Part shown: positions 1 to 64,000 of the stretch, piece after piece
Layout: every line of letters starts with the position of its first letter
Position numbering within the stretch: the first letter of the stretch is position 1
The notes under the pieces: generated by a model
What the model saw: the letters and a program-made list of their open reading frames with translations, nothing else
What the model was told of the DNA's origin: nothing
Databases searched by the model: none
Program-made: the position numbers and the translations under genes
DNA from: Eledone cirrhosa
Taxonomy: Eukaryota
Direction of reading: 5' to 3'
DNA length: 64,000 bases
Assembly: GCA_964016885.1 (NCBI GenBank)
Contig: OZ024748.1
Location: 59,706,001-59,770,000, forward strand

Positions 1-322
1 TATTTCTAAATTCTGAAATGGTGTTTAAAACTAATTCCATTACATCTATTTCACTTCTACCAAATATGATTCCTTAACAAAAATAAATTATTATATATAT
101 TAATAGTGATGTTTTATAAATGAAACTGGAGGTTAAAAGCTGATGAATTTCTCTAGCTTGAAACGCTTTCTGGTTTATCATACCTAATAATTAAAGTGTG
201 GTGGTGGTCCGTACTATCAGGTGATGTGAGCCCTTGCTACGCTACTTCTAGAGTCAAGTCTATTACCATTACTCCACCTCTTCCAAATATATAGTTCCTT
301 AGCAAAACTATATTAATATTTA

Positions 323-578
323 CAGGGTGTCCCCAAAAATGTATGCACACTTTGACTACCTGTTCAGGCAATATTTATTAAAATGCACAGCCTTTCCCTA
401 AAATAAAATAATCTAGATATAATTCAATTGTACGTAATCCCTCCAAAATGTTTACATAATTTAAATAATTGTTTCTACTTTTGGCACAAAAAAAAAAAAA
501 TAATACATATAAAACAGAATATATTTTAATGCATTTTTTAAAGATTTTGTTGTGTATACATTTTTTGGGGACACCCTG
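323..578. mobile_element. Tc1/mariner-superfamily MITE
   Basis: TIRs CAGGGTGTCCCCAAAAATGTATGCACA and TGTGTATACATTTTTTGGGGACACCCTG, with TA on both sides. Confidence 0.85.
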
Positions 579-1127
579 TATTAATAATGACGTTTCATAA
601 ATGAAACTAAATATTCAATAACAAAAATATATTCTTTGATTAAAATAAAACAAAATGTCTAACAATTATTCCGTATATCCATAAATATTTCTGCTAACTT
701 TAACGAAGAATGTTTGATTTATGAGTAGAATTCTTCAGTTCAATTGCTGGTCAATAGAATGCATGTATTGGCTTTGTTGGACCCGATTCTGCATTAGTAG
801 ATCCCAAATCAAAAGCGGCAGTTTCAGGTCCTCCCTCGTCGGGGATCTTCCAATGTTTTTCTCAAATTTAGGAAAAAATGTCACAGAAGAATGTTATATT
901 TTATTTAAATTCCATAAAATAGGAGTAATTTATTTAAGAGTTGAAACTTATTATGAAGATTGAAACAAAAAAAGAACTCACATACACACACAATTGCACG
1001 CATGCGCGCGAACACAATAACCTCTCCTCCTCCCCACTAACCAAATGTGTGATTTGTGTTTTTCTGTGACGCACAGTAACATTCTCGCCTCTGATTTTTA
1101 TTGTCATTTACCGTTTTTCTCAGGAGT

Positions 1128-1584
1128 AACACCAAGAACTATCAGAAATAATTACACAATAAAAGACAGGCTGGGAGTTAATATTACAATTATACAACTT
1201 CTCCAGAATTACTGACTCCAAACGTTTATTTACGTCATTCGCCAACTGGAAAACAAACAAAAACAAACTCTAGTGTCACCCAGCAATTGACTGGTACTTT
1301 ATTTTATCGACCTCGAAAGTATGAAAGGCAAAGTTGGCCTCAGTAGAAATTGAACGCAGAACGTAACCCACAATTCAACAATGAGAAAATTAGTTATATG
1401 ACAAATCCCAGCAAATTCTTGATTATTTTTAACACCGAGAACTATCAGAAATAATTATACAGTAAAAGACAGACTGGAAGTTAATATTACAATTATCCAA
1501 CTTTTCCAGAGCTGCTGATTCCAAAGGTTTATTCATGTCATTCGCCAACTGGAAAAAAAATTAAAAAAACTCTCGTGTCACCCA
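1128..1584. repeat. ~155-bp direct repeats flanking a SINE fragment
   Basis: 1128-1283 matches 1431-1584 (GAACTATCAGAAATAATTA..CATTCGCCAACTGGAAAA..GTGTCACCCA). Confidence 0.8.
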
Positions 1585-2180
1585 ATTCTCGGCTGGATGA
1601 GTTGGCTACTTAGCTGTCAGTCTATCTGTCTGGTTTATTGGTTGGTTAATGAATTCACCTGGAATAAAAACAATTACAGATAATTATAATTAAGGTAGGT
1701 TATTTAACATATATTCTATCACTTTGCCAGGTGTTCAATAAACTAACACAATTTAATTAAAAAAAGCAAAGACAGAAAAAAGAAATGCGACTTTATTTAA
1801 CCAATTGTTTATTTTAAAGTTAAAATATTTCTTTTTAAAACAACAGCAATCTTTTGAGAACAAATTAGTAATCAAATTTGATTGCCTGTCAAAATATATC
1901 CGGATTTGAGAAGAGGTGGGGTGTTACAGAAGAAGAAAATGGGAAGATAAAAAAGACAGGTTATTTTTTTCTGTTTTATTCGCGTTTTGTGTAGGTGCAT
2001 GGCGTTGTGTTTACAGTGGTCGGCTTATAATAATAACGTCGAGAGTTCGTTAAGTCGTGAGTATTATCGAAGAAACAAGTTAATAATTGTTTCTACTTTT
2101 GGCACAAAGCCAGCAATTATCCCAGTGCATTACTGGTACTTCATTTTATCGAACCCGTAAGGATGAAAGGCAAAGTTAGC

Positions 2181-2210
<30 letters not shown>

Positions 2211-2212
<2 letters not shown>

Positions 2213-2655
2213 CGATATTAAATAAATGGAAACTATATTTATAAAACCATATTTATTTCATTATATATATTTCAGGGATATCATATTAACAATATGTTAT
2301 GCCTTCCTCAGACAAAATACAATATAGACAGTTTTATAGATAAATAGATTTGACATACCGTTCAACATCGACTTGTATTTGAAAAAGTTGATTTTTTCAA
2401 ATACAAGTCGATGTTGAACGGTATGTCAAATCTATTTATCTATAAAACTGTCTATAATGTATTTTGTCTGAGGAAGGCATAACATATTGTTAATATGATA
2501 TCCCTGAAATATATATAATGAAATAAATATGGTTTTATAAATATAGTTTCCATTTATTTAATATCGTAAATATACTCCAAATACTTGTTGAGTGCTTTTA
2601 TATCAGTTATAAATATTTACTAGTTGTAACCCAACAATTTAAATATAACTTTCTA
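2211..2655 (+). mobile_element. Penelope-like pseudo-LTR relic with a 176-bp-arm foldback
   Basis: Arms at 2211-2386 and 2393-2568 (one mismatch seen, 6-nt loop), with a hammerhead in each arm and (TA)n on both sides. Homologous to 48800-49055 and 61379-61722. Confidence 0.65.
2460..2525 (+). ncRNA. Minimal type-I hammerhead ribozyme motif (family A), with a mirror copy on the - strand at 2254-2319
   Basis: Helix I TATTTTGT/ATGAAATA, CTGAGGA at 2468-2474, helix II closed by AGG/CCT, GAAA at 2506-2509, palindromic TATATA, UH = TA. Confidence 0.72.
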
Positions 2656-3248
2656 TATATATATATATATATATATTAGTATTGGTGGTCTGAAATAGCG
2701 ATGTATACATGTATGTATAGTATATTTGGCAATATACTGTATGTTTAATTAAAAACATTTAGAAGACCATTCGCTATGAGTTTTAAAATAGTGACTATGT
2801 CACTTACTTATCCTCGGCAAATAACATCAGAGATCACTCTTTGATGTTATAAACATACAGTATATTGCCAAATATACCACACACATACACGCACGCACTT
2901 CACTTTGGGTTCCAAAATCGTTACCAAGACTACCTAACGGTTTGTATTGTTAGTATATACACTCTGCCTATGTATCGATTGTTGCTTTTATTGGTACCAC
3001 CTCCAGATATTCACTGAATCACAAACACTATATATATTTACACACACAGATACATACCAACTATTTTGTTTAGTCCAGGCCAAATTGTTTACACCTGTAC
3101 ATAATCCATCCCGAACTTACCACTAATAACTAAATGTGTACGCTCTGAATCACGGGACTGGCACTTCGGAAGTGCAAGTCCCGTGAATTCATTGAGCGAG
3201 TGTGAAAGTTCAAATTACTAGCACAAACTCAGTTTGTCTTGTTCGATA

Positions 3249-3287
<39 letters not shown>

Positions 3288-4858
3288 GTGTGTGTTTTAG
3301 CATATTCTTCTTCAGAGCGTAATCTCTCTTACAGTAGCACAATATTATTTTTTCGTTCCGCCATTTTGAGTGTGTAGGCGATAGAGTAAACGCTGTGGGT
3401 AGCCATTACTTTCCACGAAATAATTATAAAACACCGTTAAACTACACTTCTATCTTCTAGGCTATAAGGTATACAAACACATACTGCTCGAACTTTCCTC
3501 GCAGGGGCCGTTAGCATAATTTCCTGTTTATGTCAGCGGGAGATTTTCCCCCAACTCATCAAAAAATAGAAAAACAACAATTTCAACAGACCAAGTGAAT
3601 AGATATACAATGTCTCTTTTTTTACAAAGAAGGTGCAAGCATGGCTGTGTGGTTACAACGTTCGCTTCGCAATCATGTGCCTTTAAGTTCAAACTTCTAA
3701 AGAGTTTCGATCCATCCAGTTTACTTTCATAAAAACATTCGGGTCAACCAGACGTTAGTGGTGGCACTCATTGGGAGCGACCCAGGTTCTTCTGATTGCT
3801 TAGCGAACCCTTTAACTACATATGTGTGTACACATGCGTGTGTAAGGTTTATCACGTGTGTTTGTATAAATGACTTGATGCCAGCTCTATGAACTCTAGT
3901 GTAATATTATGAACAAGCGAGACAATAAGAAGCACTGTGTTGTTTTATTAACAAGTGAGGCGATATCATCTTTAAAAAAATGTTTTGTTTTTAGCTAATG
4001 TTTTCATCAATTGTAAAACAATCGAGTTTCTGTTGCTTCATAAATATTTAAAGCGAGGAAACAAAGAATTCATTTGGTTATTTCGGATGACCAATTCCAA
4101 CACTGCAATTTGTTTTCCACACCGTCTTTTATGTCAAAGCAGGAACAGACATACTTCCAGTGAATAATTGGTAGAATTATTTGAAATTTGCGACAACCAA
4201 AGTTGATAATATCAAGCATCCTCTTTCTACTAGAAGTTACAAAATTTATCATTTTCGTTAAAAAAGAAACAAAGAATATCAAAACAATTCTTTGAAACAT
4301 CATCAGACAATGTTGGGTTACTTTAATGTGTCTAATTAATTTTAATTTTACTATAATTTCAAATTTAAACATTTATAGTTTATATGGAACATTTTGAAGT
4401 ATGTGGGTAGAAATGTTTTAGGAAAGCTAGTGCAATACAAGATAGAAAACCAAAAGTAAAGTAAAACAAAATTAAACAAATCAACAGTTTATATTTTATA
4501 TTCTTATGGTATAGAATATTTCGGAGATACACCCTCTTTTCAAAAGTAAGGAAATGGAGTGTAATGGTGATAGAAAGCGTATTCTTTAGAATTATAGGTC
4601 CTTACCCGAAATATATGTCTGAACTGTTGTTTTTTGTTGTTTTAGTTTTAAAATTCTCTCTCTCTCTCTGAATATATATATCTCAAATCCTCCATCTCGA
4701 TTCCACTTTTGAAAAGCATAAGAACCGCGAAACCAGTAAAGGAACCAAATAAATATTCTTAAAAAGACTCCAGTTGCATTTTCGATTTCATCTTTTTTCC
4801 TTATACTTTCACTCGTGTAGGACATCTCGTTTTTTTTTCATTTTGGAAAAAAACCCTC

Positions 4859-4907
<49 letters not shown>

Positions 4908-5095
4908 ATCCATTTTATGTACGCTAATTCACGTTTATATAAAGTGTATAGATGTTTTCCGAATTTCAACAAATCTTGCCTTTCCTAAAACCATGTTCAT
5001 CTATACAGACACACAGAGACCCACACATGTATATGCAACTGTATGCGTGTGTACGGATATATATATATATATATATATATATTCTTTTCTTTGAT

Positions 5096-5278
5096 AATTG
5101 TTTCTACTTTTGGCACAAGGCCAGTAATTATCCCAGTGCATTACTGGTACTTTATTTTATCGACCCCGTAAGGATGAAAGGCAAAGTTAATCTCGGCGGG
5201 ATTTGAACTCAGAATGGCACGGGCCGCTAACTCTATGCGTCAAAGCATGGCGTCCGACCCTCTACCGATACTGCCAAT
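5096..5278 (-). mobile_element. tRNA-derived SINE (dominant family); partial copies at ~1285-1365, 2085-2183 and 6077-6139
   Basis: Reverse complement of 12052-12236. Confidence 0.88.
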
Positions 5279-6000
5279 TGATAATGAAGATACTGTAACA
5301 AAGTCCACATTAAACAAATGTGATACTATAGTGTATGTTTGAGGGTGAGGATGTATTGACATTACTTCAAAGTTATATATATATATAATGTATAAATATG
5401 TTTGTATGTATATGTGGCTATATATATATATATATATATATTTCTGTTTATGCGTGGGGGTGTGTGTATATATATGTAAGCATATGTTTGTGTTTATGCG
5501 TGGGTGTGTGTATATATGTTTGTTTATGCGTGGGTGTGTATATAAGTATATAATTATATTATATATAATATACGCACGCACGCACGTACGTACGTACGTG
5601 TGTGGTGTGTAAGTATATAATATATATATGTATATATATATAAGCCAATAATTCTTGTCACTTTCAATAGAAAGCTTGTTTTAATAACGAGTATGTTTCT
5701 ATCTAGGCTGAAGGTTAGATCACGTGTTTGTGGTAGCTCGTGCTATATTTTCTTCCGAATGTTTTTGAAAATCAACACTTAACTTCATATAAAGGTTTAG
5801 CTGTGATCTTTCATCTTGCAGGTAGATACTTTAGTAAGCCGGCTTTGATCAGATGTAATAACGTTTTTTTTTTTTAGTATGAACTATTACACACCTGCAA
5901 ATATTTTTAGCAAAACACACAAAAATCTACCTTTTCTCTCTCTAGTATTCTCTCAAAGATAAATGTTTGTTTGTGTATGTATTTTGCTAGGAATATTTGC

Positions 6001-6057
<57 letters not shown>

Positions 6058-6292
6058 ATTAAAAACAAATCCACGCTACTTTATTTTATCGAATCCGTAA
6101 GGATGAAAGGCAAAGTTAACCTCGGCGGGATTTGAACTCGTATATAGGAAAAATAATAATGAAGGGTTGAAGATGCATCTATCTTTTAATATATACATGC
6201 AAATTTACTGTGCACAACGAAAAAAAAAAATATTATTTGTTGTGGATGGGGATTTACTGAAAGAATCATGGTTATCTCATTTCTTTGATTTT

Positions 6293-6330
6293 ACTAACCG
6301 GTTTCTGCTCTCGCGAGCTCTTCAAGAGCG
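6293..6330 (-). ncRNA. Degenerate hammerhead-like motif
   Basis: Minus strand reads CGCTC TTGAAGA GCTC-GCGA-GAGC A GAAA CCGG TT AGT, with a GNRA-capped helix II and palindromic ACCGGT. Confidence 0.45.
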
Positions 6331-6739
6331 TAATTTTCAAGGTTACATTTGTGCTAGTGTTATCTATTTTTCATATACTGTAATTTTCTGTCCCATTTCT
6401 AAACTTTGCTTATGTCTTTCAAATCAATCTATTAAACGCCACTTTGGCACAACGAACCTACTCGTGTTACTTCCGTGCAAATATAACTCCAATGATTTTG
6501 AAGGGTCTGATTGATTTTTACTTTGTCTTGTACAGTGTGTGTCTGGTGAGCGGGACGGCTGAATATAGGTTTATGGATTACGCGGATAGCATCAGCTTGG
6601 TGTAGATTTATTTAGATTTGTTTACACTGAAGTTGGGCAGCTGACTGTTACATACGCACATACATACATACATACATAGTTATATGTAAATATATATGCG
6701 TCTGTAATTAAAGGCACACACACACATATATATATATAT

Positions 6740-6924
6740 AATTGTTTCTACTTTTGGCACAAGGCCAACAATTATCTCAGTACATTACTGGTACTTTATT
6801 TTATCGACCCGGTAAGGATGAAAGGCAAAATTAACCTCAGCGGGATTTGAACTCAGTTTGTAAAGAGACGTAACTATGCTGGAAAGCATGGCGTCGAACC
6901 CCCTACCGATACTGCCAATCCACC
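6740..6924 (-). mobile_element. tRNA-derived SINE (dominant family)
   Basis: Full-length match to the family consensus. Confidence 0.88.
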
Positions 6925-7574
6925 AATGAAAATAAAAGTTACGGGCAAAAGAGGGCAATATCCATCGTCAGTTGTCTGCTAGGAATCATAGGTATTTCTT
7001 CGCGTTAGAGACAAGATACCTCAGCCTAGGGCGAACATTGACGAAAATAAGTTATTGGGATAAAAAAGGGGAGAGAGAGAAAAAAAAATGTAAATAGACA
7101 CGAAGTGTGAAGCAACGAAAAGAGAGGAAAAAAAATATATATATAACAAAGAAGGTGTGGTAAGATACCAGGTGGACCCTAACGCACCCGAGTACTCATT
7201 ACTAGGGTAGTACAGTGGGTAACAGGAAATTAATCAGGACCCCGAAACGGCTGGAGCTCAGCTATCGGGGTCCTGACTCTTTTCCTGTATATATATATAT
7301 GTGTGTGTGTGAATGTGCATATATATATATATATATATATAATGTGTGTGTGTGTGTACACACACACATATATATATATATTTGTGTGTGTGTATAGAAA
7401 TATAAAGAGATGTCCATTAATCAATTCTGTAAGATTTTAAAGTTTGTGTTTTTTTTTTGTATTTGTTATTGTCTGTTTTTTCACGTGGGCTAATATGTTA
7501 GGATATTTACAAACCTGAAGTGGGCCCTATATTGACAATTTTAGGTTTATTGGCTCAAAGGTGCACGTGACATC

Positions 7575-8250
7575 TTTACCAACGCTGAATTGCAACACGT
7601 GACCAATGTATTGTGTCACCTGAGCAACGGTGAATTGTGATGACAGACTAACGATGTGGTGTAACACGTCACCAATATTGAATCGTCACCTGACCAATGA
7701 CGTATGGTGACACGTGACCAACACTAAATCCTCACCTGACCAATGACGTATTGTGACACGTGACCAACACTAAATCCTCACCTGACCAATGACCTATTGT
7801 GACACGGCCAACACTGATTCGTCACCTGACCAATGACGTATTGTGACACGTGACCCACACTGAACCATCACCTGACCAATGACGTAGTGTGCCACGTGAC
7901 CAACACTGAATCGTCACCTGAACAATTACGTATTGACACGTGACCAACACTGAATCGTCACCTGACCAATTACGTATTGACACGTGACCAACACTGCATC
8001 GTCAAACTGAGCAATGACGTATTGTGACACCTGAGCAACACTGAATCGTCACCTGACCAATGACGTATTGTGACACGTGAGCAACACTGAACCGTCACCT
8101 GACCAATGACGTATTATGACACGTGGCCAACACTGAATCGTCACGTGACCAATGACGTATTATGACACGTGACCAATGATGTATTGTAACACGTGACCAG
8201 CGCTATACCGTGACTACTGACCAACGCTGAATTTTGACACGTGACCAACA
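7575..8250. repeat. ~41-42 bp minisatellite built from two ~21-bp subunits
   Basis: Unit ~GTCACCTGACCAATGACGTATTGTGACACGTGACCAACACTGAATC, about 14-16 units. Confidence 0.9.
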
Positions 8251-8605
8251 TTTTATGCTAATTGCATAACACTGTGATAATCTTCCGGATTCGTCCAATT
8301 CGTAAAAAAATGCTGGAAAAACGGACGTGAAATGGTGAACTCATTAAAATATCAAATATGGACGGAAAGGAGGAATATTTGAACCGTGGAAGGATATGAG
8401 TGAAACAAAATGGAGTAAATGTAACTAACCTTCTCTTTTAGAGAGTAATTATTGAACTGAAGGGGAGATTATTAGGAAAGGCTAACGGCATAATACACAC
8501 ACTGAGGCACAGATATATGGGAAAATAATTCAAACTCAATTAAAAAAAATCAAGACAGATTTTATCCACAGATTTTGTGAAATCCAGGGAAAAACCAATA
8601 GTCTT

Positions 8606-8651
<46 letters not shown>

Positions 8652-8965
8652 AGAGAGAGAGAGAGAGAGAGAGAGAGACGAGCGCGTATTTATGTGTGAA
8701 TGTAAATAGGTATGATGGTGTGTGTATAGATAGGTTGGTGGGTATGTGTGGGTATAGATCGGTTGGTGGGTATGTGTGTGTATAGATCGGTTGGTGGGTA
8801 TGTGTGTGTGTGTATAGATAGGCTGGTGGGTATAGATCGGTTGGTCGGTATGTGTGGGTATAGATAGGTTGGTGGGTATATGTGTGGGTATAGATCGGTC
8901 GGTGGGTATGTGTATATATATGTCTGTGGGTGGGTGGGTATCTTTAAATCCAGGATGTTGTCAGT

Positions 8966-9015
<50 letters not shown>

Positions 9016-11233
9016 TATATGGGGAATATTTTATGTGAATTGTTCGAGTGATAAACATGATAAATCACCTCACGTAGAGGATATGTCTTAAAAATACAAT
9101 TATACCTCAACAGAGGAATAATGACGTCATAGAGGAGAGGGCCAGAACATATGACACCACAGATATCATAGTCGTCATCATTGTCATCATAGTCGTCATC
9201 ATAATCATCATAGTCGTCATCATAGTCGTCATCATAATCATCATAGTCGTCATCATAGTCGTCATCATTGTCGTCATCATAGTCATCATCATAGTCATCA
9301 TCATAGTCATCATAGTCGTCATCATAGTCATCATAGTCGTCATCATAGTCATCATCATAGTCGTCATCATAGTCATCGTCTTACTTCTCCTCTCATCGTT
9401 ATTATTGTCATCATCATCACCATCATGATGGTCATTATGGTGATAAGGATGATCGCCGTCGTCATCATGATCATCTAACGGTCATCATCATCCATCATTA
9501 TCATCATCATCATTATAACCACTATCATCATCATCATAATTAGCATCATTATCACCATCGCCCTCCTCTTCATCGTCATCATCATCATCTTCACCACCAC
9601 CATCATTCTCAACATCATTATCATCACGATCACCGCCACGACCACCACTGTACCATCACCACCACTGTACCACCACCACCATCACCACTGTACCACCACC
9701 ACCACCACCACCACCATCACCACCACTGTACCATCACCACCACCACCATCACCACCACTGTACCATCACCATCACCACCACCACTGTACCACCACCACCA
9801 CCACCACCATCACCACCACCACCACCACCACCACCACTGTACCATCACCACCACCACCACCACCATCACCACTGTACCATCACCACTGTACCACCACCAT
9901 CACCACCACTGTACCACCACCACCACTGTACCACCACCACCACTGTACCACCACCACCACTGTACCACCACCACCACTGTACCACCACCACCACCACCAT
10001 CACCACCACTGTACCACCACCACCACCACCACCACCACCACCACTGTACCACCACCATCACCACCACTGTACCACCACCACCACCATCACCACCACCATC
10101 ACCACCACTGTACCACCACCACCACCACCACCATCACCACCACTGTACCACCACCACCACCACCACCACCACCATCACCACTGTGCCACCATCACCACCA
10201 CTACCATCACCACCACTGTACTATCACCACCACCATCACCACCACCACCACCATCACCACTGTGCCACCACCACCACCACCATCACCACCACCACCATCA
10301 CCACCACTGTACCACCACCACCACCATCATTACTATGACCAAGCCACAGGAGTTGAGCCACAGTAAAACCAAAGTAATATCTTATTACGGAAGGTATAGT
10401 CATTATATTACTATATTATATGACATTATATTTATGACTGTGCGTGAATCTCATAGTTTAGTGGAATAGTCTTGTCCATGATAGGCATGCGTCGTATACG
10501 AGATTGTTTTCTGTCAAGTAGCGTGTTCCATGTAGATTTATGCAGATGGAGGTGAAAGGTTGATTTTCTAAACTAAAGAGCAAAATTCTATTTCGGGTTT
10601 TATTGTATGTCAGAAGATGGTCATGTTATATGTTATATATTTATGTTATTCAACTCCAGACTGCAGATGTGCCAAGTTTCTTACATCTTACTGGACACTC
10701 AGTTACAGATGTATGCCAAATATGTATGTATATTCGTGTGTGTATATATATATATAATGTGTGTGTGTGTGTGTATATATATGTGTGTGTGTATATATAT
10801 GTGTGTGTGTATATATATATATGTGTGTATATATATATTTGTGTGTGTATATATATATGTGTGTGTGTATATATATATGTGTGTGTGTATATATATATGT
10901 GTGCGTGTATATGTATGTGTGTATATGTGTGTTTGTGTGTATATATGTGTATGTGTGTGTATATATATGTGTGTGTGTGTATATATATGTGTGTATATAA
11001 AAATGTATATATATATGTAACTATATTTATATATATATATATACACATGTGTATATAAAAAAATATATATATATGTAACTATATTTATATATATAGACAC
11101 ATATGTGTGTATATAAAAATGTATATAAATATGTAACTATATTTATATATATATAGACACATGTGTGTGTATATAAAAATGTATATATATATATATAAAC
11201 ATGTGTGTATATGTATATATAGATATGTAACTA

Positions 11234-11274
<41 letters not shown>

Positions 11275-11285
11275 GTGTGTATATG

Positions 11286-11343
<58 letters not shown>

Positions 11344-11388
11344 AGAAAAAGATGTGAGAAAAACCACAGACCCTCCATCTCAACTCTA

Positions 11389-11424
11389 CTTTTGAAAAGC
11401 AGAAGAACTGCGAAACCGGTAAAG
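11389..11424 (+). ncRNA. Hammerhead-like motif with U3-A8 core variant (family C); homolog at 4706-4741
   Basis: CTT TTGAAAA GCAG-AAGAA-CTGC GAAA CCGG TA AAG. It lies within a dispersed repeat (4690-4868 and 11372-11563) that ends at (TA)n. Confidence 0.55.
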
Positions 11425-11563
11425 GAATCAAATATATATATATATTTTTAAAAAAAATAAGACTCCAGTTGCATTTTCGATTTCATCTTTTTTTCTTTAT
11501 ACTTTCACTCGTGTAGGACACCTCGGTTATTTTTCATTTTGTAAAAAAAACCTCACTTTCTAA

Positions 11564-11605
<42 letters not shown>

Positions 11606-11640
11606 ATAAAATGTATATATATATGAAAATGTATATGTAA

Positions 11641-11681
<41 letters not shown>

Positions 11682-11750
11682 CACATGTGCATATGCATAT
11701 ATATGTATACACACACAATATACATACATACCCACACACATACAGTCACA

Positions 11751-11787
<37 letters not shown>

Positions 11788-11791
<4 letters not shown>

Positions 11792-11952
11792 GTTTCTACT
11801 TTTGGCACAAGGCCAGCAATTACCCAGTGTATTACTGGTACTTTATTTTATCGACCCCGTAAGGATGAAAGGCAAAGTTAACCTCGGCGGGATTTGAACT
11901 CAGATCGTAAAGGGACGTAACTCTTTGCGTCAAAGCATGGCGTCCGACGCTC
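11788..11952 (-). mobile_element. tRNA-derived SINE (dominant family)
   Basis: Family match; head-to-head with the copy at 12052. Confidence 0.88.
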
Positions 11953-12051
11953 TATATTTATCCAAGATACTACGCATTTAGATAGAACACTGAACAAATT
12001 GGTTGTGAAACGAACGTCTTAACCAAAAAGCCATCAATTGTATTAGTAATA

Positions 12052-12236
12052 TGGTGGATTGGCAGTATCGGTAGAGGGTCGGACGCATTGCTTTGACGCA
12101 TAGTTACGGCCCTTGCTATTCTGAGTTCAAATCCCGCCGAGGTTAACTTAGCCTTTCATCCTTACCGGGTCGATAAAATAAAGTACCAGTAATAGACTGG
12201 GTAATTGCTGGCCTTGTGCCAAAAGTAGAAACAATT
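12052..12236 (+). mobile_element. tRNA-derived SINE, full length (reference copy of the dominant family)
   Basis: A box TGGCAGTATCGG, B box GAGTTCAAATCC, central GCCTTTCATCCTTACCGGGTCGATAAAATAAAGTACCAG, tail GCCTTGTGCCAAAAGTAGAAACAATT. Confidence 0.88.
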
Positions 12237-13615
12237 ATATTAGTAATATATATTTATATTTCACGTCTTTCATATTTCCATGTCATACAAAGAATTGGTT
12301 TTTAATTTGCAGTAACCGTTTTAGACAACCCGGAGAAATTCTATAATTCTAAGAAATGTATTTTCTTTGTACATATCTGCGTGTGTGTGTGTGCGAGTGA
12401 GACTTTGTGAGGATATATACATACGTATATACATATGTATATATGTGTGTATGTATGTATGTATGTATGTATGTATGTATGTATGTATGTATGTATGTAT
12501 ATACACACACACACACACACACACAAGTATGTGTAGGTGTATTTCTAACGTATGTATATGTATACATCCACACACACACAAAATATATATACATATATAT
12601 GCACACACACACAACATATATATACATATATATGCACACACACACTATATATATATATATATATACACACACACATTCACACACATACGTCTCCACACAC
12701 ACACACACACACACATTAAAACAAAAAAAGAATTTCACACCATAAAATAAAGTGAATTTAAAAAGTGATCTTTTAAAATAGAAAATTATGTTCTGACGGA
12801 TCAACAATGGAAAAAAACTGGTATTTTTTCTGTCATTTTTTCCCTTTCTTTCTAACATCAAATCTTAATTCACAGAAACATTTATTCCTGCATCAAACTA
12901 AATGAAGCACCAACCCACCATTTTACTTTGAGTCGCAATTTACCCTCCGGTCTTTTGAATAAAAATATTGCTACACATAATGACATAATTCTTATATGTC
13001 GCCAAAAAATGTCTTCGTTTAGTTTTGTGTAGATGGAAGAACCACGAGGAAAATTATATAAATACTATACTAATATATATAATCCATTGTTTTTCTGACG
13101 GAATAAATAATATTAATTTCCGTCATTAAACTCCCAGACTTTAACAAACATTTGATTGTAGATTGCATATCTATAAATTTGAGAGACTTTCATCGGTCCG
13201 TCCGTCACACAATGTGTGTGCCTGTGTGCGTGTGTAAATGTATGTGTGTGTAAAAAGAAGGAAGGAAGGGTTGTGTGTGTGAAAAAACTATAGCAAAATG
13301 TCTGGCGTTCCATTTGTTAGGCTGTATGTGAGTGCTTGTGTAAATGTTTGTCTGTGAATGTATGTGTATTTGTGTAAATGTGTATTTGTGTAAATGTGTA
13401 TTTTTATAAGTGTGTCTGTGTTTGCACGTTTATATTTATATACTCTTATATATAGATGTATGCATATACACACACGCACACATACGCGTCAGCATCTTGA
13501 AAAAAATCCTAGTATATAAAATGGCTGACTGAATACTGACGTGTTTTTATTTTTCGCTATTGTTTTTCAGTTCCTTCCTTTTTCTACTCGATTTCATATT
13601 TATTTTCTCATTCTA

Positions 13616-13651
13616 TCTTCTGATGAAGGACTAGTGTCCGAAACGTTAAGA
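13616..13651 (+). ncRNA. Minimal hammerhead ribozyme motif (family B)
   Basis: TCTT CTGATGA A GGAC-TAGT-GTCC GAAA CG TT AAGA, with palindromic ACGT as helix III. Confidence 0.7.
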
Positions 13652-13718
13652 CTCTTTTCCTGTTATTTCAAGCGTTAAATTAATATATTTCTTCATTGTA
13701 CTGTGTCGTTTGCTTTGT

Positions 13719-13780
<62 letters not shown>

Positions 13781-14046
13781 TTGTATATATGTGTGTGTGT
13801 GGGTGTGTATGTATATATGTGTGTATGTTTATATATATATATGTTGTGGGTGTGTATGTATATATGTGTGTATGTTTATATATATATATGTTGTGGGTGT
13901 GTATGTATATATGTGTGTATGTTTATATATATATATATATGTTGTGGGTGTATATGTATGTATATATATATATATATATATATATCTTGTGGGTGTATAT
14001 GTATGTATGTATGTATGTATATATATATATGTTGTGGGTGTATATG

Positions 14047-14077
<31 letters not shown>

Positions 14078-14600
14078 GTTGTGGGTGTATATGTATGTAT
14101 ATATATATATGTTGTGGATATGTATGTATGTATATATATATGTTGTGGATGTATATGTATGTATATATATGTGGTGGGTGTATATGTATATATATGTATG
14201 TATATATATATAAATGTTATGGGTGTGTATGTATGTATGTATGTATGTATATATATATATATATTTATATATTTATATATATGTGGGTGTATATCTGTTG
14301 TGCGTGTGTATGTATGTATATATATATATGTATTTGTATGTATATATGTATATCGCCCTCTGTGTCAGTACACATATGCACACACACACATATATAGTTC
14401 CTGAAACAACTCTATAGAAATCATCTTTTAACCATCTTTATGTAAGTTCATGCAATTACTTTCCGATCTTTTTATGTCATTGCTCTCCCCATTGGTAAAT
14501 ATCCTAACATAAATCACACACACACACAACACACACATATGCATTTTGTCTTGGCAACTGTCAAACTATATATATATATATATATAAAAGAAAATTTCGC

Positions 14601-15370
14601 TCTGGGTATCACCCTTCATCAGTCCAGCTCACTGTTCACCTGCCAACTGTCAGAGCTAGTGAAAATATATGCTATTTTCAAAAATACACAGTGACTGATC
14701 GGCCTGATTTGCATATTAGCAGATCCACTGATCGGCCTGATTTGCATATTAGCAGATCCACTGATCGGCCTGATTTGCATATTAGCAGATCCATTGATCG
14801 GCCTGATTTGCATATTAGCAGACTGGCTGATCAGTCAGATCTGCATATCGGCCTGATTTGCATATTAGCAGATCCACTGATCGGCCTGATTTGCATATTA
14901 GCAGACTGGCTGATCAGTCAGATCTGCATATTAGCTGATCCACTGATCGGCCTGATTTGCATATTAGCAGATCCACTGATCGGCCTGATTTGCATATTAG
15001 CAGATCCACTGATCGGCCAGATTTGCATATTAGCAGACTGGCTGATCGGCCAGATTTGCATATTAGCAGACTGGCTGATCAGTCAGATTTGCATATCAGC
15101 AGACTGGCCAGTCAGTTTCCTGTATACGAACGATAAATTGCCGGCTTTGCCAAATTCAAATAAAAAAAGTTTGGCAGGTGAACAGTGAGCTGTACTGATG
15201 AAGGGTGATACCCAGAAACATTAGTGTCTGCAGTTCTGTTTGCATGCCAACATAAGAGCAAGAATGAAGTGTTCATTCTACTGACATGGCTATATAATTG
15301 AGGCTTGTTTGCATAATTGCAAACGAATCGAATGTTATTGTTAATATTCGAAAAAGTCAGATTACATTTA

Positions 15371-15375
<5 letters not shown>
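14601..15375 (+). mobile_element. Inverted-repeat element enclosing a 33-bp minisatellite; probably Penelope-like and non-autonomous
   Basis: ~46-bp inverted arms at 14601-14646 and 15171-15216. The right arm carries CTGATGA A GGGT-GAT-ACCC A GAAAC. (TA)n flanks. Confidence 0.55.
14694..15110. repeat. 33-bp tandem repeat with octamer ATTTGCAT in most units
   Basis: Unit CTGATCGGCCTGATTTGCATATTAGCAGATCCA, about 12-13 units with variants. Confidence 0.92.
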
Positions 15376-15401
<26 letters not shown>

Positions 15402-15422
15402 TTTTGTCTTGGCCACTGTTAA

Positions 15423-15475
<53 letters not shown>

Positions 15476-15747
15476 TTTGTCTTGGCAACTGTTAAACTAT
15501 ATATATAGTCTGATGCTTTATGAATGTTTGTTTCGGTTTTTGTTTCCTTTTACCAATCCATCACCTGTTGTTAACAAAAGTTTTAAATGAATTATTTCCC
15601 CTGTTCTTGACAGGAACGACAAATATAATATAATCTTGTATAAGAAAGTGTACAACTCTGTTAAAGGACAGCCGTTACCGACTTATTCCTTTGAACCCAC
15701 CACAACCCTCCACAAGAATATTGAGGAATAGTATTAGTAATAATAAT

Positions 15748-16200
15748 AATTGTTTCTACTTTTGGCACAATGCCAGCAATTATCCCAGTGTATTACTGGT
15801 ACTTTATTTTATCGACCCCGTAAGGATGAAAGGCAAAGAATAATAATAATTGTTTCTACTATAGAGACAAGGCTAGCAATTTGAAGGGAGGGGAAAGTCG
15901 ATTAAATCCAGCCCAATGCATTACTGGTGCTTTATTTTATTGACCACAATAATGGTGTTGTTGATGATAATTGTTTCTACTTTTTTGGCACAAGGCCAGC
16001 AATTATCCCAGTGTATTACTGGTACTTTATTTTATCGACCCCGTAAGGATGAAAGGCAAAGTTAACCTCGGCGGGATTTGAACTCCCCCCGAGGTTACAA
16101 TAATAATGGTTTCTTATATAGGCACAAGGCCATCAATTTGAAGAGGGGGGAAACTTGATTACATCGACCCCAGTGCATTACTGGTAGTTTACTTTATTGA
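15748..16200 (-). mobile_element. Cluster of about 4 truncated SINE copies separated by (AAT)n tails
   Basis: Repeated TTGTTTCTACTTTTGGCACAA..ACTGGTACTTTATTTTATCGACC blocks. Confidence 0.8.
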
Positions 16201-17635
16201 CACCAATAATGAAGTTGTTGATGATGATGATAACGACGACATAAAGGTGGAGGATAACGATGATTATGATGAACATGATGATGATGATGATGATGAGGGT
16301 TACGATAGTGATGATGTTTATGATGATGCTTATGATGATGTTTATGATGATGTTTATGATGATGATATTTACGATGATGTTTATGATGATATTTACGATG
16401 ATGATGTTTATGATGATGTTTATGATGATGATGCTTATGATGATGTTTAGGATGATGATGTTTAGGATGATGATGATTGTGGTGGTGATGGTAGTGGTGG
16501 TGGTGATATTGATGATGATGTTTATGATGATGATGATGATGATTGTAATGATGATGATGTTTATGATGATGATGATGTTTATGATGATGATGATGTTGAT
16601 GATGGTGATGATGATGATGATGATAGCAATAACATAACCTTAAAAACCTGTCGTCTGCACTTTTTCCAATCTGGATAAAACAACGAAGTCGAAGAAACGC
16701 CCCCTCCCCCACCATGATATAACTGCTGTGTTTTGATGACGATGATGATGATAGTAATGATGACGATGGTGACGATGACGACGATGATAGTAATGATGAC
16801 GATGGTGATGATGACGACGATGATAGTAATGATGACGATGGTGATGATGACGATGACGACGATGGTGATGTTGATAGTAATGATGACGACGATGATGATG
16901 ATTATGATGCCAATAATAATAATGACGATGATGATGATGATGATGATGATGACGACGACGATGGATAAGATATATTTAAGATAAGGGCAACAAAAACATA
17001 GAACAAACTGCTTCAATTAATCTCTTCATCCATCTCGATTTCCTTAAAAACTGTCACACAGTGGATAAATATAAGTTCCACATGGTTTATTTATCAATTT
17101 CAGCACTTTAGCTGTCAAATATGATTCTCATATATTTGTTTTACTCCCGTCCCCCAATGATTTCTGCTCATTGGACATGTATAAATGTGTTAGTGTGAGT
17201 GCTCAGCCACAGCTAAACCATATTGGAACTGTCAGCTTCCAACTGATTCTCTGTTCAGATCAAAGATATAAAACAGGTATGGGGTTGATATTTTTAGTTT
17301 ATTTGTCTTTCACTGGAGAGAAGCAGATACCCGAATCTCCAAAAAGGAACAACAACAAAAAATAAAATAAAATAAAATAAACTAAAATAAAACTGGTATG
17401 GGTTGATAATAACATATTTTTAGTTTATTTGTCTTTCACTGGAGAGAAGCAGCGAATCTCCAAAAAGAAACAACAACATAAAATAAAATAAAATAAAATA
17501 AAACAAAACAAAGCAATGTAATGGGACAAACAGTTAAAAGTTTAATGTTTTGTATTCTATCAGTGCTTGGAAAGTCTGTACACTTACCGTGTTTAATTAT
17601 GTCGCTACTAAGGTATTTGGGGTGGGGCTTGATAT

Positions 17636-18138
17636 GTGAGGGTCGGCCAAAATGTAAATAGGCTGACCAAGATGCCCTCGTGGAATGACCAAATGAGGTT
17701 TATTTTTCAACATAGTCTCTGGAAAGAAACAATACCATTATTAAGAAGAGTTGAAAATGAATGCGTGCAAGATTTCACAGCTCTAGCGTCACTCTTTAGT
17801 TTAACCAAGGTACTTTTATGGAATGACCAAGATACTCTGATGGAATGACAAAAAGATGTTTATTTTTCAACATAGTCTTTGAAAAGAAACAATGCAGTTA
17901 TTTATAAGAAGAGTTGAAAACTAATGTATGTAAGATTTCACAGCTCTAGCCTCACTCCTTCATAGGCTGACAAAGACACTCTCAGAGAATGACCAAATGA
18001 GGTTTATTTTCCAACATAGTCCCTGGAAATAAACAATGCCATTATTAAGAATAATAATTTAAATCAATGAATGCAAGATTTCACAGCTCTAGCACCACTC
18101 CTTCATAGTCAGCCTATGACCTTATCAGCCTACCCTCA
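17636..18138. mobile_element. Same mariner-like MITE family, with its ~145-bp interior tandemly triplicated
   Basis: Degenerate TIRs TGAGGGTCGGCC..TAGGCTGAC and GTCAGCCTATG..ACCCTCA. Three copies of GAATGACCAAATGAGGTTTATTTTTCAACATAGTC..GATTTCACAGCTCTAGC. Confidence 0.65.
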
Positions 18139-18415
18139 TAGTTGACAGTACAGTAAAAAATGATGAGTGTTCTAATGACTTGTGGTACAAAGATCAACCA
18201 CAGATCTGTTCTGTGGGAAACACTCGCAGGATGAGGAATACATATCCCTTTTCCTGCGGCCCCAGACGAAAGAGATTCAATAACAGACCTCTGTGTAGGT
18301 CTGTTGTTCGTTGCATTGCCTAGATGTATGTATGTATGCATGTGTTGTATGTATGTGTTGTATGTATGTATGTGTTGTACATATGTATGTACATGGGTGC
18401 ATGTGTATGTCTATA

Positions 18416-18767
18416 CGGGGGGTCATAGAAATAGTCGGGCTGGACACCCGATCGCGCGGTTAAACCACTGGGAGTGAAGGACCCCTAGCCTTTGTCAGGG
18501 CATTCTTCTAGGAGAAGATAACTCAGGAAACTGGGATAACTCCGACATAAAACCTGCGGCTCAGTAGTTACCGATGATGTTGATCTTTTCTTCTTTTCGG
18601 GTTATAGCTACTGTCTCTCAGAGAGTGGGATTGGCTCAGTGCACAGTCTTTCCTCACTTTAAAAGATATCTTCACGCACAGGCATTGCACGATAGAATTA
18701 ATTAATAATTATTATTAATGTTATATCGTGCAATGGCCATACCAGATGACGAGGGGGCAACCATCAT
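18416..18767 (+). mobile_element. Non-autonomous bipartite RTE derivative (5'UTR fused to 3' tail)
   Basis: 18537-18692 is nearly identical to LINE 34181-34336, and 18728-18767 matches LINE 38227-38266. It has no ORF and is flanked by TATG-type repeats. Confidence 0.88.
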
Positions 18768-19156
18768 GTATGTGTTGTATGTATATATGTGCTGTATGTA
18801 TGTACGAATCCGTAACTCCTGTTGGAGTCGTAGGGACATCGTAATTTCATACGGAATTTCTTGGTGGGGCCCATCTCTCAAGGTCATTACCTAGATACAG
18901 GACATCAATACCAGAGGCTCGAGATATAACATCTTGATAGTAGATCTTGTGACTTTTTTGGTCCATCTCACAGATGTTGATTCTCAAAGCACCAACACTG
19001 TAAAAATTAACATCTTGGTATTTGCGATCAAGATTTGTACATATCAGAAAATAAGACACCAACTCGATTCCCCGTCAATAAAGATTAATGAGAAGTTCAT
19101 CCTTACATTTAAATAAAAAAAGAAAAGGAAGGAATAATTTCCTAAAAATATTTATA

Positions 19157-19338
19157 ACTGTTTCTACTTTTGGCACAAGGCCAGCAATTATTCCAGTGTA
19201 TTACTGGTACTTTATTTTATCGACCCCGTAAGGATGAAAGGCAAAGTTAACCTCGGCGGGATTTGAACTAAGACAATAAAGGGCCGTAACTCTATGCTGC
19301 AAAGCATGGCGTCGACCCTCTACTGATACTGCCAATCC
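19157..19338 (-). mobile_element. tRNA-derived SINE (dominant family); older copy at ~20600-20740
   Basis: Full-length family match. Confidence 0.88.
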
Positions 19339-19557
19339 AAGGGGTCGTGTTAATATTGTTTAACACTCAACACCTTCAACCCCCTAAGCTGTATGTAGCT
19401 CAAGTTGAGCTCTTTTCACAGAAGCTTGGCTAATGTTACATTGAGCCTGAATCATCACTTTTAATAAAAATGTTCAAAAACCCAAATCTTTAGAATTCTA
19501 TTATTATTCCAGTCCTGCTACTGCCCCCCCCCACACACACACATTACACACACTAAA

Positions 19558-19620
<63 letters not shown>

Positions 19621-20800
19621 TACACACACTAAACAAACACACACACACACATTACACAAACACACACACGCACGCACATAAACACACAGTTAGCACTTAA
19701 AGACACACCGCACGTAAACACACACACATACCTTGCACACACACACATACCTTGCACACACACACATACCTTGCACACACACACATACACACACACTATC
19801 TGTTTTTCCATCCAAACCAAAATAATTCCGAAACAATAATTATCAAAATTCGTTTCATTTACACTGAAGACTTTCTGAAGATGTTTTTAAGCACATTTCT
19901 CCTCTGGTAACAAAAAAAATCTTTCAATAATTTAATAGAAAACATCTCTGTTTTAATGTTTTTAAGTTTTAATCAGCGTATTATGTTTGTGAGATAAACC
20001 AGGCGCTCTACTTTTGTTCTCCCATGTTTGAAACAACACTCGAGTTTCAACAATTTCAGATCAAATGGGTGTTGTATGGCTTCAAACTAATTATATGAAT
20101 GTTAAAGGATGCTTAAAAATCAACGCTATTCTTAGTCAGCCACAAGCATATCATATCATCACTGCTATTCATATCAACCTCAGATTTAAGTTAACGTAAG
20201 AACAACTATTGAATTCCAGTTTAGTATCAAATATTTTCATTTGTCTAACACGAGTTAAAAAAAATGATGTAAAATTATGCATGCACGTATGTATAAACCT
20301 GTAAATCCTGGTGGAGTTGTAGTGGCGGAGCTGTGCAGCCATACGGCGTGTCTTGAGCATATTTAGAAACTTGGTGAAGTCCATTATCCGTCTCCAGGTC
20401 AGAACACAGACGATTTCTTCAAGGGAAGGAAAGGTAGAATAAAAGAAAGGAGTGAGAAAGAGATATAAAGGAAGAATTGACCCCGGTACTTGACTGGTAC
20501 TTTATATGACTGTGTGTGTAAGGTAAACAGAAATAACAAGGCAACAGACACAGTACAATGAAGAAATATTCCGAGAGCGGAGCGAGAGTGAGAGAGAGTC
20601 GACCCCAGTACCCGACTCGTACATATATTATTGACCTCGAATGGATGAAAGCCAAAGTTGACCTTCGTGGGATTTGAACTCAGAGAAAGCAGAGAGGCAG
20701 AACCAATACCGCAAAACATTTTATCTGACGTTCAAACGATAGATATTTGCTCCTCGAGTTTATATATATATATATATATACATAAATATGTATATATATA

Positions 20801-21125
20801 TGATGATGGCTGCTCCCTCGTTATCGAGTATGGCCATTGCACGGTATACCATTATTAATAATTATTAATTAATTCTATCGTGCAATGCCTGTGCGTGAAG
20901 ACATTTTTTAAAGTGAGGAAAGACTGCACTGAGCCAATCCCACTCTCTGAGCGACAGGTAACTTCATCGCTAACTACTGAGCCGCAGGTTTTAAATCGGA
21001 GTTATCCCAGTTTCCTGAGTTCCCTTCTCCTAGAAGAATGCCGTGACAAAGGCTAGAGGTCCTTCACTCCAAATGGTTTAACCGCGCGATCGGGTGTCCA
21101 GCCCGACTATTTCTATGTCCCCGCG
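20801..21125 (-). mobile_element. Second non-autonomous bipartite RTE derivative
   Basis: Reverse complement of the 18416-18767 element with a small internal deletion. Same junction; flanked by (TA)n. Confidence 0.88.
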
Positions 21126-21222
21126 CATATACATACACTTACACCCATGTATATACACATACATATACATATATACAATCCTTATCGAGCCCTCTTCGGA
21201 TTTTGACGTATGTATTTATTAT

Positions 21223-21271
<49 letters not shown>

Positions 21272-22039
21272 CATTTAAGAACATCTCTCTCCCTCCACCC
21301 TCTCTCTTTCTCCCCCTCTCTCTTTCTCCCCCTCTCTCTCTTTCTCCCCCCTCTCTCCCTCTCTCTCTTTCTCCCCCTCTCTCCCTCTCTCTCTATATAT
21401 ATGTGCATTTAAAGTCATACTCTACTGAATCGACGATCATATTTTGGATCTTATCTTAGAACTATCGCTCCCTCTAAAACAAGCAACCATTGAAAACCTT
21501 CCATGCAACAGACCTCGTCTCTGCTTCCCAGTTTCTCTCTTTCTTACATTGATAGATTATATAAATATCTTCTAAATTAAGAATCTTCTCTCTTGTAAAA
21601 TGACATTCATTGAAAAATACTCGTCGAAATCATGTTATTTCTATATTAAGTTCTGCATGAAATTTAAAGTAGAAAGAGGACAGCCGACACGACACCTGAA
21701 GACGTTGAAATTGTCAAGAAAATGGAGGGTGAGAACAATATCCTGGATTTCAATTGTAGTTACTGACAGATAAACGATAAGCACGCAAAAATAAAGAGAA
21801 TGTTTGAAAGATAAATTTTAAATATAGTTCAAGCATTAATGATATTCTTTCGAAATAGATACATGTATTAATCCATTAAGGCAGGAACAAAAGGGAATCA
21901 TGTTACAATGGATCTATGTCAACATAGACATGTATATCGGATGTGCTGTGCTATGCTGTGCTGAAGGTTCATTGCTTTCTCTAGCGAAAATTTACTTCAT
22001 AGCTTTAAACAGAGTGTCACTCCAAGTAGAGTAGCTACT

Positions 22040-22625
22040 TCTCTAAATTGAGAGATCACAGCTCCGATACTATGGACATGTGGTCAGAATGTCTCAAAAA
22101 AGAATATTTGGATTGAAAAATCACAGCTCTGACACTATGAACATGTGATTAGAATGTCTGAGGAAATAATCTCTGAATTGATAGATCACAGCTCTGATAC
22201 CATGGACATGTGGTTTGAATATCTCAGGAAAGAATCTCTGAATTGAGAGATCACAGCTCTGATACTATGGACATGTGGTTAGAATGTCTGAGGAAAGAAT
22301 CTCTGAATTGAGAGATCACAGCTCCGATACTATGAACATGTAGTTAGAATGTCTCAAGAAAGAATCTCTGAATTGAGAGATCACAACTCTTATACTATGG
22401 ACATGTGGTCAGAATGTCTCAAGGAAGAATCTCTAAATTGAGAGATCACAGCTCCGATAATATGGACATGTGGTCAGAATGTCTCAAAAAAGAATATCTG
22501 GATTGAGAAATCACAGCTCTGACACTATGGACATGTGGTCAGAATGTCTGAGGAAAGAATATCTGAATTGAGAGATCACAGCTCCGACACTATGGACATG
22601 TGGTTTGAATGTCTCAAGAAAGAAT
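22040..22625. repeat. 65-bp tandem repeat, about 9 copies
   Basis: TCACAGCTC recurs at 22056, 22121, 22186 and onward (period 65). Confidence 0.92.
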
Positions 22626-22849
22626 TGTTGGACAGATTTTACGGGCAAAACCAACCGGCAAGAGACCCAGGGGTAGACCCCTATCAAGATGGTTGGATAA
22701 CATCCACGAGCTTGGCTTCTTTCGCTTGTCAAAACCCACTGGAAGGTGTTTTTGAGGACTCTGCTGCCACGACCCTCTCAGGGATAAGTAGGAAGAAGCT
22801 TTAAATCGTGTCCCACTACAATTGACATCGTATTTTAGAAATACATTAA

Positions 22850-23275
22850 TGATTTCTAATTTTGGAACAAGGCCAACAATTTGTGTAGGGAGGAAAATGT
22901 CAATTACATCACCCCTAGTATATGACTGTTGCTTTATTTTATCGATCCTGAAAGAATGAAAGGCAAAGTTGACATCGCCTGGATTTGAACTCAGAATGTA
23001 AAGGACCATAACTAAGTGCATCGAAGTATTTTGTCAAACGCTCTTATGAAATTGGAAATAAATTAATGGTTTCTGATTTAAGCAAAAGTCCAACTACTTT
23101 GGCGGAGGGGAAATTCGATTAAATCGACACCAGTGTGTGACTGGTACTTTATTTTATCGTCTCTGAAAGGATGAAAGGCAAAGTTGACCACGCCAGAATT
23201 TGAACTCAGAACGTAAAGGGACGAAACTAAATGTCATGAAGTATTTTGTCCAATGCTGTAATGAAATTGGAAATA
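22850..23275 (-). mobile_element. Two tandem, older SINE copies (longer subfamily)
   Basis: Two repeats of ..GAAAGGCAAAGTTGAC..TTTGAACTCAGAA..GAAGTATTTTGTC. Confidence 0.75.
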
Positions 23276-24356
23276 ATTTGTTAAAAATGTTATGTCCTAA
23301 AAAGTGGCGGAATCTGCTACTTTAGAAACAAAATTATCTGAAACATTTGGTGAAACAGCAATAAAGCCAATAGACCTTGGTTAAATAAAGCCAATAGACC
23401 TAGGTTAAACCCAGGACAGAAAAACAATCTAATATTAAAGGAAAGCAAGAGACTACTGTAGTCTTTTTTTTAAAATATCAACTAGCAGAAAAACACCCTC
23501 CTGGTGGTTTTTCTGCTAGCATGTGTACTGTGCATATTGATATTATACGCAAGTATATATGAATGTAAATATGATACATCAAATAAAATCGTAATTGACA
23601 ATATACACAGAAATTGAACGAAGACTGCGTTACACTCTCTTATGTAATAAGTAACGTAATCCATGATACATTAAAAAAAGAGGATTTTGTATATAAACTA
23701 CATTAAGAGAAAATTAGTGACAGAAATATATGAATATTTATTTAAGCGATCGCTAACCAGAAGTGTTGACATTTGAGAATTTTAAAGCAGTAAATCTTTA
23801 AATAAATAATAAAATATATTTAATACACAGGTACGAAATTTAGTAGATAAATTATGTAATATTCATTCATTATTTATTCAAAGTAATCTGAATTATTTTA
23901 CTAATAGGATAAAAAATTATAAACCGTACGCAGTCCCGCGCATCTTACTTCATTATAGTTTAGATTGTGTGAACTGTCGGTAAGGCGACATGACACTTAT
24001 ATTATACTAGAGAATCTTAGGGCGGAGAAATGTCCAAGTCGTTAGAGAGTCGGACAAATGGTTCAGGTGTTTGTGAACGGCTCAGTCACCTGTACTTTAA
24101 TTTCACGAACAATCTGGAGCACTGATCGTAGAAACCAACGGAGACTAATGGATACCACCGCCATTGTTTTTATCGTCTTGTTAAATGAATGTGACGATAA
24201 AGCTTGTAGCAGACGTTATTGTCTCTCTGAAGAATAGATTTAAATTTCTTTTTAGGAATGTAATCAACAGAATGATGGTGTCGTCATTAAATAACTTCTA
24301 AAATGGTTTTATCCAACATAATCGATATTTTTACTTAATCAATAGGTAGCTGTGTG

Positions 24357-24390
<34 letters not shown>

Positions 24391-24462
24391 ATATACGTGT
24401 ATATGTGTGTGTATATATATATACGTGTATATGTGTGTATATATATATATATGTGTATATGG

Positions 24463-24525
<63 letters not shown>

Positions 24526-24526
24526 C

Positions 24527-24579
<53 letters not shown>

Positions 24580-24583
24580 CGTG

Positions 24584-24618
<35 letters not shown>

Positions 24619-24904
24619 GTGTGTATATGTGTGTATATATATATACACGTGTGTATATGTGTGTATATATGTATGTGTGTATATATATATATACACGTGT
24701 GTATATATGTATGTGTGTATATATATATACACGTGTGTATATATGTATGTGTATATATATATACACGTGTGTATATATGTATGTGTATATATATATACAC
24801 GTGTGTATATATGTGTGTGTATATATATATACACGTGTGTATATATGTGTGTGTATATATATATATACACGTGTGTATATGTGTGTATATATATATATAC
24901 ACAC

Positions 24905-24941
<37 letters not shown>

Positions 24942-24954
24942 CACACGTGTGTAC

Positions 24955-24990
<36 letters not shown>

Positions 24991-24998
24991 GTGTGTAC

Positions 24999-25038
<40 letters not shown>

Positions 25039-25102
25039 GTGTGTATGTGTGTATATATATATATATACACGTGTGTATGTGTGTATATATATATATATAC
25101 AC

Positions 25103-25133
<31 letters not shown>

Positions 25134-25356
25134 CACGTGTATATGTGTGTATATATATATATATACACGTGTATATGTGTGTATATATTTATATATACAC
25201 ACACGTGTGTATATGTGTGTGTATATATATACACACGCGTGTGTATATGTGTGTGTGTATATATATATATACACACACGCGTGTATATGTGTATATATAT
25301 ATATACACATATGTATGGGTGTATATATATATATGTATGTGTATATATATGTATAA

Positions 25357-25412
<56 letters not shown>

Positions 25413-25630
25413 TAACCATATCATCTCCTACAGACGTTCCTGAAATATCGTACATTTAAATGTAGAAATCAGTTTTCACAGCTCTTTGTGTGTGTGTGTG
25501 TGCGGACGTATCTATGTGCATGTCTGTGTATGTGAGCTTGTGTGTGCATATATGTGTGTGTATGTGCGCGCCGACGTGTGTGTCTGTGTATGTGTGTCTG
25601 TGTGTGTATGAGAGGGTGTATAGAGACATA

Positions 25631-25668
<38 letters not shown>

Positions 25669-26854
25669 AGAGTGTATGCAGACGTATCTATGTGTGTGTA
25701 TATGTGAGAGTATGTAGACGTATCTATGCGTGTGTGTATATGTGAGTGTATGTAGATGTATCTGTGTGTGTGTATGTGAGTCTCTGTGCGTGTGAATGTG
25801 TATGTGACAGTATGTCTGCGCGTGTGAATGTGTGTGTGTCTGTGCTTGTGAATGTGTGTATGTATGTGAGAGTCTCTGTGCGTGTGAATGTGTATGTGAG
25901 AGTCTGTCTGTGCTTGTGAATGTGTGCGTGTATGTGAGAGTCTCTGTGCGTGTGAATGTGTATGTGACAGTCTGTCTGCGCGTGTGAATGTGTGTGTGTG
26001 AAAGTCTGTCTGTCTGTGCGTGTGAATGTGTGTATGTATGTAACAGTCTCTCTTTCTGTGTGTGTGTGGAAGCATCTGTGTGTTTGGGGACCGCTGCTTT
26101 ATAGCATTAGTTGAGCTATTTTTTTAAATTTTTTTTTTATATTTTGAGTTCAATTCCCGCCGAAGTCAGTTTTGATTTTTATACATTCGAGATCAATGGA
26201 ATACCAGTCACCTACTGGGGTTGATATAATCTACTCACCCAAACTCGTCATGAGAATTGTATGAGAATTATACTAAAATAGATTTATTTGTTCTAATTTC
26301 TTCTCATTTTTTCTTCTTCTTCTTCGTCTTCTTCTTCGTCTTCTTCTTCTTCTTCTTCTTCTTCTTCTTCTTCTTCTTCTTCTTCTTCTTCTTCTTTCGT
26401 TTTTCCGCTTTTTTCTTTTCTTTTTTTCTTTTTTTCTTCTTCCAGCAAGGAAACTTTTTTCTATTTTGTGATTTTCATCATCCGAAAAAAAAAAAAAAAA
26501 ATGCGTAAATAACCAAGCGTAAAATATGTCAAATGATGTGATCGATATCAATAAATCGTGTCAAGGAAGAGAAGTAATTGATTTAATGTCACAAATATGC
26601 TGGATATAAAATTGCTGGCATTGATGCTTCTTGTTGTTGCCGTTTACTTATATATACTTTGCCTGGTTTTAGTCGACCATATATATATATACATGTTGTT
26701 TTTGTTGAATCATCAGTCCGACGAGCAGATTGATACTAAAGTCGGGAGTCGGGTCTTTAAATTCCATGGATGACCTTGAGTCAAACCGCGGCGAAACGCG
26801 CGTTATAGGTTGATACACAATTAAAATCTAAATGCATGTAAACGAAACTTCATC

Positions 26855-26903
<49 letters not shown>

Positions 26904-27376
26904 CACACACACACACATACAGATAAGGATTATTCTAAAAGTGAATGGAAAAACAGTTTAATTGAATCAAAATTCTGAATTAGATTTTAATTAATTGCTA
27001 ATTGTTTGTTGTTTCTGTTATTTCTTCTGGTTTTCTTTGAACTTTTACCGACGTTTCATCTTGGGATTCATCACTTATCTAGTTGTTGTTATTTATAACG
27101 TCTTTCTTCCACATCCAACACACCCACCAAAATAATTCCAAGATGGATCAAAATTGTTTTAGGCGAAATATTCAAGAAGTTTTTTGCGTAAATAGAATTA
27201 TTTAATATTTCTAAAAACAAAACAAAATTAAAAAGTTCTCGGTGTTTTATTATTTTAATTAAATATTTCTTTCGATAAAGAAGCCAAAATAATTTAACAG
27301 AAAAAATTAACAAGAAATTAATTAAAAATATCTTTACAGAATTTATATTTATTGGTTTAATATATTTTTCTGTTCA

Positions 27377-27860
27377 ATTGGTGAGGACATCGCCCCCGTG
27401 CCTTTAGTAACTCAATGGAGTGGTTGTGTGAGGTCTTTCAACATAGGATAGGCGAGTACCGAAATTCCTTGAGGCTCCCACCCCAGGGAAAATGTGTTTA
27501 GCAAGGAAGGAAAAGACATTGTCCATGACCCTTTTCTCTTTAATTGGGGAGGACATCGTCCCCGTGCTTTTAGTAACTCAATGGGGTGGCTGTGTGAGGT
27601 CTTTCAACATAGGACAGGCGAGTACCGACATTCCTTGAGCCTCCCACCCCAGAGAAAATGTGTTTAGCAAGGGAGGAAAAGACATTGTCCATGACCCTTT
27701 TCTCTTTAATTGGTGAGGACATTGTCCTCGTGCTTTTAGTAACTTAATGGGGGCGGCTGTGTGAGGTATTTCAACATAGGACAAGCTGGTACCAAAATTC
27801 CTTGTAACTCCACACCACATGGAAAGACATGTTTAGCTAGGGAGGAAAAGACAGTGTCCG
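27377..27860. repeat. ~166-bp tandem repeat, 3 copies
   Basis: AATTGG(T/G)GAGGACAT at ~27377, 27542 and 27708. Confidence 0.88.
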
Positions 27861-28817
27861 TGAAACTTTTCAGGACATTTGTAATTAGGAAGGAACGAGG
27901 AAGCTGTTCTCAAACTGAAGAACCGATTGAAATCCTTGCCAAAGAATACCCTCTGCTAAATAGCCTGTTTGTGAAATTAACGTGCAAGTAACTGAGCATT
28001 CTATAGACATGTGTGCATTTAACGTAGTTGTCAGGGAGATTCAGTTTGAAGATATGTGACAAAGGTTAGCCCGTTGAATTATAAGTTTTGCCTGATGAAC
28101 CTGTGAGTACACAGGAGAAATTCCAGTGTAACAACACTCAAACTTGGCTTTAATGAAGAATACACGCCTCTTTCTCCCCCCCCCATTCCCCCCTCTTCCC
28201 CTCTAAATATTGCTTGCACAGGTAATAAATGTGTGTAAACATTTTAGGGGACGCCCCTTTACCCCCTTCTCACTCTATGAGAAAGAAGCTAAATAGATTT
28301 TAGACAGTAATGTTTTAGCTATATACTGAATTAAAATATAATTTAATTTTGTTAGAATATATTGTAAATAAAGGAACATTTTAACAGTAAATATATCTTG
28401 AAGAAATCAATATGTAACTAAAGGCTCCCTCTAGCTAAGGAATCAGGAAACTAATGTGAGTGAGGGGGAGATAATTTTAGGATACTGAGTTCGAAAAAAA
28501 AAAAATTGCTTAATTTTTAATTAATTTATCTTTGTTGACGAAATTATATATTTTAATTTTTTAAATTGTCAAAACAAATTTGTATCAACGCAAATAATAT
28601 TTTTCTTCAATGGTCTGGCACTTATCAAAGAAAAAAACGTCTTTGGAATGGTTGTAAAAGCAAGGAAGTAGATATACAAACACCCCACAAAATTTCACAC
28701 ATACACTGCATAGAGAGAGAATATAGCACCGCTAGGTACCAACCACATTAAAATATAATAGAAATAAAAACAACTGCACGTACCCAAAGTACACAGAGCT
28801 GTAATAGTATTAATAAC

Positions 28818-29505
28818 GGTTTCTACTTTTGGCACAAGGCCAGCAATTACCCAGTACATTACTGGTACTTTATTTTATCGACCCCGTAAGGATGAAAGGC
28901 AAAGTTAACCTCGGCGGGATTTGAACTCAGAATGGAAAGGGCCGTAACTCTATGCGTCAAAGCATGACGTCCGACCCTCTAACGGTTTTTGATTTAGGTA
29001 CAAGGCCAAACATTTAAGGCGAGGGGAAGGTCAATTAAATCGACCCAAGTGTGTTACTGGTACTTTATTTTATCGACCTTCGTAATGATGAAAGGTAAAG
29101 CTAACCTCAGTTGGAATGGGACTCAATAATGATGATAATGATTGTTTCTACTTTTGGCACAAGGCCAGCAAATACCCAGTACATTACTGGTACTTTATTT
29201 TATCGACCCCGTAAGGATGAAAGGCAAAGTTAACCTCGGTAGAATTTGAACTCAGACCGTAAAGGGACGTAACTATGCTGGAAAGCATGGCGTCCGACTC
29301 TCTACCGATACTGCCAATCCACAATGACTTCTGATTTAGACACAAGGCCAACAATTTTGGAGAGAGCGGAAAGATGGTTAAATTCACCCCAGTGCATTAC
29401 TGGGACTTTATTTTAGCAATCTCGTAACGATAAGGATAGCTAACCTTTGTGGGATTTGAAATCGGAACGCAAAGGGACGTTACTTTGTGATACTGTCAAT
29501 CTACC
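28818..29505 (-). mobile_element. Cluster of about 4 same-orientation SINE copies
   Basis: Family matches starting near 28818, 28985, 29140 and 29328. Confidence 0.82.
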
Positions 29506-31359
29506 ATCCTTGCACATTAAATAACTACGAAAATGACAATGACGATGATGATGATGATGATGACGATGATGATGATGATGATGATGATGACGCTAATAAT
29601 GATATTGACGATGACATGATAATGATAATGATGATGATGATGACGCTAATAATGATATTAACGATGACGACGACGACGATGATGACATGATAATGATGAT
29701 GATGACGATGGCGATGATGATAACGATGACAATAATATTAACGATGATGATGATGATGATGACAATGATGATAGTGTGATAATAAAACATGTCACAACGA
29801 TAACCTCGAACTCCTAACAGTGCCGACAAGTCTCCAACATTTCCGATTGTTTTTCATATTTATATATATTTTAAGGTTTATTATTCTTTTATTGTTGATG
29901 TTATTGTTTTGTTTTTGTTGCTGTTGTTACTGTTGTTGGTGTTGCTGTTGTTGTTGTTACTGTTGTTGTTGTTACTGTTGTTGTTGTTGGTGTTACTGTT
30001 GTTGTTGTTACTGTTGTTGTTGTTGGTGTTACTGTTGTTGTTGTTACTGTTGTTGTTGTTGTTACTGTTGCTGTTGTTGGTGTTACTGTTGTTGTTGTTA
30101 CTGTTGTTGGTGTTGCTGTTGTTGTTGTTACTGTTGTTGTTGTTACTGTTGTTGGTGTTGCTGTTGTTGTTGTTACTGTTGTTGTTGTTACTGTTGTTGT
30201 TGTTGGTGTTACTGTTGCTGTTGTTACAGTTGTTGGTGTTGCTGTTGTTGTTGTTACTGTTGTTGGTGTTACTGTTCTTGTTGTTACTGTTGTTGTTGTT
30301 ACTGTTGTTGTTGTTACTGTTGTTGTTGTTGGTGTTACTGTCGTTGTTGTTACTGTTGTTGTTGTTGGTGTTACTGTTGTTGTTGTTACTGTTGTTGTTG
30401 TTGTTGTTACTGTTGTTGTTGTTACTGTTGTTGGTGTTGCTGTTGTTGTTGTTACTGTTGTTGTTGTTACTGTTGTTGGTGTTGCTGTTGTTGTTGTTAC
30501 TGTTGTTGTTGTTACTGTTGTTGTTGTTGGTGTTACTGTTGCTGTTGTTACAGTTGTTGGTGTTGCTGTTGTTGTTGTTACTGTTGTTGGTGTTACTGTT
30601 GTTGTTGTTACTGTTGTTGTTGTTACTGTTGTTGTTGTTACTGTTGTTGGTGTTACTGTCGTTGTTGTTACTGTTGTTGTTGTTGGTGTTACTGTTGTTG
30701 TTGTTACTGTTGTTGTTGTTGGTGTTACTGTTGTTGTTGTTACTGTTGCTGTTGTTGGTGTTACTGTTGTTGTAGTCTCTGCTAATTTAATGAAAGTTTT
30801 TCCAGTTAAGAAGTAGAAGGAATTACAATAACATTGGAACACTCCACAGTTTGATAACCGGAATTTATTTAATTGCCAAAATTCTTCATTTTCTCAAATT
30901 TTATTTTATTTTATTTTTTATTTCATTTTTTATTTTATTTTATTTTATTTTATTTTATTTTATTTTTAATTTTATTTTAGTTTATTTTTCATCTGAGAAC
31001 TTTTAAAAGACGCCGACTTGCTGACGCATTTAGTAACAACTCCATCATCTCTTAGTTGGAAACTAGAAGTGGTAGTCGTAATGGTAGTACTAGTAGAAGT
31101 AAAAGGAGTAGCAGCAGTAGTTTTAGTAGTTGTAGTTGTAGTGATGGTCGTGTTTGTAGTGTTAGTTGATGTAATAGTAGCAGTGGTGGTGATCGTTGGT
31201 GTAGTAGTGGTATTAGTAGTGGTCATAGGCGTAGTAGCAGTAGTAGTATTTGTAGTAGTAGTAACAGAGGCACTCAAAGGTACTATTAAGTACATTGACA
31301 TACTCAGCAGGAGTTGAATTTAAGAATGAGGAGGATGTCGGTTTTCATATATTACACAT

Positions 31360-31730
31360 ATATACTTTATGTATATGTATGTATATATATATATGTATGT
31401 ATATATATATGTATATATATGTGTGTGTGTATATAGATATATATGTGTGTGTGTGTGTATATATATATGTGTGTATATATATATGTGTGTGTATATATAT
31501 ATGTGTGTATATATATATGTGTGTGTATATATATATGTGTGCATGTATGTATGTATGTATGTATGTATATGTATGAATGTATATATATATATGAATGTAT
31601 ATATATATATGTATGTATGTATGTATATGTATGTATGTATGTATGTATGTATATGTATATATATATGTATGTGTATATATATATGTATGTGTATATATAT
31701 ATGTATGTGTATATATATATGTATGTGTAT

Positions 31731-31761
<31 letters not shown>

Positions 31762-31868
31762 TGTATGTATATATGTATATGTATGTATGTATATATGTAT
31801 ATGTATGTATGTATGTATACATGTATGTATGTATATATGTATATGTATGTATGTATGTATATATATAA

Positions 31869-31925
<57 letters not shown>

Positions 31926-31975
31926 TGTATGTATATATATATATATATGTATGTATATATATATATATATGTATG

Positions 31976-32042
<67 letters not shown>

Positions 32043-32079
32043 GTATGTATATATATGTATATATGTATGTATATATATG

Positions 32080-32114
<35 letters not shown>

Positions 32115-32158
32115 GTATATATGTATGTATATATATGTATGTATGTATGTATGTATAT

Positions 32159-32192
<34 letters not shown>

Positions 32193-32779
32193 GTATGTAT
32201 ATATATGTATGTATGTATATATATATATGTATGTATGTATATATATATATATATGTATGTATATATATATATATGTATGTATATATATATATATGTATGT
32301 ATATATATATGTATGTATATATATATATATATGTATGTATATATATATATGTATGTATGTATGTATATATATATATATATGTATGTATATATATATATGT
32401 ATGTATGTATGTATATATATGTATGTATGTATGTATGTATATATATATATGTATGTATGTATATATATATATGTATGTATGTATGTATATATATGTATGT
32501 ATGTATGTATATATATATATATATGTATGTATGTATATATATATATGTATGTATGTATATATATATATGTATGTATGTATATATATATATGTATGTATGT
32601 ATATATATATATGTATGTATGTATATATATATATATATGTATGTATATATATATATATGTATATGTGTATGTATGTATGTATATATATATGTATGTATGT
32701 ATATATATATGTATGTATGTATATATATATGTATGTATGTATATATATATGTATGTATGTATATATATATATATGTATG

Positions 32780-32845
<66 letters not shown>

Positions 32846-32867
32846 TGTATGTATGTATGTATGTATG

Positions 32868-32898
<31 letters not shown>

Positions 32899-33034
32899 GT
32901 ATATATATATATATATGTATGTATATATATGTATATATATATATATATGTATATGTATGTATATATATATATATATGTATGTATATGTATATATATATAT
33001 ATATGTATGTATATATATATATATATATATATAT
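31360..33034. repeat. Very large (TA)/(TATG) microsatellite; similar tracts at 10740-11340, 13725-14395, 24355-25410, 33683-34175, 45620-46360 and 57055-57510
   Basis: Directly visible; source of the Y/I/H/T/C/V/M-only ORFs. Confidence 0.97.
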
Positions 33035-33680
33035 GTTTTCTCTTTCTCTTAATTTCGAGTATATTTTTTTGACCGGCCACCTTCCTGGTGGCAAGGTTGT
33101 AAAAGAAAAGAAATTGTCATCCCTTGAATCGCAAGAATGTTTTGCAAATTTTGAAGGTGCCAGCTATCGCAGCCTTTTGTAGACTATGAATTAGGGAGCT
33201 GCGCTTTTTGTCCACAAATCCAAGTTCAGTCATACTTTGGTCCAAGCGGGTTGGTATATAACCCGTAGCACCAATAATGATGGGTATGAAGCTAAAGGTG
33301 TATCTTGGATACTGGATTTGTAAACTCCTCATCAATGGTCCGTAGATGTCCTCCTTCTCCTGTATTTTTCTGACAACGTTTACATCAAGTGGGCAGCTGA
33401 TCTCCACAACAGAACACGTTTTCAATGTGTGGTCCCAAACTACAATATCAGGCCGGTTGTGCTTTAATTTGGTGGCAGTTTTTATTTTCAGGTTCCACCA
33501 GTATTCCTTAGTGCCATCTGTCTCAATATATTCTTCCTCGTTTGTTGTTAATTTTGTTTTCCGAAGTGCGTTCCAGATGGTTCTAGCTATCCCATCGTGT
33601 CTCATGGGGAGGTAGTAGCGAGATGACATTCTTTCGCAGCTGGCAACAATGTGGCTTACATCCTCGATCTTTGTTTTACA
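33035..33680 (-). mobile_element. 5'-truncated R4/Dong-like non-LTR retrotransposon with restriction-like endonuclease
   Basis: Translates as [15 protein letters not shown] (partial CCHC knuckle), then RHD, RPDIVVWD, VEISCP, EKEDIY and PIIIGATG. The 3'UTR has hairpin GCCACC-AGGAA-GGTGGC. It lies inside (TA/TATG)n. The clade call is from motif style only. Confidence 0.82.
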
Positions 33681-33717
33681 TTATGTATATATATATATAT
33701 GTATGTATATATATATG

Positions 33718-33764
<47 letters not shown>

Positions 33765-33833
33765 GTATGTATATATATATGTATGTATATATATATATAT
33801 ATATATGTATGTATATATATATGTATGTGTATG

Positions 33834-33865
<32 letters not shown>

Positions 33866-33983
33866 TATATGTATATATATGTATGTGTATGTATGTATGT
33901 ATATATATATATATATGTATATATATGTATGTGTATGTATGTATGTATATATATATATATATGTATATATATGTATGTGTATG

Positions 33984-34015
<32 letters not shown>

Positions 34016-34123
34016 TGTATATATATGTATGTATATATATATGTATATATATGTATGTATGTATATATATGTATGTATGTATATGTGTATGTATGTATAT
34101 ATATATATGTATGTATGTATATG

Positions 34124-34155
<32 letters not shown>

Positions 34156-34175
34156 TGTATGTATGTATGTATGTA

Positions 34176-34361
34176 TGGGTTAACTCCGATATAAAACCTG
34201 CGGCTCAGTAGTTACCGATGATGTTGATCTTTTCTTCTTTTCGGGTTATAGCTACTGTCGCTCAGAGAGTGGGATTGGTTCAGTGCACAGTCTTTCCTCA
34301 CTTTAAAAATATTCGTCACGCACAGGCATTGCACGAGTGCATTAATAATTATTAATAGTGT

Positions 34362-34396
<35 letters not shown>

Positions 34397-34401
34397 TATT
34401 A

Positions 34402-34440
<39 letters not shown>

Positions 34441-37400
34441 TTTTCCCAATTCAATGATGTTCCAGAACAATGTAAACGAGATAATTGCCAATTTGGGTTC
34501 TGGAACAAAAAGGATCATTGGCAATAAGGGCAGGGGCCCCAAGTTATCACAACCTGGGCCCGCCCGTCATCGTGCCATTGTAATAGAGCCAAACAGGGCA
34601 TTTAGTCTTGGCTGCTGGAACGTACGGACGCTGCTTGACAGGGATTCTTTGGAGCGTCCTGAACGAAGGACCGCTCTTGTTGCGAAGGAGCTTCGACGTT
34701 ACGATCTTGACATCGTGGCTTTGTCTGAGACGAGGTTAGCTGGAGATGGTCATCTTACGGAATTTTGTGGAGAATATACATTCTTCTGGAAAGGAAGAGA
34801 TGAAGGAACCAGAAGAGAGGCTGGGGTAGGATTTGCTGTTAAGACTGTACTGGTGAATAAATTGGAAGAATTCCCAGTGGGGATTAGTGAGCGTCTTATG
34901 TCCATGAGAGTTCCGCTGGACAAGGGAAGATATGCTACCCTGGTGAGTGTGTATGCTCCAACTATGAATTCTGTCGATGAAGAAAAACTGTCCTTTTACC
35001 ATGCCTTGAAAGGTGTTTTAAGAAATATCCCTCAGGCAGACAAAGTCATCGTGCTTGGTGACTTTAATGCTAGAGTGGGTAGGGATTTTAACACATGGAA
35101 TGTAATCGGAAGGCATGGGGTGGGAAAGTGTAACAGCAATGGTATGCTCTTGCTGCAGATGTGTGAGGAGCTGGATCTGTGTGTTACCAACACCATGTTC
35201 CAACAAAAGAACAAATTCAAGACCACATGGATGCATCCTGCATCTAAGGAATGGCATCTTTTGGACTACGTCCTAGTCAGGATGCGTGACAGACAGGATG
35301 TGCGGTGTGTTCGTGTTCTTCGTGGAGCTGAGTGCTGGACGGACCACCGCCTGGTACGCGCAAAAGTGAATCTAATCACCAAACGTAAAATCCGGGCTCC
35401 TGGTGTTACCCTGCCCAAAAGATTGAATGCTGCTCGTCTTAAGGATAAAAATGTGAAGAGGACATTGGAAGAAGAGATGCAGGCTGCAGATCTTGGTGAG
35501 GATTGGCCGACCCTTAAAAAGTCGGTTTATGATGTAGGCAGACGTGTTCTGGGATTGGTGCAGAGAAAACATCAGGACTGGTTTAATGAGAAAGATGTGC
35601 ATATAGATGACTTGTTGGCTGATAAGAGGCGCGCTCTGTCACGCTACTTGACGGCAAGACCACAGGAGAGGAATACGTTGCATGAGGAGCTCAGGGATGT
35701 AAAATCACGTGTTAGGCGGAGTCTTTCTCAGATGAAGGATCAGTGGTGGAGTGAGAAGGCTGGTGAGATACAAACTGCGTCTGATTGCAATAACACAAAG
35801 CTGTTGTACAGTCTCTTGCGTGAGGTTTATGGACCGTCTTCTTCTCTGGTGACACCGATTCGCAGCAGGGATGGCAAAGAACTTCTTCGTGACTCACAGG
35901 GAATTCTACGAAGGTGGCGGGAGCACTTTGATGATCTTTTGAATCAGCCGTCTGTCGTCAGTGAAGATTTCCTCAATCTCATTCCGGAAAGTCCTGTGAA
36001 AGTAGCTCTCGCAGAGCCTCCGACACTTGTGGAGGTTGCAGTGGCTATTTCGAAGCTGAACAGTGGAAGATCTCCAGGTATGGATGGCATACATGCTGAG
36101 CTCCTACAATATGGTGGTGAGAGACTCCTGCAACATCTTCACTCTCTGTTTGGAAGGATATGGGCTAATGAATCCGTGCCTGAGGACTGGAGAGATGCAG
36201 TAATGGTGGTCTTGTACAAGGGAAAGGGTAACAGGAATGATTGTGGGAACTACAGAGGTATATCATTGCTTTCTGTCGTGGGGAAAGTTTTATGTAGGGT
36301 GCTTCTGGACCGTCTGCTGACACACATTGCAGATTGTGTCCTTCCTGAAAGTCAATCTGGTTTTCGTGTTGGACGCGGCACTACTGATATGATCTTCTCA
36401 GCTAGACAGCTCCAGGAGAAGTGCATTGAACAGGGCTTGGATCTGTATCAGGTTTTTGTCGATCTGACAAAGGCTTTCGATACTGTCAACAGAGATGCAT
36501 TATGGAAGGTTCTCCAGAAACTTGGTTGCCCTGATAAGTTCCTTGCTTTAGTTAGGTCTTTCCATGACGACATGAAGGCTTGGGTTAATGTCGGAGGTAG
36601 CATGTCGGAGCCTATCTCAGTAAAAAATGGAGTGAAACAGGGGGATATTCCAGCACCGACCCTGTTTGCCATATACTTTGCAATGGTTTTCTGTATTGCA
36701 TTCAGGAATTGCGAGCATGGTGTTTACATCCGATATCGAACCTCAGGCAGCATATTTAACATCAGGCGCTTTGCTGCGAAGACAAAAGTATTTACATCAG
36801 TCATAAGAGACCTCTTGTATGCAGATGATTGCGATCTTGTAGCGCACACAGAGAGTGATATGCAGCACATTTTGAATGTATTTTCTGACGCTTGCACTGC
36901 CCTGGGTTTGGCTGTCAGTCTCAAGAAAACCGTCGTCATGTACCAACCTGCACCTGGTGGGCAGTACACTGAACCAAACATCTATGTGTATGGCAAACGA
37001 CTTGGAGTGGTTGATCAGTTTGTCTACCTGGGAAGCACTGTCAATCGATACGGCAACCTTGACAGTGAAATCTCACTTAGGATTAGGAAAGCAAGTGATG
37101 CTTTCGGAAAGCTAGAAAGGCGACTCTGGGGTCGGCGAGACATATGCAGGAGGACAAAGGTAAAGGTGTACAGGGCATGTGTACTCTCTTGTCTTCTTTA
37201 TGCCTGCGAGACCTGGGTCACATATCGACGCCACCTTAAGCAATTGGAGCGTTTCCATCAGATGTGTCTCAGACGGATACATGGCGTTCGCTGGAGGGAC
37301 CACATCAGTGATGTCGAGATTTTGGAAAGCTCTATGTGTGACAGTATAGAAGCTCTTGTGCTTAAGCAGCGACTCCGTTGGAGTGGTCACCTTGCCAGGA

Positions 37401-38007
37401 TGAAGGATTCTAGAATACCAAAACAACTCTTCTATGGAGAGTTGGTTAAAGGAAAACGACCGCCACATAAACCAAAAAAGAGGTATAAGGATTCCTTGAA
37501 GGCCTCTCTGAAAGACGCTAACATCTCTGCTGATACATGGGAAAATATTGCTGCTGATCGTAATAAATGGAGAAAGACTGTATATGAGGGAAAAGTTGCC
37601 TTTGAGGCATCTCGAATCGCACACGAGAAAGTAAAGCGGGACGTGAGGAAGGGTATTGCTGTTGCACTTCCAGACGGCGAGGGTCCTCCTATGTTTCTGA
37701 CATGCAGCGTCTGTGCGAGACTCTGCCTAAGCAAAGCTGGACTCGAAAGTCATCTTCGCAGTCATAAAGTAAGACCAGTGGTTGACTACCAGGCTGCTGT
37801 TGGAGATGCTACTCATCATGCTTGCCAAACATGTGGTAGAGAATGTAAATCAGCAGGAGGACTCAAGCGACATGCAAAAGTACACGAACTCCAACCACAG
37901 CCGACTATTCCCAGTAAATGTTTTGGTTGCCGACTCTGTGCAAGACATTTTGGATCATTGGCTGGGCTAAAAAGCCACATTCGATCGCAGCACTGTTAGT
38001 TGCTATC

Positions 38008-38045
<38 letters not shown>

Positions 38046-38137
38046 GCTTATGTGCGTGCGTGTGTGTGTATATATATATGAATATGTATATTATTATTGT
38101 TGTTGTCGTTATTATTATTATTGCTATTATTATTCTT

Positions 38138-38200
<63 letters not shown>

Positions 38201-38266
38201 TTTTTTTTTTTTTTTTTTTTTTTATTGTGCAATGGCCATACTCGATAACGAGGGGGCAGCCATCAT
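34176..38266 (+). mobile_element. Near full-length RTE LINE (5'UTR, ORF, 3'UTR) inserted in (TATG)n
   Basis: The 5'UTR (34176-34340) and 3' tail (38227-38266, with stem-loop CTCG-ATAA-CGAG) match the short copies at 18416 and 20801. (TATG)n lies on both sides. Confidence 0.9.
34454..37999 (+). CDS. RTE-clade non-LTR retrotransposon ORF: APE endonuclease, reverse transcriptase and three C-terminal C2H2 zinc fingers
   Basis: Uninterrupted 1181-aa ORF. APE motifs: WNVRTL, LSETR, VYAPT, GDFNAR, LDYVL, TDH. RT motifs: [35 protein letters not shown]. RTE-type [11 protein letters not shown]. C2H2 fingers: CSVC..HLRSH, CQTC..HAKVH, CRLC..HIRSQH. Confidence 0.96.
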   Translation: [1181 protein letters not shown]

Positions 38267-39169
38267 GTATGTATGTATGTATGTATGTGTATGTATGTAT
38301 GTATATATATACATATGTATGTGTATGTATGTATATATATATATATACATATGTATGTGTATGTATATATATATATATATATATATACATATGTATATAT
38401 GTGTATATGTATGTATGTATGTATGTATATATATACATATGTATGTGTGTGTGTATATGTATGTATATGAGTGTATATATATGTGTGTGTTTATATATAT
38501 ATATACTTCGTTTTTGAATTTGTTTTGCAAGATTTCTTATCTGAAAATGTGTGTTGAAACAGATATTGTTATATTTTGGGAGAGTCATGCTGCCAATAAA
38601 AACACACGCACCTGTTGCTTTTCACTTCAATTCATTACAAATTTAAGGTTGGTTGGTTCAAGAACTGAATGGTTGTTTATTCATAGTCAAAGGTCTTTCG
38701 TCACACATTCTGTGACCTTCTCAGTGACAGATTTCGTATATTGTCTCTCCCTTTTGTTCTGTTCTACCCTGATGGTTATAATCCCACCGAGGCCATCGCT
38801 GTATGTTATGTATATTATTTACTGAAGGTAAACTATTTCAGTCGCCCCAGTGTACAGTATACTGACTAGTCTAGATTTGAACCAGTACCATACACGACAA
38901 AGACGACAACAACAACAGTAACAGCTACAACAACAACAGTAACAACATCACTGTCTTCAGGAACAGCTACAAGAGTAACACCTATAGTAAAAACATCACA
39001 ACCACCGAAGTAACATCACCAGAAGCACCAACACCAACACCACCACCACTACCACCATCTCCAGCATCACCAGCACTACCACCACCACCACCACCACCAA
39101 CATCACCACCATCACTACCTCCACCACCACCAACAACATCACCACCATCACTACCCCCTACCCCCTACC

Positions 39170-39715
39170 CTCCACCACAGAAGTATCAGCACTACCCCAC
39201 CATTACAACCTTAAACACCACCACCACCTCTACCACCTCTACCACCACTACCACAGAAGTATCAGCTCTACCCCACCATTACAACCTTAAACACCACCAC
39301 CACCACCACAACCACAACCACCACAACCACCACCACCACCACCACCACAGAAGTATCAGCTCTAGCCCACCATTACAACCTTAACACCATCACCACCACC
39401 ACCACAGAAGTATCAGCTCTACCCCACCATTACAATCTTAAACACAAACCATCACCACCACTACCACCACCACCACAGAAGTATCAGCTCTACCCCACCA
39501 TTACAACCTTAAACACCACCACCACCACAACCACCACTACCACCACCACTACCACCACCACTACCACCACTACTACCACCACCACTACCACCACCACCAC
39601 CACAAGTATCAGCTCTACCCCACCATTACAACCTTAAACACCACCACCACCACCACCACTACCACCCACCACCACGACTACCACAGAAGTATCAGCTCTA
39701 CTCTACCATTACCAC
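39170..39715. repeat. Minisatellite: constant ~40-bp unit separated by variable (ACC)n
   Basis: CACAGAAGTATCAGCTCTACCCCACCATTACAACCTTAAAC, about 7 copies. Confidence 0.85.
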
Positions 39716-40214
39716 CACCACCACCATCATTGACATCCCATCTCCCTAAATAACATTATCACGACGACGACGACCACCTCCTACTTTGCTATCGCCTCTA
39801 ATATAGCCTGAAGCTCTTGTTAGAGATAGAAAGAGTGTTTGTGAGTGATAGATAGAAAGAGAGATAGAAAGAGAGCATGAACGAGAGAGATAGAAAGAAA
39901 GAAAGAGAGAGAGAGACAGAGACAGAAATAGAAAAAGAGGGTGAGAAAGAAAGAGGATAAAAGTGAGAAAGAAATAGGAAGAAAGAGAAACAGAGGGTCA
40001 ATGAAAGAGAGATAGAAAGAAAGAGAGAGTGAACGAGAGAGAGAGAGAGAGAGAGAGGGTCAGAGCGAGCGAGAGAGAGAGAGAGAGTCAGTGTGTGTAT
40101 ATTGTGTGTGTTGATCTCAGGAGAGAATAATTGCAACTGAAAGCATATTTTAACTCGGCCATTTATAAAGTTTTAGGATACGAAAAAAAAAACATGAACA
40201 GAAATGGCGGCAAC

Positions 40215-42585
40215 AATAACTGCAGCAGCAGTAACAGCAGCAGTAGTAGTATCAGCAACAACATCAGCAACAACAGTAGCAGCAACGGCAGCAACAGTAG
40301 CAGCAACGGCAGCAACAGTAGCAGCAACGGCTACTACGGCAACAACAACAGACACAACAGCAACTATAACAACAATTGCTACACCACCATCAACACTAGA
40401 ATCACCAACACGACCAGCAGCAGCAGCATCACGACAATCACCATCATCACCAGCAGAAGCACCAACACTATTACCACCAGCACCACCACCACCAACACCA
40501 GCACCACCACCACCAACACCAGCACCACCACCAACACCAGCACCACCACCAACACTATCACCACCACCAACACTATCACCACCACCACCAACACTATCAC
40601 CACCACCAACACCAACACTATTACCACCACCACCACCAACACTATCACCACCACCAACACCAACACCAGCACCACCACCAACACTATCACCACCACCACC
40701 ACCAACACCAGCACCACCACCAACACTATCACCACCACCAACACTATCACCACCACCACCAACACCAGCACCAACACCAACACCAGCACCACCACCAACA
40801 CTATCACCACCACCACCACCAACACCACCACCACCACCAACACCAGCACCACCACCAACACTATCACCACCACCAACACTATCACCACCACCACCACCAC
40901 CAACACCAGCACCAACACCAACACCAGCACCACCACCAACACTATCACCACCACCACCACCAACACCAGCACCACCACCAACACTATCACCACCACCAAC
41001 ACTATCACCACCACCACCACCACCAACACCAGCACCAACACCAACACCAGCACCACCACCAACACTATCACCACCACCACCACCAACACCAGCACCACCA
41101 CCAACACTATCACCACCACCAACACTATCACCACCACCACCACCACCAACACCAGCACCACCACCAACACTATCACCACCACCAACACCAGCACCACCAC
41201 CAACACTATCACCAACACCAACACCAGCACCACCACCACCAACACCAGCACCACCACCAACACTATTACCACCACCAACACCAGCACCACCACCACCAAC
41301 ACCAGCACCACCACCAACACTATCACCACCACCAACACCAACACTATTACCCACACCACCACCAACACCAACACTATTACCAACACCACCACCAACACTA
41401 TCACCACAACCAACAACAGTTGCTACGACATCAGCAACAACTGTAACCTCAACACCCACAACAACAAGAATTACAACAGTTACAAAAACAACAACAACAA
41501 CAGTCACCATAACGACAGACAGCAACAATAACAACAGCCACAACGATAGTAACAATAGCGACGACGACGACAACAGCCACAATAACAATAACAACAGCAG
41601 CCATGATAACAACCACAACAAAATACAACTGCAGCAACAATAACAGCCACGATAACAATAACAACAACAACAGCCATGATAACAACAACAATAACAATAA
41701 CAACACAAATAACAATAACAACACCAATAACAATAATAATAACAACAATAATAACAATAACAACTATAATAACAATAACAACAGCTACAACTACAACAGC
41801 CACAATAACAATAACTAAACTACAACAATAACTACAACAATAATAACAGCAGCAATAACTACAACAATAATAGCAATAACTACAACTATAACAGCAATAA
41901 CTACAATAACAGCAATAACTACAACTATAACAGCAATAACTACAACAATAACAGCAATAACTACAACTATAACAACAGCAATAACTACGACTATAACAAC
42001 AGCAATAACTACAACAATAACAGCAATAACTACAACTATAACAACAGCAATAACTACGACTATAACAACAGCAATAACTACAACAATAACAGCAATAACT
42101 ACAACTATAACAACAGCAATAACTACGACTATAACAACAGCAATAACTACAACAATAACAGCAATAACTACAACTATAACAACAGCAATAACTACGACTA
42201 TAACAACAGCAATAACTACAACAATAACAGCAATAACTACGACTATAACAACAGCAATAACTACAACAATAACAGCAATAACTACAACTATAACAACAGC
42301 AATAACTACGACTATAACAACAGCAATAACTACGACTATAACAACAGTAATAACTACGACTATAACAACAGCAATAACTACAACAATAACAGCAATAACT
42401 ACGACTATAACAACAGCAATAACTACAACAATAACAGCAATAACTACAATAACAGCAATAACTACAACAATAACAACAGCAATAACTACAACAATAACAG
42501 CAATAACTACAACTATAACAACAGCAATAACTACAACAATAACAGCAATAACTACAACAACAACAGCAATAACTACAACAATAAT
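40215..42585. repeat. Compound trinucleotide low-complexity block (ACC/AAC/AAT); similar blocks at 9165-10335, 16255-16965, 29540-30775, 44840-45450 and 53445-53725
   Basis: Directly visible trinucleotide-based higher-order repeats. Confidence 0.93.
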
Positions 42586-43107
42586 ATAACAAAATGTTTT
42601 AATTTGTCTTCAATTTCCATTAATTCATATTTCCATTTATTATTTTCTATCTGCTGTCAATGGAAGGAGCGACTATATGTTGAAATGTCTGGCGGTGGAG
42701 GTGGTGGTGGTGAGGAGGGTGGTGTGTGGTGGCGGTGGAGGTGGTGGTGAGGAGGGAGGTGTGGTTAGGAGGAGGAGGTGTGGTGGTAAAGAGGGAGGGG
42801 TGTGTGGCGAGAAAGAGGGAGGTGTGTGGTGAGGAGAAAGAAGAGAGAAAGGTTCTACTGAAGAGGATGCGTTGAGGGTGAGGAGTGGTTGAGGAAGAGA
42901 GGTAAAGGGAGAGAAAGAAGGGGAGGTAATATCAGCTCTTATAGACGTAAGGTAATTTAAAATGGAGGTCATAAGTAACAAAAAGTATAGAGATTTAGCC
43001 AACACTGTGTGTAAGTGTGTGTGTGTGTGTGTGTGTGTCCCTGTGTAGTTGTTTCCACCTGTCACACAGACATACACACAAATTGGCTCGCACACGTACG
43101 CACACAC

Positions 43108-43139
<32 letters not shown>

Positions 43140-43273
43140 GCATTCATGCATCCATCCATACATACATAGTATGATAACATTCAATTGTCGCAAGTTATCT
43201 CTCTCTAAGCCCCTCTCTCTACACACACATCCCCCTGTCTCTCTCTACACACATACTGTCCTCTCCATCACTA

Positions 43274-43363
<90 letters not shown>

Positions 43364-43509
43364 TTCAAGAATAAGCAGGACAAACAGAGATGGAAATATA
43401 TATTATACAAAATGGGGAACAAATACAGAAAGGGAAAAGGAGGACAACTAGAAACTAGGAAACAAGAATTATATGGACAGTTAGAAGGAACGAAGAAACA
43501 GAGTCAGTG

Positions 43510-44175
43510 AAACAAGGAACATTGCAGGGGGACAGGGAAATAAACAGTTTCTTCATCTCTTCCTTTCTTCACCCACTTATTCTTAAGAGGTTCGTTAGGG
43601 CAGAGTACTCAAACACTCTCTCCAGCGGGTCTTGTCAGAAGCAACCGTCTCCAACTGATCTGGACAATATGGTATGTATATTTTATTGTTCTTGTCTCAC
43701 AGAAACAATAAACATTGCAGGGAGGCAGGGAAATGAACAGAACTTCTTCTTCACCCATTTATTCCTGAGAGGGTCGTTGGAGCAGAGTCCTCAAACACAC
43801 TCTCCAGTGGCTCCTGTTAGAAGCAACATCACCAACTGATCTGGACAGTATGGTATGTGTTTTTTATTGTTCTTGTCTCAGAGAAACAAGGAACATTTCA
43901 GGGAGACAACCTTCAATTCTTGGTCCATCAACTTGATGTCCCTGTAGTTTCCTCTGACTAATGTGACTCATTTTCTATTGAAGCAGTTTATGGGGCTACT
44001 GCACCATTCTGTATTACATGGTTTACAATACAGATGGTTAAGGTGTGACCCACCATCCCAGACGTTTTCAGCATCTCAGCAGCTATCCTAGATGGTCTAG
44101 CTGGACAATGTGGTATGTGTTTGTTATTGTTCTTGTTCTTGTCTCAAAGAAGCAAGAAACATTGCAGGGAGACAG
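43510..44175. repeat. ~180-190 bp tandem duplication plus a partial third copy
   Basis: Repeated GAAACAA..ACATTGCAGGG..CAACTGATCTGGACA..TGGTATGT..TTATTGTTCTTGTCTCA. Confidence 0.75.
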
Positions 44176-44289
44176 GCAAACGAACAAAGATAAGGAAACT
44201 TGGAACCTCCCATCAGCTACACATCGTTGTATATCAATTTAACGATAGGTTGTTTTTAATAAATTTAAGACAGTTTGTTTAATGAATAT

Positions 44290-44826
44290 ACTTTGCCGGT
44301 GATGACTTAAGTGAGACGTGGGCACTCAACACTACCACCTCAGAGACTCTTACGAGGGCTGTCTGAAAAGTTTAAAGACTCAAATGGTCACAGGCTGACC
44401 AAGATACTCTCATGGATTGACCAAATGAAATTTACTTTTCAACTTAGTCCCTGGAAACAAACAATGCAGTGATTAATAAGAGGAGTTGAAATTTATGCAT
44501 GTAAGATTTCATAGCCTCAGCATCACTCCTTCATAGTCAGCCTATGAACTGTTTAGCCGATCCTCGTACAGTGGACTAACGTAAAATAGAACGAATCATG
44601 CTCGGCGCCACCTTATATGGCAGGAAGAGCAACACTTGGATTTGACAGTAGATTGGCGTGAAGGACATAAGTGAGAGAATTAAGAAGGGCAAACATAGAT
44701 GGACTGGACATATCTCTCGTGTCAAAGACAAGAGGTGGACAATGGAGGTGACAGTGGACATAGATGGACTGGACATGTCTCTCGTGTGAAAGACAAGAGG
44801 TGGACAATGGAGGTGACAGTGGACAC
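44290..44826 (+). pseudogene. Decayed RTE-type RT C-terminal fragment
   Basis: LPVMT..SETWAL.., then the MITE, then ..IERIMLG..NTWI..GVKDISERIKKGKHRWTGHISRVKDKRWT, with stops. ~65-bp tandem duplication at the end. Confidence 0.7.
44353..44566. mobile_element. Mariner-like MITE inserted at a TA in an RTE relic
   Basis: TA-CGAGGGCTGTCTGAAAAGTT ... AACTGTTTAGCCGATCCTCG-TA. The body is homologous to 17636-18138 and to 57902-57947/58233-58290. Confidence 0.75.
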
Positions 44827-45618
44827 CATGGCAGTGGAGAGGAATAACAACAGCGTCAACATCAGCAACAACAGCAGCATCATTAACACCACTACCACCA
44901 CCACCAGTAACAAGAGCATCAACACCATCAACTACATCATCATCAGTAACAGCAATAGCACCATTAACACCACTGCCACCACTACCAACAACAGCATCAT
45001 CAACACCACAACCAATACCGCCACCACCATCAATAACAACGGCTGCAGCAGCACCATCAACAAGAGCATTATCAGCACCACCACCATCACCACCACCACC
45101 ACCAACACCACCACCACCACCACCACCACCACCACCATCACCACCACCACCACCACCACCAACACCACCACCACCACCACCACCACCAACACCACCACCA
45201 CCACCACCACCACCACCAACACCACCACCACCAACACCACCACCACCACCACCACCAACACCACCACCACCACCACCAACACCACCACCACCACCACCAA
45301 CACCAACACCACCAACACCACCACCACCACCAACACCACCACCACCAACACCACCACCACCACCAACACCACCACCAACACCACCACCACCAACACCACC
45401 ACCACCACCACCAACACCACCAACACCACCACCACCACCACCACCAACAAAGTGGCAATATGCTATATAAATAATTTCAAGATAAGGAGAAATTGAATCA
45501 GTGGATTAAATAATATTGTTGGTGAGTTTATTTCTGAAGCACCCTGTTGACGTTTCTGGATGAAGTGGGCTGGGAGATGGGAACATCATTAAAATAGTAC
45601 ACCTCATCCTCCTCTCTA

Positions 45619-45701
<83 letters not shown>

Positions 45702-45804
45702 TGTGTATATAAATACACACACACACATATATATGTATACACGCACATATGTATATATATATATATACACACACACACACATATATATATATGTATACAC
45801 ACAC

Positions 45805-45849
<45 letters not shown>

Positions 45850-45874
45850 TATATACACATGTATATGTATATAT

Positions 45875-45908
<34 letters not shown>

Positions 45909-46142
45909 GTATATGTATATATACACACATACACATATATATATATATATATATATGTATATGTATATATACACACATACACATATATATATATATATAT
46001 ATATACACATGTATATGTATATATACACACATACATATATATATATATATATACACACATGTATATGTATATATACACACATACATATATATATATATAC
46101 ACATGTATATATATTTATGTACGTATGCATGTATATACGTAC

Positions 46143-46173
<31 letters not shown>

Positions 46174-46205
46174 TCTTTATATCTTCCTCTTTCCCTGCTC
46201 ACAGT

Positions 46206-46238
<33 letters not shown>

Positions 46239-46313
46239 GTATATATATATGTGTGTGTGTAGACATGTGTATATATATATATTTACATCACCACCGCACA
46301 CATACATACACAC

Positions 46314-46363
<50 letters not shown>

Positions 46364-47597
46364 ATGTCTCTTTTCCCTCTCTTGGTCAATCACAGTATTC
46401 CCATTCTCTTTCCCCCTCACACCCCTCTCTCTCCCCCGCACCCCTCTCTCCCCTCACTCCCCCGCACCCCCTACCCCCCCGCTTAACCCCTCCTCCTCCC
46501 CCGCACACCCCTTCTCATCTCTCTCTCTCACCCCTATCTCTGTCACCCCTCACTCCCTCTACCCCCCCCCAGTTAAATTTAACATTCAACAGTGGAGCGC
46601 TCAATGATGGCAGAAGGCTTTAATCAGATTCTCCACGCATGGAACATTGGAGGTGTCTTTGTTTCTATTTATATTTTCTATCTGACAATTTCTCTTTTAG
46701 ATGATGTAATTTCATTATTTCTACGTTTATTGCAGTTCTTCTTACCTTCCATAACAATAATGGTATAAAATACAGGACATTAAATGATGAATTAAGCTAA
46801 TCGCTCTAAGATGGCAGCTGAGATCTATTTTTACGCTTTTTAAATTGAGCGGAAATGTGTTGTGTTAGAAAGAATGTGAAAATACAGTTTTTCACACATA
46901 TCGTCCTTTACTGTAAAGTTTCGTTGGTTAATAAACGAGGGAAAAATGACAGTTAAATAAAGCTTGTACACCCATAAAAAAGGTCTAAAATGTATACTAT
47001 ATATATATATATATAGTATATACTTTAGACATTTTTATGGGTGTACAAGCTTTATTTAATATATATAGTTTACTCTTATCTTGCCTGAACTGCACGCACT
47101 ACAGAAAAACTATACAATCCATAATATATATACATATATATGTGTGTGTATACATATTTATATAAACCTATATATATGTATATATGTATACAATTATATA
47201 CATACATACATACATACATACATACACAACCACATGTATATATAGATAGATATATTTCTATATATTGGGGACAGCTTTTTATTTGAAGACAATTGTTTTC
47301 AAATGTTTTCAAATTTTAACTTTCTTTTTTTTTTTTTAGGATGTTCTCGTATTTTCTTAAAAGTCCTTTACTGTTCGTTTGCATTATAAATTGTGACATA
47401 GAGCTGCAATTGTGGCTGTGTTGTTAAACAGTTAACTTCGCAACGACGAGATTTCGGGTTCAGTCCCCTCGGAACGTTGCCGAAAGTGTCTTTTAATCCT
47501 ACTAAAACCTCGGGTTGATCCATATTCTTTGTAAATGTAAATTCCTTGAACTGTTTGTGTATATGTGCTTAAACCAGAAACCATTATTTGGAGGCGG

Positions 47598-47850
47598 TGG
47601 GTTGGCAGTGTTGATACAGCGTCGGACAAATTGCTTCGGGGCATCCTTACGGGGTCGATAAAATAAAGTACCAGTAATACACTTTAATATTACTGGACTT
47701 GTGCCTAAATCAGAAAGCAATGTTATTAGCAAAGTCGTTAGAGCGTTGCACAACATGTTTTGTGGCATATTGTTACGTCCCTTTACGTTCAGGGTTCTAA
47801 TCCCGCCGAGGTTAGCTTAGCCTTTCATCCTTACCGGGTCGATAAAATAA
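47598..47850 (+). mobile_element. Two degenerate SINE copies (dominant family)
   Basis: CATCCTTACGGGGTCGATAAAATAAAGTACCAG and CCCGCCGAGGTTAGCTTAGCCTTTCATCC. Confidence 0.7.
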
Positions 47851-47969
47851 TATATATATATGCATATTAGAAGTCGATCGACTTTCCTCAAATCGTACCG
47901 AGGAAACAATGTTTCCATTGGTTTTTCCAATTGCTAATACTATCTATCCGTCGCAACTCCAGGTAGAAG

Positions 47970-48084
47970 GAGCAACATGAAATGGAGTGTCTTGCCCAAG
48001 AACATAACGCATCGCCTGGTCCGAGAATAGAACTCATAACCTTACGATTGCGAATCCAATTCTCTAACCACTCAGCCACGCACC
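47970..48084 (-). mobile_element. Second tRNA-derived SINE family (head region); related heads at ~3630-3695 and ~47410-47490 (+)
   Basis: Minus strand: TGGCTGAGTGGTTAG (A box), GAGTTCTATTC (B box), then CTTGGGCAAGACACT. Confidence 0.65.
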
Positions 48085-48167
48085 TTCTCTCTCTCTCTCT
48101 CTTTCTGTCTCTCTGTCTCTCTCTCTCTCTCTGTCTCTGTCTCTCTCTGTCTCTCTCTCTCTCTGTT

Positions 48168-48243
<76 letters not shown>

Positions 48244-48732
48244 ATGTTTTGACTGCTGTTTCTTGTAAACAGACATTCGTCTCATTCTGACGTCATTAGC
48301 TTCGTTCTCCCTGTGTGTTATTTTCATAATTCCACACGAGGTCTACTAGCCTGCTTTTAAATTCCCTTTCTGGCATATTTTAGCAGTGGATTTTGGTTTT
48401 CGTGTTGAGCTCTACTGATGAATGGTTCCAACCGTGACTAACTACACTGAAAAGTTTCGTGAAATAGTCTTTTTTAGACTATATAGATCATTTGTAGTTT
48501 TTCCAAATTGAAGGATGAGTATTTAACCTTAATTTATTCTGAGTTAAGACTCTATTGGTTTTTCCCTGGATTTCACAAAATCTGGGGATCAAATTTCTGT
48601 CTTGACTTTTTTTTAAAAATTGAGTTTGAATTATTTTCCCATATCTTACGTTAAATATTTTCCATCTTGACGTTATAGTCACTTATATATTATGAAATAC
48701 TGCTGGTTTCTTGTTCACATTAATTTCTCTAT

Positions 48733-48788
<56 letters not shown>

Positions 48789-48854
48789 CATATTCTCTCC
48801 AACCGGTAAGATATGATTTTCATGGGTATGTCTCTATTTATAAAACAAACTTTG

Positions 48855-48919
48855 TATTTTATCTGATGAAAGCGTACCAATGTTGTCTTGGTCACCCTTG
48901 AAATATATATAATAAAATA
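48855..48919 (+). ncRNA. Minimal type-I hammerhead ribozyme motif (family A)
   Basis: Perfect helix I TATTTTAT/ATAAAATA, CTGATGA at 48863-48869, helix II AAG..ACCAA/TTGGT..CTT, then GAAA-TATATA-TA. Confidence 0.8.
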
Positions 48920-49053
48920 AATATGTTTTTATAAATATAGTTTCCATTTATTTAATATCATTGAATATTTACTCCATTTTCTGTTGAGTGCTTTAAATCA
49001 GTTAATAAGCATTTATATTTGTCGGACTTGCAACAAATTAAATACCACTTCTA

Positions 49054-49089
<36 letters not shown>

Positions 49090-49092
<3 letters not shown>

Positions 49093-49283
49093 CAAAGAAG
49101 GTGTGGTAAGAAACAAGGTGGACCATAAAGCCCCAGAGTACTCGATACTTAGGGAAGTAGAGTGGGTAATAGGAAAAAAATCAGGAATCCGACGGCTGAG
49201 CTCTGGCCGCTTCGGCAGCTACTAGTTCCGATCTAGCTGTCGAAACGACCGGAGCTCAGCCGTTGGGGTCCTGACTCTTTTCA
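49090..49283. mobile_element. Short hairpin-forming dispersed element; copies at 7145-7287 and partly at 61795-61835
   Basis: Shared AACAAAGAAGGTGTGGTAAG...TCAGGA...GGGGTCCTGACTCTTTTC. Long imperfect hairpin at 49181-49274. (TA)n flanks. Confidence 0.7.
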
Positions 49284-49320
49284 TATATATATATAAAACA
49301 CACACACATACATACATATA

Positions 49321-49708
49321 CATTGAAAACGTGTTCTGTTGTGGAGATCAGCTGCCCACTTGATGTAAACGTTGTCAGAAAAATACAGAAGAAGGTCATT
49401 TACGGACCATTGATGAGGAGTTTACAAATCCAGTATCCAATATACTCCTTTAGCTTCATACCCATCATTATTGGAGCTACGGGTTATATACCAACTCGCT
49501 TGGACCAATGTATAACTGAACTTGGATTTGCGGACAAAGAGCGCAGCTCCCTAATTCATAGTCTACAAATGGCTGCGATAGCTGGCACCTTCAAAATTTG
49601 CAAAACATTCTTGCGATTCAAGGGATGACAATTTCTTTTCTTTTACAACCTTGCCACCAGGAAGGTGGCCGGTCAAAAATATACTCGAAATTAAGAGAAA
49701 GAGAGAAC
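49321..49708 (+). mobile_element. Second, shorter copy of the same RLE retrotransposon
   Basis: The 101-aa ORF is nearly identical to the C-terminus of 33117..33629. Same 3'UTR, ending AAC-ATATA. Confidence 0.85.
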
Positions 49709-50361
49709 ATATATACATATGATATGACACGGATAAGAATCCTTTGAGGATTCGTTGAATTTAAATGTCACAGAGAATTTTCAGAAATATTTCCAACCAT
49801 TATTAATATTAGTTTTGCCATATTTTCTACGAGCGGAACTGTTATTCCAGCTCCAAAAACGTCTGCAAACTTTAAATTTCAGCTTTGAAGGTTATCTTGA
49901 AATAACACTATTAAATTCTTGAATAAATTAAAATAAAAACACACACAAAACACAACAAAAATAAAAGGAAGAAAAAACAATGCAATTTTGTTGTTTTAAG
50001 TAAACAACGAAAATACATTAGACTAAAGTGAGATAGAAATTTATATTTATATAAATGTTAAAAGTTAATTTAAGATTAAATTTTCAATGTATGATTTGTT
50101 TGTTTGTGTGTTTTTCTTTTCTTTTTCTTTTCTTTTTCTTTTCTTTTCTTTTATTTCTTTGTAAATATAATTATTTCTCAGATTTATATTATTTTTTAGA
50201 GAAAAAAAAAATATATATATTAGTAAATGGCGGGATAAAGTATATTTATACACACATACACACGTGTACACACACACACCAACACACACGCTTGTATAAT
50301 ATATATATATAAATAAAAATAACAGGAGGCTGGACTGTTGTAAATTCTTGAAAGGTTTATT

Positions 50362-50419
50362 ATACTTTGATCATTTCAATGACCGGGTTCCATATGAATC
50401 CGGTGATATCATCAGGTAT
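50362..50419 (-). ncRNA. Degenerate hammerhead-like motif
   Basis: Minus strand reads ATAC CTGATGA ..ACCGG..CCGGT.. GAAA TGATCA AA GTAT, then AATAAA. U16.1 is replaced by A. Confidence 0.45.
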
Positions 50420-50572
50420 TCGAAATATAACAAAGGAATTAGAGCAAAGGGGAAATACAATATAGATCAAGTTGTAGTAAAATAATACAGGTTGTACAGA
50501 TAGATATAGAGGATGGAAGAGATGGAATGGTAACAGGTGGTACCTAGTGTAAAGTTCGGGTATATATATATA

Positions 50573-50965
50573 CGAGGGTAATCCCAAAAGTAATGTCTCC
50601 AAAGCGATGGGGACGCTGAGAAACTGTTCGTACGGCTGTTGGCAACACTGTTGTGATTGGTGCTTCCTTCACTCCCAAACAAGCATGCGCGCGCTTCGCT
50701 GGGATACTCAATCTTGGCTTGGCAGCCGTTGAGAATGGAGCTCCCGTTGAACGCTACCGCCAAGTGCGAATTTCGCGCAGTTATTATATAGAGGGCAATC
50801 CCAAAAGTAAGGTCTCCTTCCGAGGAAAACATGCGTAAAGATCGGCGGATCACTCTGGATGCTCTCTGTATTTTGGTTCCTGAGGTTTCCCGAAGCACCA
50901 CCCACAGGATTTTAACGGAAAAGTTGCAATATCGGAAGGAGGCCTTACTTTTGGGATTGCCCTCG
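50573..50965. mobile_element. Mariner-like MITE with an extra internal left TIR at 50791
   Basis: TA-CGAGGGTAATCCCAAAAGTAA ... TTACTTTTGGGATTGCCCTCG-TA. Confidence 0.82.
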
Positions 50966-51639
50966 TATATACGCCGCCCCCCCACACACACCGGATGATG
51001 TGCCCAAGCGCAGAGAAGCTATATAATAGGGAGAAGACCCTTAGAAGACGGAGAAAGGAGTTGCCATTAGCCGCTATGAAACATCGTATATTATCCCCCG
51101 ATGTTACACAATCTATGTTCGCCAGTGTAATATAAGTCCCTATAAATTAAAAGATGTCAAAATAGAAGAGAGACATTCCTCGAATTGTTGAAGAGGATAT
51201 GTATTTAAAAGATCTTTTAAAAGGAATTAATTTATAAATTATAAAGGTTCTGGTTACATTTTTATTTAAAGGTATTCAAACATTTTTCAGTAATAACGAT
51301 TCTTGTCATCTTAACTGACTCATACAAATGATCAAATTTAAGAACTCGTAAACAATAATGTAAAACAAAAAATTTCTCCATTATCGGAACATAACTGATA
51401 TCTTGCTGTTTCGTGTAAGCTACCTACTAGGATAAAAATTATACTATAAAAGATAAACATAATACTGTCATCATGTACTCTAAAATAGTGCTTCCATAAT
51501 TGTGATTAATTAGGAAACTTACAATTGATTATAATACGAATTTTTATAACACAATACATACCTTTAGTAAAAATAATCGGTTGCCAATTAGTCGGTATCG
51601 GCCGAAAAGGCAAGGCCAGTTAAGCGGTGATAAGCTAAT

Positions 51640-52010
51640 TTTCTTAGCAATGCATTCCGAATATATGCACCTATACAGACAGCAATGCACATCCGTGGCT
51701 GTGCAACAAAAAGAAAGATTCGTTTCTGGAGGAATGTGAACGGAGAGGCTGATGGTCGCAGTGATGAGGAAGCGAAAGGTAAAATACTTTGGCATGTTAT
51801 CAGGGCCCAGAACATCTAAACCCACGTCCTGGAAGAACACAACGATGACAGAAGATCCAGAGGAAGACTAATGAGACTTTGGAGAGGTGACGCCAGGGAA
51901 TAGATGGGAAGACCTCTGGTGACATGGGAGAATAATCGGAGACCATTGGTATAATTATCCATGGTCCCCGACCTTCTTCATTAATGAAGATGGAGAAAGA
52001 AGAAGAAGAG
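51640..52010 (+). pseudogene. Decayed RTE/BovB-like 3' end with (GAA)n tail
   Basis: RKRKVKYFG(H)VIRAQNI*THVLEE..RRSRGRLMRLWRGDARE with a frameshift; ends in AGAAGAAGAAG. Confidence 0.6.
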
Positions 52011-52039
52011 TAGCCAAGAATCAAACATGGCTTTTTAAC

Positions 52040-52192
52040 AAGATTTACGACTTTGTATAACATCAATTCCACATTCGGACAAGGTCTAACTTCTTGGAGA
52101 TTTTAATGCACGTGTGGGAAAGGACGACCACATCTGGAGTGTTTGAGGACATTACGGCCTGGGCAAGATGAATGCCAATGGTCTTCTCCTTA
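52040..52192 (+). pseudogene. APE endonuclease fragment of an RTE-like LINE
   Basis: [33 protein letters not shown] aligns with [35 protein letters not shown] in the intact ORF. Confidence 0.75.
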
Positions 52193-52890
52193 TATATGAT
52201 AACAGCCATTTCTTTTAAAGAAAAGGGCCCTATCTTCAACAAAAGAGCGAGTAGTGTGTCCCCGCAAAAGGGCTGCTCAGACGCTCAAGTCGCCGAATCA
52301 TGTAGATGTTCAGGTTAACAATGCAGCAATGTTAGAATAAGACTCGAACCACCCACGTGTAGATTTATGACTATGTACTTCTAACCGGTGGAGCCTGCAC
52401 AGGTTGTCACTCCTCAACCAGTGTGGGAATTGTGAAGAAATATTTGCATATAAAGATGGCAATGCTATGTGCTTGTGCTATACAAATAGCACCCACTCCA
52501 TCTCTGCAGCTATGTGTCCAGTGACAAGTGACAAGTCAAGGCAAGATAACATGACAGATATGAGGATCGCATGTGTTATTGTCATGGAGTTTAACTTCTC
52601 CATATATCCACCTATTTATATCTATCTATCTATATTAGGTCGTCAAGTATGAAACTTGTAGAAATTTGTATTTTTTCTACAAATCTCTACAAATTTCATA
52701 CTTGACGACCCTATATATATATATATATATGGGGATATATATATATATGGGGATATATATATGTCCTCATACATTGAGTACTCCCATGATTAGTGGTCTC
52801 CTCCTCAGTCTCAGCACCACAGAGTCTCTTTCTCTTCTCTCCACCTCACCCGTTTAATCAATCTTTCTATTTCTTTTTATTTCTCATTCT

Positions 52891-52927
52891 TCTTTCTGAT
52901 GAAGGACTCGTTTCTGAAACGTCAAGA
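52891..52927 (+). ncRNA. Minimal hammerhead ribozyme motif (family B, helix II decayed)
   Basis: TCTTT CTGATGA AGGACTCGTTTCT GAAAC GTC AAGA. The next ~75 bp are homologous to 13652-13724. Confidence 0.55.
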
Positions 52928-53057
52928 CACTTTTCCTACTATATCAAGCGTAAAACTAATAACATATTTCTTCACTGTATTGCGTCGTTTGCTTTATTTT
53001 TGTTTGCCTTTTACATGCACACACACACATTATATATATATATGACACACATACATG

Positions 53058-53101
<44 letters not shown>

Positions 53102-53166
53102 CACACATACATGCGTATGTATGTATGTGTGTGTGTCTCTCTCTCTCTTTCTCTCTCTCTCTCTTA

Positions 53167-53216
<50 letters not shown>

Positions 53217-53838
53217 CACACACACACACACACACATCGATGCCTACATGTTTGGTGATCTGCAATAGATTATATGTGGACTTGAAACAGGCTGACTGAT
53301 TCATTGATTGGCTCAAATCAATCATAATCAAACTCCGCCTGCCGTAAATCAATATGATCTGCCCTGATCGATATTTCAATATTGACACCAAAAACGGTGT
53401 GAATTTCAAATACACCTGAGCAAGTGACATCGTTAACATCACCTGTAGTGGTGGTGGTAATAGTAGTGGTTGTAGGTAGTGGTGGTGATGGTCGTTTGGG
53501 TGGTAGTAGTAGTGGTAACAGTAGTAGTAGTGGTAACAGTAGTAGTAGTGGTAGTAGTGGTGGTGCCAGTAGTAGTAGTAGTGGTAGTAGTAGTAGTAGT
53601 GGTGGTAGTGGTGGTGGTAGTGGTGGTGACAGTAGTAGTGGTGGTAGTGGTGGTGCCAGTAGTAGTAGTGGTAATAGTAGTAGTAGTGGTGGTGACAGTA
53701 GTAGTAGTAGTGGTAGTAGAAGTAGTGTTTATCTGTGATGTCAAATGGTTTCATCAATTATCTTGTTCATTGATTTCCATGGAAACGGTTCCATAGTAAC
53801 GAATGATCAATACAATTTGGTAATTCTCTCTCATTTCA

Positions 53839-53870
<32 letters not shown>

Positions 53871-54593
53871 CCACTTCACCCCCCTCTCTCTCTCTCTCAC
53901 TTCACCTCTCTTTCTCTCTCACTTCACCTCTCTTTCTCTCTCTCTCTCACTTCACCTCTCTCTCTCACTTCACCTCTCTCTCTCTCTTCACCTCTCTCTC
54001 TCTCTCACTTCACCTCTCTCTCTCTCACTTCACCTCTCTCTCTCTCTCACTTCACCTCTCTCTCTCTCTCACTTCACTTCACCTCTCTCCTTTCACCTCA
54101 TCCTCTCTCTCCTTTCACCTCCCCCTCTCTCCTTTCACCTCCCCCTCTCTCCTTTCACCTCCCCCTCTCTCTCTCCTTTCACCTCTCCCTCTCTCTCCGT
54201 TCACCTCTCCCTCTCTCTCCTTTCACCTCTCCCCCTCTCTCACTACACCTCCCTCTCTCTCTCACTACACCTCTCCCTCACTACACCTCTCCCCCTCTCT
54301 CTCACTACACCTCTCCCCCTCTCTCTCACTACACCTCTCCCTCTCTCTCACTACACCTCTCTCTCTCACTTCACCCCTCTCACTCCCCTCTCTCAATCCA
54401 CTTTTCTTTCCCTCTCTCACTCACTCCACCTGGGTCATTCCACCTCTCTCTGTGTCCCCTCGCTTTCTCTTTCAATTCCTCTGACCCTCTTCTACCTCCC
54501 TCCCTCCCTACCTACCAACATCTATCTATCACTCTCTCACACACTCTCTCTCTCACACACACACTCTCTATCCGTCTCTCCCACACACACACA

Positions 54594-54625
<32 letters not shown>

Positions 54626-54703
54626 TATTCTCGCACACACACACTCTCTACCCGTCTCCCCCCCACATACACATATTTACTCTCTCACTCACATATTTAC
54701 TCT

Positions 54704-54735
<32 letters not shown>

Positions 54736-55189
54736 CTCTCTCACACACTCTCTTTTTCTCTCACACACTCCCTCTCTCTCAATCTCTTTCTCTCAGTCTC
54801 TTTCTCTCAGTCTCTTTCTCTCAATCTCTTTCTCTCAATCTCTATCTATCTATCTATCTATCTATTCTACCTGTTATGTTTTCAACATGTATCACCTTAT
54901 CACTCTCCCTATTCCCTTCTGCTATGTTTACCTGTCACTGTACCTGTACACACCTCCAATCAATGTTTCAATAGCTTATTCTTGTCTCACTACCACGTGA
55001 GAAAACGTCACTGATGACGGACACCAATCAAGAAATATTAACATTAAGCTCATCATCAGCTCCACCATCACACATATCACCCCACCTCCAACACCTGCAC
55101 CAACATTAATTACTATTACACCACCACCACCATCTCCATAACCTACATCAACATTAATTACTATTACAGCCAACACCCCCAGCACCACC

Positions 55190-56748
55190 ACCGAGACTAC
55201 CAGCACCAACACCACCACAGCCAAGACTACCAGCACCAACACCACCACCACCAAGACTACCAGCACCAACACCACCACCACCAAGACTACCAGCACCAAC
55301 ACCACCACAGCCAAGACTACCAGCACCAACACCACCACCACCAAGACTACCAGCACCAACACCACCACCACCAAGACTACCAGCACCAACACCACCACCA
55401 CCAAGACTACCAGCACCAACACCACCACAGCCAAGACTACCAGCACCAACACCACCACAGCCAAGACTACCAGCACCAACACCACCACCAGCAAGACTAC
55501 CAGCACCAACACCACCACCACCAAGACTACCAGCACCAACACCACCACCACCAAGACTACCAGCACCAACACCACCACAGCCAAGACTACCAGCACCAAC
55601 ACCACCACCACCAAGACTACCAGCACCAACACCACCACAGCCAAGACTACCAGCACCAACACCACCACCACCAAGACTACCAGCACCAACACCACCACAG
55701 CCAAGACTACCAGCACCAACACCACCACCACCAAGACTACCAGCACCAACACCACCACAGCCAATACCACCAGCACCACCACCAATACTACAGTACCAGC
55801 ACCACCACCAAGACTACAGTACCAACACCACCAACAACACCACCACCAAGACTACCAGCACCAACACCACCACAGCCAATACCACCAGCACCACCACCAA
55901 TACTACAGTACCAGCACCACCACCAAGACTACAGTACCAACACCACCAACAACACCACCACCAAGACTACCAGCACCAACACCACCACCACCAAGACTAC
56001 CAGCACCAACACCACCACAGCCAACACCACCAGCACCAGCACCAAGACTACAGTACCAGCACCACCACCAAGACTACAGTACCAACACCACCAACACCAC
56101 CACCACCAAGCCTACCAGCACCAACACCACCACCACCAAGACTACCAGCACCAACACCACCACCACCAAGACTACCGGCACCAACACCACCACCACCAAG
56201 ACTACCAGCACCAACACCACCACCACCAAGACTACCAGCACCAACACCACCACAGCCAACACCACCAGCACCAGCACCAAGACTACCACCACCAAGACTA
56301 CCAGCACCAACACCACCACAGCCAACACCACCACCACCAAGACTACCAGCACCAACACCACCACCACCAAGACTACCAGCACCAACACCACCACCACCAA
56401 GACTACCAGCACCAACACCACCACAGCCAACACCACCAGCACCAGCACCAAGACTACAGTACCAGCACCACCACCAATACTACAGTACCAGCACCAGCAC
56501 CAAGACTACCAGCACCAACACCACCACCAAGACTACCAGCACCAACACCACCACCACCAAGACTGCCAGCACCAACACCACCACCACCAAGCCTACCAGC
56601 ACCAACACCACCACAGCCAACACCAACACCAACACCACCACAGCCAACACCAACACCACCAGCACCAACACCACCACCACCAAGACTACCAGCACCAACA
56701 CCACCACAGCCAACACCACCAGCACCAGCACCAAGACTACCACCACCA
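55190..56748. repeat. 30-bp minisatellite derived from (ACC)n
   Basis: CAGCACCAACACCACCAC(CA/AG)CCAAGACTAC; near-perfect for ~19 units, then degenerate. Confidence 0.92.
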
Positions 56749-56823
56749 ATGCATGTATACGTACGTATATGTACGTATGTACGAATGCATATATATGTAT
56801 ATATATATATATATATAATGGGG

Positions 56824-56866
<43 letters not shown>

Positions 56867-57202
56867 AGTGTTGTGTACATAGGTGTATGTATGTTTGGCT
56901 GTGTGTTGTTGCATGCATGTGTTTGTATGTACATATATGTATATGTAGATAACACACAAGAAATGACGGAATCGTGCTAGGACATGCGTCAAATGCACAA
57001 ATCCCCAGAATATTCAACGTTCACTGATCAGTTAATAAGACGGTTTGTCACGTATGTATACACACATATACATACATAAACACATACATACACACAGCAT
57101 ATACACACACACACACGCGTATATATATATATACATATATATATATATACACACATACACACATATACATACACACATATACATACATATATATATATAT
57201 GC

Positions 57203-57241
<39 letters not shown>

Positions 57242-57947
57242 TATACAAACATACATATACACACACTTATACATATATATATATATATATATACATACAC
57301 ACATACATATATATATATATATACAAACACATATACACATGTACAAATATACATATACAAACACATGCAAATAAGCACACTCACACATACATATATATAC
57401 GTATGCTCACACACAGGCACATACACAGGCACATACACATATATATATATATATACGTACATCCATCCATCCATACACACAACCACATTCATTTATATAT
57501 ACATACATATGTCAGAAAAATAAGATTGTGTAGGACAGAACAAAGGAGAGACACAAAATAACAAATTAGGCGCTGAGGAGGTTACAGAATGTGTGACGAA
57601 AGAACTTTGACAGTAAATAAACTATCCGGTTATTAAATCAACCAACTGGAAATTTGTAATAAATTGAAGTGTCCTGATGATTTCTTACAGGGATGTATGG
57701 CAGAATTGAGCAGACATACAGGGATATGGGGTGGGGCATTGATGTCTCTATTATATAAAATATATCCATATTTATGATGATATCGTATGATTTGAAGGAG
57801 ATTTGGCTGCTATTTCATGCTTCCTCATAACGTTTGTAGGTGGCGTTGCTGTTGGTTTGTAGATGACATTGTCAACTACAGTAAAGTTACTGCTATAGCT
57901 ACGAGAGTCGGTTGAAAAGTTCATATGCTGACTAAGATACTCTAATG

Positions 57948-58232
57948 CAGTCAAGGGCAACCTGCGGCTCGCAAAGCTTTCTGAATGGCTCGCCTAAGTC
58001 ACCTAAGTGAAATCGTTCTGATTTTTTACCCAAAACCTTTGTCGTAATTTATCTTTCTGATATTTTTACGATCGAGGACAACAACGTGTACGAATTCTGA
58101 AGAAACAAATCAAAACAAACTGAGTTACCACCCCTTTAATGTGGGCATGAATGTAAGTTAGCGCTGGCGGCCCGCCTGAAGATGAATCATATCTCATGCT
58201 GCCCGCTTCTCGAAAAAGGTTGTCCATGCCTG
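57948..58232. mobile_element. hAT (Charlie-like) non-autonomous element nested in the mariner-like MITE
   Basis: TIRs CAGTCAAGGGCAACCT and AGGTTGTCCATGCCTG (13/16 match). Flanks CTCTAATG and CTCTAAGA. Confidence 0.6.
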
Positions 58233-58383
58233 CTCTAAGATACTCTAATGGAAGGTGACCAAATGAGGTTTATTTTTCAACATAGTCCACCTTTGCGGTC
58301 CACTTCTTCCATCGGTGTTGCAGTGTTTGTATCTCATTGGTGGAAAAACTTTCATCCTGTTGGTAAAAAAAAGTCATCAATAT

Positions 58384-58588
58384 TGGTTTCTTATATAGGC
58401 ACAAGGCCAGCAATTTTGGGGGAGGAGTAAGTCAATTAAATCGACCCCAGTGAGTGACTGGTACTTTATTTTATCGACCTTGTAAGGATAAAAGGCAAAG
58501 TTAACCTGGGCGGGATTTGAACTCAGATCATAAAGCGCCGTAACTCTTTGCTGCAAAGCATGCCGTCCAACCCTCTACCGATACTGCC
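58384..58588 (-). mobile_element. tRNA-derived SINE (dominant family, longer subfamily)
   Basis: Full-length family match. Confidence 0.85.
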
Positions 58589-59454
58589 TAACATTAGATA
58601 TGACTCTATCATCACTGCGATACTGGTTTCCAGCCAAGTATTTTAGTTAATATATCACTACGTGCTCTAGTAGGCATGGTAAAATTAGTTCCGTAGCTTT
58701 AGTGAAGTAGTAAGTGGTGTATTATTTTGTATAGCACTTCTGGTAAAGCAGGATAAGATCATACAGTAACAGTAAAAACCATCTTGGTTATGTCTAGATA
58801 TTTGGTCATGTTGTATGACTTTCTCTGGACATTGCTTTAAATGCCAAGTTAACCAATATTTGTTCTTTTTGGCCACTTATATATTGTCATTGCGATTCTC
58901 AAGAATTATTTCCTATGGTCCCTTATAGTTGGCTGGTGAAGTAGTAGAGTGGTTAGAGCGTTATATAGAACTTCTTTTCCCAGTTTCCTTCTGGCTCCAT
59001 GTTCTGTGCTTGCTCTGTATCGTGTTCGAATCCCACGGGTGGCAATTTTACCTTTTGTTCTTTCAATACTGATAAATAAAGTACTAGTCCAGTCCCATTC
59101 TCGGGTCGATTTTTCTCTCTAGAAGAAATCATTGTTATTAGATGGAGGAGGTATGAGCTACACAAGGTTTAAATACCTGGCGCGACGCTTCAGCGACTCC
59201 GTCGTGAGTTGTAGTCCCCCAATCAAGATATGTTGAATTATGTGTTCCCTCGTTAAGTCATATACACACTTCATGACGATTCCGTTAGGCACTGAATGAA
59301 GTCACCTAAGGGAAATATACATTACACCATACAACATATACAATATCCCTTCCATTAATATAACCCTTAGTTATATTAAAGGTGTAGGTCAGAATTGAGG
59401 AAGCTTTTCATGTTGAAAGGCCGTATTAAGTTATTTGTAATATAAGGCCGCATT

Positions 59455-60200
59455 CAACAAGACCAGCAATTTAAGGGGGATGGAGGAAAGTCGATTAAAT
59501 TGATCCTAGTGAGTTACTGGTATTTTATTTATCGACCCCAGAAAGATGAAACACAAAGTTGACCTCACCAGAATTTGAACCCAGTCTGTAAAATTCCAGA
59601 ACAAATGTCGTGAAGATGCAGCCACTCCAACACCATAATTTATACTATAATAATTGTTTCTACTTTAGGCACAAGGCCAGCAATTTTTAGGGAAGGGGAA
59701 TGTCGATTAAATCGACCCCAGTACGTTACTGGTACTTTATTTTATATCGACCCTGAAGGATGAAAGGCAAAGTTAACCTTGGCAGGATTTGAACTCAGAA
59801 CGTAAAGGACCATAACTATATGTCGCAAAGCATATTATCCGACACTCTACCGATTTTGCCAAACCACAGCCCTAAGGCCAACAATTAAATAGACCGACCC
59901 CAGTGCGTTACTGGTACTGTATTTTATCGCCCCCGTAAAGATGAAAAGCGGAATCTGAACTCGGTAGGTAGAATTCCGGAACAACCGCCAAGAAGCTGCC
60001 ATTCCAGCGCCATACTTTACACTATAATAATTGTTTCTACTTTTGCAATTATCCCAGTGCATTACTGGTACTTTATTTTATCGACCCCGTAAGGATGAAA
60101 GACAAAGTTAACCCCGGCGGGATTTGAACTCAGATCATAAAGGATCGTAATTCTAAGCTGCAAAGCATGTTGTCTGACCATCTACCGACACTGCCAATCC
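59455..60200 (-). mobile_element. Cluster of about 4 same-orientation SINE copies; further degenerate copies at ~63485-63722
   Basis: Family matches near 59455, 59652, 59870 and 60028. Confidence 0.8.
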
Positions 60201-60751
60201 AGCGCCATACTTTACACTATAATAATGCTATCAACTTTTACACAACAAACAATAGAGCAGCTAAGGCCACCTAAAAACAGTGTATTTTATAAATATTTCA
60301 TATATAAAAGGTGGGCGGGTGAGGGGGGGGAGGGGTAGACAGGAAGTTCCCTGACGTCTCATGATCAGCTTGGGTAACCATTTTACTGTAGAAACATTAA
60401 GTGGATTTGTACAGTTAAAGTGCGTATCGAAAAACAGGAACTGGTTGGACGCACAGACACACACACACACCAACACACACACACACACACACAAGCATTC
60501 GCACACACAGACACACGCGCAAACACACACAAGCATACATGTGTACGGACACACATACACACACACCAACACACACACACACATGCATTCACAGACACAC
60601 ACGCAAACACACAAGCATACGCGCATACAGACACACACATACACATCCACATACACCAACACGCACACACACATACTCACACACACAGACACTCACACAA
60701 GCGCACATATACATTCACACAACACACACACACACATACACAAACACACGC

Positions 60752-60849
<98 letters not shown>

Positions 60850-61080
60850 GCATATACCTATACAATCGCATAGATAACTACACACACCTACATATGCTTA
60901 TATATTCACGCACGCACACATGCACACACCCACAAACACACGCCTACTTATGCTTGTAGAATCATGTACACACAGACACACAGTAAAGTAGTGTTATACT
61001 GACAAACACAAAACCATTAATTCATATACTTACATACATGGAGACAAGCATACATTCATAAACATGACTAGGTGTTTACG

Positions 61081-61112
<32 letters not shown>

Positions 61113-61408
61113 TACACATAACTATATATATATATATATATAGTTATTGTTGCTACCTTTTCAGATACATTATAGAGATTTATCGCTACTAAACCAGGAA
61201 CAAATACTAATTTTAGCTCAGTTTTATTAAAACATTGTAACTTCATGTTTAATTTTCTGTTATTGTTATTTCTTATTTCTAATTACACATTGTTGTTGTT
61301 GTCGTTGCTGCTGTTGTTGTTGTTATAGTCTATTTACATATTGTTCTTTTTGCTTCTATATTTCTAATAAACTCCTATGAATGGAAAATATTTTTTTAAA
61401 ACCATATT

Positions 61409-61469
61409 TATTTTATTATACGTATTTCAAGGGTACTAATATTTTAGTACGCTTTCGTCAGATAAAATA
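61409..61469 (-). ncRNA. Minimal type-I hammerhead ribozyme motif (family A)
   Basis: Minus strand reads TATTTTAT CTGACGA AAG-C-GTACTAA-AATA-TTAGTAC-C-CTT GAAA TACGTA TA ATAAAATA. Confidence 0.82.
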
Positions 61470-62671
61470 TAATAATAGGTGTAAAGATAGTGACATACCT
61501 TCATGTGAACTTCATGTTATAAGATCAGTGAAGATAATGAATATAATTTTTCAAAACTCAGGGGGATATGCTAATGAGTTTAACGTTGAAAGTGAAAAGG
61601 TCCGTTATGTTTAGACGCTAGATAGATTTTAAATATTTATCCTAAAATATTACTAAAATACTAGTACCCTTGAAATACGTATAATAAAATAAATATGGTT
61701 TTATAAAGATATTTTCCATTTATTAATATTATTGATATTAATTATACTTCGGATAAGTTCAGCCAGACTACTGCTGTGCTAACAATACTGCGTTAGCTGT
61801 CGAAACGGCCGGAGCTCAGCCATTGGGGTCCTGAAATTCTTAACAATACTAATTACACAATCTTGTACGTTGTTACACTAATCACGAGTCAAACACAGCG
61901 CCACCTATGGTATAACAACAATAGATAATATAACGACACATGTAAAAATCTCATCGCCAAACTATTCATACAGTTTCTAGCCGTTGTCGATAGTTTATCA
62001 ATAAATCGAAGACATTGATCAAGTCTTCAGTAGTTTTTTTTTCTACATCAACGAGATACCACGGGATATGAAATAAAAATAACAAAACTAAAAAATTACC
62101 CAAAATATCAAAAAATAATAAAAATAATAAAAATAACAAAAATATGAAAACAACCACAATAACAACAACAAACATACAAAAAAGGAAGAATACTTTTAAT
62201 CCTAGAATATAATGTAGTTAAAACCGTTGTTAATGTTTACCCAGGCGCCATTTTTAGTGATGTTTGATGAGAATGTTAGTGATAAAGGAAAGTAAATAGC
62301 CATTGATGTTTTGGCGAGATTTTAGCTTCAAAATCTTCAACATCGTTTAACAAACCTTTATTAAGTTCTAATGAAAAATATTGATTTCGATGGCAAGATA
62401 TTATACCAATAATAGCAACTGTATTAATAACAAAAATATTAATAACAAAAATATTAATAGTTAAAAGAAAAAACCCACCACAAAATAAAACAGCTGCAAC
62501 AACAACAGCAACAACAGTAAATAACAACAGGAAAAATAGCAATAGCAATAACAGCATTACGGTATAATACCAGTTACACACACATACACACGCACACGCA
62601 CAGACGCGCACACACATATATATACATACATATATAGTTAAAGAAACAACACAGTCTTATTAGTATCATGG

Positions 62672-62728
<57 letters not shown>

Positions 62729-62864
62729 CATGATACTAATAAGACTATGTTGTTTCTTTAACTATATATGTGTATATATATATAAACGCACACACATTTA
62801 TATATACACAAACAAGAATACACACATATATGCATATATTTATATTTTATGTATGTATGTATAG

Positions 62865-62926
<62 letters not shown>

Positions 62927-64000
62927 AGACACAGGTATGTGTTTGTCTGTGTCTCTATGTGAAGAGTTAATAATTCAGGTGTCTGAACTGCAAAAACGAC
63001 GTCTATTTTAATAGAATATTCTGAGGTCCGCCATTGACAATGACATCATAGGTTACATGAAGAGTTTTGCCAGTAAATTGTGAAAGTATTTGAAAGTTCT
63101 ATAAATAATTCTCGTCTCATAAATCACATGACATACGAGATTGTGAGATCGAGATCGAGTTTAACTTAGGTTGTAAATCTAACTTTATGTCAGATTCTGC
63201 TCTGTGATTAGGACATGATGTGTAAACAGGAGAATAGATAATGAACACACACACACACACATATGTGAACACACACACATATGTGAACACACACACGTGT
63301 ACACACACACACGCACACATATATATATAGTTATTTCTATTCTGTATACACATATAACGCTATCACACACATACGTCCGTCCGTATGTATGTATTTATGT
63401 ATGTATTGATGTATGTATGTATGGAGTTTCCATGTGTCTATCCATTGCTGATAATATCAGCTGGTCGTAACTTTTGACAGAATGAGGCAAGATTTGAACT
63501 CAGACCGCAGAAAGACATGTTAGATAACGAAATAAAAGCCAGTACGACTCTTTAACAATCCTGTCAATCCTACCACTCTTGGCTATGTACTTAATTTATC
63601 GTCTCTGGAAGGATGAAAGGCAAGACAAAGTTGACCTCGGTGGGATTTGAACACACTGAGCGCAGAAAGCCGGATCAAATACCAAGATATTTAACCCAAC
63701 GTACTAACGACTATTGCCAATCCACCACCAGCATAGAAAACCCCACCAAAAACAAATGAAAAATGCAGAAAAGCTAAGTCAAATACAATTATTTAAACAT
63801 CGTATTTAAACATCCAAACAACCATTTCCTATAAAACATAGCCAGGATTTTATGAACGGTGGTCAGCGAGGCTAAATGATGGATTTTCATGAATTGCTGT
63901 TAATTTCCTATTTCAATGATGTTCCGTATTAAAGGCGCTCTGCAAGCTGTAAACCTAAATAATGCTGTGCTGCCATGCTGTGCTAAAAACTCTCAATCAT

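Follow-up and report, generated by a model that had tools for sequence, protein, structure and literature searches.

Hammerhead-bearing elements in the window

The window analysed here, a 64,000-nucleotide stretch of Eledone cirrhosa DNA (contig OZ024748.1 of assembly GCA_964016885.1, positions 59,706,001 to 59,770,000), contains three related repeats, which we denote elements 1 to 3; elements 1 and 2 as well as elements 1 and 3 are 75-78% alike (Table 1). A descriptor scan detected four type I hammerhead motifs, all within these elements; by chance, the mean per window over 200 block-wise dinucleotide shuffles is 0.025 for loose and 0.005 for strict motifs. The original prediction cited three of these hammerheads, and the scan reproduced exactly their helices and predicted cut positions, as well as supporting their description as minimal type I motifs with a palindromic helix III; the total of three has to be amended, given that a fourth motif, on the minus strand of element 1, had been overlooked. 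Rfam yielded no hammerhead among the best 150 of 619 matches for the whole window or among the 3 matches for element 3, the rows listed being microsatellite-driven miRNA matches only, under the gathering score.

Table 1. Elements, ribozymes and flanking features, in window coordinates
Feature	Position	Strand	Remarks
(TA)n target remnant, left of element 1	2184..2212	.
Element 1 inverted arm: 5'-truncated pLTR copy, terminating at the short 3' end	2211..2386	-	1 mismatch in 176 nt compared with the direct copy
Fourth hammerhead	2254..2319	-	descriptor scan; core at 2311(-); predicted cleavage after 2262(-)
Element 1 direct copy: 3' end of a family 1 Hydra-clade PLE (probable), long tail	2393..2653	+
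Hammerhead 1	2460..2525	+	helix I 2460-2467/2518-2525; core CUGAGGA 2468-2474; predicted cleavage after 2517
Element 1 tail, between the short and long 3' ends; direct copy only	2569..2653	+
Element 1 bulged hairpin 1	2574..2595	+	6 nt past the short end
(TA)n, element 1 long 3' end	2654..2676	.
(TA)n, left of element 2	48737..48789	.
Element 2: 5'-truncated 3' end of family 2 (probable), long tail, without inverted arm	48798..49055	+
Hammerhead 2	48855..48919	+	core CUGAUGA at 48863(+); predicted cleavage after 48911
Element 2 bulged hairpin 1	48971..48991	+
(TA)n, element 2 long 3' end	49056..49090	.
Element 3 ribozyme-bearing piece (family 3)	61377..61657	-	ends 41 nt past the cut site
Hammerhead 3	61409..61469	-	core CUGACGA at 61461(-); predicted cleavage after 61417(-)
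Element 3 partner	61651..61756	+	starts within helix II (without CUGANGA), reaches the tail start, then another repeat

The arms of element 1, an inverted repeat of 182 nt, lie at 2205-2386 and 2393-2574, and the helix III octamer of its hammerhead 1 is AUAUAUAU; the corresponding helix of hammerhead 3 is AUACGUAU. Element 3 most likely derives from an interrupted insertion, with its ribozyme-bearing part as the inverted arm. The proposed association of the elements with (TA)n holds as far as targeting is concerned and fails for element 3, which is without (TA)n flanks.

Longer copies and the encoded protein

No PLE (Penelope-like element) ORF lies inside the window itself, where a tblastn search came back empty. 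So where do these short elements come from? Each of them has its own counterpart among longer elements that carry an RT/EN ORF or fragments thereof, with 88-94% identity to the 3' end of that counterpart. The direct copy of element 1 matches the 3' end of the full-length L056 (88% over 264 nt) and that of L031 (90% over 237 nt); element 2 matches L127 (94% over 272 nt), the RT-thumb/EN ORF fragments of which are 57-58% identical to the family 1 protein; and element 3 matches L128 (91% over 282 nt) and L124 (90%), both with ORF fragments. Thus, the single family envisaged in the original prediction gives way to three related families, and the Penelope-like origin that it put forward gains support from the longer copies that join each end to an RT/GIY-YIG ORF or its fragments.

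The full-length layout, represented by L031 and L056, consists of a pLTR (pseudo-LTR), a 741-aa RT/GIY-YIG ORF, a 1.2-kb 3' UTR, the hammerhead, a tail and (TA)n; in L056, the intact 741-aa ORF is flanked by two hammerheads. The family 1 hammerhead is located ~1.2 kb past the stop in 20/20 loci (the best 20 of 130 EN matches listed). Family 2 is contiguous with ORF fragments in L127, L131 and L132, and family 3 in L121-L125 and L128, with fragments only and no intact ORF among the longer copies of these two families that were examined. Accordingly, the suggested search for copies joined to an RT plus GIY-YIG ORF was successful for family 1, and in families 2 and 3 led to such fragments. The ORF of L126 (31-36% identical to that of family 1) was considered as a family 2 partner and rejected for want of contiguity with other copies of family 2.

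The family 1 ORF contains the YRDD motif and gives a weak profile match to a retron RT (E=0.007), and its homologue P0008 has a weak match to RVT_1 (E=9e-6). For the EN, there are Atlas hits at 0.95 to GIY-YIG clusters, with PF01541 on 34% of the members of one cluster; Pfam gave no match for the family 1 ORF itself. A check of Hydra-clade motifs (PMC8557442) identified RWR at 37 (R for K), DKT at 120, the CxCX5C linker as CNCRDRSKC at 600, CxxC as CDLC at 698 and CxH as CRH at 725, whereas GxKF/Y is absent; in the EN, from which the CCHH motif is absent in the Hydra clade, RYNNH by eye occupies the place of the EH of canonical ENs. The features of EN+ PLEs, namely a single ORF that combines RT with a GIY-YIG EN at its C-terminus and a hammerhead in the pLTR, are all present, as are those of pLTRs, namely partial copies in tandem and 5'-truncated ones in inverted orientation, the tail being on one side only. 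Placement in the Hydra clade is suggested by the ORF motifs and by the likeness, assessed by eye, to Hydra-1_Obim.

Two 3' ends and twin hairpins

The copies terminate ~50 or ~142 nt past the cut site, each end lying just before a bulged hairpin. Among 195 copies, the distribution of 3' ends is bimodal (105 short, 81 long, 9 neither), and in 186 of these a TA run, or a TA-like start, ends the copy at one of the two distances. Inverted arms end at the nearer of the two fixed points, and 44 of the 47 back-to-back pairs combine a long copy with a short one. The hairpins start 6-9 nt after each end. Hairpin 1 was found, with a permissive pattern, in 94/96 long-tailed copies and is 99% paired in 16 representatives; hairpin 2 is located 92 nt beyond hairpin 1, a distance equal to the tail length, and begins 40 nt ahead of the ATG, so that both 3' ends are upstream of the ATG. 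A candidate hairpin of a different kind, selected within the 3' cleavage product (+1 to +50) and ending at the short terminus, was rejected because the z-scores are mostly 0 or above and the folds are inconsistent among the families.

The 5' ends differ from copy to copy: their distance upstream of the hammerhead ranges from a few nt up to 1,255 nt. Exact unit-length copies derived from a circular template were also considered and rejected: the 5' ends of the 29 longer-than-unit copies are scattered, none of them (0/29) within 15 nt of the cut site, and 9 of the 29 start at +100 or later, three of these being identical duplicates. In 17 of these 29 copies, a second intact site is read through.

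Conservation and rewriting of the ribozyme

Two hammerhead patterns have 47,484 and 20,421 exact matches genome-wide, the latter being the TGCGCA helix III type alone. Among 193 flank-anchored copies (of 207, 14 without the 5' strand of helix I having been excluded), none of the 11 catalytic-core columns has a variant in at least 4 copies, compared with recurrent variants in 22 of the 31 helix/loop II columns, and N7 takes all four bases. The excess conservation of the core that the original prediction called for is thus found. The unselected 3' flank, however, shows nearly core-level conservation (recurrent variants in 5 of 26 columns), so that protein binding, and not catalysis, may account for some of the conservation.

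In 23 representatives, 97.3% of the cells are paired, against 31-63% in slid controls, and double changes affect 8/18 pairs (2/500 shuffles), these counts referring to related sequences rather than to independent events. Helix III is self-complementary across the TATATA, TATGTA, TACGTA and TGCGCA types; the retention of this property through sequence change fits a dimer requirement, and these changes suggest that the ribozyme probably works in pairs. Between the three elements of the window, the changes in helix I are compatible with pairing, as predicted, but are one-sided (G.U/U.G versus A-U/U-A) and hence not compensatory. The predicted pairing of helix II stands, the helix being longer than 3 bp and extending beyond a C.C mismatch conserved in 118/127 copies (a set that excludes 40 of 190 rows as out of register and 23 core-selected rows). 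Taken as a sequence pattern, the fixed core, covarying helix II and self-complementary helix III indicate that the hammerhead structure is under selection while the element is mobile, in agreement with the earlier proposal.

Identity of the elements and function of the hammerhead

The interpretation that we favour, with a probability of about 85%, is that three related families of autonomous Hydra-clade PLEs gave rise to the three elements, which are their 5'-truncated 3' ends (pseudo-LTRs). On this view, the minimal type I hammerhead of each is predicted to need a dimer, or the help of a protein, in order to cleave. Could the elements instead form a separate non-autonomous family, retrozyme-like or SINE-like, that is mobilised in trans by PLE proteins? 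The stubs certainly far outnumber the long copies (hammerhead matches number 47,484, exact full-length leaders 29 in one subfamily), some of them could be transcribed and re-mobilised, and vertebrate retrozymes have been argued to come from pLTRs (10.64898/2026.07.22.740005). Yet, the 5' ends of the stubs vary over the range given above, and the sequence upstream of their hammerheads is the 3' UTR of ORF-bearing elements; furthermore, metazoan retrozymes, according to the accessible part of the account in PMC7229834, are tandem repeats with canonical hammerheads, whereas the window sites are without head-to-tail arrays and, specifically, without non-coding units of 170-400 nt that each carry a hammerhead and follow one another head to tail. 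We therefore regard this possibility, and with it the 'non-autonomous or retrozyme-like' label of the original prediction, as improbable. A still far smaller probability, close to negligible, attaches to a MITE of DNA-transposon type that has terminal inverted repeats and inserts at TA. The hairpin-like look of elements 1 and 3 and the common TA flanks are reminiscent of such transposons, but the 'TIR' arms are lopsided, with a tail on one side only, vary in length, are missing from element 2 and consist of the 3' end of an RT-encoding element, and neither fixed-length symmetric TIRs nor a uniform size was found. The contiguity of the elements with the RT/EN ORF refutes this reading, and the MITE assignment, the outcome that would have told against the original prediction, accordingly came out negative.

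A more serious objection concerns function rather than identity: the elements could be what we propose, with a hammerhead fold that no longer cleaves and is kept for binding or dimerisation of the RT protein. The basal helix II pair is broken in numerous copies (A.A in 28/127 and A.C in 11/127), in amplified subfamilies and also in the subfamily with intact ORFs, and such a mismatch may weaken or kill the ribozyme. Moreover, the predicted fold is unfavourable: the active fold differs from the predicted minimum-energy fold, with helix I pair probabilities of 0-0.02 in context; no copy ends at the cut site; and, for the anole element, insertion in vitro is unaffected by ribozyme mutants and no RNA reads end at the cut site (PMC11167929). 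On the other side, the anole hammerhead does cleave when the protein is present (PMC11167929), and here all 11 catalytic-core positions are fixed although the flanks and helix II have been rewritten between families; a fixed core with a free N7 is a signature of catalysis. On balance, a purely structural role seems unlikely, although considerably less so than either of the other identities. No inhibitory hairpin is claimed here; one predicted to span GAAA and helix III was set aside because family 3 and the TGCGCA family, by eye, lack it.

Under the favoured interpretation of the elements as truncated pseudo-LTRs, the element protein would nick (TA)n on both strands, and reverse transcription would start internally on uncut RNA, ~50 and ~142 nt 3' of the cut site, each start being just 5' of a bulged hairpin that is likely bound by the element protein. 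Usually, the RT would dissociate before going far, and short stubs with the ribozyme would remain, often paired back to back, one long and one short. The hammerhead would stay functional in the master lineages, probably processing tandem transcripts via an 8-bp intermolecular helix III, with most of the integrated cDNA templated by RNA that was uncut, or re-joined, at the hammerhead site. There is an even chance that the 3' module of the Hydra clade acts as an RNA machine with three parts. The first would be a dimer-obligate hammerhead; in families whose copies number tens of thousands, its self-complementary helix III would have been rewritten naturally, through double compensatory changes (AUAUAUAU, AUACGUAU, AUGCGCAU). 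The other two would be twin bulged hairpins, which set the two start sites of a telomerase-related RT, one per target strand. Such an arrangement would explain the long-plus-short back-to-back insertions.

Relationships with known systems

Published work already covers the Hydra clade, a Hydra family from octopus and the presence of hammerheads in PLE pLTRs, so the identification itself is ordinary, and a literature search, with subscription papers mostly outside its reach, returned nothing on these particular families or the twin hairpins. The EN+ PLEs of the Hydra clade, including Hydra-1_Obim (Craig et al. 2021, PMC8557442), share with family 1 the RW(K/R), DKT, CxCX5C linker and C-terminal CxxC and CxH motifs, along with a hammerhead near the 3' end, (TA)n targets and an inverted 5'-truncated copy; the Hydra-1_Obim protein (PMC8557442 supplement) additionally shares, by eye, SDKTNNLY, GLYRDD and VNFLDVTL. 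Nevertheless, Hydra-1_Obim is a different family, the published hammerhead of which has other helices (PMC8557442 File S2), and here helix III is an even 6-nt palindrome closed by A-U and helix II contains a C.C or C.U mismatch. The unit of ~3.7 kb with its 1.2-kb 3' UTR exceeds the <3 kb general for the clade, and the tail is ~90 nt compared with the 30-40 bp stated for PLEs (PMC8557442).

The accessible part of the study of minimal PLE hammerheads (Cervera and De la Pena 2014, PMC4209133) describes type I motifs with a palindromic helix III, mostly single and originating in truncated PLEs, pairs on opposite strands at distances of 100-700 bp, covariation at the family level and a proposed action as dimers, all in common with the present families. 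The differences from the hammerheads described there are the basal pair, A-U (or A.A, A.C) instead of a conserved G10.1-C11.1, helix I of 8 bp rather than 4-5, and >67,000 exact matches (two patterns) compared with 2,000-9,000 per genome. Metazoan non-LTR retrozymes, so far as the available portions of the sources go (PMC7229834; 10.64898/2026.07.22.740005), likewise comprise a pLTR-related non-coding stretch with a type I hammerhead, whereas the elements described here have neither tandem units nor a fixed monomer and are contiguous with an autonomous ORF. The >67,000 exact motifs, spread over several diverged families, amount to natural covariation that favours the long-proposed dimer model.

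The Anolis Poseidon element (Frangieh et al. 2024, PMC11167929) also has a tail defined by two internal RT start sites downstream of the hammerhead, AT-rich targets and uncut RNA as the dominant template, as is probably the case here. Its hammerhead, however, overlaps the ORF start and initiation occurs in an AC-rich stem-loop, whereas here the ends are upstream of the ATG, each followed after 6-9 nt by a repeated bulged hairpin. These two fixed ends, each next to one of the twin hairpins, yield a direct prediction of internal start-site choice by a telomerase-related RT, and an intact ORF together with its cognate RNA is at hand for in vitro work.

Truncated ends of autonomous Penelope-like families

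A descriptor scan locates three hammerheads exactly where the original prediction had them, with the same predicted cut sites (after 2517, 48911 and, on the minus strand, 61417), and adds a fourth motif, which owes its presence to element 1 being an inverted repeat of 182 nt; the 4 motifs in the window compare with 0.025 (loose descriptor) or 0.005 (strict descriptor) in shuffles. Elements 2 and 3 are just 75-78% identical to element 1, and no Penelope-like element (PLE) ORF lies within the window. The elements match loci elsewhere in this 3.0-Gb genome: element 1 the 3' end of locus L056 (88% identity), element 2 locus L127 (94%) and element 3 locus L128 (91%). One copy of element 1 (L013) continues directly into an ORF; L056 contains an intact 741-aa ORF flanked by two hammerheads; and L031, its ORF carrying one frameshift, consists of (TA)n, an inverted 1.2-kb arm, a short pseudo-LTR with hammerhead and tail, the ORF, a 1.2-kb 3' UTR, a hammerhead, a tail and (TA)n. 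Furthermore, the family 1 hammerhead occurs ~1.2 kb past the stop in 20/20 fetched endonuclease (EN) matches (the best 20 of 130 listed), where it was identified from the sequence of the 3' ends, the strict scan having passed over it because the basal helix II pair (10.1/11.1) is A.A. Thus, the copies joined to a reverse transcriptase (RT) plus GIY-YIG ORF that were to be looked for do exist. L127 has ORF fragments that share 57-58% identity with the protein of L056, and the stretch of L127 from ORF to hammerhead recurs in L131 and L132. In family 3, six loci have 2-2.6 kb in common, including ORF fragments at 42-72%. Given these longer, ORF-linked copies, and 3' ends that are common among copies whereas the 5' ends differ, elements 1-3 are, judging by sequence comparison, truncated ends of three autonomous families and not the non-autonomous family initially proposed.

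The family 1 ORF contains the motifs YRDD, RWR, DKT, CxCX5C, CxxC and CxH; GxKF/Y was sought in it and is absent. Its EN region matches GIY-YIG clusters at 0.95. Library support for the RT domain is weak: an RVT_1/Pfam search of the ORF itself returned nothing, a retron RT matched at E=0.007, and RVT_1 was detected in one homologue at E=9e-6. The only named homologues are Argonauta hians proteins (37-42%). By its motifs, the ORF appears to match the Hydra-clade definition in the accessible part of PMC8557442, which records hammerheads and (TA)n targets for this clade and includes in it the octopus family Hydra-1_Obim, although the hammerhead of the latter is unlike those described here. On sequence features, the elements pass as Hydra-clade PLEs and would work like them, so the Penelope-like origin stands. 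The suggested retrozyme-like nature is not supported: the tandem units that characterize retrozymes in the accessible parts of PMC7229834 and 10.64898/2026.07.22.740005 were not seen at the sites of these elements. A MITE reading also failed its test. The Octopus vulgaris repeat annotation, in its accessible part, mentions Penelope-like families, with hammerheads and the Hydra clade absent from that account (PMC13282606). The families are new and their kind is already known; related families could appear in bioRxiv supplements.

An exact hammerhead pattern has 47,484 matches genome-wide and that of a further family, with helix III TGCGCA, 20,421; the reversed control patterns have 0 each. The TGCGCA family (L193-L200 among others) has a long helix II, is without copies in the window and has Hydra-like ORF pieces nearby at 4/8 loci.

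Selection on the ribozyme and the case against cleavage

Conservation was assessed in 193/207 copies anchored on the flank and helix I only, 14 truncated copies being excluded. None of the 11 core columns has a variant in at least 4 copies, all four bases occur at the free position N7, and 22/31 helix/loop II columns vary recurrently. Among 23 representatives chosen by hand, 97.3% of cells are paired (31-63% in slid controls) and double changes affect 8/18 pairs (reached in 2/500 shuffles), both counts being inflated by kinship of the copies. Helix II extends beyond a C.C mismatch, replaced by C.U in some families, in 118/127 copies. The helix III octamer is self-complementary throughout, via double changes: AUAUAUAU, AUAUGUAU (with a wobble), AUACGUAU and AUGCGCAU. 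Its inner pairs are unable to form within a single strand; the predicted self-duplex energy is -3.2 to -10.5 kcal/mol, and a monomeric helix III is predicted to cost 2.9. The self-complementary octamer and its predicted energies fit the dimer model of PMC4209133, the accessible part of which reports that monomers did not cleave and that dimers cleaved at a low level. Full-length units stand head to tail at L203/L204, L220 and L224, an arrangement that would put two hammerheads in one transcript and so allow dimer formation.

Several observations speak against cleavage. Of 127 copies, 28 have A.A and 11 have A.C as the basal helix II pair; folding predictions give a structure other than the active one as the minimum (in-context helix I probability 0-0.02); and the unselected 3' flank is nearly as conserved as the core (5/26 columns vary). 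Every copy spans the cut site; therefore, its template was uncut or re-joined. Among 29 copies longer than a unit, 0 start within 15 nt of the cut site and 17 read through the second one. Copies spanning the cut site are consistent with the anole element, for which the accessible part of PMC11167929 describes cleavage as dependent on the protein and as not needed for in vitro insertion. The basal mismatches occur in amplified subfamilies, including intact-ORF ones (L035-L054, L005, L017). Three full-length copies (L212, L205, L213) start at, or a few nt from, the long end and are thus near exactly one unit; their number is too small to argue for a circular template.

Two 3' ends, inverted pairs and hairpins

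The 3' ends of 195 copies are bimodal (105 short, 81 long, 9 unassigned), with modes 48-52 and 140-144 nt past the cut site, and 44/47 back-to-back pairs combine one long and one short copy. This pattern may stem from a pair of internal RT start sites combined with two nicked strands, as shown for the anole element in the accessible part of PMC11167929. A bulged hairpin follows ~6-9 nt beyond the short end in 94/96 long-tailed copies (by a permissive pattern without a null); it is 99% paired in 16 representatives, with double changes at 3/7 pairs, not beyond shuffles (69/500). In L031 and L056 another version of the hairpin occurs 92 nt downstream of the first, 8 nt beyond the long end and 40 nt upstream of the ATG. 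The spacing of the hairpins equals the length of the tail between the two ends, and the element protein may bind both hairpins.

Features of the window
Feature	Position	Strand	Description
Dispersed repeat	2100-2182		common, in many loci; includes TA run hosting element 1; presumably a SINE
Element 1	2211-2653		back-to-back long + short pair; arms differ at 1/176 nt
Fourth hammerhead motif	2254-2319	-	
Protein fragment	33117-33680	-	187 aa, without Pfam match; resembles an R2/NeSL-type C-terminal zinc-knuckle/restriction-like endonuclease motif
LINE	34364-37999	+	uninterrupted 1,211-aa frame: AP endonuclease, RT, C-terminal C2H2 fingers; presumably RTE-like
Element 2	48798-49055		single long copy, TA runs on both sides
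Element 3	61377-61756		interrupted pair, ribozyme in the probable inverted arm
Short hairpin-like repeat	49169-49286 and about 61757-61835		53-nt arms, 81% complementary at first site; adjoins elements 2 and 3, also in many fetched loci
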